A DNA stretch of 64,000 bases, from assembly GCA_001821015.1 (NCBI GenBank), contig MHRQ01000020.1:44977-108976 (forward strand), read 5' to 3'. Source of the stretch: Candidatus Taylorbacteria bacterium RIFCSPHIGHO2_02_FULL_46_13 (lineage in GTDB: Bacteria; Patescibacteriota; Minisyncoccia; Phycocordibacterales; DSPV01). Below, in pieces: positions 1-64,000 of this stretch. The translations under genes were made by a program, and so were the position numbers. A model generated the notes under the pieces. The model searched no databases and was not told where the DNA came from. It saw only the letters and a list, made by a program, of their open reading frames with translations. Within the stretch, counting starts at the first letter, position 1, and each line of letters starts with the position of its first letter.

Positions 1-35
1 ATTGAAGGGAAAAGACAATCGACTAATCCTGCTAC

Positions 36-1658
36 ATGAGTAAAACAGTATCAATAAAGACTTGTGTCGGTATCGGTGACATCCTTCATATCAAAGCTCA
101 ATTGGATGCGGTTAAGCATCAATATGAAAAAATCAGTATCGGCCCCGATGACAGTGACATAACCCTTTACCGAAACAATGATGACCGGTATAGGAAGTTT
201 GTCCGAGGACTGTTTGATCTCTTGTTCACCGAGAAGCCGTACGTGATAGATCCACACGTTTCAGGCGACAGAAAAAATCCGTACGCACTATGGGCGGACG
301 GGTTTGAGCCCGTGATCCCGAGGTTGGCGCATCTGTTATGTGACGGAGTTTCCGTATCTGCCGAACCGTATGTGGTTGTGCACACAAAGCTTCGCGGTTT
401 TAGAAGGTCTCATTACAATGATTTTAGGGCTGATTTCTTGAGGTTGATTGCCACTCTTGCTTGTAAATATCGCGTCGTTTTGCTTGGGGAAAGGACGATT
501 GGTTCAAACGCAGAATACAGAATTCATGGCCCCGAGCTGATATTTTCAATCTATGAGGATTTGCTAACCTGTCTGCCAGAGGATAAAATCATTGACCGTA
601 CCGTTCCCGAATTGGGTTTTACGTCGCCGGAGTTACCAAGATTTCTGGAGGAGTGTTTGATACAAAACAAAGCCACGCATGTTATTACGCTCGGAAGCGG
701 GGGAAATGTTTCAATAGCGATGTCGGTCGGCAACAGTATCGGCTACTACGGACAGTCACAGATGGAAGCATTTTTTGATAGAATGTTAGAGAACGATAGC
801 GATAAAAATGTTTTCTTGACCACAGATTTGAATCGGTATTTTGAGAAACTCGCTTCGCTTTCGTCGGTACCGTATGTACGCCGTCAGGCACCCCCCTCTC
901 TGCCCCTTACACCTAACAAAGAAATGAAAAATATCAAACACATCATTGAAGAGAAAAGACAGTCACATAACCCCGTATGGAAAATACTCGTTCAAGCGAA
1001 GGATTTCGCGTGGCGACTGAAACGCGCGCTACGGAACAACCGGCTTACTCACGTTGGAAAAAGGATTATAACGGATCATTTTAAGGAGTGGGAACCGAAA
1101 GACGAAGAGGTTTATTTGGATGTTGGGGCAAGAACTGGAGATGTGATCGGAATTTTCAAGCAAAAATTTCCGGGAGTCAAAGTTAAAATAGTGGCCGTTG
1201 AAGCTAACCCTAATGCCGTTGCGGCAATGAAGCGAGGTTACCCTGACGTCTTTGTCATCCAGAAGGGCGCTTGGAATAAGCAGGGGAAAGCTTCTCTTTC
1301 ACTGCCGAAGAATCTAGATTTTCTTGGAGAGGTTTCAGAAAACAGAAATCCGGATACGAGTTTGCCTAGATTTGATATAGAAGTAGATACGCTTGACCAC
1401 ATGCTCTCCGGTTTGGGGATTTCAGCTGTAGACTTTGTAAAGATTGACACAGAAGGGGCAGAACCGCAGGTTTTAGAGGGATTTACCAAATATAAAAAAG
1501 GGACAAAGTTCCACATTGAGTTTCATCGGAATGAAAATCGGGTTCTTGATATTTTGAAATCCAAAGGAATAAAAATCAATAGCACGGTGCGTTGGCCGGC
1601 AGATGTCAATCAAAAAGTCACCGCGGGCCAAGGTGAGATTTTTGCACAGAAAGAATAG
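36..1658 (+). CDS. Two-domain protein: N-terminal glycosyltransferase-like domain (weak GT-B/heptosyltransferase-like GIGD motif) fused to C-terminal FkbM-family SAM methyltransferase
   Basis: C-terminal ~150 aa (VYLDVGARTGDVIG ... VDFVKIDTEGAEPQVLEG) fit the FkbM methyltransferase pattern. N-terminus has KTCVGIGDILHIKAQLDAV, ITLGSGGN. Complete ORF in track. Confidence 0.5.
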   Translation: MSKTVSIKTCVGIGDILHIKAQLDAVKHQYEKISIGPDDSDITLYRNNDDRYRKFVRGLFDLLFTEKPYVIDPHVSGDRKNPYALWADGFEPVIPRLAHLLCDGVSVSAEPYVVVHTKLRGFRRSHYNDFRADFLRLIATLACKYRVVLLGERTIGSNAEYRIHGPELIFSIYEDLLTCLPEDKIIDRTVPELGFTSPELPRFLEECLIQNKATHVITLGSGGNVSIAMSVGNSIGYYGQSQMEAFFDRMLENDSDKNVFLTTDLNRYFEKLASLSSVPYVRRQAPPSLPLTPNKEMKNIKHIIEEKRQSHNPVWKILVQAKDFAWRLKRALRNNRLTHVGKRIITDHFKEWEPKDEEVYLDVGARTGDVIGIFKQKFPGVKVKIVAVEANPNAVAAMKRGYPDVFVIQKGAWNKQGKASLSLPKNLDFLGEVSENRNPDTSLPRFDIEVDTLDHMLSGLGISAVDFVKIDTEGAEPQVLEGFTKYKKGTKFHIEFHRNENRVLDILKSKGIKINSTVRWPADVNQKVTAGQGEIFAQKE

Positions 1659-1796
1659 GCGTAAGACGGACGAAGAAACGCTTTCAGATTCTACGCGATG
1701 TAAGAAAGCGTTCCCTTTACTTTCAAAATAGAAGTCAATGAGCGATCGTTTTGTCCTCCTATGGTCATATGATAGGATGGTTTGTAATACCTTATT

Positions 1797-3560
1797 TTGT
1801 ATATGTATCAGAGCAAACGTCATAATATTTTAGGACTGCATTTTGGTCACGGGGCGGGGGCGGCCATCATGTGCGATGGCAAAGTGGTTGCGGATGTTGC
1901 TGAAGAGCGGTGGAATCATGTTAAACATTCCAGTGATTTGCCTCTGGCCTCCATTCGGTTTTGTCTCAAGACTGCGGGTATCTCCATTCGTGAAATTGAC
2001 GAAATTGCAGTTGCGGGGTTGGCGGTGGGGGATCAGATAGAATCTATATTTGGACAAAAAGTAGCACTACCACAGAAGCAAGCCGAGAATTTTAAAGAAA
2101 CAATTTATTTTGCGGGGAAAAAGATAGTACGGGGGTTTTTGTTCGGGAATCGCCCGCAAACAACGCTTCGGACACCCCTCTACTGTAGAGAATTTTTTCT
2201 TGATGTATTGCCTACAGTTACTTTCGTTGAACATCATCTTGCTCACGCCGCCGCTGCGTATCTCACCACAAATGATGACCGGAAGATGATTATTGCTACG
2301 GTAGATGGGGCGGGGGACTCTAAATCATCATGTATGTGGAAAGGAGAGAATGGGAAGATTGTTCCGTTAGTGAAATATGATTATACAAGCTCTATAGGCT
2401 GGTTTTACAGTAATGTGACGGAAGCTATTGGGTGGTGGCACGGAGATGGAGAAGGGAAAACTATGGGTCTGGCTCCCTATGGCGATTATAAAAAATGCAA
2501 AGGAGCGCTTGACGGATTCTATCCGCAATTCAAAAATGGAGAATTAGTGAAGCCCAGAAATTTTCCGCAGACGACAGAGTTTAAGCTTTCAGGATCAATC
2601 CACTGGCATTCTGCTGATGCAGAGGCAATTGCAAAAATGGTAAAACAATACGGAACAGAAGATATTTCTGCGGAAGCTCAGAGAATTCTGGAGGAGCAAG
2701 TGATGGAATTTGTGATGCCGTGGCTGGTTAAAGAAAATACAAAAATTTTGGCTACCTCGGGCGGCGTTTTTCTGAATGTAAAGTTGAATCAAAGAATCTG
2801 GGAGTCAGGAAAAGTGCAGTCTCATTATCCGTACCCCAACCCCGGCGACTCGGGGTTGCCTTTAGGTGCCGCGCTCTATGTTGCAAATGAAAATGGGAGT
2901 TTAGAGAAGCCTGTAGCGAACCATTTGTATTGGGGTCCAGAATATTCCAACGAAGAGATTGAAAAGATTATTAAAGGAAGGGGTTTGGCGTATCGTAAGT
3001 CTAACGATGTGTCAGCCGAAGCGGCAAAATTTTTATCAGAAGATAAAATCGTCGGCTGGTTTCAAGGGAGGATGGAGTCGGGTCCACGAGCACTGGGCAA
3101 TCGCTCTATCTTAATGAGCCCAAAAAAGGCCGAGAACAAAGATATCATAAATGCTCGAGTAAAGTTTCGTGAAGCCTTTCGGCCGTTTTGCCCGTCTTTA
3201 ATTGATGAAGCCAAAGAGAAATATTTGGTGAAAGCGCGAAAAGAGAGATTTATGGTGACTTCGTTTGATTGTAAGCCAGAACGAAGGGGCGAACTTCCTG
3301 CGGTGGTGCATGTTGATGGCACCTTGCGTCCGCAGACTGTTACCAAGGAAGATAATCCTCTATATTGGAAACTTATATCAGAATTCGGAAAATTGACTGG
3401 TACGCCAGTTGTTTTAAATACATCCATGAATAGTATGGGTGAACCTATCGCGTGTTCTCCGCGCGAAGCGATACGTTGCTTCTTTGATTCGGGAATAGAC
3501 GCCTTAATTCTTGGAGATTTTATTCTTGAAAAATCCGTCTCTCGGTCATCAAAAACGTAA
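1797..3560 (+). CDS. Carbamoyltransferase, NodU/CmcH/NovN family
   Basis: N-terminal ASKHA-like HFGHGAGAAIMCDGKVVADVAEERWNHVKHSSDLP and overall ~590 aa length are typical of O-carbamoyltransferases. Confidence 0.8.
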   Translation: MYMYQSKRHNILGLHFGHGAGAAIMCDGKVVADVAEERWNHVKHSSDLPLASIRFCLKTAGISIREIDEIAVAGLAVGDQIESIFGQKVALPQKQAENFKETIYFAGKKIVRGFLFGNRPQTTLRTPLYCREFFLDVLPTVTFVEHHLAHAAAAYLTTNDDRKMIIATVDGAGDSKSSCMWKGENGKIVPLVKYDYTSSIGWFYSNVTEAIGWWHGDGEGKTMGLAPYGDYKKCKGALDGFYPQFKNGELVKPRNFPQTTEFKLSGSIHWHSADAEAIAKMVKQYGTEDISAEAQRILEEQVMEFVMPWLVKENTKILATSGGVFLNVKLNQRIWESGKVQSHYPYPNPGDSGLPLGAALYVANENGSLEKPVANHLYWGPEYSNEEIEKIIKGRGLAYRKSNDVSAEAAKFLSEDKIVGWFQGRMESGPRALGNRSILMSPKKAENKDIINARVKFREAFRPFCPSLIDEAKEKYLVKARKERFMVTSFDCKPERRGELPAVVHVDGTLRPQTVTKEDNPLYWKLISEFGKLTGTPVVLNTSMNSMGEPIACSPREAIRCFFDSGIDALILGDFILEKSVSRSSKT

Positions 3561-3629
3561 GACGGGCTCTCGCTCTTAATTGGAGAGGGAGGTGTAGGGT
3601 TTTAAGTTCAGCGTAGTTGTTTTTCCGTT

Positions 3630-4556
3630 TCAGGATGAGCCTCTTTTTTGCAGACGAGTTCTCCAGCCCAAGGTCCTGTAAAGTTTGCGTGTAATTCTTT
3701 TAAAAAGAGGATGACCTAAAAATAAGTCCTCGGTTTTATCGAGCAGTACCGAGATAGAGGTGTTCTTTTTCGCTTGAGTATCGGTTAAAGTCAGAATATT
3801 CCAATTTTTCTTGAGAATCGGCAGCTTCCAGGTTTCATTCTCGCGTGCATACCTGTGCACATACAATTTTTGCTTCGGGTTTTCATAGCTGAGGCAGTCA
3901 ACAAGGAACATAAAAGAAGAGTCAATCACATGTATTTCTTTCGCCCGTTCTATGATCGTGCAGTAGTCAAAGATATTTTTGGTGAGTGCCGGATCCGGAG
4001 AGAAGGTGCGATATTTCTTGTCAATAAATTTTCTCTCAATGCGGTAGTTCCTCGGCGCATCCTCGTGGAGAAATAGGTACTCACTGTTAGGCGCAACTTG
4101 ATTAAAGAAGGCCGTTTCTTTTTGAAGGTCTCTCTCAACAAAAAAGCTGTCCCACTTTTTTGTGAAAGCTACTCCAGCGATATCATAAAACTGTTTTTCA
4201 AACGGGGTTCCTGATTGTCTGTCCAGGTATTGGAATCCTATGATTTTTACTTCATCATAGCGGCTGCCGTTGAGAGCAATAAATTCTTTTACCAGCGCCT
4301 CATCTTTGGCAATAATTTCAAGATTCTTCAGATCGTGATACATGAACGATATAGAAGGATAGTTTTGGGGGGTTGAAAAGAGCGAGACTTTTTCGTATTT
4401 TTTACAATACTCTCGAATGATTCCGTGGCAAATGATATGGTCGCCCAAGCCAGATTGGTGTCGTAGCAAGATATGAGACATGGTTGTTTCTTTTACCGGG
4501 TGAATGTAACGAAGCGTTGGATTAAGGTCCCCATCTAATTTGATGGAGTATAGCAT
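3630..4556 (-). CDS. Hypothetical glycosyltransferase-like protein (true start possibly internal Met near 4481)
   Basis: ORF in track. ILLRHQSGLGDHIICHG motif resembles the GxGD motif in the N-terminus of the 36..1658 protein. No confident family assignment. Confidence 0.35.
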   Translation of the reverse strand: MLYSIKLDGDLNPTLRYIHPVKETTMSHILLRHQSGLGDHIICHGIIREYCKKYEKVSLFSTPQNYPSISFMYHDLKNLEIIAKDEALVKEFIALNGSRYDEVKIIGFQYLDRQSGTPFEKQFYDIAGVAFTKKWDSFFVERDLQKETAFFNQVAPNSEYLFLHEDAPRNYRIERKFIDKKYRTFSPDPALTKNIFDYCTIIERAKEIHVIDSSFMFLVDCLSYENPKQKLYVHRYARENETWKLPILKKNWNILTLTDTQAKKNTSISVLLDKTEDLFLGHPLFKRITRKLYRTLGWRTRLQKRGSS

Positions 4557-4605
4557 TTTCTAAAATTTCATGGTAGATTGGCGAAAAACCTGCTAAAATA
4601 ATCAC

Positions 4606-5640
4606 ATGAAGGCGGCACTATTAGAGAAAATAAACGGTCCATTGACCGTTGGAGATGTTCAGTTGACTGATTTATTATTCGGTCAGGTTTTGGTCAAGGT
4701 TTTGGTGAGTGGCATTTGCGGAGCGCAATTACAGGAGATTGCGGGCAATAAAGGTAATGCAAAATTTGTTCCGCACCTCTTAGGTCATGAAGGCTGTGGC
4801 ATCGTAGAAGCTACGGGTGTCGGAGTAACGAACGTAAAGAAAGGCGACAAAGTCATCATGCATTGGCGAAAAGGGGACGGCATTGAGTCTGATTTTCCGA
4901 GCTATGTATTTAATGGAAAAGTCATCAAGAGCGGAAAAATCACGACTTTTAATGAATATTCTATTGTTTCCGAAAATAGGATTACTCCGGTTCCAGAGGA
5001 CACCCCGAATGAGTTCTGCGCTTTGCTTGGATGTGGGCTCTCCACAGCCCTTGGCACTATAAACGATGAAGCAAATGTAAAGTTTGGTGAGAGTGTCATG
5101 ATAATAGGGGCTGGTGGCCTCGGGCTCAACCTCGTGCGGGCGGCGACACTTGCAAGTGCGCACCCCATCATCTCCGTTGATATCTACGACCATAAAAAAG
5201 AAATGGCCGAGTCGCTTGGCGCGCATCTCTACATCAACGCCGCAACACACAATATTCAGAACGAACTACAGAAAAAATTCGGTATGAGAGAGGTTGATGT
5301 AATCGTTGAAACTTCAGGAAGCAAGCAGGCGTTAGAAAATTCACTGCCTCTCTTAAGCGGTAGTGGGAGATACATCATGATCGGGCAACCTCGTCCCGGT
5401 GAAAGTGTTGAGCTTTTAAACGCCAATCATTTATTTGGCGGAGAGGGAAAAATGATTAAAGCGACACAAGGCGGCAGGTTTTCACCGAGTAGGGATATTC
5501 CGAGATATGTGAAGCTATACAAGGCGGGGATATTGAACATAGACAATATTATTACGCATCGGGTGAAGTTGGATAAGATCAATGATGCCATTGAGTTAGT
5601 TAGAAAAGGACAAGCAAGCCGCATACTCATAGAGATGTAG
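4606..5640 (+). CDS. Zinc-dependent alcohol dehydrogenase (medium-chain dehydrogenase/reductase family)
   Basis: GICGAQLQEIAGNKGNAKFVPHLLGHEGCGIVEATG (catalytic Zn site pattern) and GAGGLGL Rossmann motif. Confidence 0.8.
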   Translation: MKAALLEKINGPLTVGDVQLTDLLFGQVLVKVLVSGICGAQLQEIAGNKGNAKFVPHLLGHEGCGIVEATGVGVTNVKKGDKVIMHWRKGDGIESDFPSYVFNGKVIKSGKITTFNEYSIVSENRITPVPEDTPNEFCALLGCGLSTALGTINDEANVKFGESVMIIGAGGLGLNLVRAATLASAHPIISVDIYDHKKEMAESLGAHLYINAATHNIQNELQKKFGMREVDVIVETSGSKQALENSLPLLSGSGRYIMIGQPRPGESVELLNANHLFGGEGKMIKATQGGRFSPSRDIPRYVKLYKAGILNIDNIITHRVKLDKINDAIELVRKGQASRILIEM

Positions 5641-5644
5641 TTGT

Positions 5645-6604
5645 ATGAGTACTCCACTACTTGAAGCGTATAAAAAGATGTTTCTTATTCGGTTCACCGA
5701 GCAGGCGCTTGTAGAGTTGTATTTGAAACACAAAATAATGAGCTTTGTGCATTTTTATGTTGGTCAGGAGGCGGTCGCGGTTGGTGTGTGCAACAACTTG
5801 CGGAAGGAAGATAGGGTGCTCGGTAACCATCGCTCTCACGGCCATTACCTTGCTAAAGGAGGAGATTTACGTGCCATGATTTCTGAATTACTTGGAAAGG
5901 AAGGCGGGTCAAGCAAAGGGAAGGGTGGTTCTATGCATATGATAGATACGTCCGTGAATTTTATCGGTTCAACTCCAATTCTGGGAAGTGTGGTTCCCCT
6001 TGCGTCGGGTGCCGCATTTGAGCAGAAATATAATAAAAGGAAAGATATCACCGCAGTCTTTTTTGGAGACGGTGCGTTTGAAGAGGGTGTTGTGTACGAA
6101 ACGCTTAATCTTTCTGCGCTGTTCGCGCTTCCTTTGCTCTTTGTGGTAGAGAATAATTTATACTCGGTTAATTCTACATTGAAAGAGAGGAGGTCTGCGA
6201 ATCATAATGTTGAAAAAATTGTTACGGGGTTTGGAGTAACGTATCTCAAAGCTGACGGCAATGATTACGAGGATGTGTTTGAGAAAGCGCGGATGCTTAC
6301 AAAAGGGATTCGTGCGGGCGCAGGTCCTGCAGTGCTTGAGTGCATGACCTATCGGCATATGGCCCACAGCGCGCCTATCTTTGATGATGCGGCGGGCTAT
6401 CGGCAAGAAGATCCATTGGAGCGGCGGTTGGAGAGAGATCCGATTAAAAAGGTAAGGCGCTCCCTGTTGGAAAGTGGCATACCTGAAAACACGTTGGTAA
6501 CTTTAGAAGAGAAGATTCGTACCAGTGTGGCCGAGAGCATTCAATGTGCAGTAGATGCGCCTTATCCGAAAAAAGAAACTCTCTATACCAATTTATATGC
6601 CTGA
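5645..6604 (+). CDS. Thiamine-diphosphate-dependent dehydrogenase E1 component, alpha subunit
   Basis: FYVGQEAVAVGVC, HRSHGHYLAKGGD, GGSMHM and TPP motif GDGAFEEG...VVENN. Confidence 0.8.
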   Translation: MSTPLLEAYKKMFLIRFTEQALVELYLKHKIMSFVHFYVGQEAVAVGVCNNLRKEDRVLGNHRSHGHYLAKGGDLRAMISELLGKEGGSSKGKGGSMHMIDTSVNFIGSTPILGSVVPLASGAAFEQKYNKRKDITAVFFGDGAFEEGVVYETLNLSALFALPLLFVVENNLYSVNSTLKERRSANHNVEKIVTGFGVTYLKADGNDYEDVFEKARMLTKGIRAGAGPAVLECMTYRHMAHSAPIFDDAAGYRQEDPLERRLERDPIKKVRRSLLESGIPENTLVTLEEKIRTSVAESIQCAVDAPYPKKETLYTNLYA

Positions 6605-7637
6605 GAGAATTATTAAATATTCCGAAGCGATACAAGAAGCAACCGACCAGATGATGGGCGCTGACCCAAGAGTTTTTATTATCGGGCTTGGTGTTTCATA
6701 CCCGAAGGGCGCGGACGGGACTACGGCGGGGCTAAAGAGTACATATCCAGAACGAGTATTTGATGTCTCGGTTTCCGAACACGGATTTACCGGCATGGCG
6801 GTTGGCGCCGCGATAAACGGGCTTCACCCCATTGTTCATCATGGCAGAGTTGAGTTCAGTCTTCTTGCGGCAGATCAGATATTCACCCAAGCGGCAAAAT
6901 GGAATTATATGTTCGGAGGAGGCCATCCCGTTCCTATTGTTTTTCGGATAAATGTCGGTAGGCAGTGGGGGAACGGACCACAACACACGCAAGCGTTGTA
7001 TGCGCTCTTCGGCAATGTTCCCGGTCTTAAAGTTGTCATTCCATCGTCACCAAAAATGGCCAAAGGCCTTCTGGTGTCGGCTCTTAAGGATAAAAATCCT
7101 GTGGTTATGCTTGAGCCAAGGTGGCTTTTCAATATAAAACAGAATGTGCCTGTTCAATTATTCTCCGAGCCACTTGATAAAGCGGTTATTATAAAAGAGG
7201 GCGCTGAGGTGACGGTTGTTGCGTATGGAGACGGTCTCTTCTCGGCGAGAGAGTCGCTCGCTCTCGTGGGCGACACGGTTGACATTGAGCTCATTGACAT
7301 CGTGAGCATCAATCCGATTGATTACAAGACGATCTTCCAGTCGGTCAAAAAAACAGGGAGGTTATTATGCGTTGATACTACGAACGGGGCATTTAATGTA
7401 GGGTCCGAGGTTATCGCACAGGTAGCAAGAAATAAATCTATAAAACTTAAAAGTAATCCGGTTGCGCTTTCTTGTCCAAATGTTCCTTGTCCGACCTCAA
7501 CGGCACTCACCGAATTTTTTTATCCCACAAAAGTTGACATTGCTAACGCGCTCCTTAGCACATTCAAGAAACCCTTGATTAATCAAACGCTGAGTTTTGA
7601 GGAGCTTCACTTGGCCCCGACCGATACCATACAATGA
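6597..7637 (+). CDS. Thiamine-diphosphate-dependent dehydrogenase E1 component, beta subunit (transketolase-like pyrimidine-binding and C-terminal domains)
   Basis: MPERIIKYSEAIQEATDQMMGADPRVFIIGLGV... Start moved to ATG 6597, which overlaps the alpha-subunit stop (ATGCCTGA). Track ORF starts 6555 in the same frame. Confidence 0.75.
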   Translation: MPERIIKYSEAIQEATDQMMGADPRVFIIGLGVSYPKGADGTTAGLKSTYPERVFDVSVSEHGFTGMAVGAAINGLHPIVHHGRVEFSLLAADQIFTQAAKWNYMFGGGHPVPIVFRINVGRQWGNGPQHTQALYALFGNVPGLKVVIPSSPKMAKGLLVSALKDKNPVVMLEPRWLFNIKQNVPVQLFSEPLDKAVIIKEGAEVTVVAYGDGLFSARESLALVGDTVDIELIDIVSINPIDYKTIFQSVKKTGRLLCVDTTNGAFNVGSEVIAQVARNKSIKLKSNPVALSCPNVPCPTSTALTEFFYPTKVDIANALLSTFKKPLINQTLSFEELHLAPTDTIQ

Positions 7638-8377
7638 AAAAAATATTGGTTATCGGTGAGAGCTGTCGGGATATATTCGTATATTGCAAAGCGGAGCGTT
7701 TGGCTCCTGATGTGCCGATTCCAGTGCTGAGTGTTGTTGAACAAAAAGATAATCCCGGTATGGCAAAGAATGTTGAGCGGAACATACGAAGTATTTACAA
7801 AGCATGTAAGATTCTGACAAATCCGGGCTGGCAGAAAGTTACTAAGACGCGGTATATGCATGCGAGTAGCAATCATGCATTTCTGAGAGTTGATACGGAT
7901 CACAGAATAAAGAGAATACATATCAGACAGGCACCGCTTCATACATATGAATTAATTGCCATTTCTGATTATAATAAAGGATACTTAACCGAGGGGGACA
8001 TTAGGTATATTTGCGAAAATCATAGCAATGTCTTTATTGATACCAAAAAAGTTTTAGGTGAGTGGGCTGCAAAGGCGAAATATATCAAAATAAATAACTA
8101 TGAATACGAACGGTCAAAATCACATATATCTGATGCGCTCAAAGATAAGATAATCGTTACAAAAGGGGCTCGGGGGGCTACTTTCCAGGGTAATCTTTAT
8201 CCGGTGCCAAGGAAGGTGGAAGTAAGAGATTCTTCCGGAGCGGGGGACAGTTTCTTTGCAGCCTTGGTAGTGCATTATGCTAAGTCTGGAGATATAGAAA
8301 AGGCAATAACATTTGCGAATACCTGCGCCTCTACTGTTGTTCAGTTGAAGGGAGTCTCAGTTATCGTCGAGCGTTGA
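7634..8377 (+). CDS. PfkB-family carbohydrate kinase (ribokinase-like; short form resembling heptose-7-phosphate kinase domain)
   Basis: C-terminal DSSGAGDSFFAAL (GAGD anion-hole motif). ATGA overlap with upstream gene. Confidence 0.65.
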   Translation: MKKILVIGESCRDIFVYCKAERLAPDVPIPVLSVVEQKDNPGMAKNVERNIRSIYKACKILTNPGWQKVTKTRYMHASSNHAFLRVDTDHRIKRIHIRQAPLHTYELIAISDYNKGYLTEGDIRYICENHSNVFIDTKKVLGEWAAKAKYIKINNYEYERSKSHISDALKDKIIVTKGARGATFQGNLYPVPRKVEVRDSSGAGDSFFAALVVHYAKSGDIEKAITFANTCASTVVQLKGVSVIVER

Positions 8378-8414
8378 AGATCTGGGGAACAAAGAAGGTA
8401 AGAAGATATACCAA

Positions 8415-9581
8415 ATGTCAGACCCATTAATCAATACATTGTATCTCATATTTCACGGGCGTTTCCCCGGAGAGAAGGCCGCGGCCGTGTTCGCGGCCGA
8501 GAGCGCGCAAGCCTTCGCCGATAACGGTTTTTCGGTAACGGTTGTCGTGCCTCGCCGCCTCGCTCGGTTGAAAGAATCGGTGGAACAGTGTTACGGTATC
8601 AAAGGCAACTTTAGAACCGTGTTTGTTCCCATACTTGATTTATTTGAGATCCCGCTCGTCAAGACAATGGCGTTTAAAATAAGCTATAGTACATTTTCCA
8701 TTTCAACATTCTTCTATATCTTATTCAGTGCAAAAAGACGCCACACCGTCATCTATTCAAATGAATCGCTCCCCCTGCTACTCCTTTCGTTTTTCTTTCC
8801 GAACACGTTTTATGAAGTGCACGATTTTCCTCGCCACTCGCTCTTACATCGCATCCTCCTGTCTTTGGTGAAGGGTGTGATAGTAACTAACCGTTCAAAG
8901 AAAGGAGAGCTTGCACGACAGTTTGGCCTTGCCGATAGAAAACTCTTCTATGAACCCAACGCTGTGGATGTGGAAGGATTTGCTAAGGCGATAGGCGTTA
9001 CGGTTCGCAAGAAGCTTAACCTTTCTCCGGGTACGGTGCTTGTCGGGTACGCCGGAGCACTGAAGACCATGGGGATGGAGAAGGGAATTGGGCTTTTGTT
9101 AGAGGCTGTTGCTTCCTTGCCACCGCGTTTTCGTCTGCTTATTGTCGGAGGGAATACTGATGACGTGTCTGCGTACAAAGCAGTATCTCGCACGCTTCAC
9201 ATAAGCGATCGGGTTGCATTTGTTGGGTGGGTGCGTCATAGCGAGGTGAGTGAATATTTGGCGGCCTGTGACATCCTCGTCGCTCCATTTCCTGACACAC
9301 CCCATTATCGGTTTCTCATGTCTCCGCTAAAAATTTTTGAGTATATGGCCGCGGGGAAGCCGATCGTGGCATCGCGTCTGGAGTCTATCACGGAGTTACT
9401 CAATGATGATTCGGCATATTTGGTAACACCCGGCGATGGTAAATTTCTTGCACAAGGGATTCAGACAGCCGCTTCTTCGCCAGATGCGCGCACAAAGGCA
9501 CTACATGCTAAGGAGTTGGTACAAAATCATTCTTGGAATAAACGAGCGAGGCGAATCATTGACTTTTTTGGTAAATATTGA
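8415..9581 (+). CDS. Glycosyltransferase family 4 (GT-B, Glycos_transf_1-type)
   Basis: C-terminal ILVAPFPDTPHYRFLMSPLKIFEYMAAGKPIVASRL matches the E-x7-E GT4 motif region. Confidence 0.75.
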   Translation: MSDPLINTLYLIFHGRFPGEKAAAVFAAESAQAFADNGFSVTVVVPRRLARLKESVEQCYGIKGNFRTVFVPILDLFEIPLVKTMAFKISYSTFSISTFFYILFSAKRRHTVIYSNESLPLLLLSFFFPNTFYEVHDFPRHSLLHRILLSLVKGVIVTNRSKKGELARQFGLADRKLFYEPNAVDVEGFAKAIGVTVRKKLNLSPGTVLVGYAGALKTMGMEKGIGLLLEAVASLPPRFRLLIVGGNTDDVSAYKAVSRTLHISDRVAFVGWVRHSEVSEYLAACDILVAPFPDTPHYRFLMSPLKIFEYMAAGKPIVASRLESITELLNDDSAYLVTPGDGKFLAQGIQTAASSPDARTKALHAKELVQNHSWNKRARRIIDFFGKY

Positions 9582-9596
9582 TACAGTTTTTCTCGT

Positions 9597-10169
9597 ATGA
9601 ACAAACAATCGGACACGCTTCAAGTAGTTTTAGCACGCAACATCAAAGCAGTGGTGTTTGACGGTGATGGTGTTATATTCACCAGTCAGGTCTTTTTCGA
9701 TGCCGCTGGCGAGGCTCTTAAAGAACGCAGTTTCATTGATGGGCAAGGTATTTCACTTTTGCGTTCGGCAGGTGTACAGGTGGCGTTGATAACGGCAGAA
9801 AAGTCAGCGTTTGCCGAGATCTTTGTGGCCAAGATGAACAGCTTGCCTTCCGTTAAATCCGGTATGTGGCAACCGATGGAGCTGGTGACTGACGTTATCG
9901 GTCAAGGGAAAGTTGATGCAGTAGAGAAGTGGATCAAGTCTCGAAATCTTTCATGGGACGAGTGCGCGTACATGGGTGATGACATTGGCGATTACAAAGT
10001 GATGGAGAAAGTAGCTTTTAGAGCATGCCCGATAGGGGCGGAAGAGGCCATCAAATCCTTTTCGCATTTTGTTGCTACGCGTGCAGGCGGACAAGGGGCT
10101 GTGCGAGATTTATGTAATTTCATTTTGAAAGCGAAGGGGATTGATCAGCTTTCTCTTGATTTGCGCTAG
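9597..10169 (+). CDS. HAD-superfamily phosphatase, KdsC family (KDO-8-P / nonulosonate-9-P phosphatase-like)
   Basis: AVVFDGDGVIF (DxD nucleophile motif), MGDDIGDY, GGQGAVRD tail typical of KdsC. Confidence 0.7.
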   Translation: MNKQSDTLQVVLARNIKAVVFDGDGVIFTSQVFFDAAGEALKERSFIDGQGISLLRSAGVQVALITAEKSAFAEIFVAKMNSLPSVKSGMWQPMELVTDVIGQGKVDAVEKWIKSRNLSWDECAYMGDDIGDYKVMEKVAFRACPIGAEEAIKSFSHFVATRAGGQGAVRDLCNFILKAKGIDQLSLDLR

Positions 10170-10173
10170 CGAA

Positions 10174-11193
10174 ATGACATCAAAGAAAAATAATTTCTGG
10201 CATGACAAACGCGTGCTTGTTACAGGAGCAACCGGCATGGTCGGTTTTTGGCTGGTGAAGGATTTAATTGCTGCGGGTGCGCGCGTTGTCGCGTTTGTGC
10301 GCGGAAGCGATTCACCGTCTGTTTTTTCGTACTCCGGAGATTTTCGAGGTGTTTTTCTGGTAAAGGGGAATGTAGAAGATTTTGCGAGCCTTGAGAGAGC
10401 AATCTCGTCGTACAAGGTGGAGACGGTTTTCCATCTAGCTGCGCAGTCCATTGTGGGCGTCGCGCACCAAAACCCCTTACCGACATTTGAAACGAATATT
10501 CGCGGCACCTACAATCTGCTTGAAGCATGCCGTCTTCATGGCGATATAGTGAAACGAGTTGTCATTGCCTCGAGTGAAAAAGCCTACGGCCTGCACGAAA
10601 CGCTGCCGTTTTCGGAACGCACGCCTTTGACCGGCAGACATCCCTACGAAGTATCAAAAAGTTGTGCAGACCTCATGGCTCAAGCGTATCATCATACGTA
10701 CGGTTTGCCGGTTGCTCTGTTGCGAAGCGGAAATATTTTCGGCGGAGCTGATCTTAATTGGGGTCGCCTCGTTCCTCACACGATTCGTAGTTTTCTTAAA
10801 AATCAGCGACCAATCATCCGTAGCGAAGGCCGGTTTGTGCGTGATTTTTTGCGTGATTACATGTACGTCAAAGATATCAGCCATTGTTACATGAAGATGG
10901 CAGAGGCTCTTTCCGATAAGAAAATACATGGCCAGGCCTTCAACGTAAGCCTTGAGCATCCTCTGACGGTTCTTGAGCTTGTCGGGATGATTCAGAAACT
11001 CATGAAGTGTAGTCACCTCACACCCAAGGTGCAGACGATCGCGCCGGGCGATATCCATTCGCGATATGTAAGTGCATCCAAAGCGCATACCGTTCTTGGC
11101 TGGAAGCCGAAATTTACCTTGGAGAAAGGTCTCGAGGAAACCATTGCGTGGTATCGCGATTATCTTTCTACGCATCCCGATTCGCTGGTTTAA
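10174..11193 (+). CDS. CDP-glucose 4,6-dehydratase-like extended SDR
   Basis: NNFWHDKRVLVTGATGMVGFWLV matches the characteristic RfbG N-terminus (FW-x-K-V-VTG-TGF-G-WL). YxxxK present. Start set to the Met after the track's 10141 start, which overlaps the upstream gene. Confidence 0.65.
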   Translation: MTSKKNNFWHDKRVLVTGATGMVGFWLVKDLIAAGARVVAFVRGSDSPSVFSYSGDFRGVFLVKGNVEDFASLERAISSYKVETVFHLAAQSIVGVAHQNPLPTFETNIRGTYNLLEACRLHGDIVKRVVIASSEKAYGLHETLPFSERTPLTGRHPYEVSKSCADLMAQAYHHTYGLPVALLRSGNIFGGADLNWGRLVPHTIRSFLKNQRPIIRSEGRFVRDFLRDYMYVKDISHCYMKMAEALSDKKIHGQAFNVSLEHPLTVLELVGMIQKLMKCSHLTPKVQTIAPGDIHSRYVSASKAHTVLGWKPKFTLEKGLEETIAWYRDYLSTHPDSLV

Positions 11194-11260
11194 TTCTTTT
11201 TAGAGAGAAAAACCCCAGACTCAAGTGTAAATAAATGTTGTCCCCCCACACACATATAGA

Positions 11261-11318
11261 CACTATACACACTATTAATAGTTACGCTATAGCGTAATTA
11301 TTAATAGTGTGTATAGTG
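11261..11318. repeat. 58-bp near-perfect palindrome (1 mismatch) with ACGCTATAGCGT core flanked by TATTAATAG arms
   Basis: CACTATACACACTATTAATAGTTACGCTA | TAGCGTAATTATTAATAGTGTGTATAGTG read directly from sequence. Confidence 0.85.
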
Positions 11319-11389
11319 GATAAGAAGGTTAGAAAAGCCTTCCTCGTAGCTTTATTGCAGGTTGGCTGATTAATTAATAGGGCAACACC

Positions 11390-11959
11390 ATGGGAACACT
11401 TGAACAGCAATCTAGAATACGAACCAGAAATACCAAGATTACACGCGCAATCATCACAACCTTAGCAGTTGCCGTTGCGGGTGCGCTCAATCCCCAAGGA
11501 CTAGTGCGAGGTGTATTGAAATCTCTGAATGCCCCCAATAACAAACGACTTTCGTCAGAGAACGCTATTTATGCGGCGCGCCGACGTTTAGCCAAGCGGG
11601 GATTGATTGTATACGAAGGTAATTTTTGGAAGATAACTGAGAGGGGGAAGCGTGAGCTTGAGATTATGCAAATCGGCAGTGTTCCTCTACCTCGTCCGAA
11701 AAAGTGGGATAAGAAGTGGAGGATACTAATTTTTGATATTAGAGAAGAAAAAAAGGTGACGCGGGACAAAGTTCGGCGCACGTTGGGTTCGATTGGTTTC
11801 CATCGGTTGCAAGACAGTGTGTGGGTTTACCCGTATGACTGCGAAGATCTGATCGCGCTTTTGAAGGCCGATTTCAAGATAGGGAAGGATTTACTCTACA
11901 TCATCGCGGACGAGATAGAGAATGATGTCTTTCTTAAAAAGGAGTTTCAGCTTGGCTAG
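11390..11959 (+). CDS. Putative PaaX-family-like transcriptional regulator (winged HTH plus C-terminal W...FDI...R..VRR.L...GF..LQ.SVW domain)
   Basis: C-terminal WDKKWRILIFDIREEKKVTRDKVRRTLGSIGFHRLQDSVWVYP resembles the PaaX C-terminal domain. Family call from memory of the motif only. Confidence 0.45.
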   Translation: MGTLEQQSRIRTRNTKITRAIITTLAVAVAGALNPQGLVRGVLKSLNAPNNKRLSSENAIYAARRRLAKRGLIVYEGNFWKITERGKRELEIMQIGSVPLPRPKKWDKKWRILIFDIREEKKVTRDKVRRTLGSIGFHRLQDSVWVYPYDCEDLIALLKADFKIGKDLLYIIADEIENDVFLKKEFQLG

Positions 11960-12039
11960 TGTGATGGAGCTCGAAATTCTTTAGTGGCCACACCCTTTAG
12001 GATTTGAGTGGGAGCTTGTATGCGAGAGTTATAAACTCT

Positions 12040-12085
12040 CTCCTATTAATAGATATGCTATAGCATAATTAAAGATAGGTACTGT
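12040..12085. repeat. Imperfect palindrome with TATGCTATAGCATA core, related to 11261..11318 and 50285..50328
   Basis: CCTATTAATAGATATGCTATAGCATAATTAAAGATAGG. Shares GCTATAGC core and TATTAATAG arm. Confidence 0.6.
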
Positions 12086-12255
12086 TTTTATTTTCTTCTA
12101 TACCCCGCTCCTTGGGGCGGGGAACCTTGTAGGAAAGTTTGAAAACCTTCGGTTTTCAAGACTCCTAATTTAGAGGCGGAGCCTCCTGACGATACCCCGT
12201 CAGCTCTGCTGCGGGGAGTTTCATTGGAGTTCGAAGAACGAACACACTTATGTGA

Positions 12256-13284
12256 CTATTTTTTCAAAACCGTTTTAAGTGCAAACTTTGCGATTTCCTT
12301 AAGATTTTTTCTAAGCGGAAGGGAATCCGCGAGAGGTGATTTCCAATAGCATTTCCACACGGAGAACCCTCCGCGTGCATTAAAGCTACAAGAAATGAGC
12401 CAGCGTTCGGCAAGAACTTCAGAAAAAAGCATTTCATCGTATATTTTTTTCATGATGTTTGCTTCGCGCAGGCGTGTTAGCCACCGTTCCCTTTTCTCCA
12501 AGAAGTCTATTATATCCGCTCTACCGTATCCGTAATTTGTCTTATGTATAAGATACTCCGGTGGCTCAGGGTTGATGCCTAATCGGGTAAGAGTATCGCG
12601 TGCCACTGTCTCTATCGCGGCATGATTGCGGTCTTTCGCCGTGCTGGTGATGCCTTCCGGATGCCTTCTGTATGCGGTAAGCACGGGCGGTAGGTTCGCG
12701 CACTTCCATTTTTCGGATATACGAATCCAGAGATCGTAGTCTTCCGCAAGTTCCACGCGCTGACGATATCCATCCGGTGGAATTGCAACTCTGCGGAGCA
12801 TAACTGACGACTGAGTAAAACAGTTGTGAAAGAGCAGCATCATCGGAATTTTCTCCGATGCAAACGTATCTTTCCACGCGATACCGGTGCGCGTTCCGTC
12901 TTTATCAATAACTTCGGTCCATGTCCCGAGTAACCCGAAGCTGGGATTTTTGTCTAAATACGCAACCTGTATTTCCAAACGTCGCTGATACGCGATGTCA
13001 TCTCCATCAAGTATCGCGATATAGGCGCCGCGCGCATAGGAGAGCAGTTGATTGCGAACATGCACGATTCCTTTGTTTTGGTGGTTTTGTACAAATCGGA
13101 TCCGCTCATCATGAATGCTTCGGATCACTGACGCACTGTCGTCAGCGGAGGCATCGTCTACCACAATCAGTTCAAAATCCGTGAAGGTTTGGTTTAAGAT
13201 GCTTTGGATTGCTTCCCTCACATAGAGAGATGCATTATAGACCGGCATGAGAACACTTACTTTGGGGACAGGTAAGTTCATCAC
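12256..13284 (-). CDS. Glycosyltransferase family 2
   Basis: VSVLMPVYNASLYVREAIQSILNQTFTDFELIVVDDASADDS (GT2 N-terminal signature with DxD). Confidence 0.8.
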   Translation of the reverse strand: MMNLPVPKVSVLMPVYNASLYVREAIQSILNQTFTDFELIVVDDASADDSASVIRSIHDERIRFVQNHQNKGIVHVRNQLLSYARGAYIAILDGDDIAYQRRLEIQVAYLDKNPSFGLLGTWTEVIDKDGTRTGIAWKDTFASEKIPMMLLFHNCFTQSSVMLRRVAIPPDGYRQRVELAEDYDLWIRISEKWKCANLPPVLTAYRRHPEGITSTAKDRNHAAIETVARDTLTRLGINPEPPEYLIHKTNYGYGRADIIDFLEKRERWLTRLREANIMKKIYDEMLFSEVLAERWLISCSFNARGGFSVWKCYWKSPLADSLPLRKNLKEIAKFALKTVLKK

Positions 13285-13450
13285 GTTTGTAAAGTTATAA
13301 AGTTCATAAAGTCCGTTACGTTATAAAGTTTTGATGAGGCCTGACAAGAGTCTGGAAATTTCTAAACACAATGAATGTAATTCGTCAAAATTCTCAATTT
13401 TCATTTTTTTGCTTGATACACTTGATGAACTTTAAAAACTTTATAACTTT

Positions 13451-14305
13451 TTATATTTTTACCCATGCTTCTGGTAAGAGGTCGCTGGTGTCTTTTGACG
13501 CATCGGCAAACCATTGTCGGGGAGCGATGACTGTCTTCAACGGATTTTCATTGAGCCACGCGGCCCACCATGAAAAGGTGGAGTTTGCGATAATAGTGTC
13601 GTTGCATCGGCTCATCAACACGAGCGCCTCGGTATTTTTGATTTCAGTGTCAGAAATAAAATTTAGGGGGACGTTGAGACGCAGGTTTTCTTTAACCCAT
13701 GCGATATCGTCTGAAAACACGAAGAATTCTACCCCGGGTCTCTTTTTTGAAATCAGTTCGGTAGCTTTTTGATAATATGCAGTGGGCAGATTGCCGTGCG
13801 TTCGCTGGATTTTTTTGTTCGTTACATAATCGCCACGGCGCACATGCAACGAGCAGCTTTTCACTGTTTTTATTTTTTCACTCCACGTTCCTGCGAGCTT
13901 GCTCAACGGTTGCGTGAGGTTCAACTCTTTTTTAAGCGTTCGTTCAATTGATTTAAAGTATCGTTCATTTTGCCAGTACCCGACAACATAATGGCCATCT
14001 TTCAGAGCACGTATTCGTTCATCAAAGACGAATTCTTCTTGTTCTCGGATGATGAGTCGTGCATAAGAATTTCGGAAACGATCCATGATTTTGCTGACGG
14101 GCGAGAGGAATCTCTGTATTTCGTCATCATCAGCCACGCGCGCGGCGATATTGAAGTTATCAAGTTCGTAGGCTCGGTTGGGACTTGTTTTATAGTAGGA
14201 AGTATCTAAGGTAAGCTCTGTAGAAAGTGCAGACGAGAGAGCGCGTCCCAGCGCATACTGGAACAGTTGATTTCCCAAGCCCCCCTCAAGTTTCATGATA
14301 ATCAT
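13451..14305 (-). CDS. Glycosyltransferase family 11 (alpha-1,2-fucosyltransferase-like)
   Basis: N-terminal GGLGNQLFQYA is the hallmark GT11 motif. Size ~285 aa. Confidence 0.75.
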   Translation of the reverse strand: MIIMKLEGGLGNQLFQYALGRALSSALSTELTLDTSYYKTSPNRAYELDNFNIAARVADDDEIQRFLSPVSKIMDRFRNSYARLIIREQEEFVFDERIRALKDGHYVVGYWQNERYFKSIERTLKKELNLTQPLSKLAGTWSEKIKTVKSCSLHVRRGDYVTNKKIQRTHGNLPTAYYQKATELISKKRPGVEFFVFSDDIAWVKENLRLNVPLNFISDTEIKNTEALVLMSRCNDTIIANSTFSWWAAWLNENPLKTVIAPRQWFADASKDTSDLLPEAWVKI

Positions 14306-14306
14306 A

Positions 14307-15356
14307 TTAGTTTAATTCTCCTCTCACAAACGAACGATAGAGCGCGTCAATGATGTTTGCAGCCGTCTGGTTGCCTTTACGCGACCAATGCAAGTCTCTC
14401 GGCAGGAAATCATCAAGCGAGAATTCGTCAAAACATGATTTGCATACGATACCATTGCGTTTGCATATTATTGCTGCCTGCTCGTCGGGATATTTGACCG
14501 AAAAATCGTCTGGCTTTGATGCGTGGCGTTTTATTTTGAACGTATAATTTCCATCTAAAAACCATCGAACGGGTGTGGTAATAATAACAAATTTTGCACC
14601 ATGCGTATCACAATGTTTCTGTGCTTCTTTTGCCAGGTATTCAAATGCAGCGTATGCGTATTCTGACAGGTGATTTTTAGAAAATAAATCAGCAAGTTCC
14701 GGTATGGATACGTTGTAGCTCTTTTCAAAATTGAACGGCAACCTCTGGGGGTTAATATGGTCCGTCTGTATTTCCCACTGCCCTCTCTTTCTGTTGTAAA
14801 AGACATAGGGAGATTTATTACCGTATGAACTCGGACGGATACTTTCTCTAAAGTCGTTTCCCGTATAGACAAACCAGATCACCAGCTTTCCTTTTAATTC
14901 AGTGGTCAGACTCTGCAACAGCAGTAAGTAGTGAGTTGCGCCATAGCCCGGTGCTCCAAGCGGCTTGACGTGGGCGCTGTGCGTTAGATTGGCAAAATAG
15001 TCTTTATCATCCACGCCTTGTCCAAAGACAAAGGAGTCTCCAACGGCAACCACCGTGCTTTCTTTCAGGTTGAAATTTCCTCGCCACCCTTCTTCGCCGG
15101 TGGTGAGGTGATATACATTGTCTACTTCCATGTGGGCATCCACCTTCGGTTTGACGCGCCAGCCTAATCGCTGATCAAATTGAATGATATCTTCCCAGAC
15201 TACTATCTTTGGCTTGAGTTTCTCGGAAATTTTTACAAGCACAGAGATGTACCAGAATGGAAAAAGCAGCGCCGCCATGGGAATCATGAATACAATCCCT
15301 ACCAGGGATGCGAGCAGTGACAAGATAAATCTTACAAAAGCCATTTGAGAACTCAA
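14307..15356 (-). CDS. Membrane-anchored SGNH/GDSL-type hydrolase (possible glycan O-acyl esterase/transferase)
   Basis: N-terminal hydrophobic segment, then VAVGDSFVFGQG (GDS motif). Confidence 0.5.
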   Translation of the reverse strand: MSSQMAFVRFILSLLASLVGIVFMIPMAALLFPFWYISVLVKISEKLKPKIVVWEDIIQFDQRLGWRVKPKVDAHMEVDNVYHLTTGEEGWRGNFNLKESTVVAVGDSFVFGQGVDDKDYFANLTHSAHVKPLGAPGYGATHYLLLLQSLTTELKGKLVIWFVYTGNDFRESIRPSSYGNKSPYVFYNRKRGQWEIQTDHINPQRLPFNFEKSYNVSIPELADLFSKNHLSEYAYAAFEYLAKEAQKHCDTHGAKFVIITTPVRWFLDGNYTFKIKRHASKPDDFSVKYPDEQAAIICKRNGIVCKSCFDEFSLDDFLPRDLHWSRKGNQTAANIIDALYRSFVRGELN

Positions 15357-15886
15357 TATAAGGTATATAGTAAAAGCGCTTCTGGCGGCTGGTCATCGGG
15401 TGATTCTTCAAGATTTCTCAATATGGTTATAAAAGGAAGAAGAAATAGAGCCCATAGATTTCTTGAGCGGTATGCCCACGTTATGTAGTGCACAAGCCAG
15501 TGATTGCCGCTTTGTTTTGAGATGACCTGTTGGTTTTTTTGTTCCCAATTCTGCCATAGGGTAGCCATAGTGGTTTTTTGTACCGTAAGGTTAGTGCCGG
15601 CTAATCTGATTAATGGCAAGACAATGCTATATATTACTCGGAGCGTATATTTTTTCCCAAATTTGGACACCCTTGATGAGACCTTAGGCCATACTTTATA
15701 AGCAAATTTCTTTATTGAATAAGGAACACCGAAAAAGAGTACGGTGAGAATCACTAGCGTCCAAAATGGATAGGGGATTGGAAATGTCAGGCAGATTGCT
15801 ATCAGGTAGAGTAAGAGCAGAAAGATAAATACCGAAAACCAGAGCGCTCTGACATTTCTTTTATTTAGAACAGGAAGGGGATGCAT
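15353..15886 (-). CDS. Hypothetical small membrane protein (start uncertain; track ORF extends to 15943)
   Basis: Two predicted hydrophobic helices (LWFSVFIFLLLLYLIAICL..., WTLVILTVLFFGV). No recognisable motif. Confidence 0.4.
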   Translation of the reverse strand: MHPLPVLNKRNVRALWFSVFIFLLLLYLIAICLTFPIPYPFWTLVILTVLFFGVPYSIKKFAYKVWPKVSSRVSKFGKKYTLRVIYSIVLPLIRLAGTNLTVQKTTMATLWQNWEQKNQQVISKQSGNHWLVHYITWAYRSRNLWALFLLPFITILRNLEESPDDQPPEALLLYTLY

Positions 15887-15893
15887 ATATTTT

Positions 15894-17759
15894 TTAATCC
15901 AGTGCATACAGCGCCTTGTGCATCTCACCGCGTATGCGCGCATAGGCGAGGAGACTTTTGTCCTGCTGTTCTTTTCTAATCACAAAATTTTCAAGGACGA
16001 GGCAGTCCATATCAGTCGCTAAGAAACAAAGAATCGCGTCTTCAGGGTCACAAACGATCGGTTCACCTCGGATGTTGAAACTCGTGTTGACGATGAGGGG
16101 GCAACCCGTCTGGTCGTAAAATCTTTTTAACAATCGGTAGTAGCGCCCATGACGTTCTTCGTCCACGGTTTGTATCCTTGCTGAATAATCAACATGAGTG
16201 ATTGCCGGCACGCTTGAACGGGGGACTGATACGCGTATCCGTAAGTCCGTGTTTTTCATATCCAGCTTATCTTGTGGGGAAAGAACAGAGCGTAACTGCT
16301 TTTTTAGGTTGGCTACAAACAACATATAAGGGTCATCGCTATTTTTAGCAACCTCAAAGAATTCATGCACGTGTTCGTGCAGTACGCTGGGGGCAAAGGG
16401 CCGAAATGATTCACGGAATTTTATTTTAAGATTCATAATCTGTTGCATCTTTTTTGAACGCGCATCGCCGATAATACTTCGGCATCCAAGTGAGCGTGGG
16501 CCGTATTCCATTCTGCCCTGAAACCATCCTATTATTTTTTCATCCGTAAGCATCTCTGTAACTTCGCTTAGAAGTTTTGATTCGTCACGCTGGTACTCAT
16601 ACATAAGGGCACGGCTGTTCAAAAGACTCTCTATTTCACTGTTTGAAAAACGTGGTCCGAGAAGAGAACCTTTTTGAGAATCGCTTTTTAAGGGCTTTCT
16701 ATCGTTGCCCAATTCCTGATACCAAAGCAATAACGCCCCTCCTAAAGACCCCCCGGCGTCACCGGCTGCAGGCTGGATCCAGATATTTTTAAATGGTCCT
16801 TCACGCAGTAAGATACCGTTTGCTACGCAGTTTAAAGCAACTCCGCCAGCCAGCACCAAGTTTTTTGAGCCAGTCTCTGTATGGGCAAAAGTGGCCGCCT
16901 TTAAGACGATTTCTTCAGTTACCACTTGAATGGAAGCCGCCAAGTCCATTTCTTTCTCAGTGATTTCTGTTTCAGGTTTACGAGGTTCTCCCGCGAATAA
17001 GGCATGAAATTTCGGTGAAGTCATCGTAGAGCCGTGGCCGTAATTGAAATACGTCATATCCATGAACATGGAGCCGTCTTCATATATGTTGACGAGATGT
17101 CTTTTTATCAAATCGGCGTATCTTGGTTTTCCGTAAGGTGCGAGTCCCATAAGCTTATATTCTCCAGAATTCACTTTAAATCCACTGTAATAGGTAAATG
17201 CCGAATAGAGCATTCCTAGGGAGTGGGGGAAGCGCATCTCTTTTAATATTCTAATTTTGTTGCCCGTGCCATAGCCGAGAGAGCTGGTGGACCACTCTCC
17301 AACCGCATCTAGGGTGAGTATCGCTGCTTCTTGGTATGGGGAGGGGAAGAACGCGCTTGCTGCGTGGGCAGCATGATGGTGCGTAAAATAAAATTCTCCC
17401 CGAAACGCAGACCCCAACTCGCCTAGGATCTGGGATTTCATATCTATCTTGGATGTTGACCACGCATAAAAAGAATCACTGAAGAATTTAAAACCCTTAG
17501 GAAGGAATTGTAAATAGGATTCACAAAGACGGTTGAATTTTTTAAGCGAGTCTTCATAAAATACAACATACGTAACGTCGCTTATCTTGATTCCAGCTTC
17601 TGCAAGGCAGTATTCAACTGAAGATTTTGGGAATCTGTGGTCAGCTTTTTTTCTTGAGAACCTCTCTTCTTGCGCGCAGGCTACAATTTCTCCGTCACAA
17701 ACAAGTGCCGCCGAGGAATCGTGATAGTAGGCAGAAATTCCGAGAATGTAAGTTTTCAT
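15894..17759 (-). CDS. Carbamoyltransferase, NodU/CmcH/NovN family (second copy)
   Basis: MKTYILGISAYYHDSSAALVCDGEIVACAQEERFSRKKADHRFP N-terminus; 621 aa. Confidence 0.8.
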   Translation of the reverse strand: MKTYILGISAYYHDSSAALVCDGEIVACAQEERFSRKKADHRFPKSSVEYCLAEAGIKISDVTYVVFYEDSLKKFNRLCESYLQFLPKGFKFFSDSFYAWSTSKIDMKSQILGELGSAFRGEFYFTHHHAAHAASAFFPSPYQEAAILTLDAVGEWSTSSLGYGTGNKIRILKEMRFPHSLGMLYSAFTYYSGFKVNSGEYKLMGLAPYGKPRYADLIKRHLVNIYEDGSMFMDMTYFNYGHGSTMTSPKFHALFAGEPRKPETEITEKEMDLAASIQVVTEEIVLKAATFAHTETGSKNLVLAGGVALNCVANGILLREGPFKNIWIQPAAGDAGGSLGGALLLWYQELGNDRKPLKSDSQKGSLLGPRFSNSEIESLLNSRALMYEYQRDESKLLSEVTEMLTDEKIIGWFQGRMEYGPRSLGCRSIIGDARSKKMQQIMNLKIKFRESFRPFAPSVLHEHVHEFFEVAKNSDDPYMLFVANLKKQLRSVLSPQDKLDMKNTDLRIRVSVPRSSVPAITHVDYSARIQTVDEERHGRYYRLLKRFYDQTGCPLIVNTSFNIRGEPIVCDPEDAILCFLATDMDCLVLENFVIRKEQQDKSLLAYARIRGEMHKALYALD

Positions 17760-17763
17760 TGGG

Positions 17764-18723
17764 TTAGGTGCGGAACATCTTTTTAAAAATCAAGATGTTG
17801 TAATATTTTTCAGAAGAAAAATCAAAATTCTTACCGATGTGTGCGTCTAGTTCATCCAAAATAGACTGGACTGTTCCTTTTGCTTTAATACCAAGCTCAC
17901 GCTCAATCTTTTTTGTAGACATTGCGTAGTCGCGCAGGTCATTCGTGTGATTCAGATGTATGTCTAACGTGACACCATGAGTCTGTTTGAAGTGTTTCGC
18001 GAGAGCTTTCCCTACCTCGCCTACCGAGAAATTTCCAGAACTTAGATTGTACACCCCGCTTATTTCTTGTGGCATTGATACTGCTTTCGCATACGCATCT
18101 ACCGAGTCTGAAATAGCGAGGATTGGACGCCAAATACTAGGGTTATTAATGATCAATTTGCCTTCAGTCATGGCCCGCATATACATGGTATTGATGATGA
18201 GATCAAAGCGCATCCGCGGGCTAAAACCTGAAATAGTCCCATGACGGAAACTGATTACTGAAAAGTTTTTATCTTGGAGATGCATCACACCATATTCTCC
18301 TTGTGCTTTTGAAATACCATACGGATTGGTACTTGCGGGAAGTGTGTCTTCAGTCAGCAGTTTTTTTCCGGTCATGCCGTAGACCGAACCGGAACTTGCG
18401 TAGATGAATCTTTTCACTCCAGCTTTTTTAGACATATATGCAAGATAGGCTGGGCCGGCAGCATTTGACACGAAGTTCATAGCGGGAGAAAATTCGGCCA
18501 TCGGATCGTTTGAAAGTCCTGCAACAAAAATCACCTGATCATACTCTTGTAGAAATGCTTCGTCTGCTTCAATCACATCTTTTTTATGTACGGGTACACC
18601 CTTTGGTAAATAATTGCCAAACCAAAAGAGGTCAAGCACTTCTACTTGATGTTTTTCTTCAATAAGTTTTGATACCAGTCTCGTACCTAAATATCCACCA
18701 CCACCTGCAACAAGAATTTTCAT
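17764..18723 (-). CDS. NAD-dependent sugar epimerase/dehydratase (SDR)
   Basis: MKILVAGGGGYLGTRLVSKL Rossmann motif. Contiguous with DegT gene. Confidence 0.7.
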   Translation of the reverse strand: MKILVAGGGGYLGTRLVSKLIEEKHQVEVLDLFWFGNYLPKGVPVHKKDVIEADEAFLQEYDQVIFVAGLSNDPMAEFSPAMNFVSNAAGPAYLAYMSKKAGVKRFIYASSGSVYGMTGKKLLTEDTLPASTNPYGISKAQGEYGVMHLQDKNFSVISFRHGTISGFSPRMRFDLIINTMYMRAMTEGKLIINNPSIWRPILAISDSVDAYAKAVSMPQEISGVYNLSSGNFSVGEVGKALAKHFKQTHGVTLDIHLNHTNDLRDYAMSTKKIERELGIKAKGTVQSILDELDAHIGKNFDFSSEKYYNILIFKKMFRT

Positions 18724-19839
18724 TTACGTAAAGTCATTAATAATTTGTATAACATGGTCGACCTCTTCTTCAGTAAGCTCGGGGAATAAAGGTAATGAGA
18801 CAATCTTTCCCGCGTTTGCTTCTGTGCGAGGCAGCGAACCCTCTGCATACCCGAGGAAGTTGTATGCTTTTTGCAGGTGGATGGGGGTGGGGTAGTGGAT
18901 GCCGTAGCCGATGCCTTTTGTTTTGAGGTATTCAAGAAATCTTTCTCGCGTGTCAACCTTAATCACGAAGAGATGGAAGATATGTGATGCGTTTGGCCTC
19001 GTGCGCGGGAGTTCTATCAGAGGGTTTTTTATTTCTTTGCTATAGCGACTTGCAATCTCTTGACGTTTTTGATTATACACATCAAGGTGTGGCAATTTTA
19101 CTCGAAGTATTGCGGCTTGTATCTCATCAAGGCGGCTGTTGTATCCTTCAAAATTTGCGTGATACGAACCCTCCATGCCGTACATTCTAAGCGCCCGGCA
19201 TTTATCCGCGGTTAGTTTGTCATGGGTGAGTATCAGGCCACCATCCCCCAACGCTCCCAAGTTTTTAGTCGGGTAAAAACTGAAACAGGCGGCATCTCCA
19301 AAACTTCCGACTTTTTTATTTCCAATCATCGCTCCGCTTGATTGAGCGCAATCCTCCACGACTTTCAAATGATGTTTGTGTGCGATTTTCATCACCGCTT
19401 CCATATCTGCTCCTTGCCCATACAGATGTACAGGAACGATAGCCCTCGTTTTTTTTGTTATGGCAGCTTCAAGTTTTAAGACGTCCATCAGAAAATATTC
19501 ATCAACGTCTACAAATACAGGTGTGGCCTCTACTTCTCTGATTGCGCTTGCGGTTGGGGTTGCTGTGTTTGAGACCGTGATGACTTCATCTCCCGTGCCT
19601 ATTCCCAATGCCTTGAGAGCGATTTTAAGGGCGTCAGTGCAGGAATTCACCCCAACCCCATATTGCATGCCTATATACGAACTAAATTCAGTCTCAAACG
19701 CTTCCACTTCTTTTCCCATGACGAATTTTCCTGAGTCTAGCACTCTTTGTATCGCGGAAGTAAGCTCATAGCCGAGCTCCTTGATTTGTCTGGTTGCGTT
19801 GAAAAATGGAACTGCCGTTAAGACGGAAGGATTAAACAT
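18724..19839 (-). CDS. DegT/DnrJ/EryC1/StrS-family PLP-dependent sugar aminotransferase
   Basis: [16 protein letters not shown]..., [16 protein letters not shown]..., lysine region. Track ORF (to 20043) has a 68-aa N-terminal extension that is just the translated intergenic repeat; start moved to MFNPSV. Confidence 0.75.
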
Positions 19840-19871
19840 ACGCCCGTTCTCCGCACGTGTCTTTTTTGAGT

Positions 19872-20030
19872 TTATTGCCAAGCGAGTGAGCGGAGAGAAA
19901 AAGTATCTTCTTTTTATCTCCCGAGCGAGCGATGGCAACAAAGGGTTTACTACCCCACGGCTTGCCGCGGGTGAGTACGCGGGGAGCGTGTCCCTCATGC
20001 GGGGCTTGCCCCGCGGTATAATACCCTTTA
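19872..20030. repeat. Hairpin repeat family, copy A (long form with GC-rich palindromic insert)
   Basis: TTATTGCCAAGCGAGTGAGCGGAGAGAAAAAGTATCTTCTTTTTATCTCCCGAGCGAGCGATGGCAACAAAGGGTTTACTACC...GGTATAATACCCTTTA. Near-identical to 24095..24253. Confidence 0.85.
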
Positions 20031-20441
20031 TTTTTTTAGGCATTTTTTGAATTCCTCGTAGTTTCTAATGTAATCTTTTTCATCATAGAGACTGTCAAAG
20101 AGGGCGAGTGTGACGGTATCTTTTTTGAAATTTTTCATAACGTGCCATACATACGGTTCAAGCACGAGACCTTCTTCCGGATGTGAAAGCGTCACGGTGG
20201 TTTTTTCAGCGCCGTTGTCCAATTCTACATCACATCCTCCTGAAAGAACCATAAAAACCTGTCTGCTCTGGTGATGAGTGTGAGCACCTCTCGGCTCGCT
20301 ACTTTCTGTGCATTTAGTTACGAGAGTTCTCTTTATGGTAAACGGAACCTCGCCCGCGTTCTTTCCTTCTTGAAACATAGTGAGAGCTCCATTTTTGGTT
20401 TCAAAGGATGGGAATTTTATTATGGTATAGAGTTTTTTCAT
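20028..20441 (-). CDS. FdtA/WxcM-like cupin sugar 3,4-ketoisomerase
   Basis: [27 protein letters not shown] ... YVWHVMKNF ... [20 protein letters not shown] fits the FdtA pattern (His pair, cupin fold, C-terminal YDE.DYIR). Confidence 0.6.
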
Positions 20442-21463
20442 AGTAATTGTTTAGTTTTTATTTTTTTCAACAGGGGCGACAAGATTGTTTTTACTAATCT
20501 GCGGCCTGGGTAGTATATTGAGTTGTTAAAAAATTGTTCGCTGTTCTGCTTGAATCCGGGCCGTACTATTACTCCATACTGCCAGTCAGGTTCTACCGTT
20601 CTTACGCTCTCAAGCATTTGGTAGAGGCATTGTGCATAGGGTTTGTACATGAGATCTTTCGCAGGCGATGAGCGTGTATACTCACGAAACGTTTGTGGCC
20701 CATAGGGCAGAATCATTGATCTCGGGTATAGTCCAAAGCCTGAAAAATGGAAGAATACAAGCTTGTCTGGGCCCACATACACCTCTTTTTCTTTCGTGTA
20801 GATGGGCATTCCCTGAATGTTCCATGGTGCCACATTTGCCCCTCGGTTTTTTAATATATACACGCCCTTGAATTTCTCTTCAAAATAATCAAGATACCCT
20901 TGGTCGTCATAGTGTCCAGGTCTTTCCGTGTCGTCACAGTATAAGTTACATTGCATACGCCACCAATGGAGGCACTCAAGCGCGTATGTGTCATTTCGAA
21001 AGATGAGCATGCCAACATTGTATGTACCCACCTCTTTTTCTTTTGCTTTACGTGTAGCCACAAGATTGTGTGGAATTATCATAATGGAATGAGCTCCCAT
21101 TTCTTTGTAAATAATTTCTGGTGAAGAAAAGAAATATAAATCAGCATCAAGATAGGTAATATGTTCAACATTTTTGTAGGTGAGGATATAAAGCGGGAGG
21201 GAGGGGGAGATGGTAAAGAAGTATTTTCTTTGACTACGAGTTTTTTTAATTTCTTTCAACTCGTCATCTTCAAATTCTTTTAGCGTTATCAACTGAACGT
21301 TTTGCAAACGTAATTTTTCAAGTGTCTGGTAGGTGAGGTCATCCATGCACAAAATCCAGAGGGTAAATTTTCCTATGTGTGTACTCAAAGAGTGATGAAG
21401 AGCCAAGCCTTTTATAAGAAAGCCTTTATCAAAAAGCGTACAAAAATTGAGATGTGCATTCAT
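20438..21463 (-). CDS. Putative GT-A nucleotide-diphospho-sugar transferase-like protein
   Basis: YLDADLYFF (DxD) and YDDQGYLDYF motifs. Weak family-level guess. Confidence 0.4.
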   Translation of the reverse strand: MNAHLNFCTLFDKGFLIKGLALHHSLSTHIGKFTLWILCMDDLTYQTLEKLRLQNVQLITLKEFEDDELKEIKKTRSQRKYFFTISPSLPLYILTYKNVEHITYLDADLYFFSSPEIIYKEMGAHSIMIIPHNLVATRKAKEKEVGTYNVGMLIFRNDTYALECLHWWRMQCNLYCDDTERPGHYDDQGYLDYFEEKFKGVYILKNRGANVAPWNIQGMPIYTKEKEVYVGPDKLVFFHFSGFGLYPRSMILPYGPQTFREYTRSSPAKDLMYKPYAQCLYQMLESVRTVEPDWQYGVIVRPGFKQNSEQFFNNSIYYPGRRLVKTILSPLLKKIKTKQLL

Positions 21464-22428
21464 TGTTGTAGAATCCCTTTTAACATCTTTTTTGTGGTAT
21501 GTAGTACCCTCAATATCTTTCCAGCAACACGATTGTAGCGATATCGTTGATTGACGAGCTTTTTGCTTTCAGCGGCGAGTTCTTGGAACAGAGGGTCATT
21601 AAATAAGGCGCTTCCTCTTTCTGCAATCTCAAGAGCGAACCCGTCTTGTCTTTTCAATGTGGCAAAAATCCACATCAGTAAATATTCTCGAATGGTAAAG
21701 CTTTTGTCAGTCATTTCATTTACAAATGACATTTCTATCCAGCCCGGAGCTTCAGAGGTCGCAGTACTCAGTGCTCTGTTTTCTGATGCGGAGAGTGATT
21801 TTTTTATCTCATTCTTTAGGCGTCTGACACCCATCACTCTCATAGTAGTCATCCAAAAAGGCATCTTTTCCATATACCGCAAAACCTGCCAAGCCTTGTC
21901 TTCACCATGGTACGCGTCAATAATCCCGGGTTCAAAGTCAGCCACCATCACTGTATAGGCGAGCGACCCTATGCTCTGGAAAAGACTTAAATCGGTTCCC
22001 TGTGAGTCAGTTTTGAACCAATCAATCCTATCAAGCTTGATTTCGGAGAGCACGTCGTTTATATTTTCAGCCTTACGCGTGACTCTTTTTTCTACTTCAA
22101 ACCGTGGACCTATGATCCAGTGCGCAGTTTTTTCGGTATCTGGTTTCAAGGTGCTTGAACAGAAAGGTGAGGCGGTAAGATAAAAGTCAGCTGTTTTTTC
22201 TTTACCAGGGATAACAACTGAATCGCGAATGTAGAGCTCTTTGAAAGGGGAAGTGTTTTCGGTAAGGTGTTTCATTTCTCGGCTATCGGGATCAAAGGCA
22301 ATACAAATGGAATAGGGAGCGATTTCTTTCCAAGGGCCATATACTTCTCCCGACGCTCCAATATCAAGCAACACAGGCGGTCTCGCTCTCAATTCATTTC
22401 TATTGAGTATGGTTTGAATGATGTTCAT
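21460..22428 (-). CDS. FkbM-family SAM-dependent methyltransferase
   Basis: VLLDIGASGEVYGPW and IDWFKTDSQGTDLSLF resemble FkbM motifs (DxGAxxG; KiDvEGxE). Confidence 0.5.
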   Translation of the reverse strand: MNIIQTILNRNELRARPPVLLDIGASGEVYGPWKEIAPYSICIAFDPDSREMKHLTENTSPFKELYIRDSVVIPGKEKTADFYLTASPFCSSTLKPDTEKTAHWIIGPRFEVEKRVTRKAENINDVLSEIKLDRIDWFKTDSQGTDLSLFQSIGSLAYTVMVADFEPGIIDAYHGEDKAWQVLRYMEKMPFWMTTMRVMGVRRLKNEIKKSLSASENRALSTATSEAPGWIEMSFVNEMTDKSFTIREYLLMWIFATLKRQDGFALEIAERGSALFNDPLFQELAAESKKLVNQRYRYNRVAGKILRVLHTTKKMLKGILQQ

Positions 22429-23252
22429 TTTATTTTAAATATAAAACCTTTGTCAGTTGCGGTTTCTTTACCAAGGTTGATATCTCCGGCGAGTGCTTTC
22501 CAATCGGCAACTATTTCATAGTCTGACGTAAAGAAACGAAGAAACTTTCTTTCATTAAGAAACCGCGCAGGATAGCTTGCATCATAGACTTTTGGTGAAG
22601 ATTTTTGAATCGTAATGCGGTCTGGTGTATTTCCTGTAAAGAAAGGGGTTCTATCCACAATAATGTATTGCGGGCGCAACTCTTTGATTGTATGCAGGAG
22701 GTCGTACGGTTTTTCAAGATATGGAAGCACGCTCGAAAGCAGTATCACCTGTGGGTGTACTACAGCAGCGCAATTTTTTAAGTCATCATAAAATTTCAAA
22801 TGTTCATCAGCGAGGTGTTGGTTTCCGAATTGGACGAAATGTTTCTGCTCAACGATACTCCAGGTAAGAGGTCTCACGTGTGAGAGGAAGTTTTTGTTTT
22901 GGTAATAACTGGAACCTAATGATCCTCCAATATCAATGGCGCTTAAGGTGTTTTCATTCACACTGGCAATCCACAGTAGTCCCGCAAGCACAGGCCATGA
23001 ATATTCTATGTGATCAAAATTAACCGAGTCGCGTTCAAAGGCGGCTTCACCATGTTTGACTCTTAGTGCCGCATTTTTCACTTTCTCCAGAATGAGAGGT
23101 GTATCATAGCCAGTGGTTAGGGTTCGTGCCTCGCTCCATGTCTTGTAGTCCCCGCTGTATTGTTTGGGTTGCGGATGTGCAATAGAATGAGCCATATCCC
23201 AGATTATTGGAGGTGTCATCGCCTTTATGATTTTTAATGGATATCGTTTCAT
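22425..23252 (-). CDS. Putative SAM-dependent methyltransferase (uncharacterised family common in glycan/flagellin-glycosylation clusters)
   Basis: GYDTPLILEKV...GEAAFERDSV...IDIGGSLGSSYYQNK...WSIVEQKHFV pattern. Assignment from motif memory only. Confidence 0.4.
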   Translation of the reverse strand: MKRYPLKIIKAMTPPIIWDMAHSIAHPQPKQYSGDYKTWSEARTLTTGYDTPLILEKVKNAALRVKHGEAAFERDSVNFDHIEYSWPVLAGLLWIASVNENTLSAIDIGGSLGSSYYQNKNFLSHVRPLTWSIVEQKHFVQFGNQHLADEHLKFYDDLKNCAAVVHPQVILLSSVLPYLEKPYDLLHTIKELRPQYIIVDRTPFFTGNTPDRITIQKSSPKVYDASYPARFLNERKFLRFFTSDYEIVADWKALAGDINLGKETATDKGFIFKIK

Positions 23253-24082
23253 TTTTTATTTAATACTTCATCCAGATTTTTGCGAGGGAAAACATCCAAA
23301 AGTCCTCCCCGAGTAGCATTCATAACGAGCACCTCGCGCACAGTTGCATACCGCTTGATTTCTTTGTAGATATTCCAGAGTCTTACATAGGATTCAAATT
23401 CTGTTCCCAGATCGGTACCCCACTGGTTTAGGCCCGTTCGAGTAAGCTCGCTCTCATTTTCGGCGTAAAAATGTCGGTTTTCTCCATAGTGTAATATCCA
23501 GTCATGGTCGCAACCTACTAGATAGATTTCTTTCGCTCCGCTATAGAGTGCTAAGTATATTGCTTGGTGTGCAACTGTCTGTATAAGTGGAATTTGTTTT
23601 GTGTACTCAATAGGACTCTCCGCTGAAATTTGGCTTTGTGAAAACACATAAAAATAAATCCGTTGTTTCTTGAGCAGTTTGAATTCTTGCGACAAGGAGC
23701 GGTCATGTACAGACATCATGACTTTTTGCCCCTCGGGCAGGTGTCTTTCGGCATCCTCCAGCCACGCCTTCATTTGTTCTTTTGTGATCGGAGCATGTGA
23801 TTCTGAAAAGACATGATATTCCGGTTTAATAATCTTAAAATCAGGATGCACAAAGAAATTACTGACGCTAATACAGAATTCTCCCTCTAGTTTCTTAAGG
23901 TCTTGCGTTTTTATTGAGGGGCCGCAGGCGAGAATAAAGCACCGCTTTCCGAGAAACTTGTTTTTAAGCTCGGCGTTTGGTTTGAGTTTCTGTCGGTGGC
24001 GAAGATAGAACAGGTATTTGCGCAGAGCATGTTTCTGTGTTCGGTAGAAATCTGCAAGTTCAATGAACAGTGGCCCAACCAC
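23249..24082 (-). CDS. DUF115/Maf-like (motility-accessory-factor type) putative nonulosonic-acid transferase; start uncertain (possible GTG)
   Basis: FILACGPSI and YLVGCDHDW motifs. Track ORF (to 24286) N-terminus is the translated repeat copy B; no ATG lies between the repeat and the conserved region. Confidence 0.4.
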   Translation of the reverse strand: MVGPLFIELADFYRTQKHALRKYLFYLRHRQKLKPNAELKNKFLGKRCFILACGPSIKTQDLKKLEGEFCISVSNFFVHPDFKIIKPEYHVFSESHAPITKEQMKAWLEDAERHLPEGQKVMMSVHDRSLSQEFKLLKKQRIYFYVFSQSQISAESPIEYTKQIPLIQTVAHQAIYLALYSGAKEIYLVGCDHDWILHYGENRHFYAENESELTRTGLNQWGTDLGTEFESYVRLWNIYKEIKRYATVREVLVMNATRGGLLDVFPRKNLDEVLNKK

Positions 24083-24094
24083 GGTAAGTCTTTT

Positions 24095-24253
24095 TATTGC
24101 CAAGCGAGTGAGTGGAGAGAAAAAGTATCTTCTTTTTCTCTCCCGAGCGAGCGACGGCAACAAAGGGTTTACTACCCCACGGCTTGCCGCGGGTGAGTAC
24201 GCGCACAGCGCGTTTTTCATGCGGGGCTTGCCCCGCGGTATAATACCCTTTAT
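24095..24253. repeat. Hairpin repeat family, copy B (long form)
   Basis: TTATTGCCAAGCGAGTGAGTGGAGAGAAAAAGTATCTTCTTTTTCTCTCCCGAGCGAGCGACGGCAACAAAGGGTTTACTACCCCACGGCTTGCCGCGGG...GGTATAATACCCTTTAT. Confidence 0.85.
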
Positions 24254-24295
24254 AAATCCTCGAATAGTCGGGTTTTTTTCAGTCATGGGGTTTTT

Positions 24296-24988
24296 CTATT
24301 TTTTGTGACATACACCATAAAAACAGGTAGTCAGCACTCCGGTACTCAAGGTTGCTTTGTGGGTGAGTAACTCTACGTTTCCAGCTCCAAAGTGGTCTGT
24401 AAGAAGAGCCAAGAAATCATTTCGCGTGAGCTCGTACTTGTGATACGGATTATGCATGCTGGGGCCGGATTTCCCGGTAGGGTTTTCAGGCGAACTTACA
24501 ATAAGTGTGCCGCCAGGCTTAAGAGCGTTTAAAAAAGCTTTGATAAGTGGCCCTTGGTATTTTGATTCTATGTGTTCAATCCCCTCAATACAGCCGATGA
24601 CGTTAAACTGTGCGGAGGGCAATTCAGGATTTGTTAGATCTCCCGACAAGAACGAAGTTGTCTTATTTCCGTATATCCGACGCGCGTATTCAATCGTAAT
24701 AGCATCGTCATCCATGCCTTTATACACGATTCCAAACGGCGCAAGTATCTCTGCCGCGTATCCGCTCCCGCATGGGAAGTCTAAGACATGGTCGTTGGGG
24801 CGGCAGTAAAAACCCACGAGCGAATACCGTCCTTTATGCCGCACCACTGAATCTTTCATGTCGGCTGACGGGACGTCGCTTTTTTGTACAGAAACATGTG
24901 TGCCGTCAGGCATATCAAATTCAAGGCCTCTAAGGTAGAGTCGTTCGGGGTCAGCCGCAGTCCGTATGATGTTCTCTGTGCGCTTCAT
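24296..24988 (-). CDS. Class I SAM-dependent methyltransferase
   Basis: HVLDFPCGSGYAAEIL (motif I) and LKPGGTLIVS (post-motif II). Confidence 0.65.
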   Translation of the reverse strand: MKRTENIIRTAADPERLYLRGLEFDMPDGTHVSVQKSDVPSADMKDSVVRHKGRYSLVGFYCRPNDHVLDFPCGSGYAAEILAPFGIVYKGMDDDAITIEYARRIYGNKTTSFLSGDLTNPELPSAQFNVIGCIEGIEHIESKYQGPLIKAFLNALKPGGTLIVSSPENPTGKSGPSMHNPYHKYELTRNDFLALLTDHFGAGNVELLTHKATLSTGVLTTCFYGVCHKK

Positions 24989-24995
24989 ACGATAG

Positions 24996-25658
24996 TTATG
25001 GTTTTACAATAAAAGATGGAATATGGCTCCATGGAAATTTCTCAATTCTGACGTTCATTTTCGCAAAGAAATCATCCACAGCCTTTGTCTCCCCGGGGAA
25101 CGTTCCATAGTCGTCAAAGGCGATGATTCCGCCTCTCACCACACGCAGGTAGAGCGTTTCAAGGATTGTTTTGGCTGGTTCATAAATGTCAGTGTCTATA
25201 TGCAGTAAGGCAATTTTGAGGTGGGGATTGTCGCGCAGATAGCGCGGCACGGTCTTTACAACATCGCCGGCTACCAGTTCTACGTTTGTGATTTTTTTCG
25301 CATCAAGGATATGCTCGAGTGCCGTGGTGCTCAACGCTTCGTTGCCGGCACTAGAGACAAAACGTTGCAAGTATTTTTTATCGTCCTTGAATTTTGTTGG
25401 GGGTACTTTGCCAAACGTATCAAATCCGATGATCTTTCGGCTGTGGGGAGTTTCCACTAGATTTCTAAACGTCGCGAATTGAATGAGAGAGTTTCCCTTA
25501 AAAACCCCGCATTCAACGACTGCACCCGGCAGGTCGGCGATTTTCTTATACAACTCATAGTGTGCGAGAATTTTCCCCATACGGTCAATGCCGCTGGTCA
25601 TCATGAATCCATTTTCATATTCAAACACCGAATTATTTTTTACTACGGGTTTTTTCAT
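24996..25658 (-). CDS. TylF/MycF-family sugar O-methyltransferase
   Basis: LPGAVVECGVFKGNSLIQFA ... IIGFDTFGKVPP ... IAFDDYG fits the macrocin-O-methyltransferase family pattern. Confidence 0.65.
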   Translation of the reverse strand: MKKPVVKNNSVFEYENGFMMTSGIDRMGKILAHYELYKKIADLPGAVVECGVFKGNSLIQFATFRNLVETPHSRKIIGFDTFGKVPPTKFKDDKKYLQRFVSSAGNEALSTTALEHILDAKKITNVELVAGDVVKTVPRYLRDNPHLKIALLHIDTDIYEPAKTILETLYLRVVRGGIIAFDDYGTFPGETKAVDDFFAKMNVRIEKFPWSHIPSFIVKP

Positions 25659-26527
25659 TTTGGTTTGTATTTTAATTTCTTTCTTTGTTCTTTTTCGACC
25701 GGAAGAATAGGTTCACGTTTAAAGGAGAGGGAAATGTGCGTAGCATGTAAATTGCGAGCCAGTTTGGATAATCCTTGTGGTTCAAGCGATGCGGCATGGT
25801 CGGTACCTTTCCATGTTCTATTTTTAGTAAAGTGTCGTTCAACCCACACTGCTCCGAGGGTGTATGCCGCTATGTCTATCGCAATGCCATTATGATGTCC
25901 CGAGAACCCGATTTCTTTTACGCGTTCCCCATAGGTTTCCTTTAGCCGTGTTATTTCAAGCAGGCTCACGTCTTTAAAATCAACAGGGTATCCCGACGTA
26001 CATGCATAGAGCACCAGGCGTTTCTTTGCCGCTCCGGTTTTCTCAAAGAAGGCGACGAGCGCTTCTTCTTCTTTCGGCGTTGTCATTCCGACCGACACAT
26101 GGATATCTCCTTTATATGTATCGCGCAAGAGCTCTAGCATCTTGAAATGATTGTTACTTGCGGAAGGGACTTTTATAAATCGGGGATTAAGACGGATTAT
26201 TTCTTTTGCCGATGTTACGTCCCAGACTGATGATGAATATTCAATACCGATTTTTTGAGCATACGTTAGCAGTTTTTCATGGTCTGCGACGCTAAACTCA
26301 AGATATTCGCGATGGGCTCCGTAGGTATTTCCAAATGAATTTTGCGGGTTTGGATGGGGGGTTTGGTACTGTTTTTTTGTCAGAAGTTCTCTTGGATTTC
26401 TCTTTTGGAATTTGACGACGTCCGCGCCAGAATCTTTTGCAAGCTTAATAAGTTCTTTGGCAATCTCAATATCGCCCATATGGTTGCATCCGATTTCCGC
26501 GATTACGTTAGGTTTTTTGTATTTCAT
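25655..26527 (-). CDS. NeuB-family nonulosonic acid (sialic/pseudaminic/legionaminic-like) synthase, short form without C-terminal SAF domain
   Basis: VIAEIGCNHMGDIEIAKELIKLAKDSGADVVKFQKRNPRELL. 290 aa, shorter than canonical ~340-aa NeuB. Confidence 0.7.
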   Translation of the reverse strand: MKYKKPNVIAEIGCNHMGDIEIAKELIKLAKDSGADVVKFQKRNPRELLTKKQYQTPHPNPQNSFGNTYGAHREYLEFSVADHEKLLTYAQKIGIEYSSSVWDVTSAKEIIRLNPRFIKVPSASNNHFKMLELLRDTYKGDIHVSVGMTTPKEEEALVAFFEKTGAAKKRLVLYACTSGYPVDFKDVSLLEITRLKETYGERVKEIGFSGHHNGIAIDIAAYTLGAVWVERHFTKNRTWKGTDHAASLEPQGLSKLARNLHATHISLSFKREPILPVEKEQRKKLKYKPK

Positions 26528-27198
26528 AACCCTTTAATTTTTTTGAATAGTTCTTCTGCGCCCGCCCAGTCTTCGGGAGTATCAATATCAATTGATTGTT
26601 CAGGTTTCATTTCAAACATGCCGATTGAGCCCCCAAGAAAATTCTTATGATTTTGCAAGGTTGATTTCCTGGTGATGTAGAACGCACCATTCTCGGTGAT
26701 AGTTCCTTCAAAATCTTGCGTTCGGGGCCGTTCGTTCGGGTTGTAATTGAGAGGCTTTCCATTTTTTGTCCAATAGAACCGTTTGTGCAAAGTCCCGGTA
26801 ACTAAGGCGTCATTTTTTTTCTCTTCAAGTGTTTCAATGGCGCGGTCTATGTCGTCTCTCGTAGTGAGGGGGTTGGTTGCGTGCAGGATTACCAATATAT
26901 CAAACGGGACTTGTGTCATGAAGTGTAGGTGGACGAGCTCTTCGGGGGTGGTATCTTGCGCTAGTTCTTTAGGGCGGTGGCTGATCGTAAGATTCAGTCC
27001 TTGTGCGGCCATGGTTTGTTTAATCTTTTCATCTTCTGTAGAGACGTGGATCGCATCAATATATTTTGATTGTTTTGCGGCATGCGCAACCCAATAGGCC
27101 AAAGGTCTTCCGTGGAAGGTTTTAATGTTTTTACCGGGAATCCTTTTTGAATTTCCCCGAAGCGGGATGATCGCGACGACTTTTTTATTATTAATCAT
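26524..27198 (-). CDS. CMP-nonulosonate (acylneuraminate) cytidylyltransferase, NeuA/KdsB family
   Basis: KVVAIIPLRGNSKRIPGKNIKTFHGRPLAYWVAHAA...IDAIHVSTEDEKI. Start set to MINNKK; ATGA-type overlap with neuB-like gene. Confidence 0.7.
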   Translation of the reverse strand: MINNKKVVAIIPLRGNSKRIPGKNIKTFHGRPLAYWVAHAAKQSKYIDAIHVSTEDEKIKQTMAAQGLNLTISHRPKELAQDTTPEELVHLHFMTQVPFDILVILHATNPLTTRDDIDRAIETLEEKKNDALVTGTLHKRFYWTKNGKPLNYNPNERPRTQDFEGTITENGAFYITRKSTLQNHKNFLGGSIGMFEMKPEQSIDIDTPEDWAGAEELFKKIKGL

Positions 27199-28258
27199 GG
27201 TGTTTTTTGATTTGTTTACGGTACATCCATCGGGCCACGTGATAGATACCGGGTAGAGAGCGTAACGTTTCCGCAACAATCTGTGGGACTGCGCGTCGTT
27301 TCATTTCCGGCTTAAGCATTACCCGTTCTGCAACACATGGGGTATCAGCGTTTGCGTTGCAAAAGTCAGCCATAACCGCGAATATATTGTATGTGTTGAG
27401 CGTGAGTTCTCGCGCTATTTTGATCGCTTTAGTCCGCTTTTCATATACATGTTCAATAATCGCTTGTTCAATGATTTCAATTGATTTGTGGGGGTCATCC
27501 ACGTCTACTCTGATAAATGCTTCCGGGCTGTAATATGTTTCTAGATCCGGGCATCCATAGTAGAAGGGGAACGTATGTCCAAGATACACGTCTCCAATTC
27601 CAGTGACATACCCAGGCACATACGCGTTCTCAATCATTACATAGTATTGGTAAGGAGCAATGCCGTCCATTTTATCGCTAATGCGATTGATTCCATTACC
27701 AAATACATCCATCGTATCTTTAAAGTGTTCTTTCAACGCGCTGATGAATGCATGGCGTTTGCGTTGGCCAGGCGCGCGATTTTTTGATGCATTAACAACG
27801 GCAAGAAGCTTTGTTTTTTCTGGCACGCGCATGGTCTTATAGGTATTATACGTGGTGAAATATCTTTTAAAATCTTTCGGGTCTACTCCAGAGCCTGTGC
27901 CGAAATGTCCAACCATCCATGGTGCTACTTGGCGGCGTATAAGGTGTGGGTGGTGTATCTCTGGGTGAGCACTGATAATATACCCAAATTGCTCAATAAA
28001 CTTCCGTGCGTATTTTTTGATGTCCGGGTTTCCTTCTCCCGTCATCAATACCGTGCGGTTTTTTGGTCCGTATGCACGGGTCGGTTTTTCTAAGTTGTTC
28101 CACACGAACCACCAGTCAAACGCTGTTTCAGATTCATCAGTGATAAACTCGCAGTTCCCCCATACTCCCTTGGAACCAGGCGTTTGTCGTAGGTACGGTA
28201 TGTCAGGATACTGACTGCTGAATTTTACTCTTATTTTTTTATGTGTGAGAGTCTCCAT
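27191..28258 (-). CDS. Putative glycosyltransferase with GT10/WecF-like fucosyltransferase C-terminal motif
   Basis: YQYYVMIENAYVPGYVTGIGDVYLGHTFPFYYGCPDLETYYSPEAFIRVDVDDP parallels the GT10 motif (FENS...DYITEK...VPVV.G...AFIHVDDF). Moderate/low. Confidence 0.4.
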   Translation of the reverse strand: METLTHKKIRVKFSSQYPDIPYLRQTPGSKGVWGNCEFITDESETAFDWWFVWNNLEKPTRAYGPKNRTVLMTGEGNPDIKKYARKFIEQFGYIISAHPEIHHPHLIRRQVAPWMVGHFGTGSGVDPKDFKRYFTTYNTYKTMRVPEKTKLLAVVNASKNRAPGQRKRHAFISALKEHFKDTMDVFGNGINRISDKMDGIAPYQYYVMIENAYVPGYVTGIGDVYLGHTFPFYYGCPDLETYYSPEAFIRVDVDDPHKSIEIIEQAIIEHVYEKRTKAIKIARELTLNTYNIFAVMADFCNANADTPCVAERVMLKPEMKRRAVPQIVAETLRSLPGIYHVARWMYRKQIKKHHD

Positions 28259-28261
28259 ACG

Positions 28262-29608
28262 TTAGCTTGCCTTCTTGTGTTGCATATTCCACGCGGTTGG
28301 TATGAGAAAATATCCTCTCGTACCGCTTTTTGAGGCTAGCTCATGATATTCTTTCGGGCTATGAACCGTTACCGTCTTCTGGACAGGTGTGTCGGCAAAA
28401 TAATCTTTACTTCTGAAACAGAAGAGTTTTATCTCTATTAGATATTCGCCCGCCATGAAGAGCCGAGCGGGGATCAAAAGGTTTGCGTTATAGTGCCCCG
28501 CCGTGATTTCCTCAAGCTCCGGTTCCCAATCTTGAACAAATGAGCGCGAGATAAGCGTCCCCGAGCTGTTCTTAATTAACACGCCGACCCGAAATGATTG
28601 CAGGTTGCGAGCGATTGAAAAACCGATATGTATTCCAAAGGGGTCGCTACCATCAATGCTCTCTGTTTGCTTCCCGCGTTGGGTGATGGAGAATTCTGTA
28701 AGCGTCACGTTTTCGTCGGTCATAGGAAGGGGGAGCGGCGTGTCATGTTGCGGTCCGCCTTTGAGGTACAGCTCTATGATTTTATCCGTATCGCCGATCG
28801 CCGAAATCTTTCCTTGTTCAAGGAGTACGGTCGTTTTGCATAAACGAGAGACCGCATCCATGTTATGGCTTACGAAGAGGATCGTGCGGCCCTGTGTTTT
28901 TGTGACCTCATCCATTTTTCCGAGACATTTTTTCTGAAAATCCGCATCGCCGACCGCCAGCACTTCATCCACTAAGAGGATATCCGGTTCAAGATGAGCG
29001 GCGACGGAAAATGCCAGTCGCACATACATGCCGCTTGAGTAGCGTTTTACCGGCGTATCTATAAAACGCTCAATGCCAGAGAATGCGACAATCTTGTCAA
29101 AGTTCTTTTCAATTTGTCGCTTAGTCATTCCAAGGATAGCTCCGTTTAAGAATATATTCTCACGGCCAGTGAGCTCCGGATGAAATCCGGTCCCGACCTC
29201 AAGGAGTGACACTACTTTTCCTTTAATTTTTATCTCTCCTTCCGTAGGCGGGGTGATGCCCGTGAGGATTTTTAGCAAGGTTGATTTTCCCGCGCCATTT
29301 CTCCCGATAATGCCGATGACCTCTCCTTTCTTAACATCAAGATTGATATTTTTGAGCGCCCAGAACTCCTCCTTCGTTTCTCGGGCGAGGATTTTTTTCA
29401 TCTGGTTTTTTATGGTTTGGAATGGGGATAAGAGTGCGTACGTGATATTGTCTCGCAAGGCCGTATACCTCGCCGATCTATGTGCAATACGGTATTTCTT
29501 TGAGATATTTTTTATTGATATAACCGTTTCTATCCCGTTAGAGACAGGAAGCGCTTCGCTCGCCTGGCGGGATTGTGGTGGGGGTAATTTTTCTTTTATG
29601 TGAGTCAT
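28262..29608 (-). CDS. ABC transporter ATP-binding protein, Wzt/TagH type with C-terminal extension (possible glycan-binding domain)
   Basis: Walker A GIIGRNGAGKSTLLKIL, signature YSSGMYVRLAF, Walker B ILLVDE. ~200-aa C-terminal extra domain. Confidence 0.8.
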   Translation of the reverse strand: MTHIKEKLPPPQSRQASEALPVSNGIETVISIKNISKKYRIAHRSARYTALRDNITYALLSPFQTIKNQMKKILARETKEEFWALKNINLDVKKGEVIGIIGRNGAGKSTLLKILTGITPPTEGEIKIKGKVVSLLEVGTGFHPELTGRENIFLNGAILGMTKRQIEKNFDKIVAFSGIERFIDTPVKRYSSGMYVRLAFSVAAHLEPDILLVDEVLAVGDADFQKKCLGKMDEVTKTQGRTILFVSHNMDAVSRLCKTTVLLEQGKISAIGDTDKIIELYLKGGPQHDTPLPLPMTDENVTLTEFSITQRGKQTESIDGSDPFGIHIGFSIARNLQSFRVGVLIKNSSGTLISRSFVQDWEPELEEITAGHYNANLLIPARLFMAGEYLIEIKLFCFRSKDYFADTPVQKTVTVHSPKEYHELASKSGTRGYFLIPTAWNMQHKKAS

Positions 29609-29674
29609 ATCGTTTATTTTAAAATTTCAGTGCTACCGTAGCGAAGCGGTCTCTAACGGGATCCATATATTTTT

Positions 29675-30502
29675 CTATACTATATCCGCAAAGATACGTT
29701 CTGTTTTTTTAAAGACAAAAACACCGATAATGAATAGCACGATGCCAATGAGCGCTGATGTTGCCAGCGCTGTCCAGTCAAGCGAGCCTGTGCCTAAAAG
29801 GCCGATGCGCGCGTTATTGATGACTCCGGTCATGGGATTGAGATACAGTATCCATGCATATTTGCCGGCTATGGAGGTAGGGTAAATGACAGGTGTTATG
29901 AAGATGAGTAACTGCAAAAAAAATGGGAGCACGTATCGGACATCGCGATATCGCACATTAATTGATGACAGTATTAATCCAGTACCGACTGCGGGTAAAA
30001 ATGCCAACAGTAACAGTAGCGGTACGAGTAAGACTCCCACAATTGTGGGGAGGATCTGGTAGTACACCATCAGTCCTGCCATAATGAGCGCCGCGAAGGA
30101 GAAATCAACCAACTTGGTTACGGTATCCGCTAGGGGGAGGAGCAGACGCGGAAAGTAGACTTTGGTAACGATTGAAGCATTTGAAATTAGCGTGTTGGAG
30201 CTTTCTGACAGGGAGCTGGTAAAGAATTGCCAGAATAAAAGACCGCTATAGACAAACACCGGATAGGGGACGCCTTCGGAAGGAAGGTGTGCGAGTTTTC
30301 CGAAGATTACGGTAAACACCACCATGGTGATGAATGGTTGGAACACTGCCCACATGATTCCGACGACGGTTTGCTTATAGCGTACTTTAATGTCGCGCCA
30401 TGCAAAAAAGTAGAGTAGTTCTCGATACTCCCACAGCTCTGTAAGGTCAGCGGTACTGAACGATTTCTTCGGTCGGATGATTTTTGTATATACGGTGGAC
30501 AT
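29675..30502 (-). CDS. ABC-2 type polysaccharide export permease (Wzm-like)
   Basis: Six hydrophobic segments; position immediately downstream of Wzt-like ATPase. Confidence 0.75.
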   Translation of the reverse strand: MSTVYTKIIRPKKSFSTADLTELWEYRELLYFFAWRDIKVRYKQTVVGIMWAVFQPFITMVVFTVIFGKLAHLPSEGVPYPVFVYSGLLFWQFFTSSLSESSNTLISNASIVTKVYFPRLLLPLADTVTKLVDFSFAALIMAGLMVYYQILPTIVGVLLVPLLLLLAFLPAVGTGLILSSINVRYRDVRYVLPFFLQLLIFITPVIYPTSIAGKYAWILYLNPMTGVINNARIGLLGTGSLDWTALATSALIGIVLFIIGVFVFKKTERIFADIV

Positions 30503-30510
30503 GGCAGTGC

Positions 30511-31608
30511 TTATTTTTTAATCTGCGTGAGGTCATGGTGTACCATTCGTTTGACGAGTTGCTCAAATGAAATTTCTGGCTTCCAACCGAGTTCGCGGCG
30601 AGCTTTATTCGCATTTCCCCGCAGAGACCGTACTTCGTTGGGGCGAAAATATTTTAAATCAATAACCACGCGAGTCTTTTTTGTTTTAGCGTCAATGCCA
30701 CGCTCGGTGAGCCCCCTACCTTTCCAGATAAGTTTGACCTCGGCTTCTTTAAATGCGCGTTCACAGAACTCACGGACACTGTGTTTTCTGCCAGTGGCGA
30801 TGACGTAGTCTTTGGGTGTTTTCTGTTGGAGCATCAAATGCATTGCACGCACAAAGTCTTCAGCGTGCCCCCAATCACGCTCTGCATCAAGGTTGCCGAG
30901 CCGGATGTGCTCGCGTTTACCGGCAAGAATCTCCGCAATGCCGATGGTAATCTTGCGTGTGACGAAATTCTCACCCCGGCGCTCGCTTTCATGGTTGAAA
31001 AGGATCCCGTTCACGATGAACATCTCGTATGACTCTCTATAGATACGACCAATGTGGTAGGCGTATAATTTTGCCGCTCCATACGGACTGCGCGGTTGAA
31101 AAGGCGTTTCTTCATTGAGTTCCGAGACGTTTATGTCACCGGGGAACATTTCAGAGGTTGATGCTTGGTAGATCTTTGCGGGTAATTTCAAATGTCTCAC
31201 TGCTTCCAATATATTTAAAAGTCCGATCGCGTCGGCGTGTGCCGTGTAGACCGGTTTTTCAAATGAAACCTGAACGTGACTTTGTGCTGCGAGGTTGTAT
31301 ATCTCGTCGGGTCTGACTGCCGCGATAGTAGAAAGCATTGAGATGGGGTCCGTGAGATCGCCATAGTGCAATTTCAAATTGCCTGGATTAACGTAATCGT
31401 AAATATGTTCAATTCGTTGGTGGTTGAACGTAGAGGCACGGCGAACAATACCATGTACCTCGTACCCTTTTTCCAAAAGATGTTCCGCAAGATAAGATCC
31501 ATCTTGTCCCGTGATGCCGGTGATAATGGCCTTTTTTCGTTTAGCGCGGTTTCCCGTTCGCTTTGTTTTTTTGTATTTTTTTGGCATGAGTTCTCTTTCT
31601 ATAATCAC
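30511..31608 (-). CDS. gmd: GDP-mannose 4,6-dehydratase
   Basis: KAIITGITGQDGSYLAEHLLEKGYEVHGIVRRASTFNHQRIEHIY closely matches the conserved Gmd N-terminus. Lys-rich N-terminal extension suggests true start may be internal. Confidence 0.85.
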   Translation of the reverse strand: MIIERELMPKKYKKTKRTGNRAKRKKAIITGITGQDGSYLAEHLLEKGYEVHGIVRRASTFNHQRIEHIYDYVNPGNLKLHYGDLTDPISMLSTIAAVRPDEIYNLAAQSHVQVSFEKPVYTAHADAIGLLNILEAVRHLKLPAKIYQASTSEMFPGDINVSELNEETPFQPRSPYGAAKLYAYHIGRIYRESYEMFIVNGILFNHESERRGENFVTRKITIGIAEILAGKREHIRLGNLDAERDWGHAEDFVRAMHLMLQQKTPKDYVIATGRKHSVREFCERAFKEAEVKLIWKGRGLTERGIDAKTKKTRVVIDLKYFRPNEVRSLRGNANKARRELGWKPEISFEQLVKRMVHHDLTQIKK

Positions 31609-31621
31609 TATAAGGTGATAA

Positions 31622-31870
31622 CTACCACTTGTTGATTTTACGTACCACTTTTCGTTTCAGATTCAAGTATGATCGGGTTGCTCTCTGTTCAAGCTCAGGA
31701 GAGAGGACATGCAAAAGCTCACGCCCGAGGATTCGGTATTGACCACCGACCTTATTGGCGCGTATCATCCCGTTTTTAAGAAGTCGCTTCATAGTGCTCT
31801 TGCTCACTTTGAGAAGCTTCTGGGTTTCTGCGGTTGTATAGACCACTCCTGGCCTTATCTCTTCGTTCAT
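31622..31870 (-). CDS. Small excisionase-type (HTH_17-like) DNA-binding protein
   Basis: YTTAETQKLLKVSKSTMKRLLKNGMIRANKVGGQYRILGREL. 82 aa. Confidence 0.6.
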   Translation of the reverse strand: MNEEIRPGVVYTTAETQKLLKVSKSTMKRLLKNGMIRANKVGGQYRILGRELLHVLSPELEQRATRSYLNLKRKVVRKINKW

Positions 31871-31876
31871 AACCCT

Positions 31877-31905
31877 AGTATAGGGCAGGTGTCAAAAGGT
31901 GTCAA
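31877..31905 (-). promoter_or_regulatory. Sigma70-like promoter (TTGACA-N17-TATACT, minus strand) with duplicated TTGACACC box, 6 nt upstream of the HTH gene start codon (leaderless-type transcript)
   Basis: Minus strand reads CCTAC TTGACA CCTTTTGACACCTGCCC TATACT AGGGTT ATG. Plus strand shows GGTGTCAA at 31888..31895 and 31898..31905. Confidence 0.45.
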
Positions 31906-32058
31906 GTAGGTTCACATCTATAGAGACACATGATTAAGTATCAGTCAATTATTTTTTTCGTGTTTTCTTTATTGGGTGTGGTAGGGTGTATTCGGACAAA
32001 CAGTTTCCCACGCGGATGCGTGACTTTAAACTGTGTTTGAACTTTAACAAGGAGTGTT

Positions 32059-33054
32059 ATGTTGAATAAAATTATACCTTTCAAGCGCGTGCTGATCACG
32101 GGCATCTCTGGGTCTGGCGGCAGTTATCTCGCCGAGTACATAGTCCAGAATCATCCGGAGGTTGAAATTCACGGATTGTCACGCTGGCACAGCACGACAA
32201 ACCATGACAATCTGCATGCGGTACGTGATCGTGTAGTCATACACGAATGTGATTTGCTGGACTCTTTATCCATCTTAGCTGCGCTTGAGAAGAGCCAGCC
32301 TGACGCCATTTTTCATTTGGCCTCGCACGCCAATGTTCGTGCCTCGTTTCAGACACCGGTGGCTGTCTTGGAAAATAATATTCTCGGTACCGTCAACCTA
32401 TTTGAGGCAGTTCGTTCCGTCGGTGTCCTGCCGCGGTTCTTGCTGTGTAGCAGTTCGGAAGTGTACGGCCAGGTAAGCCGGGAGAATGGACCGATTAACG
32501 AGGATACGCGTATACGCCCCGTGAGTCCCTATGCCGTTTCAAAAGCGACACAGGACATGTTGGGATACTACTACTTCGTTGCCTACAAGATTCCCGTTAT
32601 CATCACTCGCATGTATGCATATCTGAATATGCTACGTGCCGACCTATTTGCTACCGCTTTTGCGCGACAGATTGCCCGCATAGAGCTTGGTTTGCAAAAG
32701 GAGCTTGTGCATGGGAATCTTGACTCCATTCGGACCATCATTGACGTGCGCGATGCGATGCGCGCATACTGGGAAGCACTACTTCACTGTGAGCCTGGCG
32801 AGGCTTACAACATCGGAGGCGATACGGTGAAATCAGTGCGCGAAGTGTTGAATGACCTGGTATCGTTAGCTAAGGTTCCTATACCGATGCGTGAGGAACA
32901 AACGCTTCTGCGTCCGGCTGACGTTACTAATCAAATCCCGAACACAAAGAAATTTCGGGACGCGACGGGCTGGAAGCCGCACTACTCTTTCCAAGAGAGT
33001 CTCACGGACTTGCTCGCGCACGTTCGTACTGAAGTTGCAAAGGAAGAACGGTAG
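32059..33054 (+). CDS. Gmd-paralogous NAD(P)-dependent reductase/dehydratase, Rmd-like (possible GDP-4-keto-6-deoxy-D-mannose reductase)
   Basis: RVLITGISGSGGSYLAEYIV..., PVSPYAVSKATQDML (YxxxK), FARQIARIELGLQKELVHGNLDSIRTIIDVRD. Architecture resembles Rmd rather than Fcl; from memory. Confidence 0.5.
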   Translation: MLNKIIPFKRVLITGISGSGGSYLAEYIVQNHPEVEIHGLSRWHSTTNHDNLHAVRDRVVIHECDLLDSLSILAALEKSQPDAIFHLASHANVRASFQTPVAVLENNILGTVNLFEAVRSVGVLPRFLLCSSSEVYGQVSRENGPINEDTRIRPVSPYAVSKATQDMLGYYYFVAYKIPVIITRMYAYLNMLRADLFATAFARQIARIELGLQKELVHGNLDSIRTIIDVRDAMRAYWEALLHCEPGEAYNIGGDTVKSVREVLNDLVSLAKVPIPMREEQTLLRPADVTNQIPNTKKFRDATGWKPHYSFQESLTDLLAHVRTEVAKEER

Positions 33055-33060
33055 ATTGAA

Positions 33061-33088
33061 GGGTGGACACCAAGTCCACCCTTTTTTA
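33061..33088 (+). terminator. Rho-independent terminator (GGGTGGAC-ACCAA-GTCCACCC + T6)
   Basis: Perfect 8-bp GC-rich stem followed by TTTTTT directly after stop of 32059..33054. Confidence 0.65.
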
Positions 33089-33174
33089 ATGCGTGCGACA
33101 TGGTGATGGAGAGTTTAGAAACAAACTCCCTCTTGTCCTACCCCGCACCTCTGGCGCGGGTCAAGACGAGTACT

Positions 33175-33696
33175 TTACGGGTCCAAGACTCCGCCCTGCG
33201 GTTTAATACTCTTTATTTTTTCAATAATCTTTGTGGTTGAAATTGCTTCAAACTCCGGTGGGCAAGCTCGCTCAAGTATAACGAGCTTTGTTGGAGAACT
33301 TTTCAGCAGTTCACGTCGCTTCGGTATATCAAATGCGTCGGTAGTGATGACGTAGTAATCTGGCTTAAGCGTGCTGAACACTGAATTGAGTCCACTTAAA
33401 AGGTCCGTACTGAGAAGATTTTGATCAAGAAGAGCGTACGTCACTGATTTTATAGAGGAAACCATCTTAAGCCGTATATGTTGGTTTAAAACAGGGCGTT
33501 CCGCTCCTTTATATATGCGCAAAATGGAATCATTTCCGACCATTACGACAAGAATATCGCCGTATTTTTTACAATCTTCAAAGAAAAGAACATGGCCGGC
33601 ATGTGTCAGGTCAAAGCTACCAGAGCAAAATACAATCTTCTCATCCTTATGTTTCTCTCTGATAGAAGAGAGCTCTTTACCATCAATGATACTCAT
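33175..33696 (-). CDS. Cytidylyltransferase-like nucleotidyltransferase (HxGH family; glycerol-3-P cytidylyltransferase/RfaE-domain-II-like)
   Basis: KIVFCSGSFDLTHAGHVLFFEDCKKYGDILVVMVGND. Start set to internal Met MSIIDG; track ORF to 33777. Confidence 0.6.
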   Translation of the reverse strand: MSIIDGKELSSIREKHKDEKIVFCSGSFDLTHAGHVLFFEDCKKYGDILVVMVGNDSILRIYKGAERPVLNQHIRLKMVSSIKSVTYALLDQNLLSTDLLSGLNSVFSTLKPDYYVITTDAFDIPKRRELLKSSPTKLVILERACPPEFEAISTTKIIEKIKSIKPQGGVLDP

Positions 33697-33933
33697 GATA
33701 GGTATGTAGTATAGGACAGGCGGGCCTTCTTTAAAAGAGTGTGTGAAAATAATTGCAGGTATGCTTTTGTATAACACGACCGCGCGAGAAAGTCTTCTCT
33801 GTCTGTAGTGCGCAGGGATTTGACTGTGGGTTGCAAGAAATGGTAGGTTGACTCCAGATTTGCATGTTGTTGTGCAACATTAGATTGATGGTTCAACTAA
33901 CACACCAACGATAACTACCCAACAAAAAGGTGG

Positions 33934-34491
33934 ATGATGAAAATCCGAAAAGCACACGAGGTGAAAACTATTCTGGAGAGAAGGGACCAGAAGGTTTTTG
34001 AACAGTTGTTTACGCTTGAAGATGGTAGCTCGTATAACCCTCTTATGTATGGCGTTACGTTAGAGAACTATCCTGTTCTCATTATGCCTGTTACGAAAGA
34101 TAAACAGGTAATCGTGCTCAAGCAGTTTCGGTATGCAGCAGAAAAGGTGATACTGGAATTTCCAGGAGGGTGGCCAAAATCAGGAGAAACACCCCAGCAA
34201 GCTCTTCGCTCCGAGCTCGTTGAAGAGTCGGGGTATAAAGCGGGAAGGGTGATCCAGTTAACCAAAAAGCTTTGGTTTGAACCCGCGCACACTCGAGTGT
34301 TCTATGTTCCATTTCTTGCGTTGGACTGCGTGTTAGAAAGAAATCCGAAACCTGACCGATTGGAACACATTGAGGTGCTCAAGATTCCCCTTGATACGTG
34401 GATTGCCATGATTCAGAACGGGGAAGTTGAAGACGACAAGAGCATCGCCATCACCTTTCTGGCACTGACGCATTTGAAAGGTGCGGTCTAA
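33934..34491 (+). CDS. NUDIX hydrolase (position next to gmd/rmd-like genes suggests a GDP-sugar hydrolase such as GDP-mannose mannosyl hydrolase)
   Basis: Nudix box GGWPKSGETPQQALRSELVEESGY. Confidence 0.65.
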   Translation: MMKIRKAHEVKTILERRDQKVFEQLFTLEDGSSYNPLMYGVTLENYPVLIMPVTKDKQVIVLKQFRYAAEKVILEFPGGWPKSGETPQQALRSELVEESGYKAGRVIQLTKKLWFEPAHTRVFYVPFLALDCVLERNPKPDRLEHIEVLKIPLDTWIAMIQNGEVEDDKSIAITFLALTHLKGAV

Positions 34492-34496
34492 AGTTA

Positions 34497-34533
34497 AATC
34501 TTGCAGCGAAACAAAGCTGCAAGATTTTTTATT
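34497..34533 (+). terminator. Rho-independent terminator (AAATCTTGCAGC-GAAACAA-GCTGCAAGATTT + TTTATT)
   Basis: 12-bp perfect stem immediately after the NUDIX gene stop. Confidence 0.6.
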
Positions 34534-34839
34534 GCCGAGGAGAACAGCAACAAAAGGTTGAGGAGCGAATGCGTAGCGCTCCGAAAGACATGGTGATGTA
34601 GTTTTGAATCTTTGACGAAAAAACTAGCCACAAGGTGTAGTGAGCCTGTACGGTTTAATATTCTTTATTTCTTTCCAATACTTACGTGTAGATTTGTACG
34701 CCATTCATCAGCATGGTATAGTCGCACCAGATTCACTAATGCTAATGACTTGTTCATATGGTTTTGCGTGCGCAGATGCGACATGTAAACGGGAATGAAT
34801 CCTATATGAAAGCACATTGACACTCAAAGAAAGGTTAGT

Positions 34840-36381
34840 ATGCAGCCTAGAAAACTTGACGTATTGTTCGTTAATCCTGACTCATCTTTCAAGGCGTATC
34901 AGGCATTAAGCAAAGATTTTTCGGCAATAGAGCCGCCCACGTGGGCGTTACTGTTAGCCCAGAGTTGTCGGGCCAAAGGTTTTGGTGTCGGTATTTTGGA
35001 CTGTGGTGCCGAACGACTGGGCATTAATGATTCAATTGAACGCATTATTGGCGCAGACCCACGATTAGTCTGTTTTGTGGTGTACGGTCAAAACCCGAAT
35101 TCTGGCACTACAAATATGGCCGGTGCGCACGATTTGTGTGCACAGCTAAAGGAACAGTATCCTCAATATGTCACCTGCTTCGTAGGTTCTCACACCAGTG
35201 CCTTGCCTAAAGAAGTGCTGGCGTGGGATTGCGTAGATTTCGTTCTCTTGAATGAAGGTGTCTATGCACTTCATAACGTGCTCCAAACAGATCTGAAAGA
35301 ACATATTGAGCAGGTTAAGGGCATCGGCTACAAAAAGCAGGGTGTCTTGATCTTGAATCCCCCCGAGCGTGTCGTGCCGCAAGATCGGATGGACGTAGAC
35401 CTGCCGGGGTATGCGTGGGATCTTCTTCCGTATCGTGAAAAACCTCTTGACTTGTATCGGTCGCATTTCTGGCATGCGGAGTTCAATCATGAACTTCGTA
35501 CTCCATTCGTTGCACTCTACACGGGACTTGGGTGCAAGTTCAAATGTGACTTCTGCATGGTTAACATTGTCAACCGTGTTGATAATACTGACGGAGTTGT
35601 CGCTTCTCACTCACCGACCGTGCGCTTCTGGTCGCCAGAGTTTATGATTGGAGAATTTGAGAAACTTGCTGAACTGGGGGTCAAGACGGTCAGGATTTCA
35701 GACGAAATGTTTTTCCTTAATCGGAAATTCTTTGAACCGTTGTTGAATCTGGTTGTGGAACGCGGTTTCAAATTCCGCATGTGGGCGTACTCTCGCATAG
35801 ATACTGTTCAACCACAGCATTTAGATCTGTTTAAACGCGCGGGTATTAATTGGCTCGCACTTGGAATTGAGGCTGCCAATCTGGTCATCCGACAAGAAGT
35901 CTCCAAGGGTTCTTTCAAGGATATGAGCATCCGCAAAGTAGTAAGCGAGATTGGTCGGCATGACATGAATATAATTGCCAATTATATTTTCGGTCTTCCT
36001 GACGACAGTCTTAAAACGATGCAAGAAACACTGGACTTATCCTTGGAGTTGAATACTGAAACCGCAAACATGTTTCCTTGTCAGGGCTTGCCTGGTAGCG
36101 CGCTGTACTACCTCGCGAAAAGCAACGGGTGGGCCTTGCCGGATTCTTATGCCGGGTATGCATTTCTTTCTTATGAGAGCCAACCGTTGCCTACGAAATA
36201 TTGTACGGCGGCAGAAGTGCTCCGTTTTCGGGATGATGCGTGGAAAAAATACTTCTCTAATCCTGCGTATCTCAGCCTTGTGGAACGCAAATTCGGTGCC
36301 AACCAACGACGCAACGTTGAGGCTATGTCAAAAATCAAGCTTCGTCGCAAGCTTCTCGGTGATCCGCCTCCAGGGCCGTAG
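34840..36381 (+). CDS. B12-binding (class B) radical SAM enzyme, probable methyltransferase
   Basis: N-terminal cobalamin-binding-like region (LDVLFVNPDS...VGILDCG) and radical SAM cluster motif GCKFKCDFC (Cx3Cx2C). Confidence 0.7.
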   Translation: MQPRKLDVLFVNPDSSFKAYQALSKDFSAIEPPTWALLLAQSCRAKGFGVGILDCGAERLGINDSIERIIGADPRLVCFVVYGQNPNSGTTNMAGAHDLCAQLKEQYPQYVTCFVGSHTSALPKEVLAWDCVDFVLLNEGVYALHNVLQTDLKEHIEQVKGIGYKKQGVLILNPPERVVPQDRMDVDLPGYAWDLLPYREKPLDLYRSHFWHAEFNHELRTPFVALYTGLGCKFKCDFCMVNIVNRVDNTDGVVASHSPTVRFWSPEFMIGEFEKLAELGVKTVRISDEMFFLNRKFFEPLLNLVVERGFKFRMWAYSRIDTVQPQHLDLFKRAGINWLALGIEAANLVIRQEVSKGSFKDMSIRKVVSEIGRHDMNIIANYIFGLPDDSLKTMQETLDLSLELNTETANMFPCQGLPGSALYYLAKSNGWALPDSYAGYAFLSYESQPLPTKYCTAAEVLRFRDDAWKKYFSNPAYLSLVERKFGANQRRNVEAMSKIKLRRKLLGDPPPGP

Positions 36382-36398
36382 GCCGAGATATATGTTCT

Positions 36399-36488
36399 TT
36401 ATTGCCTAGCGAGCGAGGGGGAGAGAAAAAGTATCTTCTTTTTCTCTCCCGAGCGAGCGACGGCAACAAAGGGTTTACTACCCTTTAT
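36399..36488. repeat. Hairpin repeat family, copy C (short form)
   Basis: TTATTGCCTAGCGAGCGAGGGGGAGAGAAAAAGTATCTTCTTTTTCTCTCCCGAGCGAGCGACGGCAACAAAGGGTTTACTACCCTTTAT. Confidence 0.85.
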
Positions 36489-36584
36489 GCACTATTCAAT
36501 GAGCCGCGTGATCCACATCGCGCGGCTTTTTTGTGTTCGTATAACCCGGTGTTCCTTGCTTACTAGATATGTTTTGGTATAGTA

Positions 36585-38849
36585 TTGCCTACATTCATGA
36601 CGGTCAATAAATATCTCAAGTATTTTATCATCGCGGGACTCCTGCTGTCTCTTTTCATTCCTTTTATTGTAACCACACATTCTTTCTTCCCGTTCATCAC
36701 GGGAAAAAATTTTGCATTCCGTATTATCACGGAAATTATTTTCGGTGTCTGGATCATCCTTGCTTTGTGTGACAGCACCTACCGCCCGAAGTTCTCGTGG
36801 CTCGCCGTATCAGTTGGGATGTTTGTTCTCGTAATCGGCATCGCTGACATTTTTAGCGCGAATCCATACAAGAGCTTTTGGTCAAACTTTGAGCGCATGG
36901 AGGGATACATCACGATTTTGCATTTGGCCGCCTATTTCCTTGTCGCGTCTTGCGTGCTGAACACTGAAAAGCTTTGGACATTCTTTTTGCAGACGAGTGT
37001 AGGGGCGAGCATCATTATGAGCGTGTACGGCATGTTGCAACTGGCTGGAAAGCTTACGATCAATCAAGGCGGTGTGCGTCTTGACGGTACACTCGGAAAC
37101 GCTTCCTACCTCGCGGTCTACATGATGTTGAATTTGTTCATCGTGCTCTTTTTGCTTGTGCGGCAGAGAAAAATCGTACTGTGGCGATGGGTGTACGGCG
37201 TGGCGATAGTTTCCCAGCTTTATATTCTTTACCACACCGCAACGCGAGGCGCGATATTGGGGTCGCTAGGAGGGGTGCTGATTGCTGGAATATTACTGAC
37301 GTTGTTTTCCCATATCAAAACACACCGCCGAATTGGGATGGTGGCACTGGGAGTTGTGGTGCTTTTGTTCGCGCTTGGCGCGACGCTGAAGAATACTGAT
37401 TTTGTGAAGAATCAACCTTCGTTGGTAAGGCTCACCGATATTTCAACCAGTGAAGCAAAGTCGCGTTTTCTAGTGTGGGGCATGGCGTGGGAAGGATTTA
37501 AAGAAAGCCCCAAAACCATGGTTATCGGCTGGGGGCAGGAGAGTTTTAACTATGTGTTCAACAAATATTACAACCCGGCCATGTATGCGCAGGAGCAGTG
37601 GTTTGACCGCACGCACGACATTTTCTTTGATTGGTTGGTTGCGGGCGGGGCACTCGGTCTGTTGGGATATCTTTCCATACTTTTCTTCGCGCTTTATTAT
37701 ATTTGGAAGCAGGGTGAGCTTGATTTTTCGCTGAAACACTGGTTTCGGCGATGGGTTCAATTTTCTAAGGGTCAGGAAATCCCGCATCTTTTGGAGAAGG
37801 TGGTGCTGACGGGCCTCTTGTTTGCGTACGTGTTTCAAAACATTTTCGTTTTTGACAATATCACGAGCTACCTTCTGTTTTTTGCGCTTCTCGCGTACCT
37901 TCATTCCATTTCCGGCCAGCCCATCAAGAAGCTTTCTAAAGACCATTTTCAAATTGAGCAGCGTACGGTCAATAGCATGCTGGTGCCGCTCGTCGTAGTC
38001 GCTACTATTTTTGTCGTTTATATCGCGAATGTAACGCCGATACGCGCGTCCACGAGTCTCATTGACGCGCTCCGCCCGCAACAAGCGGGTCCGGCAACGA
38101 ATCTAGATTATTTTAAAAAGACCCTTGCACTCAATTCATTGGGGAACCCCGAGGTTCGCGAACAACTCGCGCAGGCCACCATTCAAGTCATCTCTGGGCA
38201 GTCGGTGGACCTCACGCTTAAACAGCAGTTCTACGATCTGACGCGAAGTGAATTGTTGAAGCAAGTTGATAAAACGCCGAATGATGCGCGCTATTATCTT
38301 TTTCTTGGATCATTTCTCAACCGTGTGCACAATTATGATGAAGCGCTCACCGCGCTTACGAAAGCCTTTGAGCTTTCTCCAAAGAAACAGACGATTATGT
38401 TTGAGCTCGGTTCAACATACATCAATAAAGGCGACAACGCCAAGGCGCTTGCCCTCATGAAAGCTGCGTTTGATCTTGATCAAAGTTTTGCCGAAGCACG
38501 AATTATTTATGCGGTTGCTTTGGTGTATGCGAAAGATTTCGCGACTGCCGAGGAGCTGATGCAACCTCTCGCCGGGACTGCGCGGGAATATGATGATCGG
38601 CTGGTAAACGCGTATTCAGCCACAGGACGCCTCAGCACGGTCGTTGATCTTTTAGGCAAGCGGGTTGAACACAACCCAAAAGACTCGCAAGCACGATTTA
38701 GTCTTGCGGCGGCATATTTGGCGTCAGGTGCGCGAGCGAAAGCGGTTGGGGTATTGCGAACAGTGGTTAAAGATTTTTCAGATCAAAAAGATAAAGTAGA
38801 TCAGGCCAATTATTACATTCAGGAAATTCAGGCGGGGAGAAACCCCTAA
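36585..38849 (+). CDS. Polytopic membrane protein with O-antigen ligase/polymerase (Wzy_C-like) domain fused to C-terminal TPR repeats
   Basis: About 10 hydrophobic helices; TATRGAILGSLGG and THDIFFDWLVAGGALG motifs (Wzy_C-like); C-terminal 250 aa with TPR-like A/L/Y periodicity. Confidence 0.55.
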   Translation: MPTFMTVNKYLKYFIIAGLLLSLFIPFIVTTHSFFPFITGKNFAFRIITEIIFGVWIILALCDSTYRPKFSWLAVSVGMFVLVIGIADIFSANPYKSFWSNFERMEGYITILHLAAYFLVASCVLNTEKLWTFFLQTSVGASIIMSVYGMLQLAGKLTINQGGVRLDGTLGNASYLAVYMMLNLFIVLFLLVRQRKIVLWRWVYGVAIVSQLYILYHTATRGAILGSLGGVLIAGILLTLFSHIKTHRRIGMVALGVVVLLFALGATLKNTDFVKNQPSLVRLTDISTSEAKSRFLVWGMAWEGFKESPKTMVIGWGQESFNYVFNKYYNPAMYAQEQWFDRTHDIFFDWLVAGGALGLLGYLSILFFALYYIWKQGELDFSLKHWFRRWVQFSKGQEIPHLLEKVVLTGLLFAYVFQNIFVFDNITSYLLFFALLAYLHSISGQPIKKLSKDHFQIEQRTVNSMLVPLVVVATIFVVYIANVTPIRASTSLIDALRPQQAGPATNLDYFKKTLALNSLGNPEVREQLAQATIQVISGQSVDLTLKQQFYDLTRSELLKQVDKTPNDARYYLFLGSFLNRVHNYDEALTALTKAFELSPKKQTIMFELGSTYINKGDNAKALALMKAAFDLDQSFAEARIIYAVALVYAKDFATAEELMQPLAGTAREYDDRLVNAYSATGRLSTVVDLLGKRVEHNPKDSQARFSLAAAYLASGARAKAVGVLRTVVKDFSDQKDKVDQANYYIQEIQAGRNP

Positions 38850-38882
38850 AAAGCCTAGCGCTTATAGCTTAGGGCTTTGAAA

Positions 38883-38906
38883 ACGAAGGTTGAACCTTCG
38901 TTTTTA
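38883..38906 (+). terminator. Rho-independent terminator (ACGAAGGTT-GA-ACCTTCGT + TTTTTAT)
   Basis: Perfect 8-9 bp stem followed by T-tract, 35 nt after stop of 36585..38849. Confidence 0.65.
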
Positions 38907-39154
38907 TGGTTTAGGGTACAGGGGAGAGGGTAGAGCATGGTGTTAATAGGCGCGCATTCGGTGAGCGCATTTCCAAGCTATTGAACCATAACGATTCATT
39001 TGACTTTATTAAGCATATATGCTAAGCTCTCCAGTGTGAGTGCTAGCCGACGCTAGCCCTAACGAATGTCTGCGAAAAACCCAGCGAAAGCGGGGTTTTT
39101 CGTTTCTGTTTTTAGCCTTTCTGCTATACTATAAGTTGCAACCCAAACAAATTT

Positions 39155-39242
39155 TATTGCCTAGCGAGTGAGCGAAGAGAAAAAGTATACTCTTTTTCTC
39201 TCCCGAGCGAGCGACGGCAACAAAGGGTTTAATACCCTTTAA
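39155..39242. repeat. Hairpin repeat family, copy D (short form)
   Basis: TTATTGCCTAGCGAGTGAGCGAAGAGAAAAAGTATACTCTTTTTCTCTCCCGAGCGAGCGACGGCAACAAAGGGTTTAATACCCTTTAAT. Confidence 0.85.
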
Positions 39243-39268
39243 TCAAAATTTGAAAACGGGTACATTGC

Positions 39269-39343
39269 GCCAAACTATGGCCGGCGGTTGCACTCATATA
39301 AGACATTAGTTTTAGGAGCTGGCCCCGCCGGCCATAGTTTGGC
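39269..39343. repeat. Perfect 19-bp inverted repeat (GCCAAACTATGGCCGGCGG ... CCGCCGGCCATAGTTTGGC) with 37-nt loop, 20 nt upstream of murB
   Basis: Read directly; arms at 39269..39287 and 39325..39343. Confidence 0.9.
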
Positions 39344-39362
39344 GGAATAGCCTTGTATCCCA

Positions 39363-40382
39363 ATGACCGTTGAAGAAAACGTCTCGTTAGCATCTTTAAC
39401 TACCTTTAAAATTGGCGGCCCAGCACGCTATTTTTGTCGTGTACAATCGTTACCTGATCTTAAAGAGGCTGTAGCATTTGGCAAAAAGAACCGTTTGCCG
39501 TTCCTTATACTTGGTGGAGGTTCAAATATCCTGTTGCCTGATAACGGATTTCCCGGGCTTGTAGTTAAAATAGATATTCTTGGTCTTGAATTTAAAGAAG
39601 AAATGAAGATTTTGGAAGTTGTCGCAGGTGCGGGAGAAATTTGGGACGATCTGGTCGCGCTTTCTGTCCAGAAAGATTTATGGGGGATGGAAAACCTTTC
39701 AGGTATTCCAGGCACAGTCGGTGGCGCACCTGTCCAAAATATTGGTGCCTACGGAATGGAGCTTGCGAAGCTTGTGGAGTGGGTAGAAGTGTATGATTCT
39801 AAAACAGGTAAGGTTCGTCAGCTTTCCGTGCGTGAGTGTAAGTTTGGATATCGCGACAGTCTTTTTAAAAAGCCTGAAGGTAAGCATTTGATTGTTGTAC
39901 GAGTAGCATTTTCTCTTTCAAAAACTGCTCGCCCAGAACTTTCCTATAAAGATCTTAAGGAATTTTTCAAAAAAAAGAATAAAGATCCAAATCTTGCTGA
40001 AATTCGCTCGGCGGTGCTTTCTATTAGAAGCAAGAAATTTCCCGACCTGACCCGTGTTGGCACGGCTGGTTCCTTTTTTAAGAACCCCGTAGTTAGCCAA
40101 TCTGTATATGAGAAATTACAAAGCGAACATCCAGATTTACCAGGATTCCCGACAGGCAAAGGGCACGTTAAACTTTCGCTTGCGTGGATCATTGACCATA
40201 TCTGCAAGTTTAAAAATCTCCGTGTTGGCGATGCGATTGTGTCAGAGAAGCAAGCGCTCGTGATCTGTAATGATGGTCATGCGCGAGCCGAAGATGTAAC
40301 CGCACTTGCGAAAAGTATTTTTCATGCAGTAAAGAACGCGACCGGAATTGAAATTGAGCCAGAGGTTCGATTATTTTTTTAG
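39363..40382 (+). CDS. murB: UDP-N-acetylenolpyruvoylglucosamine reductase
   Basis: LTTFKIGGPARYF..., FLILGGGSNIL, FAD-binding and C-terminal MurB patterns. Confidence 0.85.
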   Translation: MTVEENVSLASLTTFKIGGPARYFCRVQSLPDLKEAVAFGKKNRLPFLILGGGSNILLPDNGFPGLVVKIDILGLEFKEEMKILEVVAGAGEIWDDLVALSVQKDLWGMENLSGIPGTVGGAPVQNIGAYGMELAKLVEWVEVYDSKTGKVRQLSVRECKFGYRDSLFKKPEGKHLIVVRVAFSLSKTARPELSYKDLKEFFKKKNKDPNLAEIRSAVLSIRSKKFPDLTRVGTAGSFFKNPVVSQSVYEKLQSEHPDLPGFPTGKGHVKLSLAWIIDHICKFKNLRVGDAIVSEKQALVICNDGHARAEDVTALAKSIFHAVKNATGIEIEPEVRLFF

Positions 40383-40606
40383 CCTATCTTGATGAAATAT
40401 TTTTTCTCTCAAGAAAGTTGTCCACAGTTTAGCTACAGAAAATATTGTATTTCAATTTGTAGGCCTCATAATGATATATAGGTTAACGCGATAATTTTCT
40501 CTGGGAAATTCTCTGGACTCTCGGTCGGTAGGTTATCGCTCTTTATTATTCGTTTGTAAGATGTACGCGTTTTGCATTTGTATGCATAACACGCTCCAAA
40601 ATCACT

Positions 40607-40687
40607 ATGGCTAAAAAAAGAAAAGCTAAAAAAGCAAAAAAGGCAAAGAAATCAAAGAAGCGAAAATCTTCTAAGCGCCGCAGGTAA
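40607..40687 (+). CDS. Very small Lys/Arg-rich ORF (MAKKRKAKKAKKAKKSKKRKSSKRRR); possibly spurious or a leader/basic peptide
   Basis: 26 codons in an A-rich stretch with no clear RBS, followed by a terminator hairpin. Confidence 0.25.
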   Translation: MAKKRKAKKAKKAKKSKKRKSSKRRR

Positions 40688-40695
40688 AGCGGACA

Positions 40696-40728
40696 AAAAG
40701 AAACCTCTACAAAGGTTTCTTTTTTTGT
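40696..40728 (+). terminator. Rho-independent terminator (AAAGAAACCT-CTACAA-AGGTTTCTTT + T-tract)
   Basis: Stem-loop plus TTTTTTTG immediately upstream of secA start. Confidence 0.6.
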
Positions 40729-40745
40729 GTTATTATACCCAGTCT

Positions 40746-43250
40746 ATGTCGCTATTGACCCGTATTTTCGGAGATGAGAACGCAAAAACGGTAGGGAAAT
40801 TCCAGCCCACAGTTGTGGCAATTAATGCACTTGAGCCTGACTTTGTTAAGCTCTCCGATGACCAGCTGAAAGCAAAGACGGATGAATTTAAAAAACGTCT
40901 CGTGTCAGGCGAGATGCTTGACTCGTTTCTCCCCGAAGCTTTTGCCGTAGTGCGTGAAGCCGCGAAGCGCACACTTAAACAACGGCACTTTGACGTACAG
41001 TTGGTTGGAGGAATGGTGTTGCACTATGGAAATATTGCCGAAATGAGGACCGGAGAAGGAAAGACGCTTGTGGCAACACTGCCTGCCTACCTTAACGCGC
41101 TTCTAGGTAAAGGAGTGCATGTAGTTACGGTCAACGACTACCTCTCACGTCGCGATGCGGTGTGGATGGGGCAAATTTACAATACGCTCGGACTTTCGGT
41201 TGGCGTACTCACGCATGATACGTCGTATCGCTATGACCCGGCGCACAAAGAACTTGATGAAAAACGTGATGAAGTTGCTTCGTTCCACGTTGTCTATGAG
41301 TTTTTGCGCCCCACGACGCGGCGCGAGGCCTATGAGGCTGACATCACGTATGGCACCAACAATGAGTTTGGTTTTGACTATTTAAGAGACAATCTTGAGT
41401 ATGAAGTAAAAGACCTTCGTCAGCGGCCATTTCACTATGCAGTGGTGGACGAAATTGACTCTATTTTAATTGACGAAGCGCGAACGCCCTTAATTATTTC
41501 AGCGATGACCTCTGAATCGGAGGATTTATACAGGACGTTTGCGGGTATTGTTAAAGATTTCCAAGACGGAGATGATTATGAAATAGACAAAAAATTAAAG
41601 GCCGTTACGCTCACTGACGCGGGTATTTCTAAAGCCGAGAAGAAGCTTGGGATAGAAAATATTTACACGGATGCTGGTATTAAATCTGTGCATCATTTAG
41701 AGACGGCGGTGAGGGCGAAGGCGCTGTTTCATAAAGATAAAGAGTATGTGGTACGAAATGGAGAAGTTGCTATCGTAGATGAGTTCACGGGGCGTCTGCA
41801 ACCGGGACGACGCTGGTCAGAGGGTTTGCATCAAGCGATTGAGGCGAAAGAAGGTGTAACGGTTCAGAAAGAATCTCGCACATTCGCGTCCATTACATTT
41901 CAAAATTATTTCAGGCTCTACAAAAAGCTTTCTGGTATGACCGGTACGGCGCTCACTTCTAAAGAAGAATTCTTCAAAGTGTACGGGCTGGATGTCGTCG
42001 CCATACCCACGAACACTCCTATGATCCGCGCCGACAAAAACGACCTCATTTTTCAGAGTGAAAAAGGGAAGTTTACGGCCGTGGCGCGTAAAATTAAAGA
42101 GCTCAATCAAAAGGGCCAGCCAGTTCTTGTTGGTACTGTTTCTATTGAGAAAAATGAGGTTTTGTCAGGCTATTTGACGCGTGAAGGGGTCGCGCATGAG
42201 GTTTTGAATGCTAAAAACCACGAACGTGAAGGAGAAATTATCGCGCAAGCGGGGCGAAAAGGAGCGGTAACCATAGCGACTAACCTCGCAGGACGAGGCG
42301 TTGATATAAAACTGGGAGGAAATCCATCTTCAGCTGAGGATCATGAAAAAGTAAAGCAAGCCGGAGGATTATTCGTGCTTGGCACAGAACGCCATGAAGC
42401 ACGTCGCATTGACAATCAGTTGCGCGGTCGCTCGGGCCGACAGGGTGACCCCGGCGAGACACAGTTTTTTGTTTCACTTGAAGATGAGCTGATGCGTGTG
42501 TTTCCCCGCGATATGATGATAAAGATGATGGGACGCTTAGGTGTTGCTGAAGATGAGCCGATTGAAAACCGCATGATCACACGTTCTATTGAGACCGCGC
42601 AGACGAAGATTGAAGGGTTTCATTTTGATGCGCGCAAACACGTGCTGGAATACGACGATGTCATGAATCATCAGAGAAAAATCGTATACGAACGCCGGCG
42701 TGCGGTTTTAATAGGCGATACCACTGCAATAGATGCGTACCTCGCAAATATTGCCGGTGGAGATGAGGCGGCCCAGAAAGCGATTGCCGATAAAAAGAAA
42801 GAATTGGGAGATACAGAGTTTTACACCGTCATGCGGCGTGTGATTTTGCAGGCGATAGATATGCTTTGGGTGGACCACTTGGAAATGATGGACTACATGC
42901 GCGGCAGTGTGAACTTGCGTGCCTACGGCCAGCGCGACCCGCTCGTGGAGTATAAAAGGGAAGGTTTAAAATTGTTCAAAGAAATGGAAGCGACGATCGG
43001 AGGGCAGATTTTGAGTGTCATTCCCAAAATTGTTCCAGGGGCATTTGCCACCAGAGACAAAGAAATGGAGCAGGTGCGCAAGCGCGCAGCCGAGATAACG
43101 TCTCGCACTACGGGCATAGTTGTTGGTGATAAGAAAAAAGAAATCGGTCGCAACGACCCATGTCCGTGCGGAGCGATTAATCCACAAACGAATCGGCCTT
43201 ATAAATATAAGCAGTGTGGTCTCATCAATGCTCCTCATCACAAGAAATAG
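40746..43250 (+). CDS. secA: Preprotein translocase ATPase SecA
   Basis: MSLLTRIFGDENAKTV..., Walker A MRTGEGKT, DEAD-like motifs, C-terminal Cys-rich zinc-binding tail (CPCGA...KYKQCG). Start placed at the Met after the terminator; track ORF begins 40725. Confidence 0.9.
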   Translation: MSLLTRIFGDENAKTVGKFQPTVVAINALEPDFVKLSDDQLKAKTDEFKKRLVSGEMLDSFLPEAFAVVREAAKRTLKQRHFDVQLVGGMVLHYGNIAEMRTGEGKTLVATLPAYLNALLGKGVHVVTVNDYLSRRDAVWMGQIYNTLGLSVGVLTHDTSYRYDPAHKELDEKRDEVASFHVVYEFLRPTTRREAYEADITYGTNNEFGFDYLRDNLEYEVKDLRQRPFHYAVVDEIDSILIDEARTPLIISAMTSESEDLYRTFAGIVKDFQDGDDYEIDKKLKAVTLTDAGISKAEKKLGIENIYTDAGIKSVHHLETAVRAKALFHKDKEYVVRNGEVAIVDEFTGRLQPGRRWSEGLHQAIEAKEGVTVQKESRTFASITFQNYFRLYKKLSGMTGTALTSKEEFFKVYGLDVVAIPTNTPMIRADKNDLIFQSEKGKFTAVARKIKELNQKGQPVLVGTVSIEKNEVLSGYLTREGVAHEVLNAKNHEREGEIIAQAGRKGAVTIATNLAGRGVDIKLGGNPSSAEDHEKVKQAGGLFVLGTERHEARRIDNQLRGRSGRQGDPGETQFFVSLEDELMRVFPRDMMIKMMGRLGVAEDEPIENRMITRSIETAQTKIEGFHFDARKHVLEYDDVMNHQRKIVYERRRAVLIGDTTAIDAYLANIAGGDEAAQKAIADKKKELGDTEFYTVMRRVILQAIDMLWVDHLEMMDYMRGSVNLRAYGQRDPLVEYKREGLKLFKEMEATIGGQILSVIPKIVPGAFATRDKEMEQVRKRAAEITSRTTGIVVGDKKKEIGRNDPCPCGAINPQTNRPYKYKQCGLINAPHHKK

Positions 43251-43345
43251 AGCACAGTCCAGCTCCAATATCCTTTGGGGGTGTGGTGGTTCTGGAAAGA
43301 AATATAAAAAATGTGGAATGCCCAATACGAAGAGTACTCGGATGG

Positions 43346-43732
43346 ATGGATTCAGTCGCTGACACCCCTCAAGAGCCCGCCGAAACAATGTCGCATGACA
43401 TCTTTCCATGTGTCGCATACAACGGCGACGTCGTGCTATTGTCCCCGGAGTTTCTCTTGTCAGAAACAGGTTCCTACCGGACTTTTGCGGTAGGAAATGT
43501 GCTTCGTGAGTCACTGAAACAGATCATCAATCGCGGAAAAAACAGTACCTACGTCTCTGACTTTACGGAAGGTGTCAGGGAATGTGCCGTAACGTGTGAT
43601 TATTTCGATTGCTGTCGCGGCGGGCAAGCGAGCAATAAGTTTTTTGAGCTTGGTACCACTAAAGGAACGGAAACTACGTACTGCAAAAATTCCGAGCAAC
43701 GACTTGTCAGGGCAATACTCAACAACATCTGA
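43346..43732 (+). CDS. Cys-rich ORF resembling only the C-terminal SPASM/twitch tail of radical SAM maturases; possible gene remnant or stand-alone domain
   Basis: FPCVAYNGDVVLLSPEF...RTFAVGNVLRESLKQIIN...ECAVTCDYFDCCRGG parallels the C-terminal (...GN..e.sl.eiw...C..C.....C.GG) end of SPASM proteins. No CxxxCxxC core. Track ORF starts 43214 inside secA. Confidence 0.3.
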   Translation: MDSVADTPQEPAETMSHDIFPCVAYNGDVVLLSPEFLLSETGSYRTFAVGNVLRESLKQIINRGKNSTYVSDFTEGVRECAVTCDYFDCCRGGQASNKFFELGTTKGTETTYCKNSEQRLVRAILNNI

Positions 43733-43753
43733 TATAGAAAGGAGGTGAGACAC

Positions 43754-43924
43754 ATGAATAGCGTAGTAACGGAAGTGCAGAGCAAGAAATCAAAAATACG
43801 AGAAGCTTTGCAACGAACAGCCAGTGCGCCTAATCCCGGCGCTGTGGTTGCGGGCCAGGTACAAACCTCGGTCACCAACTTCAAAAAGGGATGGAACAAG
43901 GGTTGGGGTAAACACGGAAGGTAA
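43754..43924 (+). CDS. Small ORF (56 aa, MNSVVTEVQSKKSKIREALQRTASAPNPGAVVAGQVQTSVTNFKKGWNKGWGKHGR) with strong Shine-Dalgarno; candidate small protein/peptide
   Basis: AAAGGAGGTGAGACAC precedes ATG; followed by strong terminator at 43943..43976. Below the ORF-track size cutoff. Confidence 0.4.
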   Translation: MNSVVTEVQSKKSKIREALQRTASAPNPGAVVAGQVQTSVTNFKKGWNKGWGKHGR

Positions 43925-43942
43925 ACGTCCCCGCCCGACACG

Positions 43943-43976
43943 CCGACTAGTAGTCATTTGCTAGTCGGTTTTTTTA
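43943..43976 (+). terminator. Rho-independent terminator (CCGACTAG-loop-CTAGTCGG + T7)
   Basis: 8-bp perfect stem followed by TTTTTTT. Confidence 0.7.
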
Positions 43977-44038
43977 ACACCCATTCTTAGTTCATAGCCT
44001 AAAAATGTTTAGGCTGTTATCATACTTGATACAAGAAC

Positions 44039-44575
44039 ATGCTCATTCCTAGAGCCAAAATAAAAGAATTTTGCCGAGAAAACAGCATTGCAGGAATTGT
44101 TGGTTTTTTTGCGCACCTCTCCAAACATTTTCAGAATTTCAAATCATTCTTAGGGCGTGCAGGTATTTCAACACCAAACCCACCGGTCTCGGTCCTTTTC
44201 CATGGTTCTCAGACACACCTTGATAATCTAGACCCAAGTATCTCCACCGGGGAAGGTAATTTAAATTACGAAAAATCTCTAGTCTATGCGACAGATAATC
44301 CTAACTACGCCGTATTTCTTGCAGTTATTGATCTCGCGGAGGGTAGCAACGCTTCGGTTTTGGTTGAAGATAATAAAACACTCTTGAGCATCGACATTGG
44401 TTTTGTGAATGGACACTCACAGATAAAAGACGGGTATGTCCATGTTGTTGACGGCACACAGTTTAAGCTAAATGACAATGACGAATACGTATCACAACAA
44501 CCCGCTCGAATTCTATTTTCTGTCAAAGTGAAACCGTCTGACCTTACCGAGAAAATCTATTTAAAGATAGACTGA
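44039..44575 (+). CDS. Hypothetical protein
   Basis: 178-aa complete ORF; no recognisable motif. Confidence 0.45.
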   Translation: MLIPRAKIKEFCRENSIAGIVGFFAHLSKHFQNFKSFLGRAGISTPNPPVSVLFHGSQTHLDNLDPSISTGEGNLNYEKSLVYATDNPNYAVFLAVIDLAEGSNASVLVEDNKTLLSIDIGFVNGHSQIKDGYVHVVDGTQFKLNDNDEYVSQQPARILFSVKVKPSDLTEKIYLKID

Positions 44576-44578
44576 ACT

Positions 44579-45034
44579 ATGACCAACTGCATCTTCTGTA
44601 AAATTGCAAAAGGAGAGGCGCCAAGCTATAAGATTTGGGAGAATGAGAAACACCTTGCGTTTCTTTCGATTTTCCCAAACACTGAAGGGTTCTCGGTGGT
44701 AATCACTAGGGAGCACAACCCAAGCTACGCGTTTGATAATCCCGACAAGATACTTTCGGGCTTAGTTTTGGCAGCCAAGAAAGTTGGCAAACTTATTGAT
44801 GAAAAACTTCCCGATGTTGGGAGAACAGGAATGATTCTTGAAGGTTTCGGCGTTGACCATTTACACGCTAAACTATTTCCTATGCACGGAACAGAGAATT
44901 TGAAGGAATGGAAGCCGATTAAATCTAAGGTCGACAAGTTTTTCGAGAAATACGAGGGCTACATCTCATCGCACGATTGGGAACGAGCTGATGATGCAAA
45001 ATTAGCTGAATTAGCAAGGAAAATACGTGAATAA
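44579..45034 (+). CDS. HIT-family (histidine triad) nucleotide hydrolase/transferase
   Basis: MTNCIFCKIAKGE N-terminus and HLHAKLFP histidine-triad variant. Confidence 0.7.
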   Translation: MTNCIFCKIAKGEAPSYKIWENEKHLAFLSIFPNTEGFSVVITREHNPSYAFDNPDKILSGLVLAAKKVGKLIDEKLPDVGRTGMILEGFGVDHLHAKLFPMHGTENLKEWKPIKSKVDKFFEKYEGYISSHDWERADDAKLAELARKIRE

Positions 45035-45036
45035 AA

Positions 45037-45092
45037 TTTTCCCATTAGTACGACATTTCAAGAAGTGCAGAATGTTGAATACCGAAGAGCAT
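45037..45092. repeat. 56-bp direct repeat, copy 1 (immediately upstream of pyrD)
   Basis: TTTTCCCATTAGTACGACATTTCAAGAAGTGCAGAATGTTGAATACCGAAGAGCAT; 53/56 identical to 46264..46319. Confidence 0.9.
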
Positions 45093-45141
45093 CAAAAGCT
45101 CATGACATAAAAAAACTAGAGGGCATGACGACAACGTTTGT

Positions 45142-46275
45142 ATGAAAAACATCCTCTTTGCTTTCAGAGATACCATACTTGCTTTTTGTTACAGGGCATT
45201 CGCACGCCCTATCTTCTTTCGTATAGATCCCGAAGTCGTGCATGACATGACGGTGCGCTTCGGCGCGTTCTTGGGAGAGCGCCGTATCACCCGATGCATC
45301 GTCAGAAGCCTTTTTTCGTACGAGCACCCTATGCTTGAGCAGACGATCCGAGGTGTCCATTTTCAAAACCCTTTGGGACTTGCGGCCGGTTTCGATAAAG
45401 ATGCCTATCTCACGAGTGTAATGGGAGCGGTCGGGTTCGGGTTTGAAGAAATCGGGTCGGTGACTGGGGAAGCTTGCGAGGGTAACCCTAAGCCGCGTCT
45501 CTGGCGCATGCAGAAATCCGAAGGTCTTGTCGTACACTATGGCCTCAAGTCGCAAGGGAGCCAGAAAGTTTCCGAGAGACTTCGTATGAAAACATTCAGC
45601 ATACCGGTGGGCATAAGTATCGCACGAACGAATTCGCAGGATACCATTGAAACTGAGGCGGGGATACAGGATTATCTGAAAGTCTACCAAGCTTTTTCTG
45701 ATAGTGGTGATTATTATACGATCAATATCAGTTGTCCCAATGTCTTTGGTGGCCAACCGTTCACCGACGCCCCCCGGCTTGCGAGGTTGCTCGATGCGAT
45801 AGATGCGTTGCCTAAGAAAAAGCCGATTTTCATAAAACTCTCTCCCGATCTGTCTGAAAAAGAGATTGACGGCATACTCATTGTTGCCTCAACGCATAAG
45901 ATTGACGGGTTTGTATGCACGAATCTTACCAAAGAGCGCAAAGGCAACGAATGTATCCTTGATAAAAACATTCCGAACGAAGGGGGAATGAGCGGGAAAG
46001 TGGTATCTGAAAAATCAGATCGTTTGATTCGGTATATATACCGGAAGTCCCGCGGTGTCTATGATATCATTGGTTGCGGCGGCGTGTTTTCAGCTGACGA
46101 CGCATACCGTAAGATAAAACTCGGAGCATCGCTCATCGAGCTTATAACCGGCATGGTCTACGAGGGTCCCCAAGTCATAAGCGAGATTAACCGAGGTTTG
46201 GTTCGATTGCTAGTAAAAGACGGGTATCGTCATATTTCGGAGGCGGTTGGTGTGGAGAATCGGTTTTCCCATTAG
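45142..46275 (+). CDS. pyrD: Dihydroorotate dehydrogenase, class 2 (quinone-type)
   Basis: GLAAGFDKDA, FGFEEIGSVT, NISCPN, and C-terminal glycine-rich FMN-binding region. Confidence 0.85.
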   Translation: MKNILFAFRDTILAFCYRAFARPIFFRIDPEVVHDMTVRFGAFLGERRITRCIVRSLFSYEHPMLEQTIRGVHFQNPLGLAAGFDKDAYLTSVMGAVGFGFEEIGSVTGEACEGNPKPRLWRMQKSEGLVVHYGLKSQGSQKVSERLRMKTFSIPVGISIARTNSQDTIETEAGIQDYLKVYQAFSDSGDYYTINISCPNVFGGQPFTDAPRLARLLDAIDALPKKKPIFIKLSPDLSEKEIDGILIVASTHKIDGFVCTNLTKERKGNECILDKNIPNEGGMSGKVVSEKSDRLIRYIYRKSRGVYDIIGCGGVFSADDAYRKIKLGASLIELITGMVYEGPQVISEINRGLVRLLVKDGYRHISEAVGVENRFSH

Positions 46276-46319
46276 TACGACATTTCAAGAAGTGCGGAAT
46301 GTTGAATATAGAAGAGCAT
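46264..46319. repeat. 56-bp direct repeat, copy 2 (overlaps pyrD stop codon)
   Basis: TTTTCCCATTAGTACGACATTTCAAGAAGTGCGGAATGTTGAATATAGAAGAGCAT. Confidence 0.9.
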
Positions 46320-46385
46320 TTTGGATTTAAGAAGAAATCGTTGGAACTTTAAATAATACCATTTGGATAACATCTTAAGGGCACT

Positions 46386-46820
46386 ATGGAAGATAAGAAA
46401 GATAACCTAACTAAGTATGACCTTCATAAAGTTGGGGGTATATTGCTAAAGGAGAGAAAGCTTCTTATATGCAGAACAAAAGGGAAAAAGTCTTTTATTG
46501 CACCTGGAGGAAAATTGAAGAAAGGAGAAGGTGTTATACAGGCATTACAGAGAGAATTAAAAGAAGAGTTGAGTATATCGGTTCTTGACAGTGATATATC
46601 AGAATTCGGAGTATTTTATGCTCCTGCGGCAGAAGATGAAAAAAATATATTACGAATGGATGTATTTTTGGTAAAGAGATGGGAGGGGGCACTTAAGCCG
46701 AGTAGTGAAATAGATGAAATCGCTTGGATTAGTACTAACTTTCCTGAAACCATGAGTATCGGGTCCATCTTCGAGCATCAGGTAATTCCTCGGCTTAAAC
46801 AACGGGGGATGATAGATTAG
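46386..46820 (+). CDS. NUDIX hydrolase (MutT-like)
   Basis: Nudix box GGKLKKGEGVIQALQRELKEELS. Confidence 0.7.
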   Translation: MEDKKDNLTKYDLHKVGGILLKERKLLICRTKGKKSFIAPGGKLKKGEGVIQALQRELKEELSISVLDSDISEFGVFYAPAAEDEKNILRMDVFLVKRWEGALKPSSEIDEIAWISTNFPETMSIGSIFEHQVIPRLKQRGMID

Positions 46821-46855
46821 TTTAGTAGTGCAGAGAAACATAAAAAGTACCAAGT

Positions 46856-47422
46856 ATGAAAATTATTTTGGGTTCAGCATCGAAGTGGCGCAAAGGGGTA
46901 ATTGATACGATGGGATTTGAGTATGAAGTTATGTCACCTGATATAGATGAAAAGGCGATACGACTTCGTGACCCTGATAAGCTCGTTTTAGCGCTGGCAG
47001 AGGCGAAGGCTAAGGCGCTTCTTACCAAAGTAAAAGAACCTGCGCTTATAATTACTGGCGATCAAGTGGTTGTCTGGAACGGACAAATTCGTGAGAAACC
47101 ACAAAATGAAAAGGAAGCCGGGTATTTTCTGGAATCTTATTGCGAGCACCCTGCAGAAACTCATAGCGCGGTCATGGTTACTAATACCGCAAACGGTAAA
47201 CATGCGATGGGCGTGGATGTGGCACGTGTCTACTTCAAAAATATACCAAAAGAAATAATAGATGAGGTTGTCAAAAAGGGTGCGATTTACACTACTGCAG
47301 GTGGAATCCAGATGGAAGACGCGCTTCTTGCTCCTTATATAGAGAGAATTGACGGAACCGTTGATAGCCTAAAAGGTTTGCCCAAAGCGTTGCTTACTAA
47401 GCTCATGGAGGAAGTAAAATGA
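46856..47422 (+). CDS. maf: Maf-family nucleoside triphosphate pyrophosphatase
   Basis: MKIILGSASKWRKGVIDTMGFEYEVMSPDIDEK..., LALAEAKAKAL. Confidence 0.75.
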   Translation: MKIILGSASKWRKGVIDTMGFEYEVMSPDIDEKAIRLRDPDKLVLALAEAKAKALLTKVKEPALIITGDQVVVWNGQIREKPQNEKEAGYFLESYCEHPAETHSAVMVTNTANGKHAMGVDVARVYFKNIPKEIIDEVVKKGAIYTTAGGIQMEDALLAPYIERIDGTVDSLKGLPKALLTKLMEEVK

Positions 47423-47883
47423 AAATAACGCTTTGCGGCAGTATTGCGTTCTATAAAGAGATGGAATCGGTGCGAGACCAGCTTTTAAAACTTGGTCACG
47501 TAGTAAAAATACCAGAATTAGCCCTTGAGGTTCCCCAAGAGTTTGGAAGTGGCAAGAAAGTATATTTTGGAAAATATATTGAAGAAAAAGGAGGCATGGA
47601 CGCGTTTCCTGTCGGGCATAAGATATGGAATCTCAAAGAAGGAGCTATTAGAGACCATTACGAGAAAATTGACTGGGCTGATGCCATTTTGGTCGTCAAT
47701 CACGAAAAGCGTGGGATTGAAGGTTATATCGGCGGTAATACACTTATTGAAATCGGTGTTTCCTTTTATTTGAAAAAACCGATTTATATTTTACATCCGG
47801 TGTCTTCTGAACTTTCTTACAAGCAGGAGATTTTAGGAATGAAGCCAATTATGCTGGATGGCGATATTTCAAAAATTAGTTAG
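47419..47883 (+). CDS. Putative nucleoside 2-deoxyribosyltransferase-like (NDT/Rcl/DNPH1 superfamily) protein
   Basis: MKITLCGSIAF N-terminus and GGNTLIEIGVSFYLKKPIYIL (resembles the ...GTAFEIGYAYALGKPV nucleophile region). Tentative. Confidence 0.35.
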   Translation: MKITLCGSIAFYKEMESVRDQLLKLGHVVKIPELALEVPQEFGSGKKVYFGKYIEEKGGMDAFPVGHKIWNLKEGAIRDHYEKIDWADAILVVNHEKRGIEGYIGGNTLIEIGVSFYLKKPIYILHPVSSELSYKQEILGMKPIMLDGDISKIS

Positions 47884-48331
47884 AATGAGAGGCATGCCAA
47901 AAGATTGCTCATTTTGCAGTAGCCAAGAAATTAAAGATCGTACTATTACGAAAACGGATTTGGTGCGTGTCTTTCCAACGAATATTCCTATTGTCCCGGG
48001 GCATATACTTATAACTTCGATCAGGCACGTCCAAACGATAAACGAGCTTACCATAGAAGAACGTGAAGCGATATTTGCATTAATTGCCACCTTACGGACA
48101 GCATTACAGAAAATATTTGGTGCCGAAGGATTTAATTTTGCGTGGAATGAAGGCGAGTTGGCAGGACAATCTATTCCGCATGTGCATTTACATATGTTGC
48201 CGAGAAAACCTGGTGATGGAGGAATTACTAAATATGAGCCACGCGATTTCTTATATAGGCCCGGTTCACGTGAAGTCTCGCCCGAGGCAGAACTTGCAGA
48301 CGTTGTATCGCTGATACAGAAGGCGTTGTAG
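47858..48331 (+). CDS. HIT-family protein (second copy); true start probably at MRGMPKDCSFC (47885) or MPKDC (47894)
   Basis: CSFCSSQEI N-terminus and HVHLHML histidine triad. Confidence 0.7.
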   Translation: MAIFQKLVRMRGMPKDCSFCSSQEIKDRTITKTDLVRVFPTNIPIVPGHILITSIRHVQTINELTIEEREAIFALIATLRTALQKIFGAEGFNFAWNEGELAGQSIPHVHLHMLPRKPGDGGITKYEPRDFLYRPGSREVSPEAELADVVSLIQKAL

Positions 48332-48367
48332 TTGCAAAAAGATAGCAAAGAAAGTTATCATGCCAGG

Positions 48368-49054
48368 ATGAAAGCAGTTATTTTAGCTGCGGGAGAAGGG
48401 AAGCGAATGGGACCGCTCACCGTTGATATACCCAAGCCGATGTTGCGCCTTGCAGGACGCCCGCTTCTTGAGCATTTATTGGAATCGCTTCCTGCATCGG
48501 TTGATGAGGTAATTTTGGTAGTGGGATATCGGGCTGACCAAATTAAAGCTCACTTCGGAGAGCACTTTGGTCGTTTCCGTATTCATTATGTACATCAAGA
48601 AAAACCTGAAGGGACGGCACGAGCGCTCGCACTGTCAAAACATTTGCTTGGTCAAGAAAGATTTCTGTCTTTATATGCTGATGATCTGCATGGCAGGGAT
48701 GACCTGGAGGCGCTTTTAAAGTATCCGCTTTCAGTACTTGTAAAAGAAGTCTCCAACCCGGAGCGTTTTGGTGTGGTGGAGCTTTCCGATAACGGTAAAG
48801 TTGTGTCTATCGTGGAGAAGCCATCAGAGCCGAAGAATAATCTTGTGGTAACTGGCCCTGCAGTGCTTGATAAACGGATTTTTGAATTTGAACCGCCCGA
48901 GCATGCAAGCGGTGAATTTTTTCTTGCTGAGGCTATCGGAAAACTGGTGGAGCATCATCCCGTCGTTGCGGTTGTCCAGAAATTCTGGATGCCGATAGGA
49001 TACCCAAAAGACTTGGAAAAAGCGCAGCTGTGGTTTAAGGTTAAACAAATATGA
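48368..49054 (+). CDS. Sugar-phosphate nucleotidyltransferase (short form, no LbH tail)
   Basis: MKAVILAAGEGKRMGPLTVDIPKPML. Start moved to the Met that begins the conserved G-rich motif. Confidence 0.7.
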   Translation: MKAVILAAGEGKRMGPLTVDIPKPMLRLAGRPLLEHLLESLPASVDEVILVVGYRADQIKAHFGEHFGRFRIHYVHQEKPEGTARALALSKHLLGQERFLSLYADDLHGRDDLEALLKYPLSVLVKEVSNPERFGVVELSDNGKVVSIVEKPSEPKNNLVVTGPAVLDKRIFEFEPPEHASGEFFLAEAIGKLVEHHPVVAVVQKFWMPIGYPKDLEKAQLWFKVKQI

Positions 49055-50271
49055 AATTATACACACCTCCAAAAAAGATTTTAGAACGATACGCCGATGT
49101 CTTGGTAAACTTTGCGCTTGGCGGCGGGAAGGGAATTAAAAAAGGTGAGGTGGTGCACCTGATTGCATATGAAGCAGCCAAACCTCTCTATCGGGAACTG
49201 AAGATTGCGATTCTGAAAGCCGGCGGGCACGTAATCGGAGACTACCGCCCCGACAGTGGAGACCGGTTCCCGTTTGATAGAGATTTTTTTGAGCACGCAA
49301 AACCGCACCAGCTCGCATTTTTCCCACGCCAATACGCAAAAGGCATGGTGAATCAAGTTGACCACTCAATATTTATTTTAAGCGAAATAGACAAGCACGA
49401 GCTTGAAGGGATTCCTCCGGCAAAAATTATGCAGAGAGGCCTTGCATGGAAGCCGTATATGGATTGGCGACGCGATAAAGAAGACCAAGGAAAGTACACT
49501 TGGACGTTAGCACTATATGGCACTGAAGCTGAAGCAAAAGAAGCGCGGATGTCACTGCCCGCGTATTGGCAGCAAATCATCAAAGCGTGTTTGTTGGATA
49601 AAAAAGATCCGATTGCGGCATGGAAAAAATTGTATCGCGAGCTAGAAAAGACGCGCGCGAAGCTTAATGCACTGCCGATAGAAAAATTGCATATCGTTGG
49701 GCCTGACGCAGACTTGTGGATTCACCTAGGCAAGAAACGAGCGTGGATGGGCGGTAGTGGCCGCAATATTCCAAGTTTTGAATTATTCACGTCGCCCGAT
49801 TGGCGCGGAACTGAAGGGTGGATTCGTTTCAATCAGCCGCTCTATCGCTATGGGGTGCTCATTGAAGGCGTGCAACTTTGGTTTAAAAACGGACATGTGA
49901 TTAAAGCTGCCGCAAAGAAAAATGAGAAAGTGCTCAAAGAAATGATAGCGACAAAGAATGCCGATCGGGTAGGCGAGTATTCTCTGACAGACCGGCGCTT
50001 CTCGCGCATCACGAAATTCATGGCAGAAACGCTCTTTGATGAAAATATCGGTGGGCCGAATGGCAATACGCACTTGGCGCTTGGCAATTCTTACCACGAC
50101 TGTTTTATTGATGACCCCGGCGAGCTTTCTCCAGAAGATTGGCAGGAGTTAGGCTATAACGAATCATCAGTGCACACCGACATCATCTCTACCGCACCTC
50201 GGACCGTCACCGCAGTCATGCGCGATGGTAAAACCAAAATCATCTACAAAAACGGCCAGTTTAAACTCTAA
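49051..50271 (+). CDS. Aminopeptidase, probable M29 (AmpS/PepS) family
   Basis: N-terminal ERYADVLVNFALGGGKGIKKGEVVHLIAYEAAKPLYREL pattern and ~400 aa size. Family call from memory. Confidence 0.55.
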   Translation: MKLYTPPKKILERYADVLVNFALGGGKGIKKGEVVHLIAYEAAKPLYRELKIAILKAGGHVIGDYRPDSGDRFPFDRDFFEHAKPHQLAFFPRQYAKGMVNQVDHSIFILSEIDKHELEGIPPAKIMQRGLAWKPYMDWRRDKEDQGKYTWTLALYGTEAEAKEARMSLPAYWQQIIKACLLDKKDPIAAWKKLYRELEKTRAKLNALPIEKLHIVGPDADLWIHLGKKRAWMGGSGRNIPSFELFTSPDWRGTEGWIRFNQPLYRYGVLIEGVQLWFKNGHVIKAAAKKNEKVLKEMIATKNADRVGEYSLTDRRFSRITKFMAETLFDENIGGPNGNTHLALGNSYHDCFIDDPGELSPEDWQELGYNESSVHTDIISTAPRTVTAVMRDGKTKIIYKNGQFKL

Positions 50272-50284
50272 GGTACAGTATTTT

Positions 50285-50328
50285 GCATATACATTAACTC
50301 TACGCTATAGCGTAGAGTTAATGTATAT
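50285..50328. repeat. Perfect 44-bp palindrome with ACGCTATAGCGT core
   Basis: CATATACATTAACTCTACGCTA|TAGCGTAGAGTTAATGTATATG. Confidence 0.9.
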
Positions 50329-50375
50329 GGAGTTTATAGAAGTTAGTGGAATAATTCTCTGGATGTGTGCCAAAG

Positions 50376-50407
50376 AAAAGGCCCAACACCGAAATGTTGG
50401 GCCTTTG
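50376..50407. terminator. Hairpin terminator (AAAAGGCCCAACA-CCGAAA-TGTTGGGCCTTTG), likely serving the convergent minus-strand gene and possibly bidirectional
   Basis: 13-bp stem; T-rich run on the minus-strand side. Confidence 0.55.
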
Positions 50408-50433
50408 CGAAAAGGACTCAGCTGAGTTCCCAG

Positions 50434-50961
50434 TTAGTGAGATTTTGTACTCAACTTTGGGTTCTTGGTTTTCCAACCGCTTGCGAGAAAGATTTCAGCG
50501 ACAGCATATTCGTCTCGCCCTCCCGATGAGGCTTTTGCCTTGAGGTGATCCACAAAGGCATGCGTTAGCAGAAGGTCGTAGGCTGCCGCGACAATCGTTG
50601 TGGCCGCCAACCACTCAAGTGCCAACCCACCACTGACTTCAGGTTCCAATGGAGAACCGTGCCAGGCGTCCTCCAAAGAGGTCCTGCGCAGAGGTATATC
50701 CTTGGAAGTTTCGCCTTTCCCCAGTCCATAGGCGACGATTTTACCAAGAGTGGTGGAATTCCACTCCTTGATATGGTGAAGCACGTTTTGGAAAACGTGC
50801 TGGGAAAAATCCTTCGCGCGAGGATGTTTTTCCAAATCAGTATGGGTGATTTCCAATTCACCCATAATGTTTCGCGTCACGTTGATGAGATACTGCTGAT
50901 CCATACGCTCTTGCGTTCGGATCACAGTTGCACGTGTTGATTGGGTTTTCAATGTTCTCAT
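50434..50961 (-). CDS. Hypothetical protein
   Basis: 175-aa ORF; no recognisable motif. Confidence 0.45.
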   Translation of the reverse strand: MRTLKTQSTRATVIRTQERMDQQYLINVTRNIMGELEITHTDLEKHPRAKDFSQHVFQNVLHHIKEWNSTTLGKIVAYGLGKGETSKDIPLRRTSLEDAWHGSPLEPEVSGGLALEWLAATTIVAAAYDLLLTHAFVDHLKAKASSGGRDEYAVAEIFLASGWKTKNPKLSTKSH

Positions 50962-51160
50962 GTTTATCTCCTTTCAAGAGATTTCCCATTACCTTTATGG
51001 ATCGCTATACCGAGACATTCGATATTCTGCGATATAAACCGAGAAGGTTTATTAATGGCCCAGCAAGCTTTTGGCAATGCTGATGGGAGAATCCTAGCAT
51101 ATATTAATATATATGTCAAATTAGAAGCCAAATTTAGACGATGTGCTATAATGCTTTTTC

Positions 51161-51898
51161 ATGGCAATTTTAGAGATTCAAAATCTGGTCAAGGAGTTCG
51201 GACCCGTCAAAGCGGTCAATGGCCTTTCTTTTGACGTACAAGAGGGCACTATCACGGGTCTTTTGGGTCCTAATGGTGCTGGCAAAACTACAACTATTCA
51301 GATGATTTTAGATCTCATCACGCCAACCTCTGGCGTTATAAAAATATTCGGCCTACCGATGCAAAAGCATCGGGAAGAGACGCTTGGCAAAATCAACTTT
51401 TCTTCTCCGTATGTTGCCCTACCAGGTAACCTGCGTGTCTGGGAAAATTTGTACACGTTTGCTCGTTTGTACGGTGTAAAAGACATCGCAAAGAAAATTG
51501 ATGACCTCGCCGATTTTTTCAACATTCGCAGTCTCCTTAGCCGCATGACATCCTCTCTTTCAACCGGCCAGCTGACGCGTCTCAACCTTACTAAAGCATT
51601 GCTTAACGACCCGAGACTCCTTTTGCTTGATGAGCCGACGGCTTCACTGGACCCTGACATTGCCGATAAAACGCGGCATATGCTAAAGCGCATACAGAAG
51701 GAGCGTGGAGTTTCTATTCTTTATACCTCGCATAACATGCAAGAAGTTGAGGAAATTTGCGATGAGGTTATTTTCATTGACCAAGGAAAGCTTAAAGATA
51801 GAGGAGTTCCTGCAGAGCTTGTGAAAAAATACGGCCACAAAGACCTCAACGACATATTTTTGGAAATTGCCCGCGCGAATGAACAAGAAGAACTGTAA
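51161..51898 (+). CDS. ABC transporter ATP-binding protein (ABC-2 subfamily type)
   Basis: Walker A GLLGPNGAGKTTT, signature LSTGQLTRLNL, Walker B LLLDEPTASLD. Confidence 0.8.
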   Translation: MAILEIQNLVKEFGPVKAVNGLSFDVQEGTITGLLGPNGAGKTTTIQMILDLITPTSGVIKIFGLPMQKHREETLGKINFSSPYVALPGNLRVWENLYTFARLYGVKDIAKKIDDLADFFNIRSLLSRMTSSLSTGQLTRLNLTKALLNDPRLLLLDEPTASLDPDIADKTRHMLKRIQKERGVSILYTSHNMQEVEEICDEVIFIDQGKLKDRGVPAELVKKYGHKDLNDIFLEIARANEQEEL

Positions 51899-52019
51899 AA
51901 TGTAAATCTCAAAATGCAAAATGACAATCTAAAATTCAAGATTACAGAACAAAGATACAACGTTTCGTCATTTTGCCGTGCAATTTTCCATTTTGATTTT
52001 TTAATTTTGAATTATTTCC

Positions 52020-52808
52020 ATGAAATGGCATAGAATCAACGCACTTCTGATACGTCACCTGTATCTCTTCAAGCGCAGTGTACCGCGCTTGATGGACATT
52101 TTCTTTTGGCCTGTGATGGAGCTTCTTTTGTGGGGTTTCATCAGCGTATACATCAGTAAATTAAATATTGCGGGGTTTAATGCGGTGACGGTTCTCCTCG
52201 GCGCAGTGATTTTCTGGGACTTAATGAGTCAGTCACAACGAGCAGTTTCCATCGCATTTTTGGAGGATGTATGGGAGCGCAATTTCTTAAATATTTTCGT
52301 GACCCCCTTGCGTTTAAGTGAGTTTCTCGCTTCAACCGTGATTCTGGCCTTTGTGCGTATTCTTATGGTGGGCGCCGTTATGAGTATTCTTGCAGCCTTG
52401 TTCTATCAATTCAACTTTCTTATGTTCGGACTCTATCTGGTGCCCTTTATGCTGAACCTCTTGATTTTTGGATCGGCAATCGGTTTGTTTACGACGGCTC
52501 TCATTCTTCGCTACGGAACATCGGCGCAAGTGCTCGCTTTCGGGCTGTTGTTTTTGGTTCAACCGTTCTCTGCCGTATTTTATCCTGTCTCAGCGCTTCC
52601 CTCTGCCGTGCAATGGATTTCATACTTGATCCCTTCCACCTATGTGTTTGAAGGAATGCGTGCAGTGATCGCAACCGGTATGTTGCCGACGAGTCTCCTT
52701 CTCGGAGCGATTATCGCAAACATTATTTATTTTGTCGGGCTCTCGTGGTATTTCTACCGGTCATTTGCGGTAGTGAAAAATAAAGGGAAGTTATTGAAGC
52801 TCGACTAG
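52020..52808 (+). CDS. ABC-2 type transporter permease
   Basis: Six hydrophobic segments; follows the ATPase gene. Confidence 0.7.
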   Translation: MKWHRINALLIRHLYLFKRSVPRLMDIFFWPVMELLLWGFISVYISKLNIAGFNAVTVLLGAVIFWDLMSQSQRAVSIAFLEDVWERNFLNIFVTPLRLSEFLASTVILAFVRILMVGAVMSILAALFYQFNFLMFGLYLVPFMLNLLIFGSAIGLFTTALILRYGTSAQVLAFGLLFLVQPFSAVFYPVSALPSAVQWISYLIPSTYVFEGMRAVIATGMLPTSLLLGAIIANIIYFVGLSWYFYRSFAVVKNKGKLLKLD

Positions 52809-52824
52809 ATCTCTGTGTTTCGTT

Positions 52825-53301
52825 ATGCGCAAGACTAAAAAGAAAGGAATCATCGTTACTGTCAGTGGGGGGTTCGATCCCTTGCATGTCGGTCACATAA
52901 GATATTTTGAAGTTGCCAAGAAGCTTGGCAGTACACTCGTGGTCATTCTCAACAACGATAATTGGCTCATGAAGAAGAAGGGCTATGTCTTTATGCCGGA
53001 GAGGGAGAGAAAGGAGATTATTGAGGCGCTTCGTGTCGTGGACAGAGTGGTGCTTACTTCTCACCGAAAGAATGATTCAGATGTAAGTGTCTGTAAAGAA
53101 CTCAGAAGGATTAAGCCTGATATTTTTGCCAATGGGGGTGACCGAAAGCCCGACGGTAATCCGGTACCCGAAGTTGGAGTATGTAAAGAGCTCGGTATCA
53201 AAATGGTGTACAACATTGGCAAAGGAGGCAAGATCCAATCCAGCTCGTGGCTTTCGGAAAGTGTAGCGAAAAGGGTGGGGAAGAAAAGTATTAAAAAGTG
53301 A
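52825..53301 (+). CDS. Cytidylyltransferase-like nucleotidyltransferase (HldE domain II / RfaE-like adenylyl- or cytidylyltransferase)
   Basis: IIVTVSGGFDPLHVGHIRYFEVAKKLG (HxGH motif). Confidence 0.65.
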   Translation: MRKTKKKGIIVTVSGGFDPLHVGHIRYFEVAKKLGSTLVVILNNDNWLMKKKGYVFMPERERKEIIEALRVVDRVVLTSHRKNDSDVSVCKELRRIKPDIFANGGDRKPDGNPVPEVGVCKELGIKMVYNIGKGGKIQSSSWLSESVAKRVGKKSIKK

Positions 53302-53318
53302 GGTATAATACCTAGCGT

Positions 53319-53744
53319 ATGCCACAAGAGAAAAAATCCATATTTGCCCGCTTAGATCACTTTTTTGACAGGTTTGAAGATCATTCTCGAGCGTTCTTAA
53401 GCCGTCATGTGATTATCTATAGTTTGGTAGGCGGTGTCGCGATTGTGTTGTTTTGGCGCGGTGTATGGATGTTGGCAGATGAGGTGGGCCTCTCGTCTAT
53501 TTCTTCAATTATTATCAGCGTTGTCATTTTACTTGCGACAGGCCTCTTCGTCTCATTTTTTGTAGGTGATCGCATTGTGTTGTCTGGATTGCGTCGCGAG
53601 AAAAAAGTCATTGATAAGACGGAGGAAGAACTGAAAGCCGAGTCGGTTACACTTGTTGAAGTGAAAGACGAACTAAAAAAGATAGAAAAGGAGATTGAGC
53701 ATCTAGACGGGAATCATCACGAATCCCACCATAGTTCCACATAA
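53319..53744 (+). CDS. Hypothetical membrane protein with C-terminal coiled-coil and His-rich tail
   Basis: Two hydrophobic helices then EEELKAESVTLVEVKDELKKIEKEIEHLDGNHHESHH. Confidence 0.45.
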   Translation: MPQEKKSIFARLDHFFDRFEDHSRAFLSRHVIIYSLVGGVAIVLFWRGVWMLADEVGLSSISSIIISVVILLATGLFVSFFVGDRIVLSGLRREKKVIDKTEEELKAESVTLVEVKDELKKIEKEIEHLDGNHHESHHSST

Positions 53745-53780
53745 GTAAGGGGCCCGGTATCGTACTGCCCGAAACCCACC

Positions 53781-54686
53781 GTGTTTGCATTGAATATGGA
53801 AAAACGCATCACTATTATTACGCACAGCGGAAGTTTCCATCCTGACGATGTCTTCGCGGTCGCGTCGCTTCTTTTATTGCACGAGGGAAAATCAGTTATG
53901 CCGGAAGTTGTGCGTACTCGCGATCCTCACATACTCCAGACGGGAGATTTCGTCCTTGATGTCGGGGGAGTGTATGATGCATCAACGAATAGGTTTGACC
54001 ATCATCAAATTGACGGAGCGGGGGTACGTCCGAATAGAATCCCGTATGCTTCATTTGGGTTGGTATGGAAAAAGTATGGCGCAGAGATAGCGGGTTCACC
54101 TGAAGTAGCCGGCGAGCTTGAACGACGCTTAGTTATACAGATAGACGCGCTTGATAACGGAGTTGAAGCAGTCGCCCCTCTTATAGAAGGAGTACGACCA
54201 TATTTGGTGAACCACGTTATTTTTTCCTACATACCAACGTGGAAATCAAGCGAGCCGCTTGACGAAGCATTTTTGGTAGCAGTTGGATTCGCAAAAGAAC
54301 TTCTTAAGCGCGAGATACGAAGTGCGGCTGACAAGATTGAAGGAGAGCGCTTTGTAGAAGAGGCTTATCAAAACGCTGTTGATAAGCGCCTCATCATGCT
54401 TGATAGAGAATATTTTTGGGCAGAGCAGCTCGCACGTCATCCTGAACCGCTTTTGGTCATCTATCCTCAAAGGGAGAACTATCATATCAAAGCAGTGCGT
54501 GATAGTCTTGTTTCTTTTAAGACGCGCGTCTCATTCCCAGAGAGTTGGGCGGGGAAACGGGATGTAGAGCTTGCCAAAGTAACCGGAGTGCCAGACGCTT
54601 TCTTTTGTCATAACAAACGGTTTATGGTGGTGGCAGGTTCAAAAGAGGGAGCGCTTGCGCTTGCCCAGAAAGCTCTAAAAGCTTAA
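53781..54686 (+). CDS. MYG1/UPF0160-family metal-dependent hydrolase
   Basis: ITIITHSGSFHPDDVFAVASLL ... RTRDPHIL ... DVGGVYDASTNRFDHHQ matches MYG1 conserved blocks. Confidence 0.6.
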   Translation: MFALNMEKRITIITHSGSFHPDDVFAVASLLLLHEGKSVMPEVVRTRDPHILQTGDFVLDVGGVYDASTNRFDHHQIDGAGVRPNRIPYASFGLVWKKYGAEIAGSPEVAGELERRLVIQIDALDNGVEAVAPLIEGVRPYLVNHVIFSYIPTWKSSEPLDEAFLVAVGFAKELLKREIRSAADKIEGERFVEEAYQNAVDKRLIMLDREYFWAEQLARHPEPLLVIYPQRENYHIKAVRDSLVSFKTRVSFPESWAGKRDVELAKVTGVPDAFFCHNKRFMVVAGSKEGALALAQKALKA

Positions 54687-54841
54687 CGCTTTGGGCTTAC
54701 GGGAGAACGAAAAGCTCTTATATTCGTGAATATCCAGCTGTCATCCTTGTAGGAGTCGAATGAGAAGAAGATGTCTTAATCTTTGCGTTTTTTTACGGAA
54801 AGCTCTAAGCTATAAGCTCTAAGCACCAAGCTTTTCTAACT

Positions 54842-55834
54842 ATGGCCCTTATTGATGAAATAAAAATACATATTACCGCGGGCCGTGGTGGTGATGGAGT
54901 TGTCCGTTGGCTCCAAGAGAAAAATAAAGACCACGGTGGCCCTTCAGGAGGAGATGGAGGTAAGGGAGGGAGTGTCTACGCGCGTGCTATTCGCGACATT
55001 GCCGCGCTTGCCCGTTATCGCAGTATCAAAGAGTTGCGTGCCGACGACGGTGAAGACGGGAAAGCGGACAACATGCACGGCAAAAGCGGGAAAGATTTAG
55101 TTTTTAATGTTCCTACCGGTTCAGTTATCACCAATCATCAAACTGACGAAAAATTTGAAGTTCTAAAAGAAGGCGATACCGTGCTTCTCCTTGCGGGCGG
55201 TGGCGGAGGACTTGGTAATTCGCATTTTAAAGGTTCGGTGAATCGTCGTCCCAGAGAATTTACTACAGGCAAAGCAGGGGAGACCGCGGATTTTACCATT
55301 GAACTTCAACTGATCGCTGACGCCGGGCTCATTGGACTTCCGAACGCGGGCAAGTCAAGTCTCTTAAATACTCTTACACATGCGAATGCTAAAATTGGTT
55401 CATATGCGTTTACGACACTTGAACCAAACTTAGGGGTCATGAATGGATATGTACTCGCTGACATCCCTGGACTTATAGAAGGTGCGGCAGAAGGGAGGGG
55501 TTTAGGCCACCGTTTTTTGCGGCATATTCGTCGCACTCGCGTATTGTTGCACTGTATTTCTCTTGAAAACGGAGATTTTGAAAAAGTATATAAGGTGGTT
55601 CGTGCCGAGCTTGGTAAGTATGATTCGGGACTGCTCAATAAAAGAGAGGTTATTGTTCTGACCAAAACTGATTTACTTGAAGAAAAGGCGCTCAAAGAGC
55701 GTATACAGGTACTTTCTAAGAAATTTGGAGACGTAATCGCAGTTTCTATCCTGGATGATGCCTCAATTAAGGGCTTCAAAGAATACCTCACAAGGCTCTT
55801 TGAGGGTCTCATGGAGGCTTCGAACGAATCTTAA
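54842..55834 (+). CDS. obg: GTPase Obg
   Basis: Glycine-rich Obg fold GGPSGGDGGKGGSVY, G1 GLPNAGKSSLL, G3 DIPGLIEGA. Confidence 0.85.
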   Translation: MALIDEIKIHITAGRGGDGVVRWLQEKNKDHGGPSGGDGGKGGSVYARAIRDIAALARYRSIKELRADDGEDGKADNMHGKSGKDLVFNVPTGSVITNHQTDEKFEVLKEGDTVLLLAGGGGGLGNSHFKGSVNRRPREFTTGKAGETADFTIELQLIADAGLIGLPNAGKSSLLNTLTHANAKIGSYAFTTLEPNLGVMNGYVLADIPGLIEGAAEGRGLGHRFLRHIRRTRVLLHCISLENGDFEKVYKVVRAELGKYDSGLLNKREVIVLTKTDLLEEKALKERIQVLSKKFGDVIAVSILDDASIKGFKEYLTRLFEGLMEASNES

Positions 55835-55867
55835 ACCCTTTATTTCTTTATGATATAGTAAAATCAC

Positions 55868-57301
55868 GTGGCAAAAGAGTATTATCCTACAATAGGTCTA
55901 GAAATCCACGCGGAGCTTAAAACGCAGACTAAAATGTTCTGCAATTCCAAGAATGACCCCGAAGAGAGTCGTCCTAACGTTAATATTTGCGCCGTCTGTC
56001 TTGGGCACCCTGGAACGCTTCCTACGGTCAATAAAGAGGCAGTCTTGCACGTTATTAAAGTTGGTCTCGCTGTAGGCGGCAAGATTGCCGATTATTCAGA
56101 GTTTGATCGGAAGAATTATTTTTATCCAGATATTCCCAAAGGCTATCAGATCAGTCAGTACAAGTATCCGCTCGTAGAAGGTGGAGAGCTTTCAGATGTA
56201 GCACTGACGAGAGTCCACTTGGAAGAAGATACCGCGCAGTCCTTTCATAAAGAAGGGGAGGAAGAAAATTTCAGTCTTGTAGATTTCAATCGTGCCGGAG
56301 TTCCACTGATGGAACTTGTAACCGAGCCAGTTATAAAGAGCGCGACGCAAGCGAAATATTTCGCGCAGGAACTTCAACTACTTTTAAAGTATCTCGGTGC
56401 CTCTGATGCCAACATGGAGAAAGGGGAGATGCGCGTTGAAGCGAATGTATCAATCAGTACTGATCCTAAAATACTAGGAAAGAAAGTTGAAGTAAAAAAT
56501 CTAAATTCGTTTCGCGCGGTAGAGGATGCAATTAATTTTGAACTTGCAAGACATAAGGTCCTCTTGGAAGAGGGGAAAGAGGTGATTCAAGAAACTCGTG
56601 GATGGAATGAAGATAAAGGAGAAACATTTTCTCAGCGGCGCAAAGAAGAGTCGCATGACTATCGTTATTTTCCAGATCCAGATATTCCTAAGCTTACCTT
56701 AAAAGAGGTAAAAGAATTTGACTTAGAAGAGCTTCGTATTGGTTTACCAGAGCTTCCTTCAGCAAAGCGCGATAGGTTGGAGAGGCGATACGGTCTTAAA
56801 AGAGAAGATATAGAATTGTATGTGCAAGATACGACGGTTGGGAATTTTTTTGAATCAGTCAGTACACTCTTGACTGACGCAGAGCAGATTAAATTAGGAT
56901 CTAATTACATTGCGTCTGATCTTGTGGGTCTCATGAATACAGGGAATGCAGACACACACATCAAACCAGTTGATTTTGCACAGCTTGTAATGATGATTAC
57001 AAGAGGCGAAGTGTCTTCCAGGGGGGCAAAAGATATTCTTAAGATTATGCACGATACGGGGGGTACTCCGAAAGCTATAGCAGAAGAACATGAGCTCTTC
57101 CAAGAGAGTAATGAAGAAGCTCTTTTGTCTGTGGTGAATAAAATTATTTCTGAAAATCAAACCGTTGTAGCAGACTATCACGCAGGCAAAACTGCTGCAC
57201 TTCAGTTCTTAGTAGGGCAGTGCATGAAAGCAACAAAAGGGAGCGCGAATCCGGGCATTTTGCAGCAGATCATAAAAAAAACTTTAAGTAAAGAGGTCTG
57301 A
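55868..57301 (+). CDS. gatB: Asp/Glu-tRNA(Asn/Gln) amidotransferase subunit B
   Basis: IGLEIHAELKTQTKMFC...ICAVCLGHPGTLP and C-terminal GatB/YqeY-type tail. Confidence 0.9.
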   Translation: MAKEYYPTIGLEIHAELKTQTKMFCNSKNDPEESRPNVNICAVCLGHPGTLPTVNKEAVLHVIKVGLAVGGKIADYSEFDRKNYFYPDIPKGYQISQYKYPLVEGGELSDVALTRVHLEEDTAQSFHKEGEEENFSLVDFNRAGVPLMELVTEPVIKSATQAKYFAQELQLLLKYLGASDANMEKGEMRVEANVSISTDPKILGKKVEVKNLNSFRAVEDAINFELARHKVLLEEGKEVIQETRGWNEDKGETFSQRRKEESHDYRYFPDPDIPKLTLKEVKEFDLEELRIGLPELPSAKRDRLERRYGLKREDIELYVQDTTVGNFFESVSTLLTDAEQIKLGSNYIASDLVGLMNTGNADTHIKPVDFAQLVMMITRGEVSSRGAKDILKIMHDTGGTPKAIAEEHELFQESNEEALLSVVNKIISENQTVVADYHAGKTAALQFLVGQCMKATKGSANPGILQQIIKKTLSKEV

Positions 57302-57830
57302 TTTGATGAAGTCCGAAGACCGACTAAAGAGCGTGTAACATCGATTCTTTTTTAATTTATATCATCTCGGGTATCCGAGATATAGCTCTAACAGAGGATA
57401 TTTACGCTCTCTTCCGAGATGATGCTCCTTTGAGAAACAAAATTGTATTTTTAACATACGCACATACATAGAAAATGCATTTTTTGAAAATGTTATAGAA
57501 AAATTAGTCCGAGTGATCTTTTTGCAGGTGTTTACCTTAAAACTCCAATAATTTTATTGGGGGCTATCTATGTTCCTTAACATAAGCCTACTCTTAGAAA
57601 GGTTTTCTATATTTTGGCTCTCTTCATCTGACCACGGTTCCCTTTTAACTGATGAGGGGAGATAGTTTTTGTTTAAAAATAGATCAATTTTCAGAAAATC
57701 GTATCGATTTTTCGATTGTTATTTTTTGTTTCACGAAAGTGAAATAAATAGACTCGGATATCCGAGATAGCCTTATTTATCCACATATTTTGGCCATCTC
57801 GGATGAAATAAATTGTTAAAATTATCTGTA
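57302..57830 (+). promoter_or_regulatory. 530-bp non-coding leader upstream of the giant ORF with nested palindromes built on ATCTCGG/CCGAGAT (for example 57364..57381, 57414..57423, 57753..57766, 57796..57804), plus TTTCAC-GAAA-GTGAAA and repeated GAAATAAAT boxes
   Basis: ATCATCTCGGGTATCCGAGAT ... CCGAGATGAT; perfect 14-bp CTCGGATATCCGAG; ATCTCGGATGAAATAAAT. Read directly. Confidence 0.4.
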
Positions 57831-60800
57831 ATGTCAGAAAATAACGGGCACATATTTCTACAAGGGAAAAAATATATTTCATCTCGTCTCTGTGCAGAGA
57901 TTTCAAAATATTCACATGACTACGTTGGTCAGCTTTGCCGTAGTGGCAAACTTGAGTGTACCCGTGTAGGAAGAGCCTGGTATGTAGGCGAAGCATCACT
58001 CTTTAATCACCTCAAAGAAAACTCTCCTTCAGAGTATGTGAAGCGCGTGAGTGCAAGAGCTGTCAGTAGTGATGCTGTGTATACCGAGATATCCACTGCG
58101 TCCAGAACCGAAGAAATAAAAAGTGCTGCCCGTTCTGCTGCCCGTGAAGAAATTAAATATTTCCACGATGACAGAGTACTGTTGCCCACGTTACCTCCAC
58201 TCGTAACTACCCAAGGGAGAGATACTTCCAAAAAAATTCCTCGTTTGCTTTCTCCCTACCACAAGAATTTTTCGCTCGCGACAATTTCACATCCAAATTC
58301 TGTTAATAAAGTCGGGGCTCTCATGCTCTCGGTGGTGCTTACGGTTGGGGTAGTAATGTTTAAAAATACGGTTGATGTCACCGAGGCGTTGCATGGAATT
58401 TCACGAACGGCAAAGTCTATCAGCACGCTCGCACCATATCTGACCGCGGATACGTTTGCCGATGGAGCACGTGTGTATGCACATGAAAGTCTTGAATCGT
58501 TTGGTAAGTTGCTGTCCGAATTTAGAACTCGCTCCACCCGATTTGCAAAAATTGTTGTGGACAGCGCGTTATCTCTGGAGCGTGAAGTTGCAAAAGATCC
58601 CATCGGTTTCGCGCGCGACGCTGGAAGTGCTTACCGTGCTACGGTCTTTGACGGGACACGTCAGGCATTTATATATAATACTGGCACGTTCGCGCTCGCC
58701 ATTAACGGTTTAGAACAGAAATCTGGATTTACATTTTCCTTAAGCTCCCTTGCGCGTAGTGTCAATCGGAGCATCAATGATTTTGTCGTAGGGCTCTTTA
58801 CCACACCGGCGACGTATGTATATCTACCTCCTGTTCAAAACAGCCAGAACAGTGCACCCGCTCCGTCAAGTCGCTTTATTGTTCAAAATATCTATCCAAG
58901 CACCGAGCACACGACGAATCAAGTCTCTGCCGGGGGTATCACACGGGCTGAATTTGAAACCCGCTTAAGCATTCTAAGCAACAAGTTCACTTCCGATTTG
59001 AGCCTATTTTCAGATCGGACTTTTGGGAGCACCATCTATGTGCCATCACCGAGTTTGTCCCAAGAAATTGCTCACTCTCAAAGAATTGACCACCTGACAG
59101 GGACGCTGATCACCACCCCATCCATTGTCGGGGGTTCCATTACAGACGCGAGTATCTCTGGAGGGACTCTTTCGGGTGTATCCATCACAGGACTCTCTAG
59201 TTCGTTTGGTTCACTCTCGGTTACCGGTACGGGTACCTCAACGTTTGTTGGAGGTGTTTCCAGCCAGACCATCTTCCAAGGTTCGACCTTGGAGGGTGGT
59301 CGTGGGCAGTTCGGTGTCATCGTTTCTACCTCCACTACTGCCACAAGTACATTTTCCGGTGATGTTGCTTTTGACAGTGACACTCTGTACGTAGATTCAC
59401 TGAACAACCGTGTTGGTGTTGGGACTTCATCACCGACTGATACATTCTCTGTTAACGGTCCGATTTTTCTCTCAAACGTAGCTCCGGCCAATACCTCCAA
59501 TCGCCTCTACGCAAATGCGAGCTCTCTTTATTGGGCCGGCAATTTAATCGGTGGAGCGACGACGGGCAACTGGACGACCGATGGTACGAATGCTTGGAGA
59601 GCAACCGGCAACGTCGGCATTGGCACCACCTCTCCTTACGCCAAGTTGTCGGTTGAACATCTCTCAACCACCGGCACAGTCATTGGCGCCGACGCGCTCA
59701 CGGGATTTACCGGAAATCTTTTGGATTTGAAAGTCGCCTCCACCACCAAGTTCTCAATCAATCAAAGTGGCGATCTTCTTACGATGGGCTCCACCACTCT
59801 CCAAGGTTTAACCTTTGTTAACGCGACGGGCACTAATGCGACGACTACCAATTTTTACGCCAGCAATTCTCTCTCTGTTCTAGGCGGAACCTTTCTTAGC
59901 GGAAGTCTGACTTCCACATACTCTGGCACCTCCACTTATTCTGGCGGTCTTTACGCTTCGCTTCTCTCCGCCCCATACTTCAATGCCACCTCCACCACTG
60001 TTGACTCAGTTTTAAATCGCTTCGTCAGCATCTTTGGCACGACCACCAACGCCACTTCAACCAATTTTTACGCAACCAACCTCGTTGCCGGAAACGCCAC
60101 CACCACCTCTTTCTTTGCCACTCTCGGACGGTTTGTGGATTCGTTCTTCTCGTCCTCCTCCGTTGGACAGTTGACGGTGGGCTCCATCACGGCCACGTCA
60201 ACGACGGCTACGTCCACGTTCCAGAATCTCTCCTTTGTCAGTGGCACGTCCACGAACAGCTTCTCCTCGTTCAACTTCACGGGTACGAATGCCACCACGA
60301 CCTCACTGTTTGCAAACATTGCACGAATCGTAGATTCGTTCTTTGCGTCAAGCTCGGTTGGGAACTCGACGGTAGGTTCACTGACCTCCACCTCCACCGC
60401 CACCTTCACCCAAGCTACGTCCACCTCCTTCTTCACCTCAATTTTCAACTCGGTCTCTTCGGTCTTCTCATCTGTCATCACCGGCACTTCCACAATCGGC
60501 GACCTTAACGCCACCTCCTCAATCAAACTAACTTACACCGGCGCCAATATGCTCATCACAACCGACGGGACAGGGAAGTTGGTTTCTTCTTCCACTCCAA
60601 CGGCGGCAAATTATCTTGCCACCTCAACTACAGCGACTTCAACATTTGCAGGGGGCTTGAGTGTCGCAGGCACTGCTGGACTGACCGTCTTGCAGAATGG
60701 GAATGTGGGGATTGGCGATGATTCTCCCCTATCTCTTCTCACGGTTGGCAACGGCGATCTTTTCCAGATCAATTCTTCTGGGCAAGTCGGTGTGCTGACA

Positions 60801-63800
60801 GCTCCTGTGTCTGACTATCTCATGACACTGAACGATTCTGTAAATAATAGTAGTAGTCGTATTATCGATATCACTCAAGCTGATAGTACAAATGAAAACA
60901 GTTATGGGATCTATTCAACTAACACTGTCAATCTCGGCACCCTTTCTTCTGGTGTATCTCGAACCCTTGCTGGTATGTATCAGAATTTAACCCCTACCGC
61001 TAATTTAAACTTCAGCTCGGGAATTACTGCGAATGTAACAGTTTCTGGCGTTAATAATAATATCAATTTAAGTAATATCTCTTTTGCTGATTCTAATAAA
61101 TCCACATCTGTTGTTACGTATGGAGATTATTCAGCTATTTCAGGATCACCAACAGTTACTGATATAAACAGTATTCAATCCAACTCACTATCAGTTTCTG
61201 GTACTTATAATACTGTCGGTGTTACACCGACGTGGAGCGGTTCTCTTAATGATGATATGACTTTTACTTCTCATGGAGGATATTTTGAAAATACATCCTC
61301 CAGTGCTGGCGATGCGCTTCTAACTTCAAGGGCGTATGGCGTATACGGAGTGTCAACCGGAAATCTGACCACCACCGGTGATACTATTCATTACGGCGGC
61401 TATTTTCAGGCCGGCGGAACTGCTGATACAAACTACGGACTTTATGTCGATTCGAGCGACGCTACTACGAACTATGGAATATATTCTGCGGCTACGGGAC
61501 AGAGTTATTTTGCCGGCAACGTCGGGATAGGCACCACTTCGCCATACGCCAAACTTTCAGTTGTGGGCCAAACAGTGGCGGCCTACTTCACGGCGACGAC
61601 GACCGCCACCTCCACCTTCCCCACACTCCTCACCACCAACGCAACCTCCTCCAGCTTCGCCATCACGAATCTTACCTCCACTCTCCTCAAAACTAATTCC
61701 TTCGGTTCAGTTATCCCAGCTGTAGCCGGCACTGACTACGCGCTAGGGAACGTTGCGTATCCGTTCACCCCTTCAGTCGCTTGGGGAGCGTTGGCACAAG
61801 CAACCACTTCTCTCTTGGCCTTTCCACAGGGGCTCATAGCTTCAGGAACGATAGGACGATTGACTGTCGGTTCTTTGACAGCAACCTCAACAGTGTCTTT
61901 CCCTGCTTCTTCTATTACGAATACAATGCTTCTAAACAGCACGATTTCAGGCGTGGCTTTGGGCGGGACACTCTTTGCTTTAACTAATAACGATACTCTG
62001 GGCGGCTCCTCGTATGACGGAAGCTCCGCTATTTCGGATTGGGGCATCAATCTTGGAAATGCAAACACATGGACAGCGGCTCAATTATTCAACTACACCG
62101 CGACCACTTCATTTTCAGGGGGACTGTATGCTTCCTTGATTTCCTCGCCTTACTTCCACGCCACCTCCACGACAGCCACTTCAACATTCTCTGGTGGAAT
62201 TTCAGGAGCGCACGCATCTCTTTCCGCAGGACTTATTGTTTCTGGCGGCAACGTCGGCATCGGGACTTCGACTCCGCAGAACAAGTTGAATGTTGTGGGG
62301 GATTTGAATGTGGTGACTTCTGGTAGTGCTTTGCCGACGCTTTATGCGAACACTTCAGGGAATGTTGGAATCGGGACGGCGGCGCCAGATTCAGGCTCAC
62401 GATTGCATGTAGTAGGTCCTTCTTTTGGACAACTAAGGGTAGAAACAGCCAACAGCGGTATAAATGGTCCTGGTATACTTATTATGAACTCAGCCGCTTC
62501 GGGTGCAAAAAACTGGGTAGTCGGTGCTAATCAGAATGCTAGCAATTTGTTTGAAATCACTCCCTCAACAGCAAATGACGGAACTACATTCTCAACGCCA
62601 AATTTGTCAATAGCAGGAGCAACCGGCAACGTCGGCATCGGGACGACGTCACCTGTCTCAAAATTGTCAGTGTCGGGGGGAGCGTCTGTGGGAGCAGACT
62701 ACAACATCGCGGCCCCGACGAATGGAATGATAATACAAGGCAACGTCGGCATCGGGACGACGTCACCTGTCTCAAAATTGTCAGTGTTAGGTGAATCAGC
62801 TTTCGCAGGAGGTGCTAGTGTCGGTATTGGTTACGCGGGAACTGCGGCTCCAACGGGAGGATTAATAATTCAAGGCAACGTCGGCATCGGGACAACAGGC
62901 CCCAGTCGCTCATTGCATATAGCTCAATCTGAATCGATTGCTTACCTAAACACAACCTCAACCAGCCCCGGGTTCCACTCCATGCTTATATTAGAGGCGC
63001 AAGGCTCTGCTAATAACTACTCCCAAGTTCGCTATATGAACCAGGGAACTTCCTACTTCTCGGCTGGCATTGATCCCCAGAATAGTTTTGCCTACTCCAT
63101 TGCTAACGGCTCAAATGTTAACGTCAATCCTCGTCTGACGATCACAACTGGCGGCAACGTCGGGATTGGGACGACGAGTCCGACGGCACGATTAGAAGTT
63201 GGTGATGGTGATGGGCTTGAGCTTCTTTATATTAACGGTGGAAATTCTGGTTCCGCAATGGGAGTAGGCATTTACTTAAACAATGCTGGCACACCACGCA
63301 ATGCTATAGGTAATTATAGCGCGATTGTGGGAGGAACTTTTAGTAGCGATTTGATGTTCTATAATGAGGGCTCTACAAATAATAAGATTCATTTTCACAA
63401 CAATGGCGGTGTAAAAATGGTAATAGATAGCTCCGGCAACGTCGGCATCGGGACGACCAGCCCCCTTTACAAATTATCAGTTGAGTCCACTTCCGAAGGA
63501 AACATGTTCCAAATTTACGACACCGATGGCAATTGTCTCCTAGATCCCGACTCCGGAGGCATCACCACCACCTGTTCATCAGACATCAGATTAAAGACAA
63601 ATATTACTGACGCACAACCTGTTCTGTCATATCTTGCAAACATTCCAATCAAAGATTACACCGTCATCGCTTCGGGAGATCAGAGAACCGGTGTGGTCGC
63701 CCAAGAACTTCTCGCTTCCGGCTACAGCGATCTCGTGCACATGGGTCCGGACGGCTATTATGGCGTCTCGGAAATCAGCTCATGGAAATTGATAAAAGGG

Positions 63801-64000
63801 ATTCAGGAGCTTGATTTACGCAGTGCCGACATTGCCCGAGCTTTAGCATCCACGACCTCAATTCTTTCTTCCTCCATTGCCGATATTGATGCCAAGCTTG
63901 CCCAGGTCCTCGCTTCAACTTTTGCTTCCTCAACCATTGACCAGATTATTGCGAGTACCACGGTAAATATTGTCGCTGGCCAATCCTTCATCGCGCGGAT
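57831..64000 (+). CDS. Giant (more than 2,050 aa, 3-prime end beyond window) predicted membrane-anchored surface protein: N-terminal HTH_17/excisionase-like domain, single TM helix, Thr/Ser-rich repeat region with recurring GNVGIGTTSP(Y/V)(A/S)KLSV motif, C-terminal peptidase S74-like intramolecular-chaperone motif SSDIRLKTNI
   Basis: Checked codon by codon: frame starting ATG 57831 has no stop through 64000 (TGA at 57804 in-frame upstream). Not in supplied ORF track, presumably because it lacks a stop within the window. Minus-strand ORFs 59078..59500, 60068..60526 and 61736..62068 are shadows of it. Confidence 0.75.
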   Translation, partial: MSENNGHIFLQGKKYISSRLCAEISKYSHDYVGQLCRSGKLECTRVGRAWYVGEASLFNHLKENSPSEYVKRVSARAVSSDAVYTEISTASRTEEIKSAARSAAREEIKYFHDDRVLLPTLPPLVTTQGRDTSKKIPRLLSPYHKNFSLATISHPNSVNKVGALMLSVVLTVGVVMFKNTVDVTEALHGISRTAKSISTLAPYLTADTFADGARVYAHESLESFGKLLSEFRTRSTRFAKIVVDSALSLEREVAKDPIGFARDAGSAYRATVFDGTRQAFIYNTGTFALAINGLEQKSGFTFSLSSLARSVNRSINDFVVGLFTTPATYVYLPPVQNSQNSAPAPSSRFIVQNIYPSTEHTTNQVSAGGITRAEFETRLSILSNKFTSDLSLFSDRTFGSTIYVPSPSLSQEIAHSQRIDHLTGTLITTPSIVGGSITDASISGGTLSGVSITGLSSSFGSLSVTGTGTSTFVGGVSSQTIFQGSTLEGGRGQFGVIVSTSTTATSTFSGDVAFDSDTLYVDSLNNRVGVGTSSPTDTFSVNGPIFLSNVAPANTSNRLYANASSLYWAGNLIGGATTGNWTTDGTNAWRATGNVGIGTTSPYAKLSVEHLSTTGTVIGADALTGFTGNLLDLKVASTTKFSINQSGDLLTMGSTTLQGLTFVNATGTNATTTNFYASNSLSVLGGTFLSGSLTSTYSGTSTYSGGLYASLLSAPYFNATSTTVDSVLNRFVSIFGTTTNATSTNFYATNLVAGNATTTSFFATLGRFVDSFFSSSSVGQLTVGSITATSTTATSTFQNLSFVSGTSTNSFSSFNFTGTNATTTSLFANIARIVDSFFASSSVGNSTVGSLTSTSTATFTQATSTSFFTSIFNSVSSVFSSVITGTSTIGDLNATSSIKLTYTGANMLITTDGTGKLVSSSTPTAANYLATSTTATSTFAGGLSVAGTAGLTVLQNGNVGIGDDSPLSLLTVGNGDLFQINSSGQVGVLTAPVSDYLMTLNDSVNNSSSRIIDITQADSTNENSYGIYSTNTVNLGTLSSGVSRTLAGMYQNLTPTANLNFSSGITANVTVSGVNNNINLSNISFADSNKSTSVVTYGDYSAISGSPTVTDINSIQSNSLSVSGTYNTVGVTPTWSGSLNDDMTFTSHGGYFENTSSSAGDALLTSRAYGVYGVSTGNLTTTGDTIHYGGYFQAGGTADTNYGLYVDSSDATTNYGIYSAATGQSYFAGNVGIGTTSPYAKLSVVGQTVAAYFTATTTATSTFPTLLTTNATSSSFAITNLTSTLLKTNSFGSVIPAVAGTDYALGNVAYPFTPSVAWGALAQATTSLLAFPQGLIASGTIGRLTVGSLTATSTVSFPASSITNTMLLNSTISGVALGGTLFALTNNDTLGGSSYDGSSAISDWGINLGNANTWTAAQLFNYTATTSFSGGLYASLISSPYFHATSTTATSTFSGGISGAHASLSAGLIVSGGNVGIGTSTPQNKLNVVGDLNVVTSGSALPTLYANTSGNVGIGTAAPDSGSRLHVVGPSFGQLRVETANSGINGPGILIMNSAASGAKNWVVGANQNASNLFEITPSTANDGTTFSTPNLSIAGATGNVGIGTTSPVSKLSVSGGASVGADYNIAAPTNGMIIQGNVGIGTTSPVSKLSVLGESAFAGGASVGIGYAGTAAPTGGLIIQGNVGIGTTGPSRSLHIAQSESIAYLNTTSTSPGFHSMLILEAQGSANNYSQVRYMNQGTSYFSAGIDPQNSFAYSIANGSNVNVNPRLTITTGGNVGIGTTSPTARLEVGDGDGLELLYINGGNSGSAMGVGIYLNNAGTPRNAIGNYSAIVGGTFSSDLMFYNEGSTNNKIHFHNNGGVKMVIDSSGNVGIGTTSPLYKLSVESTSEGNMFQIYDTDGNCLLDPDSGGITTTCSSDIRLKTNITDAQPVLSYLANIPIKDYTVIASGDQRTGVVAQELLASGYSDLVHMGPDGYYGVSEISSWKLIKGIQELDLRSADIARALASTTSILSSSIADIDAKLAQVLASTFASSTIDQIIASTTVNIVAGQSFIAR

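Follow-up and report, generated by a model that had tools for sequence, protein, structure and literature searches.

The closest counterparts of the ABC-transporter-dependent glycan assembly considered here are the S-layer O-glycan clusters of Gram-positive bacteria. The S-layer glycan (slg) clusters of monoderm bacteria combine wzm/wzt genes, methyl caps and a Wzy_C O-oligosaccharyltransferase (O-OTase), which in P. alvei (WsfB) carries a C-terminal TPR domain (PMC2943079). CPR cells possess an S-layer and pili without an outer membrane (bioRxiv 10.1101/2020.05.14.094862). The host of the region described here is a groundwater bacterium of the CPR lineage Candidatus Taylorbacteria, with the tiny genome that a first-pass annotation had supposed. 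At least 39 kb of its contiguous DNA, and probably about 49 kb or more, goes into making, decorating and exporting cell-surface sugar chains; the whole stretch analysed (64,000 nucleotides) is here called the window.

Positions 36-38849 contain 37 ORFs (the ORF listing plus one small ORF; several start codons are uncertain) at a coding density of 94%, and Pfam and NCBIfam profile searches find glycan-type domains in about 31 of them. Domain checks bear out the enzyme classes listed at first pass, and the estimate of about 35 genes holds. The extent of about 38 kb was too low: position 36 is the window edge, and at least 10 kb more of glycan genes continue leftward (left flank, labelled L005; comparison loci in other genomes have labels such as L104, L106 and L107), including RmlA-like, intein-bearing RmlB-like, GT1 and SDR genes and a polyprenyl-P-sugar synthase with a GT-C. 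The region is real, correctly assembled and non-chimeric: window positions 1-53250 are tiled, with 99.9-100% identity, by independent assemblies from several samples and different assemblers, and the sequence shows a uniform tetranucleotide composition, which disposes of the chimera of unrelated contigs that the first-pass annotation had named as its possible refutation.

The sole exporter encoded in the locus is Wzm/Wzt, as previously claimed; no Wzx-type (Polysacc_synt) protein is found among the scanned window ORFs of at least 100 aa. Wzt (28262-29608, minus strand), the ATPase of the ABC exporter, has an additional domain at its C-terminus; it scores 86.8 bits against ABC_tran (Walker A at residue 102) and, below both NCBIfam cutoffs, 213 bits against TagH and 186 bits against galactan Wzt. 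Wzm (29675-30502, minus strand) is an ABC-2 permease with five predicted TM segments (PF01061 ABC2_membrane, 58.2 bits, cutoff 26.9), whose sole NCBIfam match is galactan Wzm (77.7 bits). Like WsfB, the polytopic protein encoded at 36585-38849 (plus strand) joins Wzy_C (O-antigen-ligase/O-oligosaccharyltransferase family; 58 bits, cutoff 31.7; about ten predicted TM segments) to a C-terminal domain matching TPR families. A homolog of it occurs no more than 10 kb from Wzt in 7 of 21 CPR loci versus 0 of 59 non-CPR loci, and the gene order Wzy_C-TPR, (GMD), Wzm, Wzt is a recurrent backbone in CPR genomes. Among the closest CPR relatives the nucleotide-binding domain of Wzt is 66-70% identical and the C-terminal domain variable, as expected if that domain reads a strain-specific chain end.

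An operon of 21 co-directional minus-strand genes runs from 31870 to 12256, with 19 of its 20 junctions no longer than 66 nt and 11 overlaps, seven of them of the 4-nt ATGA type. It is headed by a promoter-like site, TTGACA-17-TATACT (31877-31905, -; 11/12 matches, a consensus match only), and its first ORF encodes an 82-aa HTH_17 DNA-binding protein (31622-31870, -; the identical gene of L110 and L111 matches PF12728). The seven to eight glycosyltransferase-like genes between 36 and 38849 agree with the earlier count of at least seven. For the composite region the number of such proteins is at least eight. Besides the Wzy_C-TPR gene and the GT9-like gene treated below, those in 36-38849 include a GT2 enzyme that ends the operon (12256-13284, -; Glycos_transf_2, 106.9 bits), a member of GT11, the alpha-1,2-fucosyltransferase family (13451-14305, -; PF01531, 113.3 bits), a fucosyltransferase-like enzyme with a GT10 C-terminal domain (27191-28258, -; PF00852, 25.3 bits, cutoff 23.9), and a GT4-family enzyme (8415-9581, +; Glyco_trans_1_4, 87.3 bits). 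An MptE/Maf-like protein (23249-24286, -; PF01973, 40.3 bits, cutoff 34.6) is, on the pattern of Maf proteins, a candidate ulosonic-acid transferase. A marginal GT8-like gene (20438-21463, -; PF01501, 21.5 bits, below the cutoff of 24.3) adjoins FdtA/DegT genes in CPR loci, with homologs 43-50% identical in L013, L016, L018, L023 and L040.

Four nucleotide-sugar routes had been proposed. The GDP route has the only enzyme-level (equivalog) assignment above an NCBIfam cutoff, GMD, which is a GDP-mannose 4,6-dehydratase (30511-31608, -; TIGR01472, 497.9 bits, cutoff 415); the CDP route and most specificities fall below curated cutoffs. Because all equivalog assignments except GMD do so, the sugar identities are guesses. 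Positions 36-38849 encode four SDR enzymes. One, SDR331 (32059-33054, +), is akin to GDP-4-keto-6-deoxymannose reductase (Rmd) and GDP-heptose 4,6-dehydratase (PDB 7us5, 189 bits; 2pk3, 181.5 bits; 6x3b, 148.8 bits); its second-best structure match, 2pk3, is a GDP-6-deoxy-D-lyxo-4-hexulose reductase that we take to be Aneurinibacillus thermoaerophilus Rmd. A putative CDP-6-deoxy route is suggested by best hit only, from an SDR NDP-hexose 4,6-dehydratase closest to CDP-glucose 4,6-dehydratase (10141-11193, +; TIGR02622, 195.7 bits, below the cutoff of 278; PDB 1wvg, 146 bits; 1rkx, 141 bits). A further SDR is classed broadly as an epimerase/reductase (17764-18723, -; Epimerase, 92.8 bits); its best PDB match, 6vo6 (73.6 bits), is a putative sugar-nucleotide epimerase/dehydratase. 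At the domain level, a 3-amino-3,6-dideoxy route consists of an FdtA-type NDP-4-keto-6-deoxyhexose 3,4-ketoisomerase (20028-20441, -; PF05523, 119.4 bits) and a DegT-family sugar aminotransferase (18724-20043, -; PF01041, 390.5 bits), which the RmlA- and RmlB-like genes of the left flank would supply. An RfbH-type dehydrase was rejected for the latter gene (ArnB 256 and PseC 255 bits versus RfbH 150). The 3,4-ketoisomerase of A. thermoaerophilus and the structure of FdtA are cited in a review (PMC2943079). Also at the domain level, a CMP-ulosonate route comprises a short NeuB-family ulosonic-acid synthase without a C-terminal SAF domain (25655-26527, -; PF03102, 217.6 bits; TIGR03569, 192 bits, below the cutoff of 399.65, over positions 3-270 of the 329 in the profile), a CMP-ulosonate cytidylyltransferase of NeuA/PseF/KdsB type (26524-27279, -; PF02348, CTP_transf_3, 95.5 bits; PseF, 119.7 bits, below the cutoff of 205.7) and a HAD phosphatase of KdsC/KDN-9-P phosphatase type (9597-10169, +; NF007019 90.7, NF058599 84.4 and TIGR01670 78.8 bits, all below cutoffs).

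Both of the carbamoyltransferases reported earlier, of NodU/CmcH type, have Carbam_trans_N and Carbam_trans_C domains (140 and 224 bits at 1797-3560, +; 317.8 and 233.5 bits at 15894-17759, -); the former scores 137.8 bits against the NodU equivalog, far below the cutoff of 1000. The six or so methyltransferases resolve into four secure and two weaker candidates. The former are a 540-aa protein with an orphan N-terminal portion of about 350 aa and a C-terminal FkbM-type domain (36-1658, +; PF05050, 38.1 bits; TIGR01444, 64.7 bits, cutoff 37.7), which has no homologs outside its own 90% cluster and no PDB match; a TIGR04325-family enzyme (22425-23252, -; 206 bits, cutoff 80); a class I SAM methyltransferase (24296-24988, -; Methyltransf_23, 47.4 bits); and a TylF-type O-methyltransferase (24996-25658, -; PF05711, 69.5 bits). 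The candidates are a marginal FkbM-like gene (21460-22428, -; PF05050, 21.1 bits, cutoff 22.7; TIGR01444, 22.6 bits, cutoff 37.7; both below) and a B12-binding radical SAM enzyme, possibly a C-methyltransferase or something other (34840-36381, +; PF04055 50.9 and PF02310 46.7 bits; CxxxCxxC at residue 232). A membrane-anchored SGNH/GDSL-like protein (14307-15356, -; N-terminal TM segments, GDSF motif at residue 106, weak NF047475 match) is a candidate O-acyl esterase/transferase.

The predicted ADH/TPP-dependent E1 module is present in full at the domain level: a Zn-dependent alcohol dehydrogenase and candidate ketoreductase (4606-5640, +; ADH_zinc_N, 67 bits; ADH_N, 58.5 bits; orthologs 73-84% identical in L104 and L106), a stand-alone E1 alpha (5645-6604, +; E1_dh, 223 bits; PDH E1 alpha, 315.6 bits, below the cutoff of 393.85) with an intact TPP motif GDG..NN at residue 141, and E1 beta (6555-7637, +; Transket_pyr 97.3 and Transketolase_C 70.1 bits; NF006667, 245.7 bits, below the cutoff of 321). 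A short sugar(-phosphate) kinase of the PfkB family, resembling RfaE domain I, follows (7634-8377, +; PfkB, 71 bits; TIGR02198, 107.4 bits, below the cutoff of 345; ortholog 65% identical in L106), and divergent from the ADH gene lies a gene for a protein conserved in CPR bacteria, whose GT-B fold is like that of GT9 (heptosyltransferase) enzymes (3630-4556, -). No E2 or E3 partner gene occurs anywhere in the window. The E1ab-like pairs AviB1/AviB2 and Pau11/Pau12 are proposed to use pyruvate to add an acetyl branch at C-4 that is subsequently reduced by a ketoreductase (PMC4753412); the E1ab genes here lack E2/E3 partners and adjoin an ADH and a 4,6-dehydratase. The product that the GT9-like/ADH-E1a-E1b-PfkB unit makes and transfers is probably a sugar that is either C-branched (acetyl or hydroxyethyl) or higher-carbon, for which the substrates would be a keto-sugar nucleotide and pyruvate.

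On balance, we consider it reasonably likely that the region is composite and serves a monoderm CPR bacterium for surface-glycan biosynthesis, with ABC-transporter-dependent assembly and a separable GT9-like/ADH-E1 module. Assembly of the chain would take place on the cytoplasmic side, on a polyprenyl-phosphate carrier and by way of an initiating transferase encoded elsewhere; the chain would then be methylated and carbamoylated and might receive a modified ulosonic acid as its cap, the cap genes being directly downstream of wzt. After export by Wzm/Wzt, the Wzy_C-TPR enzyme would attach it by O-glycosylation to an acceptor, for which an S-layer protein or a pilin is most likely, and outside the membrane the polyprenyl-P-sugar synthase, the GT-C and the SGNH-like protein may decorate it further. 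Counting against this model is the C-terminal region of Wzt, which scores 26.1 bits against Wzt_C, below the Pfam cutoff of 30.4, and the absence of an initiating phosphoglycosyltransferase (WecA/MraY or WbaP type) from the window and 10 kb of left flank. Against it, too, count the membership of polymerases and lipid-acceptor ligases in the Wzy_C family and the failure to identify an S-layer protein, pilin or other acceptor.

That everything here serves a single glycan, as the first-pass annotation held, was an assumption, given at least six transcription units and the separate conservation of two modules, the CPR backbone (Wzy_C-TPR, GMD, Wzm, Wzt) and the Parcubacteria-wide GT9-like/ADH-E1a-E1b-(PfkB) unit. 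The latter is kept in all four other Parcubacteria genomes compared (55-84% identity) amid differing glycan genes, consistent with its being separable or belonging to a second glycoconjugate. In L107 a Wzx-type flippase lies near the E1 module and Wzm/Wzt is absent within 10 kb; the product of the module therefore need not go through Wzm/Wzt, and the unit may contribute either to the same polymer or to another glycoconjugate. The investment, which had been thought exceptional, is typical of the lineage: each of the four comparison loci, 20 kb long, is full of GT and MT genes. Because its modules recur across related bacteria, the composite region is a trait of the lineage rather than a one-off.

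To four or five ORFs no glycan role can be assigned. These are a PaaX_M/Cas2-like possible regulator (11390-11959, +; PF20803, 67.4 bits), a 196-aa membrane protein with two predicted TM segments and no Pfam, NCBIfam or PDB match (15353-15943, -), the radical SAM gene, and two of uncertain membership: a cytidylyl/adenylyltransferase-like gene, RfaE domain II-like (33175-33777, -; PF01467, 54.3 bits; TIGR02199, 73.6 bits, below the cutoff of 181.5), and a NudE/NudK-like NUDIX hydrolase (33934-34491, +; PF00293, 39.3 bits; NudE, 57.1 bits, below the cutoff of 169). The right-hand genes (33175-36381) are monocistronic, with terminators between them, and may be unrelated to the glycan locus; a strong terminator follows the NUDIX gene (34496-34527) and another the B12-radical-SAM gene (36501-36528). 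A paralog of the cytidylyl/adenylyltransferase-like gene lies at 52825-53301.

The glycan locus (36-38849) contains 37 ORFs at a coding density of 94%, and each enzyme class listed for it in the first-pass annotation is confirmed by Pfam and NCBIfam. Sugar-nucleotide tailoring enzymes, glycosyltransferases, modification enzymes, the transporter proteins Wzm and Wzt, and a Wzy_C protein with a TPR tail (Wzy_C-TPR; 36585-38849, plus strand) are present at the domain level, mainly in one long operon. The system is an ABC-transporter-dependent surface-glycan locus, to which our analysis adds two CPR-specific conserved pieces, an exporter/ligase backbone and an E1 module; no prior description of either piece, of the locus itself or of CPR Wzm/Wzt glycan loci was found in the searchable literature. 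The annotation had interpreted the region as a very large investment by a small-genome organism in a single surface glycan: its enzyme inventory, the small genome (the lineage is CPR/Parcubacteria) and the non-chimeric nature of the DNA stand, whereas its scale is too low, its single glycan is an assumption, and the investment is typical of the clade rather than exceptional.

That the region might be an assembly chimera, or a recent foreign island not native to Taylorbacteria, is scarcely credible and already largely refuted. The window is matched exactly on contigs of the Rifle aquifer metagenome (e.g. ANAN16 scaffold_326, 105,641 bp; longest carrier 141,534 bp), locus tags form an unbroken series between A3C06_02805 (gene 36-1658) and A3C06_02945 (Wzt), and four marker proteins spread over the locus each occur on 14-21 contigs, 9-11 of them 50-200 kb long, from varied samples and assemblers. 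Independent contigs from MEGAHIT, IDBA-type, JGI and Logan assemblies of different samples span every junction at 99.9-100% identity (BLASTN), with tiling overlaps at 1-11658 (contig L006), 5894-27759 (L093, L094 and L095), 25675-34502 (L110, L112 and L113) and 30725-53250 (L001). Glycan loci are classically among the hotspots of horizontal transfer, gene 36-1658 is without homologs, and the segment at 32-36 kb has the lowest tetranucleotide correlation inside the locus (0.77); however, composition is uniform, with GC of 0.41-0.485 along the locus and tetranucleotide correlations to the rest of the window of 0.77-0.92, equal to those of the housekeeping DNA on the right-hand flank, and the nearest relatives of Wzt, Wzm, GMD, Wzy_C-TPR, the E1 module and its 308-aa GT9-like-fold protein are all CPR. 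Two strain variants that apparently split GT4, GMD and Wzt (contigs L007 and L109) contain N-runs and are therefore scaffolding artefacts, and a difference of 194 aa versus 211 aa upstream of gene 36-1658 is a matter of gene calling only.

MurB, SecA and nucleotide-metabolism genes follow position 38849, which makes it a reasonable right end of the locus. Genes in 33175-36381 are monocistronic and flanked by strong terminators, and their role in glycan synthesis is uncertain. The left end at position 36 is a window artefact: contig L005, which is identical to the window across their overlap and reaches 10 kb further left (window position 1 is L005 9966), carries an NTP_transferase gene, an intein-interrupted dTDP-glucose-4,6-dehydratase-like gene, and GT2, PMT_2, GT1 and SDR genes. 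The glycan region therefore extends over at least ~49 kb, and the ~38 kb of the annotation understates it; ~49 kb is itself a lower bound, the left boundary having been traced to -10 kb, and an exact 60-mer from the end of L005 had no match among metagenome contigs. The intein-bearing RmlB-like SDR (L005 635-2680, 681 aa, LAGLIDADG/Hint) has relatives of at most 73% identity in the related-locus search, and the same insertion is widespread in CPR and in archaea (e.g. Thermococcus, Methanothermus and Methanotorris). A 40-bp sequence immediately left of window position 1 (L005 9893-9932) recurs as a direct repeat, at 90% identity, within gene 36-1658 (825-864), and the short-read contigs L007, L009 and L012 terminate 45-54 bp upstream of window position 1.

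Among the four nucleotide-sugar routes originally proposed, the GDP route (GMD), the amino-dideoxy route (FdtA/DegT) and the NeuB and CMP-transferase genes are borne out, whereas the CDP route and the identity of the nonulosonate are sub-threshold assignments. GMD (30511-31608) is the only protein to reach an enzyme-specific (equivalog) curated cutoff (TIGR01472, 497.9 bits; cutoff 415), and represents the GDP-6-deoxyhexose route; the FkbM and TIGR04325 methyltransferase models pass their own cutoffs at the family or domain level only, and all remaining enzyme-level labels are best sub-threshold matches. NCBIfam gave no Fcl-level match among window ORFs. The locus encodes four SDR enzymes, one of which (SDR331; 32059-33054, plus strand) has as its top PDB matches a GDP-heptose 4,6-dehydratase (7us5, 189 bits) and GDP-4-keto-6-deoxymannose reductases (Rmd, 2pk3, at 181.5 bits, and another at 148.8 bits). 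The NDP-3-amino-3,6-dideoxyhexose route (FdtA/FdtB type) is represented by FdtA (119.4 bits) and DegT (390.5 bits), with the RmlA-like and intein-bearing RmlB-like genes of L005 as its candidate RmlA/RmlB supply; no N-acyltransferase for this route was found. DegT was rejected as an RfbH-type 3-dehydrase of a 3,6-dideoxy route (~255 bits on aminotransferase models, 150 on RfbH). The CMP-nonulosonate pathway comprises a NeuB-family synthase (PF03102, 217.6 bits) and a CMP-transferase (PF02348, 95.5 bits), both short of the equivalog level (NeuB 192 versus a cutoff of 399.65; PseI 130.9 versus 340; PseF 119.7 versus 205.7). Because the NeuB-like synthase is the short form without a SAF domain, Pfam and NCBIfam detect no upstream NeuC, Pse or Leg enzymes, 2-epimerase or acetyltransferase in window ORFs, and a KdsC/KDN-9-P-phosphatase-like HAD protein is present, a Kdn/Kdo-like route through a phosphorylated precursor would be more parsimonious than synthesis of sialic, pseudaminic or legionaminic acid. 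The candidate CDP-glucose 4,6-dehydratase scores 195.7 bits against a cutoff of 278, with CDP-glucose dehydratases as its top PDB matches (best 1wvg); no glucose-1-phosphate cytidylyltransferase was found at the RfbF level, the NTP_transferase at 48332 reaching just 57 bits on TIGR02623.

Both predicted carbamoyltransferases carry Carbam_trans_N (Kae1-like) and Carbam_trans_C (YrdC-like) domains and score 138-143 bits on the NodU equivalog, below its cutoff of 1000. The earlier count of about six methyltransferases resolves into four secure cases (the FkbM domain of gene 36-1658, TIGR04325, a class I methyltransferase and TylF) and two weaker ones, a marginal FkbM-like protein and a B12-radical-SAM candidate. 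The count of at least seven glycosyltransferase-like genes is reproduced by GT4, GT2, GT11, a GT10 C-terminal domain, an MptE/Maf-like protein, a marginal GT8-like protein and the polytopic Wzy_C-TPR. Walker A, CxxxCxxC, GDSF, and GxxGxxG with YxxxK motifs are intact, and no pseudogenes are apparent in the locus. The membrane-anchored protein encoded at 14307-15356 is classed as SGNH-like because of its GDSF motif; PDB sequence searches with this protein and with those encoded at 36-1658, 3630-4556 and 15353-15943 returned no meaningful match. Among 5.8 billion clustered proteins, homologs of the 540-aa product of gene 36-1658 are confined to its own 90% cluster. The sole recognisable part of this protein is the C-terminal FkbM domain; the N-terminal ~350 aa are an orphan, and a single-sequence AF2 model has a pLDDT of 34. 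A paralogous relation between its N-terminal domain and the 3630-4556 protein, suggested by a G-[LI]-G-D motif that they have in common, found no support in BLASTP (E 1.2).

The long minus-strand operon (31870 to 12256) consists of 21 co-directional genes, with 19 of the 20 junctions at 66 nt or less and 11 overlaps. An 82-aa HTH_17 ORF (31622-31870, minus strand) lies between a near-consensus promoter, TTGACA-17-TATACT, and GMD, which starts 13 nt on; this protein is likely to be both the first gene and the regulator of the operon. A 189-aa PaaX_M/Cas2-like protein (11390-11959, plus strand; 24.4 bits on the Cas2 model versus a cutoff of 24.5), encoded alone between two convergent glycan operons, is another possible regulator. 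Scanning the window for Rfam families and tRNAs gave no matches.

Export by Wzm and Wzt, as originally proposed, is supported by the presence of both genes (Wzm, 29675-30502, PF01061, 58.2 bits; Wzt, 28262-29608, PF00005, 86.8 bits, with Walker A), which are adjacent and 66 nt apart, and no ORF scanned matched a Wzx flippase (Polysacc_synt/MOP family). Wzm and Wzy_C-TPR are the only polytopic proteins among the scanned ORFs. Wzt has ~165 extra residues after the nucleotide-binding domain (Wzt_C, 26.1 bits versus a cutoff of 30.4; E 9.5e-6), a part that varies among CPR relatives. Wzy_C-TPR (Wzy_C, 58 bits; cutoff 31.7) has ~10 TM segments and a C-terminal TPR, an architecture that matches descriptions of WsfB and PglL. 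No initiating polyprenyl-phosphate (phospho)glycosyltransferase of the WecA/WbaP type was found in window positions 1-57 kb or the 10-kb left flank (~67 kb). The initiating enzyme would therefore be encoded outside this stretch. Assembly of the chain would take place in the cytoplasm on a polyprenyl carrier and would be followed by methylation and carbamoylation and then possibly by capping. A modified ulosonic-acid cap is an attractive candidate because genes for GT10-like, NeuA, NeuB, two methyltransferases and a Maf-like protein lie just downstream of wzt. Wzm/Wzt would then export the chain, and Wzy_C-TPR would transfer it to the acceptor. The product is most likely a protein O-glycan on an S-layer or pilin, by analogy, because CPR cells have an S-layer and pili and lack an outer membrane (bioRxiv 10.1101/2020.05.14.094862), and Gram-positive S-layer clusters follow the same logic. 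No glycosylated S-layer or pilin target was identified within the window.

Gram-positive S-layer glycan (slg) clusters likewise serve a monoderm cell with an S-layer and combine wzm/wzt export of a lipid-linked chain completed in the cytoplasm (a step that is predicted here), methyl capping, tightly overlapping ORFs and a Wzy_C O-OTase that has its own transcript and, in WsfB, a C-terminal TPR (PMC2943079). They also share an FdtA-type 3,4-ketoisomerase and an Rmd-like reductase, the latter here among the PDB matches of SDR331 (2pk3). The region described here is probably about two to three times larger; it differs further in that a WbaP-type initiating enzyme is missing from the cluster and in the addition of two carbamoyltransferases, a NeuB/NeuA-type ulosonate route, the E1ab/ADH module, the GT9-like-fold protein and a GT-C pair. 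Wzm/Wzt with an extra C-terminal part of Wzt (here a putative Wzt_C domain), and an initiating enzyme encoded outside the cluster, are features shared with E. coli O8/O9a (WbdD-Wzt) and Klebsiella O12, whose chains end in a terminating modification at the non-reducing end that the transporter reads, as may also happen here. In Klebsiella O12 the terminal cap is beta-Kdo, and in E. coli the initiating enzyme gene wecA lies elsewhere in the genome. Methyl caps are discussed in PMC2943079. Unlike these ABC-dependent O-polysaccharides, the present system operates without an outer membrane or lipid A-core acceptor, its Wzt_C is sub-threshold, and neither a WbdD-like kinase nor a coiled-coil ruler could be recognised.

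A scan of genome collections with Wzt yielded 80 loci (21 CPR, 59 non-CPR), the closest of which, at 49-70% identity, come almost entirely from CPR lineages (Azambacteria, Uhrbacteria, Paceibacterota, Saccharibacteria and Falkowbacteria). When all proteins of the locus were compared with these loci by tblastn, a backbone of (Wzy_C-TPR), GMD, Wzm and Wzt recurred, followed by variable genes; sub-modules such as GT8-like/FdtA/DegT and NeuB/NeuA/TylF-methyltransferase/methyltransferase recur in varied combinations. Seven of the 21 CPR loci, and none of the 59 others, have a Wzy_C-TPR homolog within 10 kb of Wzt. The nearest Wzt nucleotide-binding domains are 66-70% identical and their C-terminal parts are unrelated, a pattern that fits swapping of the substrate-reading domain between strains. 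Large glycan regions are a lineage trait, because four E1-module contexts fill 20 kb with differing glycosyltransferase and methyltransferase genes and the Wzt loci recur; the investment thought to be exceptional is thus typical of the clade.

In the E1 module, a gene for a 308-aa protein with a GT9-like fold (3630-4556, minus strand) is divergent from ADH, E1 alpha, E1 beta and PfkB genes (4606-8377). A Zn-ADH is followed by E1 alpha, with its GDG...NN TPP motif intact, and E1 beta; a Pfam scan of the ORFs found no E2, E3 or lipoyl domains anywhere in the window. Four homologs of the 308-aa protein were examined in context: L104, L106 (Parcubacteria LiPW_30), L107 (a 355-kb JGI contig, the protein named Candidatus Vogelbacteria) and L108 (Candidatus Wolfebacteria). 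The GT9-like gene is divergent from ADH-E1a-E1b in all four and PfkB is present in two, with identities in L104 and L106 of 73-84% for ADH, 69% for E1a, 70-78% for E1b, 65% for PfkB (L106 only) and 55-66% for the GT9-like protein. The neighbours differ, with a Wzx-type flippase in one locus (L107) and GmhA-like (SIS_2), GHMP-kinase and NTP-transferase genes in another (L104), and the module is absent within 10 kb of Wzt in 80 of 80 Wzt-related loci. The module is a conserved, separable unit. The gene after E1 beta encodes a short PfkB kinase in the window, in L106 (6157-6897) and in L108 (5942-6685), a 242-aa protein with a pyruvate-kinase domain in L104 (5937-6665), and an adh_short SDR on the opposite strand in L107.

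The best precedents for the E1ab/ADH unit, by analogy, appear to be AviB1/AviB2 of avilamycin and Pau11/Pau12 with Pau7 of paulomycin, which are likewise stand-alone E1 alpha/beta pairs without E2/E3, near a reductase and an NDP-hexose 4,6-dehydratase; AviB1/AviB2 and Pau11/Pau12 are proposed to transfer an acetyl branch from pyruvate onto a 4-keto sugar, which then undergoes ketoreduction (PMC4753412). Those systems make actinomycete antibiotic sugars, whereas the present one lies in a CPR surface-glycan locus, has a Zn-ADH as its candidate reductase and is coupled to genes for a GT9-like protein and a short PfkB kinase. Yersiniose in Gram-negative O-antigens is made with YerE, an unrelated flavoenzyme. 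Nucleotide-heptose pathways with GT9 enzymes (RfaE/HldE, GmhA/B, WaaC/WaaF) are resembled in the GT9-like fold, an RfaE-I-like kinase and an RfaE-II-like nucleotidyltransferase, and Campylobacter GDP-heptose-modifying SDRs in the best PDB match of SDR331; they differ in that the window has no GmhA (SIS) gene and all scores, including those of the kinase and nucleotidyltransferase, are sub-threshold. No GT9 sequence signature (Pfam/CAZy) was found in 3630-4556, and the nucleotidyltransferase (33175-33777) may be a housekeeping gene, given a paralog elsewhere in the window. The RfaE-I-like kinase, the GT9-like fold, the GDP-heptose-dehydratase-like SDR and the GmhA/HddA-like genes of L104 raise the possibility that E1ab/ADH acts on a heptose or makes a higher-carbon sugar.

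The single glycan of the annotation is an assumption: the region has at least six transcription units, in three orientations, and includes an E1 module that has other neighbours in other genomes. A serious if tentative alternative, overlapping and compatible with a protein O-glycan, is that the region makes at least two distinct glycoconjugates, the 21-gene operon and Wzy_C-TPR producing the ABC-exported polymer and the GT9-like/ADH-E1ab-kinase/GT4/HAD/SDR genes, with the left-flank polyprenyl-phosphate-sugar synthase, GT-C and GT1, making or modifying a different product, for example a glycolipid, a conserved core glycan or a modification of pilin. The E1 module is 55-84% identical to its relatives against typically 30-60% for operon genes, its contexts include a Wzx-type locus, it is missing from the 10 kb around Wzt in all 80 Wzt-related loci, and the left-flank GT2/GT-C pair forms a self-contained two-component system, its best match being PpgS (58.5 bits, below cutoff). 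Against this, the ~49 kb show a single exporter and a single ligase-type protein, the modules adjoin one another without intervening housekeeping genes, and conserved "core" and variable "decoration" genes often share a single-polymer locus. The pair, a 250-aa GT2 (best matches PpgS, AglJ and dolichyl-P-hexose transferase, all far below cutoffs) beside a 487-aa PMT_2 (GT-C) protein in a Wzm/Wzt region, resembles polyprenyl-phosphate-sugar synthase and GT-C systems (Gtr-type, Gram-positive wall-polymer, PpgS/Rv3779), but no GtrA-type flippase was recognised beside it. In mycobacteria, PpgS/Rv3779 lies beside the galactan Wzm/Wzt exporter, and PpgS with Rv3779 is used likewise in decorating arabinogalactan.

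Somewhat unlikely, though not far behind, is a product of another kind, a secondary cell-wall polysaccharide or lipoglycan that Wzm/Wzt would export and that would be linked to peptidoglycan or to a lipid, in the manner of Gram-positive rhamnose-rich wall polysaccharides, wall teichoic acids or mycobacterial galactan. The best NCBIfam matches are TagH for Wzt (213 bits, and 189 bits on a second model) and the galactan exporter for Wzt and Wzm (186 and 77.7 bits), MurB adjoins the locus, and polyprenyl-phosphate-sugar synthase plus GT-C is the decoration logic of Gram-positive wall polymers (PMC8035078). Yet the exporter matches are all well under their cutoffs (538 and 320 for the TagH models), no LytR-CpsA-Psr (LCP) ligase domain occurs in the window ORFs scanned, and Wzy_C-TPR, which has the architecture of the S-layer O-OTase WsfB, is syntenic with wzm/wzt specifically in CPR. 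A second ABC-2 transporter at 51-53 kb was rejected as a TagGH-type exporter, being DrrA-like instead; its ATPase and permease are followed by a CTP_transf_like gene paralogous in type to 33175-33777, the whole group occupying 51161-53301 on the plus strand. A Gram-negative-type LPS O-antigen locus, in which Wzy_C would serve as the WaaL ligase for lipid A-core, is highly improbable. O-antigen clusters do typically contain Wzm/Wzt, Wzy_C, GMD and fucosyltransferase-like GT families, but CPR cells have no outer membrane, a Pfam scan of window ORFs detected no Lpx, Lpt or Waa core genes, and the Wzy_C protein is roughly double the length of WaaL (~400 aa) and has a TPR domain, like O-OTases.

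Among these readings the protein O-glycan remains the preferred one. More broadly, and doubtfully, Parcubacteria-type CPR might share a dedicated, hitherto undescribed two-part glycosylation system, in which Wzy_C-TPR/GMD/Wzm/Wzt would O-glycosylate the S-layer or pilus with strain-variable, methylated, carbamoylated chains and the highly conserved five-gene E1 unit would make and install a C-branched or higher-carbon sugar unique to the lineage, the 308-aa protein being a new GT-B family with a GT9-like fold. If so, the glycan would be one of the main factors governing how these episymbionts attach to their hosts and are recognised by phages. CPR live attached to other cells with almost no biosynthetic capacity, yet ~49 kb of intact, dense glycan genes are kept, or ~4-7% of a genome assumed to be 0.7-1.2 Mb (relatives' contigs are 680-688 kb), and the cell surface is the site of host recognition, phage adsorption and evasion of immunity and predators. 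Large modular ABC-dependent glycan loci are already well known, which limits the surprise, and CPR genomes have earlier been described as rich in surface-modification genes; glycosylation processes in Saccharibacteria were called "unexplored" in a 2024 preprint on pili. The bulk observation now becomes testable units: the CPR exporter/ligase backbone, the E1/ADH/GT9-like module, and predicted mass signatures (methyl, carbamoyl, ulosonic acid, amino-dideoxyhexose).

To the right of the locus, downstream of SecA, small nucleotide-handling genes (two HIT, one NUDIX and one Maf) occur with ORFs lacking a family match (44039-48331). A giant ORF (57807-63998, plus strand; at least 2064 aa) extends past the end of the window and has a Peptidase_S74 domain (endosialidase-type intramolecular chaperone) at residues 1925-1971, pointing to a self-cleaving trimeric adhesin or fibre; the protein might be a surface fibre and, possibly, a substrate for glycosylation. 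The 3' part of the ORF (60-64 kb) stands out in composition, with a tetranucleotide r of 0.34 and GC of up to 0.51.

Follow-up and report, generated by a model that had tools for sequence, protein, structure and literature searches.

What does a pair of genes resembling the E1 subunits of pyruvate dehydrogenase (PDH) do in a bacterial glycan locus? The question is raised by a 64-kb stretch of DNA (here called the window) from a Candidatus Taylorbacteria (Patescibacteria) genome, where a zinc-dependent alcohol dehydrogenase (ADH) gene is followed by E1 alpha and E1 beta genes. A preliminary description had assigned these genes, together with four downstream ones, to a route for a branched sugar. 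Its observation was confirmed by our analysis, and its interpretation was partly supported.

Gene order and junctions

The ADH gene, both E1 genes and the four downstream open reading frames were found where they had been described, with the expected domains (Table 1). The ADH and E1 reading frames are intact and closely spaced, and the ATG start of E1 beta at 6597 agrees with independent gene calls. As read from the sequence, a gap of 4 nt separates ADH from E1 alpha, the two E1 genes overlap by 8 nt, and the E1 beta stop and the start of the PfkB kinase share an ATGA. Translational coupling had been proposed for the whole series; the PfkB/GT4 and GT4/HAD spacings (37 and 15 nt) are close but no more. 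The HAD/SDR gap measures 4 nt, provided that the SDR starts at the ATG at 10174. The minus-strand gene upstream of ADH is also part of the ADH-E1 unit.

Table 1. Features of the window
Feature	Position	Strand	Evidence or remark
Unannotated 308-aa protein, GT9-like predicted fold	3630..4556	-	AF2 model and PDB fold matches; no Pfam or NCBIfam match
Medium-chain Zn-dependent ADH, 344 aa	4606..5640	+	ADH_N and ADH_zinc_N
E1 alpha, thiamine-diphosphate binding	5645..6604	+	PF00676, 223 bits
E1 beta, pyrimidine-binding and C-terminal domains, 346 aa	6597..7637	+	Transket_pyr and Transketolase_C
PfkB kinase, 247 aa, RfaE-domain-I-like	7634..8377	+	TIGR02198, 107 bits
GT4 glycosyltransferase	8415..9581	+	Pfam Glyco_trans_1_4 / Glycos_transf_1
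KdsC-like HAD phosphatase	9597..10169	+	NF007019 KdsC, 90.7 bits
Extended SDR, 4,6-dehydratase-like	10174..11193 (ORF from 10141)	+	TIGR02622, 195.7 bits
NeuB/CMP-sugar genes, neighbouring cluster	25655-27279		
Wzt/Wzm-type ABC exporter	28262..30502	-	ABC_tran and Wzt_C; ABC2_membrane
RfaE-domain-II-like nucleotidyltransferase	33175..33777	-	TIGR02199, 73.6 bits
NudE-like ADP-sugar hydrolase	33934-34491		Adjoins RfaE-domain-II-like gene

Motifs and phylogeny of the E1 pair

In E1 alpha, the thiamine-binding subunit of an E2-less, PDH-E1-like heterotetramer, the GDG...NN thiamine motif and the 'AHS' histidine can be recognized; E1 beta retains both catalytic residues, Glu in 'SEHGF' and His in 'PQHTQ'. 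The nearest named families were the PDH E1 subunits, yet the NCBIfam equivalog cut-offs were not reached by E1 alpha (315.6 with TIGR03182; cut-off, 393.85) or by E1 beta (245.7 with PRK09212; cut-off, 321). More than 100 homologues of E1 alpha share 65-73% identity with it, and all of those with an organism name come from Patescibacteria MAGs. In the C-terminal domain of E1 beta, R236 and E261, which are invariant in E2-linked proteins, are substituted, and a Glu of this domain that is invariant in E2-linked E1 beta is substituted in all three E2-less clades.

No E2 or E3 gene was detected in the 64 kb (Pfam and dedicated E2/E3 HMMs), in a further 6 kb upstream (L080), or, with the dedicated HMMs, within 10 kb on either side of 44 related loci of the CPR clade. 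The same HMMs did find E2/E3 in three positive-control loci (L053, L068, and L069). These results support the earlier view that the ADH-E1 genes are no part of a 2-oxoacid dehydrogenase complex.

A comparison with acetoin and pyruvate dehydrogenase E1s, of the kind that had been suggested, also set the pair apart from E2-linked E1s. In a tree of concatenated E1 alpha and E1 beta (663 columns; neighbor joining [NJ] alone; 100 bootstraps), the CPR clade was recovered with 100% support, and the window pair fell outside the clade (97%) formed by a small set of E2-linked references. A further split in this NJ tree, with 85% support, placed the CPR clade together with an E2-less clade encoded beside HddA, HddC, Gmd-like and DegT genes, against the E2-linked proteins and another E2-less clade. 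By this measure, the window pair appears to group with the E2-less pairs of GDP-heptose-type clusters.

The module and its heptose neighbors in related loci

The unit conserved among the related loci consists of ADH, E1 alpha and E1 beta, usually with the short RfaE-I-like kinase, and the divergently encoded GT9-fold protein. Identities across relatives are 58-73% for E1 alpha, 61-81% for E1 beta and 55-85% for the ADHs adjoining E1 pairs (60-85% without L042), in Kaiser-, Vogel-, Yonath-, Lipton-, Nomura-, Adlerbacteria and others. Neighbors were counted in 24 loci that span at least 18 kb: ADH was present in 24/24, a heptose kinase in 18, a homologue of the divergent protein or a GT9 in 22, an RfaE-II adenylyltransferase in 12, GmhA or a small WbuC-like cupin (apparent alternatives) in 14, and at least one heptose gene in all 24. 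The module is widespread in the ultra-small Patescibacteria (Paceibacteria/Parcubacteria lineages), in a heptose and surface-glycan context. One E1 subclade (L029, L032, and L040) is accompanied by an aminotransferase and ATP-grasp ligases and has no glycan genes. The CPR E1 clade is therefore not confined to sugar chemistry, which counts against the function proposed below.

The divergent protein belongs to a family of 235 members, all from Patescibacteria, and 23 of the 44 loci encode a homologue (43-63% identity) next to the module. Its AF2 model (pLDDT, 85.5) matched best the folds of WaaF (1psw), TibC (4rap/4rb4), a GT9 protein (3tov) and WaaC (probability, 1.0; TM, 0.35-0.46), with TagF only at rank 32 (probability, 0.6). 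The protein is thus predicted to adopt a GT-B fold like that of the GT9 ADP-heptose heptosyltransferases. In part of the family, the protein is joined to a second domain, either a GmhB-like heptose-bisphosphate phosphatase or GT2.

The PfkB kinase, which had been named as a partner of the E1 pair, does usually accompany it in related loci, and its assignment can be refined. It has the GAGD motif, and RfaE domain I was its best match, ahead of ribokinase (44 bits) but short of the cut-off of 345, suggesting a relative of D-glycero-beta-D-manno-heptose-7-phosphate kinase. Homologues with 55-70% identity directly follow E1 beta in 25 of the 44 loci. In L027, L033 and L047, GmhA and the RfaE-II adenylyltransferase (in L027 also GmhB) have no kinase other than this short PfkB next to them, and in L018, L022 and L024 a full-length RfaE-I kinase (267 bits) is found instead. 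Heptose families in related loci score 213 bits for GmhA, 177 for GmhB, 267 for RfaE-I and 175 for RfaE-II; GT9 proteins also occur, and HldD-like epimerases (223-259 bits) adjoin the module in L008, L027, L037 and L047. In the window, the RfaE-II-like nucleotidyltransferase falls under its model's cut-off but matches an HMM (c7) built from the adenylyltransferases adjoining the module in 20 of the 44 loci; it is a candidate activating enzyme for a heptose-type sugar 1-phosphate. No GmhA or GmhB was found within 70 kb at the window locus, a point against the proposal below. Wzt/Wzm homologues with 40-69% identity to those of the window occur in related loci, and many relatives encode an exporter of this type next to the module.

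The ADH shows the catalytic zinc ligands C38/H61/C143 and GxGxxG, lacks the structural-zinc lobe, and carries D193, which suggests NAD as the cofactor; all its matches to NCBIfam models were far under their cut-offs. It had been put forward as a possible reductase of the new branch. Pau7 provides a precedent for such a reduction, but the ADH lies outside the reductase families known for acetyl branches, which also weighs against our proposal.

The other downstream genes were not supported as partners. None of the GT4, HAD and SDR genes is conserved with the E1 pair at the equivalent position in any related locus. The GT4 is window specific (27-39% identity only to GT4s of other loci). The HAD phosphatase, with a DGDG motif, matches KdsC and KDN-9-P phosphatase (84 bits) under both cut-offs and has no homologue among the related loci; it may serve the NeuB/CMP-transferase genes rather than the E1 module. 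The SDR, whose best match misses its cut-off of 278, is only 24-39% identical to SDRs elsewhere; in the Taylorbacteria genome it might provide a keto-sugar acceptor. Extended SDRs of any kind were present in only 15 of the 24 long loci, and several of these are true GDP-mannose dehydratases or HldD-like epimerases. The keto acceptor usually comes from a 4,6-dehydratase, and the lack of such an enzyme as a constant neighbor of the module also speaks against the proposal.

Proposed function, alternatives and known systems

We propose that ADH, E1 alpha and E1 beta are the central part of a module that modifies sugars for a surface glycan, in which the E1 pair would be an alphaKADH2/AviB-type thiamine diphosphate (ThDP) carboligase with no need of E2/E3. 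We give this reading about an even chance of being right. The pair would decarboxylate pyruvate to hydroxyethylidene-ThDP and transfer the acetyl-anion equivalent to the carbonyl of a heptose-derived activated sugar. This acceptor would come from an RfaE-II-like adenylyltransferase and the RfaE-I-like kinase encoded next to the pair, with GmhA, GmhB and HldD also taking part in relatives, and the reaction would yield a C2-branched or C2-extended (nine-carbon) sugar. The NAD-type ADH may carry out a coupled redox step, either oxidizing a sugar hydroxyl to the acceptor carbonyl or reducing the new acetyl group to 1-hydroxyethyl, and the GT9-fold protein would pass the product to a glycan exported by Wzm/Wzt. 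In this scheme we infer pyruvate as the donor, the acceptor and its site of attack, the direction in which the ADH works and the nucleotide carrier. If the proposal is true, the E1 pair modifies sugar instead of burning pyruvate.

The C2 unit might instead be added at the sugar-phosphate level, which we consider unlikely. In a reaction like that of DXP synthase or transketolase, pyruvate, hydroxypyruvate or a ketose would donate C2 to an aldose phosphate, and the resulting unusual higher ketose phosphate would pass through isomerase, kinase, phosphatase and adenylyltransferase, comparable to the transaldolase-started lincomycin octose route, with the ADH supplying or trimming substrate. The coupling of the kinase to E1 beta, the frequent GmhA or cupin gene and a D-2-hydroxyacid dehydrogenase (hydroxypyruvate reductase/PGDH-like) adjoining the module in L012 and L028 are in line with this, and E1-like enzymes with ketose donors are known from the QncN type. 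However, pyruvate would yield a 1-deoxy-2-ketose, from which a GmhA-type isomerase cannot make an aldose; the ADP-heptose gene set of relatives is already complete without E1 and ADH; and the genomes that carry the sister E2-less clade are large, so that sedoheptulose-7-P should not be in short supply, and there the pair sits with NDP-sugar-level enzymes. It is quite unlikely that the SDR makes a CDP- or dTDP-4-keto-6-deoxyhexose, to which the E1 pair adds a branch that the ADH then reduces, the yersiniose-like route of the preliminary description. The SDR shares the operon with the E1 pair, with CDP-glucose 4,6-dehydratase as its top NCBIfam match and S-E-K and YxxxK motifs, and the known acceptors that AviB-type enzymes branch are 4-keto-6-deoxyhexoses (PMC12247030). 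Yet all related loci lack the SDR, GT4 and HAD at the equivalent position, and the window contains no glucose-1-P cytidylyltransferase (only 57 bits, against a cut-off of 300, for the transferase at 48332-49054) and no 3-dehydrase equivalog (DegT scores 150 bits with RfbH against 423, and aminotransferase models score better); moreover, the yersiniose enzyme YerE belongs to a different ThDP superfamily (PMC12247030).

Two readings leave sugar carbon skeletons aside. In one, very unlikely in our estimate, pyruvate and an aldehyde would give an acyloin that the ADH reduces to a diol, followed by phosphorylation by PfkB, TagD/RfaE-II-like activation with a nucleotide and linkage to the glycan through a teichoic-acid-like phosphodiester. 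Consistent with this, the ADH has a class I/III ADH-like catalytic site, glycerol-3-P cytidylyltransferase is a further match of nucleotidyltransferases of the c7 type (49.6 bits with a locus representative; 52.6 bits with the window protein at 52825-53301), Exo_endo_phos proteins adjoin the module in 14 of the 44 loci, and the exporter is TagGH-like. Against it, heptose enzymes are the best-scoring models for both kinase and nucleotidyltransferase, the predicted fold of the tightly linked transferase is that of GT9 heptosyltransferases and not of TagF, LicD or Stealth, and we know of no substituent of this kind. The least probable reading is ordinary energy metabolism placed in a glycan locus by chance, either a pyruvate or acetoin dehydrogenase with remote E2/E3 or an E1 pyruvate decarboxylase working with the ADH in ethanol or 2,3-butanediol fermentation. 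Patescibacteria are fermenters, PDH E1s are the closest named families, and true acetoin operons combine E1 alpha and beta with an MDR 2,3-butanediol dehydrogenase (L074). This reading is opposed by the absence of E2/E3 within 10 kb of 44/44 loci, the E1 scores under equivalog cut-offs, the position outside the E2-linked clade, the substituted R236 and E261, the mere 26% identity of the ADH to Enterococcus 2,3-butanediol dehydrogenase, and the heptose and glycan context of 24/24 long loci, with the GT9-fold partner and the overlapping kinase gene.

The proposed carboligase would have counterparts in a recognized class of pyruvate-using sugar C2-branching enzymes, alphaKADH2, in line with the preliminary description. 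The class includes AviB1/AviB2 (avilamycin), Pau11/Pau12 (paulomycin), the aldgamycin and kosinostatin enzymes, and KbDH-alpha/beta (kibdelomycin), which transfers C2 from pyruvate to a keto-sugar in vitro; C2 transfer in aldgamycin, avilamycin and paulomycin, with ketoreduction afterwards, rests on genetics or proposals (PMC12247030, PMC4753412). The likeness to the module is one of gene organization: split PDH-E1-like subunits, without E2/E3, in a sugar cluster, often followed, in the known cases, by an oxidoreductase able to process the acetyl branch (PMC12247030, PMC4753412). However, the alphaKADH2 pairs reside in actinomycete antibiotic clusters with a dTDP-hexose 4,6-dehydratase pathway, whereas the module lies in a Patescibacteria glycan locus with Wzm/Wzt export, ADP-heptose genes and a GT9-fold transferase, and Pau7 is an aldo-keto reductase, in contrast to the MDR Zn-ADH found here. 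In yersiniose A (YerE/YerF) and erwiniose (ErwE) biosynthesis, a ThDP enzyme likewise acylates a keto sugar nucleotide from a 2-oxoacid in an O-antigen-type cluster, followed by an NAD(P)H reductase (PMC12247030, PMC9306805). YerE is a single polypeptide of the decarboxylase (acetolactate-synthase-like) superfamily, unlike the E1 pair, and yersiniose-type CDP-3,6-dideoxyhexose genes are absent from the window.

The window pair has its fold, ThDP motif, catalytic Glu and catalytic His in common with AcoA/AcoB and PdhA/PdhB (33-40% identity), and its gene order behind the ADH recalls bdh-acoAB (L074), but those enzymes are E2/E3 linked, whereas the window pair forms part of a separate clade in a glycan context. 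The enzymes of ADP-L-glycero-beta-D-manno-heptose synthesis and transfer (GmhA, GmhB, RfaE-I, RfaE-II, HldD, and GT9) are recognizable around the module in relatives; compared with them, the window's shortened kinase and its transferase, in which no GT9 signature was detected at the sequence level, either are divergent members of these families or merely resemble them. To our knowledge, neither a ThDP enzyme nor an MDR ADH belongs to any known heptose pathway. In the NJ tree, the nearest non-CPR relatives (85% bootstrap) are the uncharacterized E1 pairs in HddA/HddC/Gmd-like/DegT/radical-SAM clusters (L054, L057, L059, L070, and others) of Nitrospirota, Rhodospirillales, Microcoleus and delta-proteobacteria. 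They differ from the window pair in sequence (36-43% identity only), in having no ADH partner, and in their GHMP kinase and NTP-transferase (GDP-heptose type), always with a dehydratase-like SDR and an aminotransferase; like the window pair, they are E2-less and adjoin heptose-nucleotide genes.

The operon and its glycan locus

The ORFs of the preliminary description were recovered with the domain content claimed for them by ORF listing and by Pfam and NCBIfam searches, and independent public gene calls for the same contig gave identical genes, with an E1 beta of 346 aa. Reading the junctions from the sequence, we observed a 4-nt gap between the alcohol dehydrogenase (ADH) and E1 alpha, an 8-nt overlap between E1 alpha and E1 beta, and an ATGA overlap joining the E1 beta stop to the PfkB start; the gap between the HAD phosphatase and the short-chain dehydrogenase (SDR) is 4 nt if the latter starts at the ATG at 10174. 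Promoter-like sites around the operon were not clearly more numerous than in shuffled controls (20 versus 13.6 ± 3.7, about 1.7 sd), terminator-like sites showed no excess (9 versus 9.2 ± 3.1), and Rfam and tRNA scans of the 64-kb window returned no match.

Features of the window with their coordinates
Feature	Position	Strand	Assignment and remarks
Carbamoyltransferase	1797-3560	+	NodU/CmcH type
unk3630	3630-4556	-	unannotated protein, divergent from ADH
Medium-chain Zn alcohol dehydrogenase (ADH)	4606-5640	+	Pfam/NCBIfam
E1 alpha	5645-6604	+	Pfam, E1_dh, 223 bits
E1 beta	6597-7637	+	Pfam, Transket_pyr and Transketolase_C
PfkB kinase	7634-8377	+	Pfam/NCBIfam
GT4 glycosyltransferase	8415-9581	+	Pfam
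KdsC-like HAD phosphatase	9597-10169	+	NCBIfam
Extended SDR	10141/10174-11193	+	top match CDP-glucose 4,6-dehydratase, 196 bits, below the 278 cut-off; ATG at 10174
PaaX_M/Cas2-like domain protein	11390-11959	+	directly after the operon
Carbamoyltransferase	15894-17759	-	NodU/CmcH type
DegT aminotransferase	18724-20043		glycan locus
Ulosonic-acid branch	23249-27279	-	short NeuB-like synthase (290 aa, below the NeuB and PseI cut-offs), PseF-like CMP-sugar synthetase, MptE-like protein, methyltransferases
RfaE-domain-II/TagD-like nucleotidyltransferase	within 33175-34491		adjoined by a NudE-like ADP-sugar hydrolase
B12-binding radical-SAM enzyme, then Wzy_C protein	34840-38849	+	edge of glycan locus; Wzy_C protein of 754 aa with TPR tail
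NTP_transferase	48332-49054		the only one in the window
RfaE-domain-II/TagD-like nucleotidyltransferase	52825-53301		
Long ORF	57830-64000	+	more than 2,064 codons, from about 57.8 kb off the window end

The pair has the architecture of 2-oxoacid dehydrogenase E1s, and the catalytic residues of ADH, E1 alpha and E1 beta, as read from the sequence, are all intact. ADH carries the Zn ligands C38, H61 and C143, a GxGxxG motif and an NAD-type Asp, and is devoid of the structural-zinc lobe. E1 alpha shows the GDG...NN thiamine motif and the His of 'AHS', and E1 beta the cofactor-activating Glu in 'SEHGF' and the active-site His in 'PQHTQ'; the ThDP motif and these three residues were invariant in all 67 aligned E1 pairs.

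The window comes from Candidatus Taylorbacteria (Patescibacteria), and one of the proteins neighbouring the operon is 100% identical to an NCBI entry under this name. According to the Pfam and NCBIfam assignments of the window, the operon belongs to a glycan locus spanning about 35 kb. This locus also encodes FkbM-type and other methyltransferases, GT2, GT11, GT8-like and GT10-like transferases, an FdtA-like cupin accompanying the DegT aminotransferase, a NeuB-like synthase with a CMP-sugar synthetase, a GDP-mannose 4,6-dehydratase and a Wzm/Wzt ABC exporter, and it is followed by the housekeeping genes MurB, SecA, DHODH, Obg and GatB. The two carbamoyltransferases suggest O-carbamoylated sugars, and homologues of them were seen beside the E1 module (ADH, E1 alpha and E1 beta) in three of the compared loci (L027, L028 and L045). 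The HAD phosphatase, which is also KDN-9-P-phosphatase-like, may serve the ulosonic-acid branch rather than the E1 module. The PaaX_M/Cas2-like protein, with homologues (34-36% identity) near the module in L037 and L065, may be a regulator. At the edge of the locus, the Wzy_C protein is O-antigen ligase-like. Giant surface proteins are typical of Patescibacteria, and the long ORF at the window end probably encodes one.

An E1 pair outside the canonical dehydrogenases

No lipoyl acyltransferase (E2) or dihydrolipoamide dehydrogenase (E3) was found in the 64-kb window, using Pfam on the larger ORFs and dedicated HMMs, or in a further 6 kb upstream. The E2/E3 HMMs had zero matches within 10 kb on either side of 44 loci carrying Patescibacteria E1 pairs (the CPR clade), and as a control the same HMMs did match three other loci (L053, L068 and L069) and all plasmid references. 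Against the canonical families, E1 alpha scored 315.6 with TIGR03182 (equivalog cut-off 393.85) and E1 beta 245.7 with PRK09212 (cut-off 321), both below threshold.

As E2-linked references we used seven E1 pairs for which a following E2, alone or together with E3, could be demonstrated: the Acinetobacter and Enterococcus acetoin operons, Sphingobium pdhAB, and pairs from Rhizobium, Desulfotalea, Streptomyces and Vescimonas. The window E1 proteins are 32-40% identical to them. In a neighbor-joining tree of concatenated E1 alpha and E1 beta (67 pairs, 663 columns, 100 bootstraps), the E2-linked group (bootstrap 97%) took in three genome-scan loci bearing E2/E3 and excluded the CPR clade, which was itself recovered at 100%. 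Two further E2-less clades also reached 100%, namely clade 2, from Omnitrophota and Elusimicrobiota and adjoining radical-SAM genes, and clade 3, from Nitrospirota, Rhodospirillales, delta-proteobacteria, Verrucomicrobia and others. The split of CPR plus clade 3 from the E2-linked group plus clade 2 had a bootstrap of 85%. The closest E1 alpha homologues bearing an organism name were all from Patescibacteria MAGs, and in a tblastn search of a plasmid collection (637 records) the actinomycete matches inspected (L075, L082 and L083) were E2-linked.

Two residues of the E1 beta C-terminal domain, Arg 236 and Glu 261 in window numbering, are invariant or nearly so in the E2-linked set. The CPR clade has other residues at both positions, and substitution of the Glu extends to all three E2-less clades, a pattern that may reflect loss of E2 docking. 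The preliminary description had named two observations that would speak against it, a nearby E2/E3 complex and a position of the pair inside the pyruvate or acetoin dehydrogenases. Since E2 and E3 are absent from the window and from the 44 loci, and the CPR clade falls outside the E2-linked group, neither applies, as far as this could be tested.

Neighbours of clade 3 pairs include HddA-like kinase, HddC-like nucleotidyltransferase, Gmd-like dehydratase, DegT and B12-radical-SAM genes. Clusters of this kind, in which the HddA-like kinase is of the GHMP type and the radical-SAM enzymes bind B12, were observed around non-CPR E2-less pairs (L054, L057, L059, L060, L062-L064 and L070) in Nitrospirota, Rhodospirillales, Microcoleus and delta-proteobacteria; they appear to represent an uncharacterised modified-GDP-heptose pathway.

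Conserved neighbours in Patescibacteria

We compared loci containing E1 alpha, 67 of them from a scan of a single genome for each species and others from metagenome contigs, by all-against-all clustering and HMM searches, with HMM-based gene calls, as simpler ORF calling missed E1 alpha in some loci. About 45 loci were from Patescibacteria (E1 alpha identity 55-73%), and 44 were used in counts. The succession ADH, E1 alpha, E1 beta was conserved, with ADH present in all 24 loci of at least 18 kb. Directly after E1 beta there is usually a homologue of the short PfkB kinase (25 of 44 loci), and one of unk3630 is usually divergent from ADH (23 of 44); Exo_endo_phos proteins and FkbM methyltransferases also recur beside the module. 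By clustering, the GT4, the KdsC-like HAD and the dehydratase-like SDR of the window had no counterparts at these positions in the other loci. An extended SDR was present in 15 of the 24 long loci, several of these being HldD-like or true Gmd. In L001-L003, public calls give a 593-aa 'ADH' ORF (8193-9974), the N-terminal 250 codons of which overlap a hidden transferase gene; a homologue of unk3630 lies there on the opposite strand (8019-8837), and the apparent ADH fusion was rejected as an annotation artefact.

The recurrent neighbours of the module are ADP-heptose pathway genes, as judged from family profile scores; in each of the 24 long loci, one or more genes of heptose type lie within 10 kb. 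In related loci we found GmhA (213 bits), GmhB (177 bits, cut-off 178), RfaE-II adenylyltransferase (175 bits, cut-off 181.5), HldD-like 6-epimerases (223-259 bits, cut-off 274.6) and several families of GT9 heptosyltransferases, and a full-length RfaE-I kinase (267 bits) in loci without the short PfkB. The window PfkB has TIGR02198 (RfaE domain I) as its top match, at 107 bits against a cut-off of 345. As the short PfkB is the sole kinase beside GmhA and RfaE-II in L027, L033 and L047 (in L027 with GmhB as well), we read it as a putative heptose-7-phosphate kinase in these organisms, although its score falls below the cut-off. Profile searches found neither GmhA nor GmhB anywhere in the window, which does hold the two RfaE-domain-II/TagD-like nucleotidyltransferases.

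The divergent protein unk3630 had no Pfam match, including to PF01075 (Glyco_transf_9), and no NCBIfam match. It belongs to a family of 235 members, all from Patescibacteria. The top PDB matches of an AlphaFold model built on 64 homologues (mean pLDDT 85.5) were the GT9 ADP-heptose heptosyltransferases WaaF, TibC, Veillonella GT9 and WaaC, with a Foldseek probability of 1.0 and TM scores of 0.35-0.46; such modest values are to be expected when a GT-B protein has two domains. In part of the family a C-terminal domain resembles the heptose-1,7-bisphosphate phosphatase GmhB (153 and 144 bits), which supports a link to heptose, and other members have a GT2 domain. Comparison by hhalign with the GT9 families of the loci and with c9, another family clustered from them, gave no significant sequence link (probability below 3% for the GT9 families), so that it is the predicted fold and the genomic context that would place unk3630 in GT9.

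Some members of the family occur in other settings. In a subclade without ADH (L029, 5.8-13.2 kb; L032, 10-17.1 kb; and L040), E1 alpha and E1 beta are followed by a class I/II aminotransferase of 520-540 aa, and two ATP-grasp ligases, a NUDIX protein and a D-2-hydroxyacid dehydrogenase are present in loci without glycan genes. This looks like a different small-molecule pathway, possibly to an amino-acyloin or a peptide. Thus, the chemistry of CPR-family E1s has evidently been recruited into more than one pathway, which calls for caution with all readings. L018, from Candidatus Liptonbacteria, has two E2-less pairs within 10 kb, one in an ADH module that immediately follows GmhA and a 4,6-dehydratase-like SDR, and the other preceded by a different SDR. 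In the delta-proteobacterial L045, sister to the CPR clade, E1 alpha (9323-10945) is extended at its N-terminus by about 230 aa that match no Pfam family, and the pair is flanked by a GT9 heptosyltransferase and, in place of ADH, a classical short-chain dehydrogenase.

Possible chemistry and known carboligases

We consider it about evenly balanced whether the pair is an E2-less carboligase following the logic of the alphaKADH2 enzymes on a heptose-derived sugar of the ADP-heptose type, with redox coupled through the Zn-ADH. The acceptor is most likely such a sugar and not a CDP-hexose. We infer donor, acceptor, regiochemistry and ADH direction as follows. The E1 pair would take a C2 unit from pyruvate by decarboxylation and attach it to a carbonyl of the heptose-derived sugar. 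In the window, the dehydratase-like SDR of the operon is a candidate source of an NDP-keto-sugar acceptor. As no 4,6-dehydratase is a constant neighbour, the ever-present NAD-type Zn-ADH may make this carbonyl by oxidizing a sugar alcohol to an aldehyde or ketone; alternatively or additionally, it could reduce the new acetyl group. Addition to a C7 aldehyde would lengthen the chain to a nine-carbon sugar, and addition to a ring ketone would give an acetyl- or hydroxyethyl-branched heptose. More tentatively, we regard as possible a lineage-wide Patescibacteria route to an undescribed heptose-derived nine-carbon sugar. Here the medium-chain Zn-ADH, and not a 4,6-dehydratase, would oxidize a hydroxyl of ADP-heptose, for example the C7 primary alcohol, the E2-less E1-like enzyme would then add the pyruvate-derived unit to give a C2-extended or C2-branched product, and the GT9-like transferase family would install it on the cell surface.

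Coupling of E1 beta to a kinase, together with the D-2-hydroxyacid dehydrogenases of a few loci, could also indicate DXS- or transketolase-like C-C bond formation on sugar phosphates upstream of an isomerase and the kinase. However, a pyruvate-derived 1-deoxyketose cannot isomerise to an aldose and the heptose pathway is already complete without an E1 step, and we find this explanation unlikely. Quite unlikely, in our view, is the CDP-4-keto-6-deoxyhexose, yersiniose-like route of the preliminary description. The dehydratase-like SDR inside the operon speaks for it, but this gene, like the GT4 and HAD also named as partners, is not conserved with the E1 pair in related loci. Furthermore, glucose-1-P cytidylyltransferase and 3-dehydrase are both absent from the window: its NTP_transferase scored 57 bits against a cut-off of 300 for the former, and for the latter (RfbH/DdhC type) the DegT protein scored 150 against 423 for RfbH, with aminotransferase models scoring higher. 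The yersiniose-forming enzyme YerE is moreover of a different ThDP superfamily. What stood of the earlier reading is thus an E2-less carboligase in a glycan pathway, while its specific partners and the yersiniose analogy did not hold.

Formation of a small diol or acyloin phosphate substituent would be a very improbable role for the module. The least probable is ordinary pyruvate or acetoin metabolism, or ethanol or butanediol fermentation, against which stand the glycan and heptose context, the placement in the tree and the sub-threshold family scores; at 26% identity to butanediol dehydrogenase, ADH was also ruled out as its orthologue. A phosphonate route combining PEP mutase, an E1 decarboxylase and ADH was rejected, there being no PEP mutase or phosphonate gene among the annotated neighbours.

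In the open-access literature we found no description of this module in Patescibacteria or of E1-type ThDP enzymes tied to heptose pathways. The kind of enzyme is already known; what appears new is the host lineage and the scale of conservation, and likewise the heptose context, the medium-chain ADH partner and the GT9-fold transferase family. A large, strongly conserved E2-less E1 clade lies in Patescibacteria surface-glycan loci, always with heptose genes, and a related E2-less clade occupies heptose clusters in several further phyla. Episymbiotic bacteria probably attach to their hosts through surface glycans. If confirmed, the chemistry would establish higher-carbon or branched heptoses as a new class of sugars on the surfaces of such bacteria and account for the 'orphan PDH E1' genes that make metabolic reconstruction confusing in Patescibacteria. 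The enzyme toolbox would then also gain robust carboligases, a compact heptose kinase and a GT9-like transferase family so far without annotation. A nine-carbon sugar, if true, would mean that higher-carbon sugars are built by a new biosynthetic logic, and it would be a signature surface sugar for these ultra-small episymbionts.

To our knowledge, sugar-branching E1-type thiamine enzymes occur in just a few actinomycete antibiotic pathways, and a single one of them has been assayed in vitro. The alphaKADH2 enzymes, an established but thinly characterised class, are stand-alone E1 alpha/beta pairs that decarboxylate pyruvate and transfer its C2 unit to a keto sugar; the acetyl-branched products then undergo reduction, methylation or transamination (PMC12247030, PMC4753412). 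C2 transfer from pyruvate was shown in vitro for KbDH-alpha/beta, the aldgamycin enzyme is backed by feeding and knockout experiments, and AviB1/B2 and Pau11/12 were assigned by proposal (PMC12247030, PMC4753412). The window pair shares with these enzymes the occurrence of E1 alpha and beta in a glycan cluster devoid of E2 and E3. In contrast, YerE is a single-chain ThDP enzyme of the decarboxylase/ALS superfamily (PMC12247030), whereas the window enzyme is an E1 alpha/beta pair.

Follow-up and report, generated by a model that had tools for sequence, protein, structure and literature searches.

REP, BIME and REPIN sequences are built on an imperfect palindrome of 20–40 nt with a 5′ GTAG, usually stand in inverted pairs, occur in more than 100 copies per genome and are associated with a REP-flanked RAYT gene. 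ERIC and BOX elements, ~100–200 nt in length, occur only between genes, in either orientation, and fold strongly; how they spread is not known. ERIC size variants carry ~70-nt inserts at fixed internal sites, while in the pneumococcal BOX (A-Bn-C) the end modules are fixed and the number of modules enclosed by them varies. Integron attC sites, at which recombination acts on a folded single strand, have R″/R′ core sites of the consensus RYYYAAC…GTTRRRY and form arrays at cassette 3′ ends, spaced ~0.5–1 kb, with IntI nearby. The Rep protein of AAV is an HUH endonuclease. For IS200/IS605-type elements, TTTAT, ATTAT and TTGAT have been described as targets, with neither target duplication nor inverted repeats (PMC4227781). 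Stem-loop guide systems, i.e. TIGR stem-loop arrays and IS110 bridge RNAs, were reported in CPR bacteria (PMC12045711).

A repeat family was analysed in a 64-kb stretch of DNA from Candidatus Taylorbacteria, referred to as the window. Six copies were located in the window and a seventh 1.4 kb upstream of its start (Table 1). Copies A–D are intact, E and F damaged; they span 19.8–39.3 kb, all on the + strand and inside one 20-kb glycan-biosynthesis region, at local spacings of 1.2–12 kb across multi-gene operons on both strands. The four good copies of a preliminary description correspond to A–D, in place and in orientation, with their exact bounds refined. The degenerate relatives noted there were real as well, and are better read as two elements, E and F, of which the two CGGTTTAATAyTCTTTAT boxes form the 3′ ends. 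Similarity shared by A–D begins at TTTATTGCC and ends at CCCTTTAT/A, and copy B is 94% identical to copy A. The 27-mer GAGCGAGCGAYGGCAACAAAGGGTTTA occurs four times in the window vs. 0 times in 100 shuffles, and A–D scored 88–96 bits with the covariance model (E-values 1e-24 to 1e-27). The repeats are translated as false N-terminal extensions by gene callers, as had been supposed: the DegT gene call comprises 439 aa here, against 354–411 aa in the 119 other homologues listed.

Table 1 Repeat copies and their parts in and beside the window; positions are in nt of the window unless a locus is named, scores are those of the covariance model
Feature	Position	Strand	Form and score	Setting
Copy A	19871-20031	+	long form, 161 nt; 88.4 bits	between FdtA stop and DegT start; antisense to that operon
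Copy A, module 1	19871-19944		followed by three-hairpin insert within closing stem P3	
Copy A, insert	19957-20026	+	~70 nt, GC-rich	preceded by ACTACCC; terminates in AATACCC
Copy B	24093-24253	+	long form, 161 nt; 96.5 bits	between methyltransferase and MptE-like gene; antisense to operon
Copy F	~33086-33216 (left bound approximate)	+	5′-truncated remnant, 3′ domain alone, end GCGGTTTAATACTCTTTAT	after epimerase terminator hairpin (33059-33083)
Copy E	34528-34668	+	both ends intact (TTTATTGCC … TTCTTTAT); 17.8 bits, model ends only	NUDIX gene terminator (34496-34527) abuts TTTATTGCC, its T-tract serving as the 5′ TTT run of the copy
Copy C	36398-36488	+	short form, 91 nt; 90.7 bits	between radical-SAM gene stop codon and the same gene's terminator (36501-36528)
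Copy C, inner stem P2 (example)	36419-36450	+	5′ arm polypurine GGGAGAGAAAAAG, 3′ arm polypyrimidine	
Copy D	39153-39242	+	short form, 90 nt, 3′ end TTTAA; 92.4 bits	murB upstream region, between TATACT box and conserved murB leader hairpin
Seventh copy	L084 8553-8603	+	inner stem deleted	1.4 kb upstream of window start

Using a two-arm pattern search, 62 true copies were retrieved from groundwater metagenomes and 3 from Patescibacteria MAGs, giving 65 independent loci in other genomes or samples, each with unrelated flanks. Copy number was low and patchy: most loci hold a single copy, and exact matches were obtained once apiece in three MAGs. Stretches of 25 nt are identical between distant Parcubacteria, lineages whose MurB proteins are only ~50% identical; the window MurB and a protein of a Candidatus Taylorbacteria MAG share 100% identity. 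Rfam 15 yielded no match at gathering score over the whole window, and permissive Rfam scans of copies C and A returned miRNA-like hairpin noise only (≤17.6 bits vs. thresholds of 40–120). The repeats apparently represent an undescribed dispersed family of groundwater Parcubacteria (CPR) genomes. With copies outside the window and covariation (below) both found, and no Rfam match, the earlier assignment to a MITE/REP-like element or structured RNA of no known family was supported, and a purely local duplication was refuted.

The element is intergenic, highly structured and 80–175 nt long, with fixed ends 5′-TTTAT/TGCC … CCTTTAT-3′ and size classes of 81–91, 106–122, 154–164 and ~173 nt. A conserved outer stem is followed by (GAGC)-type purine arms around a polypurine/polypyrimidine inner stem, P2, while the closing stem P3 (AAAGG/CCTTT) encloses nothing, one GC hairpin or three hairpins; inserts invariably follow AATACC(C), inside P3. 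The P1/P2 part (65 nt) is conserved, unlike P3, which is variable (4–9 bp). The ~70-nt GC-rich module had rightly been attributed to A and B, with C and D as short forms, yet it is not an appended unit: it forms an insert within the loop that the AAAGGG/CCCTTT terminal hairpin encloses. In copy A, this insert consists of two CUUG-tipped GC hairpins on either side of one variable hairpin. The P3 loop of copy C measures 5–7 nt; in copy E the module-1 hairpin is deleted, and a different type of 3′ insert is present that is common to this copy and locus L023. Motifs of the insert modules were never found apart from an element in ~0.4 Mb of loci, which points to a single co-evolving structure more than to independent mobile units nested in one another. 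Terminal inverted repeats are lacking: TTGCC… at one end and …CCTTTAT at the other bear no inverted-repeat relationship.

The long hairpin proposed previously was confirmed by its folding stability (z = −3.4 to −6.0; copy C, −42.7 kcal/mol, z = −6.0), but its pairing is only partly Watson–Crick: the arms AGCGAGTGAG and GAGCGAGCGA are direct-repeat-like and opposed as tandem G·A mismatches, and these purine arms are conserved among copies. Covariation between genomes, a check called for at the outset, was strong in the inner stem P2, which is 97.8% paired, compared with 44–56% in slid alignments, and contains 131 double-change cells vs. 40 in shuffles (0/500). Support was also obtained for the closing stem P3 (97.8% paired; variants GGG/CCC, GGA/TCC and GAA/TTC) and for the hairpins of the 3′ domain, a four-way junction with covarying hairpins whose tips are of CUUG, GCAA or GAA type. 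The stems are under selection for pairing. Wobble positions favour the + strand in P3 (6 G·U, 0 A·C), in H2 (8 vs. 0) and at columns 19/59 (28 vs. 2), the T/C-G/A association at the latter being no greater than independence predicts. Perfect stems are without such a bias (P2: 17 G·U, 17 A·C), and the outer-stem extension holds a conserved A·C, equivalent to G·U if read on the − strand.

TTTAT stands directly before TGCC in ~50 of 57 copies, and TTT before ATTGCC in 50–58 of 58, with CTTAT, GTTAT, TCTAT and ATTAT as variants; nothing further upstream than TTT is conserved, and the 3′ flank is variable. Judged from the comparison of copies alone, these ends are the probable element boundaries and TTTAT is the putative target, the same sequence as the element's own 3′ end (TTTAT). 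Target-site duplications, for which a check had been suggested, were not found at these ends: the 5′ TTTAT variants have no mirrored counterpart at the 3′ end, so that a staggered-cut duplication is not indicated. A strong hairpin (≤ −10 kcal/mol) lies directly upstream in 16 of 58 copies, vs. 6–8 of 58 in control windows, and its T-run merges with TTTAT in ~14 of those 16. The elements themselves were not flagged as terminators by a simple terminator scan.

The site of copy A is empty in two syntenic relatives, where the junction measures 11 nt (L086) or the genes overlap (L088); the junction orthologous to copy B is 15 nt long in L086 and without element, and copy D is absent from the syntenic relative L079. 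Decayed copies were recognised in E, F, L084, L011 and L056, and assembly contigs break inside the element. Orientation to the flanking genes is random (17 same/same, 11 opposite/opposite, 10 convergent, 10 divergent). No neighbouring protein family recurred when loci were compared, and no link to tRNA genes was found. Because orthologous sites are empty, gene orientation is random and copies decay, mobile DNA is favoured over structured RNA, and the family is best read as acting in the manner of a small mobile DNA element, not of a regulatory RNA tied to particular genes. With GC skew as a proxy for the replication strand, the G-rich strand carries every local copy (7 of 7); among other loci of at least 4 kb the bias is weak (15 of 22, i.e. 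15:7, the proxy being noisy over short loci), and the copies of locus L030 are split 2:1.

We lean, with modest confidence, towards a new non-autonomous, modular mobile repeat, for which transfer as single-stranded DNA and insertion on the 3′ side of TTTAT, frequently in terminator T-runs, are possible. It would have spread by insertion into the intergenic DNA of Parcubacteria, each copy forming a composite single-strand structure. Mobilisation would take place in trans, by an enzyme recognising the folded + strand, the anatomy being best fitted by an IS200/IS605- or REP/RAYT-type single-strand (HUH tyrosine) transposase. Integration by such a putative enzyme would take place 3′ of TTTAT, a T-rich pentanucleotide, with T-runs of intrinsic terminators as frequent targets; its substrate may be the lagging-strand template, and this would account for all seven local copies pointing the same way. 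More speculatively, both TTTAT sites could have their guide in the central ACAAAG, and the (GAGC)n arms could be a protein-binding site comparable to the AAV Rep-binding element. No transposase was detected in Pfam scans of ~49 window proteins, and an IS200 TnpA query had no phmmer match in ~0.4 Mb of loci or in the window. The 25-nt identity, the covarying stems and the CUUG-type loops count against a mobile element, as a functional RNA would look alike. A broader proposal, of rather low probability, is that the element is not junk, and that an undescribed CPR system, nucleic-acid-guided or structure-specific, has it as its substrate or product. In one version, if true, this would be a single-strand DNA mobile element of a new kind: an HUH or other enzyme would read a G·A-zippered (GAGC)n hairpin, and both TTTAT cleavage sites would be set by one internal guide (ACAAAG). 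In the other, it would be a new, widespread class of structured RNA with a conserved purine bubble to which a CPR-specific protein binds.

One rival, judged unlikely, is a structured non-coding RNA: a trans-acting small RNA present in many copies, or an RNA module working wherever it is transcribed. Protein or RNA would bind to its conserved G·A-rich internal loops as a platform, and its 3′ domain would be a variable expansion; a CPR-specific protein with such a guide-like or k-turn-like ligand would be an example. Loops and junctions conserved while stems covary, CUUG, GCAA or GAA tips, wobble in favour of the + strand, modules restricted to the composite structure and 25-nt identity across lineages so divergent in MurB would all suit such an RNA, and stem-loop guide-RNA systems have been reported in CPR (PMC12045711). 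However, upstream conservation stops at TTT, leaving no evident promoter, orientation to genes is random, many copies lie immediately 3′ of a terminator, and the folding strand of A and B, both antisense to the operon around them, would not be made there. Orthologous sites in relatives without copies, the decay of some copies and the lack of an Rfam match also argue against it, as does the absence of an array, variable spacers or a Nop/Tas-like gene from the window. Retention of a once mobile sequence as a host-serving punctuation element of REP/ERIC/BOX type, in DNA or RNA, was considered quite improbable; it would protect upstream mRNA 3′ ends, insulate transcription units or bind nucleoid or replication proteins on the lagging-strand template. 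Such roles would agree with strictly intergenic copies, often at gene 3′ ends beside terminators (C even between stop codon and terminator), with the very stable folding and with seven of seven local copies having one orientation on the G-rich strand. They are at odds with the low, patchy copy number (one exact match in each of three MAGs), with relatives that do without the element at the same junctions, with the negative terminator scan and with sequence conservation far beyond the needs of a generic hairpin.

The single orientation of all local copies, the imperfect, strand-biased fold with unpaired bases and variable terminal structure, and a size range (80–175 nt) overlapping that of attC are also what integron attC sites, or an attC cluster without integrase, would offer as boundaries of gene cassettes. 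This explanation is very improbable, being contradicted by the core boxes yGGCAAC/GTTGCCr, which do not fit the attC consensus, by the 1.2–12 kb spacing over multi-gene operons on both strands, by most loci being single-copy and by the absence of an integrase from the window; moreover, the primary sequence is strongly conserved, unlike that of attC. Confinement of the window copies to one 20-kb glycan-biosynthesis region would be expected of a mere local duplication or chance palindrome, but the probability left to it is negligible: it is refuted by the 65 outside loci with unrelated flanks, the occurrence of the motif in 0 of 100 shuffles and the covarying stems.

Compared with described systems, a classical TIR-bounded MITE (derivatives of Tc1/IS630, IS5 etc.) was rejected, as neither terminal inverted repeats nor a matched flanking duplication are present. 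REP/BIME/REPIN-RAYT was likewise dismissed: the copies have no GTAG head, are single, few and 80–175 nt long, form no inverted pairs, and no RAYT was seen. TIGR arrays and bridge RNAs are similar in that hairpin arms hold non-complementary segments between flanking stems; as guides, which would be expected in a tandem array beside a Nop-domain (Tas) or IS110 gene, with variable dual spacers between box C/D motifs, they were discarded, with copies dispersed, arm sequences invariant, bubble sequences conserved, no recurrent neighbour protein and no Tas/Nop or IS110 nearby. By eye, no clear box C/D (CCA/UG) motifs were found in the element. Literature matches for GAGCGAGCGA were AAV ITR/Rep papers, and the AAV ITR shares with the element GAGCGAGCGA-type tetranucleotide repeats beside a polypurine run and small GC palindromes tipped by CTTG/CTTTG. 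In AAV, however, the GAGC repeats are a fully paired duplex, whereas here both arms are the purine strand, face to face, and there is no sign of a Rep-like protein, nick site or terminal position; the two are alike, nothing more, possibly by chance.

ERIC and BOX are matched in the intergenic position, strong folding, random orientation and size variants arising from internal modules at fixed sites. They differ in an unrelated sequence and another host phylum (CPR here), in the core, which here combines conserved non-Watson–Crick purine arms with a covarying polypurine stem, and in the inserts, which here lie inside the closing stem and make a four-way junction; without sequence similarity, ERIC and BOX are functional analogues only. 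From IS200/IS605 the element is set apart by a 3′ end that repeats the presumed target sequence and by dissimilar end hairpins, where IS200/IS605 has similar subterminal hairpins recognised by one TnpA; known TnpA or RAYT substrates are much smaller than its left hairpin (65 nt, G·A arms). No cognate Y1 transposase was found in the 64-kb window or in ~0.4 Mb of loci. IS200/IS605 derivatives (PATEs) and REP/REPIN-RAYT have neither terminal inverted repeats nor target duplication; here, too, inverted repeats are absent, and a duplication is not indicated at the boundaries deduced from the copies. PATEs and REPINs similarly do not encode their enzyme. Shared with IS200/IS605 is a T-rich pentanucleotide abutting the 5′ end, the one side that shows specificity. 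Imperfect hairpins at or near both ends are shared with both IS200/IS605 and RAYT systems, and a strand asymmetry tending to the lagging-strand template may be so as well (by GC skew as a proxy).

The intergenic element is a genuine new family of modular, structured repeats in Parcubacteria. All four copies reported in the preliminary description were recovered on the + strand, and their bounds were refined to exact coordinates (copies A–D in the table). Copies A and B were 94% identical across 161 nt, and an invariant 27-mer common to A–D occurred four times in the window vs 0 times in 100 shuffles. In the alignment of the four copies the shared sequence started exactly at TTTATTGCC and stopped at CCCTTTAT/A.

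Coordinates of repeat copies and nearby features (window positions, unless a locus outside the window is named)
Feature	Position	Strand	Remark
Copy A	19871-20031	+	161 nt
Copy B	24093-24253	+	161 nt
Copy C	36398-36488	+	
Copy D	39153-39242	+	
Terminator adjoining copy E	34496-34527		
DegT as called	18724-20043	-	extended through A
MptE-like gene as called	23249-24286	-	extended through B
First ORF of the - strand gene run	31622-31870	-	
Sigma-70-like match	31877-31905	-	TTGACA-17-TATACT, 11/12
murB leader hairpin	39268-39345	+	
murB leader hairpin, locus L079	3912-3995		
murB leader hairpin, locus L081	3796-3890		
Direct repeat flanking pyrD	45037-45092, 46264-46319		56 nt
Coding region with diverged repeats	59300-64000		
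Element in locus L038	7107-7180	-	
Rearranged element copy with flanking segments, locus L056	3820-4000		
Apparent insertion in DegT, locus L071	4055-4215		168 bp

Further copies were searched for with an exact 23-mer scan using one genome per species, which gave three matches, each in a Patescibacteria MAG and one of these from Sungbacteria, and with a two-arm pattern scan of metagenomes, which gave 65 loci, 62 of them genuine and mostly from the Rifle and Hainich aquifers. Copies beyond the window, which the preliminary description had proposed to look for, therefore comprise 62 metagenomic loci and three MAGs. The MurB protein of the window was 100% identical to that of a Candidatus Taylorbacteria MAG. 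Pattern scans of IMG/VR returned 0 matches and then three chance matches, which were discarded by the covariance model, and BLAST against GenBank phages and PLSDB plasmids returned no copy of the element. Rfam gave no family match at the gathering score or permissively, full-text literature searches on the motif and on CPR repeats found no description of the element, and no REP-, ERIC- or MITE-type family was found reported for CPR/Patescibacteria; GAGCGAGCGA as a literature query led mainly to AAV Rep-binding-element and ITR papers. The earlier remark that the family could not be assigned to a known element agrees with this lack of an Rfam match or published description, and none of the membership tests for named families was passed.

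Module 1, the core of the element, is bounded by an outer stem (TTGCC/GGCAA) and carries two purine-rich arms, 5′ AGCGAGyGAGnG and 3′ CCGArCGAGCGAy, which resemble direct repeats and lack mutual complementarity. On the + strand these arms could alternate between 2-bp G-C helices and tandem G.A mismatches; the mismatched positions would be C.T if the - strand folded. In the inner stem, P2 (12–13 bp), the 5′ arm is always polypurine and the 3′ arm polypyrimidine. Immediately 3′ of the outer stem lies ACAAAG, of which AAAG(G) begins the closing stem P3; the 3′ strand of P3 is (C)CTTT, followed by AT as the end of the element. Four size classes were distinguished by what P3 contains: a loop only (short, 81–91 nt; 5–7 nt loop in copies C and D), one GC hairpin (medium, 106–122 nt), three hairpins (long, 154–164 nt), or, in the longest class (~173 nt), a hairpin tip lengthened by a palindrome centred on ACGCATGC. 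The extra GC-rich module of ~70 nt described earlier for A and B was present and is located within the P3 loop. The long form is a four-way junction closed by P3, and its hairpins covary. Inserts always lay 3′ of AATACC(C), with which several insert types also end. Independent nested MITEs were considered as the origin of the modules and rejected; module motifs never occurred outside elements in ~0.4 Mb of loci, so the element is read as one composite structure with variable expansions.

The structure of the element is under selection. In a module-1 alignment of 59 distinct copies, P2 was 97.8% paired, with compensatory changes at 11 of 13 pairs and 131 double-change cells vs 40 ± 5 after shuffling (0/500), and slid controls were merely 44–56% paired; the structural covariation for which the preliminary description had suggested a check is accordingly strong in P2. 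P3 was likewise 97.8% paired, with the variants GGG/CCC, GGA/TCC and GAA/TTC. The outer stem and purine arms were nearly invariant, partly due to ascertainment, and two divergent copies found with the covariance model retained the outer stem by compensatory changes (TGCGTC/GACGCA and TTATGCC/GGCATAA).

Either strand of single copies folded well, the + strand slightly better (copy C, -42.7 vs -39.5 kcal/mol; z = -6.0). Wobble pairs favoured the + strand at P3 (6 G.U vs 0 A.C), at hairpin H2 (8 vs 0) and at alignment columns 19/59 (28 U.G vs 2 C.A), as did the possible G.A pairing of the purine arms. Perfect stems showed no strand bias (P2, 17 vs 17), and this counts against the + strand, as does the outer-stem extension TTATT/AACAA, whose conserved A.C would correspond to G.U on the - strand. 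Apparent T/C-G/A covariation at columns 19/59 did not exceed independence (C-A expected 4.4, observed 2) and was set aside as wobble tolerance only. The + strand is the likelier functional strand, short of proof.

Orientation relative to flanking genes was random (same/same 17, opposite/opposite 11, convergent 10, divergent 10). No recurrent neighbouring protein family was found, the top "cluster" being the translated element itself, and tRNA genes lay within ~200 nt at just 3 of 55 loci. No upstream position was conserved past TTT, so the copies have no promoter in common. A strong hairpin (≤ -10 kcal/mol) stood directly upstream of 16/58 copies vs 6–8/58 control windows; in ~14 of these 16 its T-run was fused with the TTTAT of the element, and the upstream gene was then usually co-oriented. 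Copy E, which has lost its hairpin, adjoins such a terminator at TTTATTGCC, and the 5′-truncated copy F likewise follows a terminator hairpin. Damaged copies were frequent. In the seventh local copy, which precedes the window by 1.4 kb, P2 is missing; the two arms hold direct GAGCGAG repeats, and a deletion between these is the apparent cause. Fragments or rearrangements were present in L011 and L056, two loci outside the window, and many public contigs terminate within the element, as expected for a multi-copy repeat. In L056 the rearranged copy lies between two copies of another ~57-nt segment, and in L038 a perfect ~50-nt palindrome directly follows the 3′ domain of the element; such entangled small repeats suggest that these genomes may hold more repeat families. 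Elsewhere in the window, a direct repeat (95% identical) on either side of pyrD (dihydroorotate dehydrogenase) could be either a scar left by recombination or a regulatory motif held in common, and a large coding region with many diverged ~35–55 nt repeats around GGCAACGTCGGCATCGGGAC (peptide motif GNVGIGT) would fit a giant, repeat-rich surface protein.

Both in this analysis and in public records, translation through A and B has given the calls for DegT and the MptE-like gene false N-terminal extensions of ~68 aa. The DegT call of 439 aa, compared with 354–411 aa in the 119 other homologues listed, bears out the earlier claim of such extensions, and the true start is likely the ATG at 19839. 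The - strand gene run through B and A would form a single operon; the best sigma-70-like match of the region lies just upstream of its first ORF, consistent with co-transcription of A and B in antisense.

The glycan operon with A and B was syntenic in two relatives. The FdtA-DegT and methyltransferase-MptE gaps measured 11 and 15 nt in L086 (DegT 73% identical), in which a covariance-model search found no element, and FdtA and DegT overlapped by 1 nt in L088 (66% identical, Taylorbacteria). In the window, A and B (161 nt each) occupy the same junctions in antisense orientation to the operon, with the FdtA stop codon falling within the terminal TTTAT of A. The syntenic locus L079 (MurB 65% identical) retains the promoter-like box and leader hairpin upstream of murB and lacks D. 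A, B and D are gains in the lineage of the window or clean losses in the relatives, base-exact empty sites being blurred by flank divergence, and the element is plainly dispensable at these sites. An apparent insertion in DegT of L071 proved to be a scaffolding artefact (a gap of Ns plus unrelated sequence). The murB leader hairpin itself, a candidate leader or cis-regulatory RNA directly upstream of the start codon, had 31 predicted pairs, eight with compensatory changes among three Parcubacteria, a near-invariant apex (GGTTGCACTCAyATAAGACA…GGAGCTrGCCCC) and no Rfam match.

The earlier reading as MITE/REP-like elements or structured RNAs is supported by copies elsewhere and covarying stems. 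Mobile or selfish DNA is the somewhat favoured interpretation. A primarily functional RNA is considered unlikely, although it would be an equally good fit to the covarying stems, the CUUG-type loops and the depth of sequence conservation. attC sites, TIGR arrays, TIR-MITEs and hammerhead-like RNAs were excluded by sequence features.

As to how mobile DNA of this kind would move, the ends lack inverted repeats, and ~50 of 57 copies start with TTTAT|TGCC and end with CCTTTAT. Variants of the 5′ pentanucleotide (CTTAT, GTTAT, TCTAT, ATTAT) were not mirrored at the 3′ end, so the target-site duplication raised in the preliminary description was not found, and the pentanucleotide resembles a favoured insertion target more than one half of a duplication. 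TTTAT, ATTAT and TTGAT are documented targets of the IS200/IS605 type (PMC4227781). All seven local copies lay on the G-rich strand (chance of agreement ~0.016, two-sided), which GC skew suggests to be the lagging-strand template; agreement was 15:7 among the remaining loci with a length of ≥4 kb, suggestive only given the short loci, with L030 split 2:1. From the ends, hairpins and strand asymmetry it is proposed that the folded + strand would be mobilised in trans and inserted 3′ of TTTAT, terminator T-runs offering convenient and harmless targets. The lack of inverted repeats, the 5′ pentanucleotide, subterminal hairpins and strand asymmetry match hallmarks of IS200/IS605-type single-strand transposons; however, the end hairpins are dissimilar, and the element's own 3′ end is a copy of the target, which weakens the proposal. 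The window and the loci searched yielded no transposase, and phmmer with an IS200 TnpA query matched none of the ORFs. The central ACAAAG could pair identically with both TTTAT sites (one C.A each) and might act as a guide in the IS608 sense, and the (GAGC)n arms recall the Rep-binding element of AAV, whose Rep is an HUH enzyme; both ideas are leads only. The single-strand mechanism specifically is held as a tentative and rather doubtful proposal.

CPR/Patescibacteria genomes are streamlined (~1 Mb), and the presence of a modular repeat that is conserved, supported by covariation and able to enter operon junctions of only 11 nt shows that active selfish DNA, or else a structured nucleic acid not recognised before, does occur in this group. 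The element corrupts gene calls and breaks metagenome assemblies, and in groundwater time series it could serve as a marker of strain dynamics. If a mobilising enzyme or binding protein were found, it could expose a new single-strand DNA transposition or RNA-protein system in an uncultured phylum. Among known systems, ERIC, BOX and REP elements are the closest functional analogues of the element, and the IS200/IS605 / RAYT group is its closest mechanistic model.
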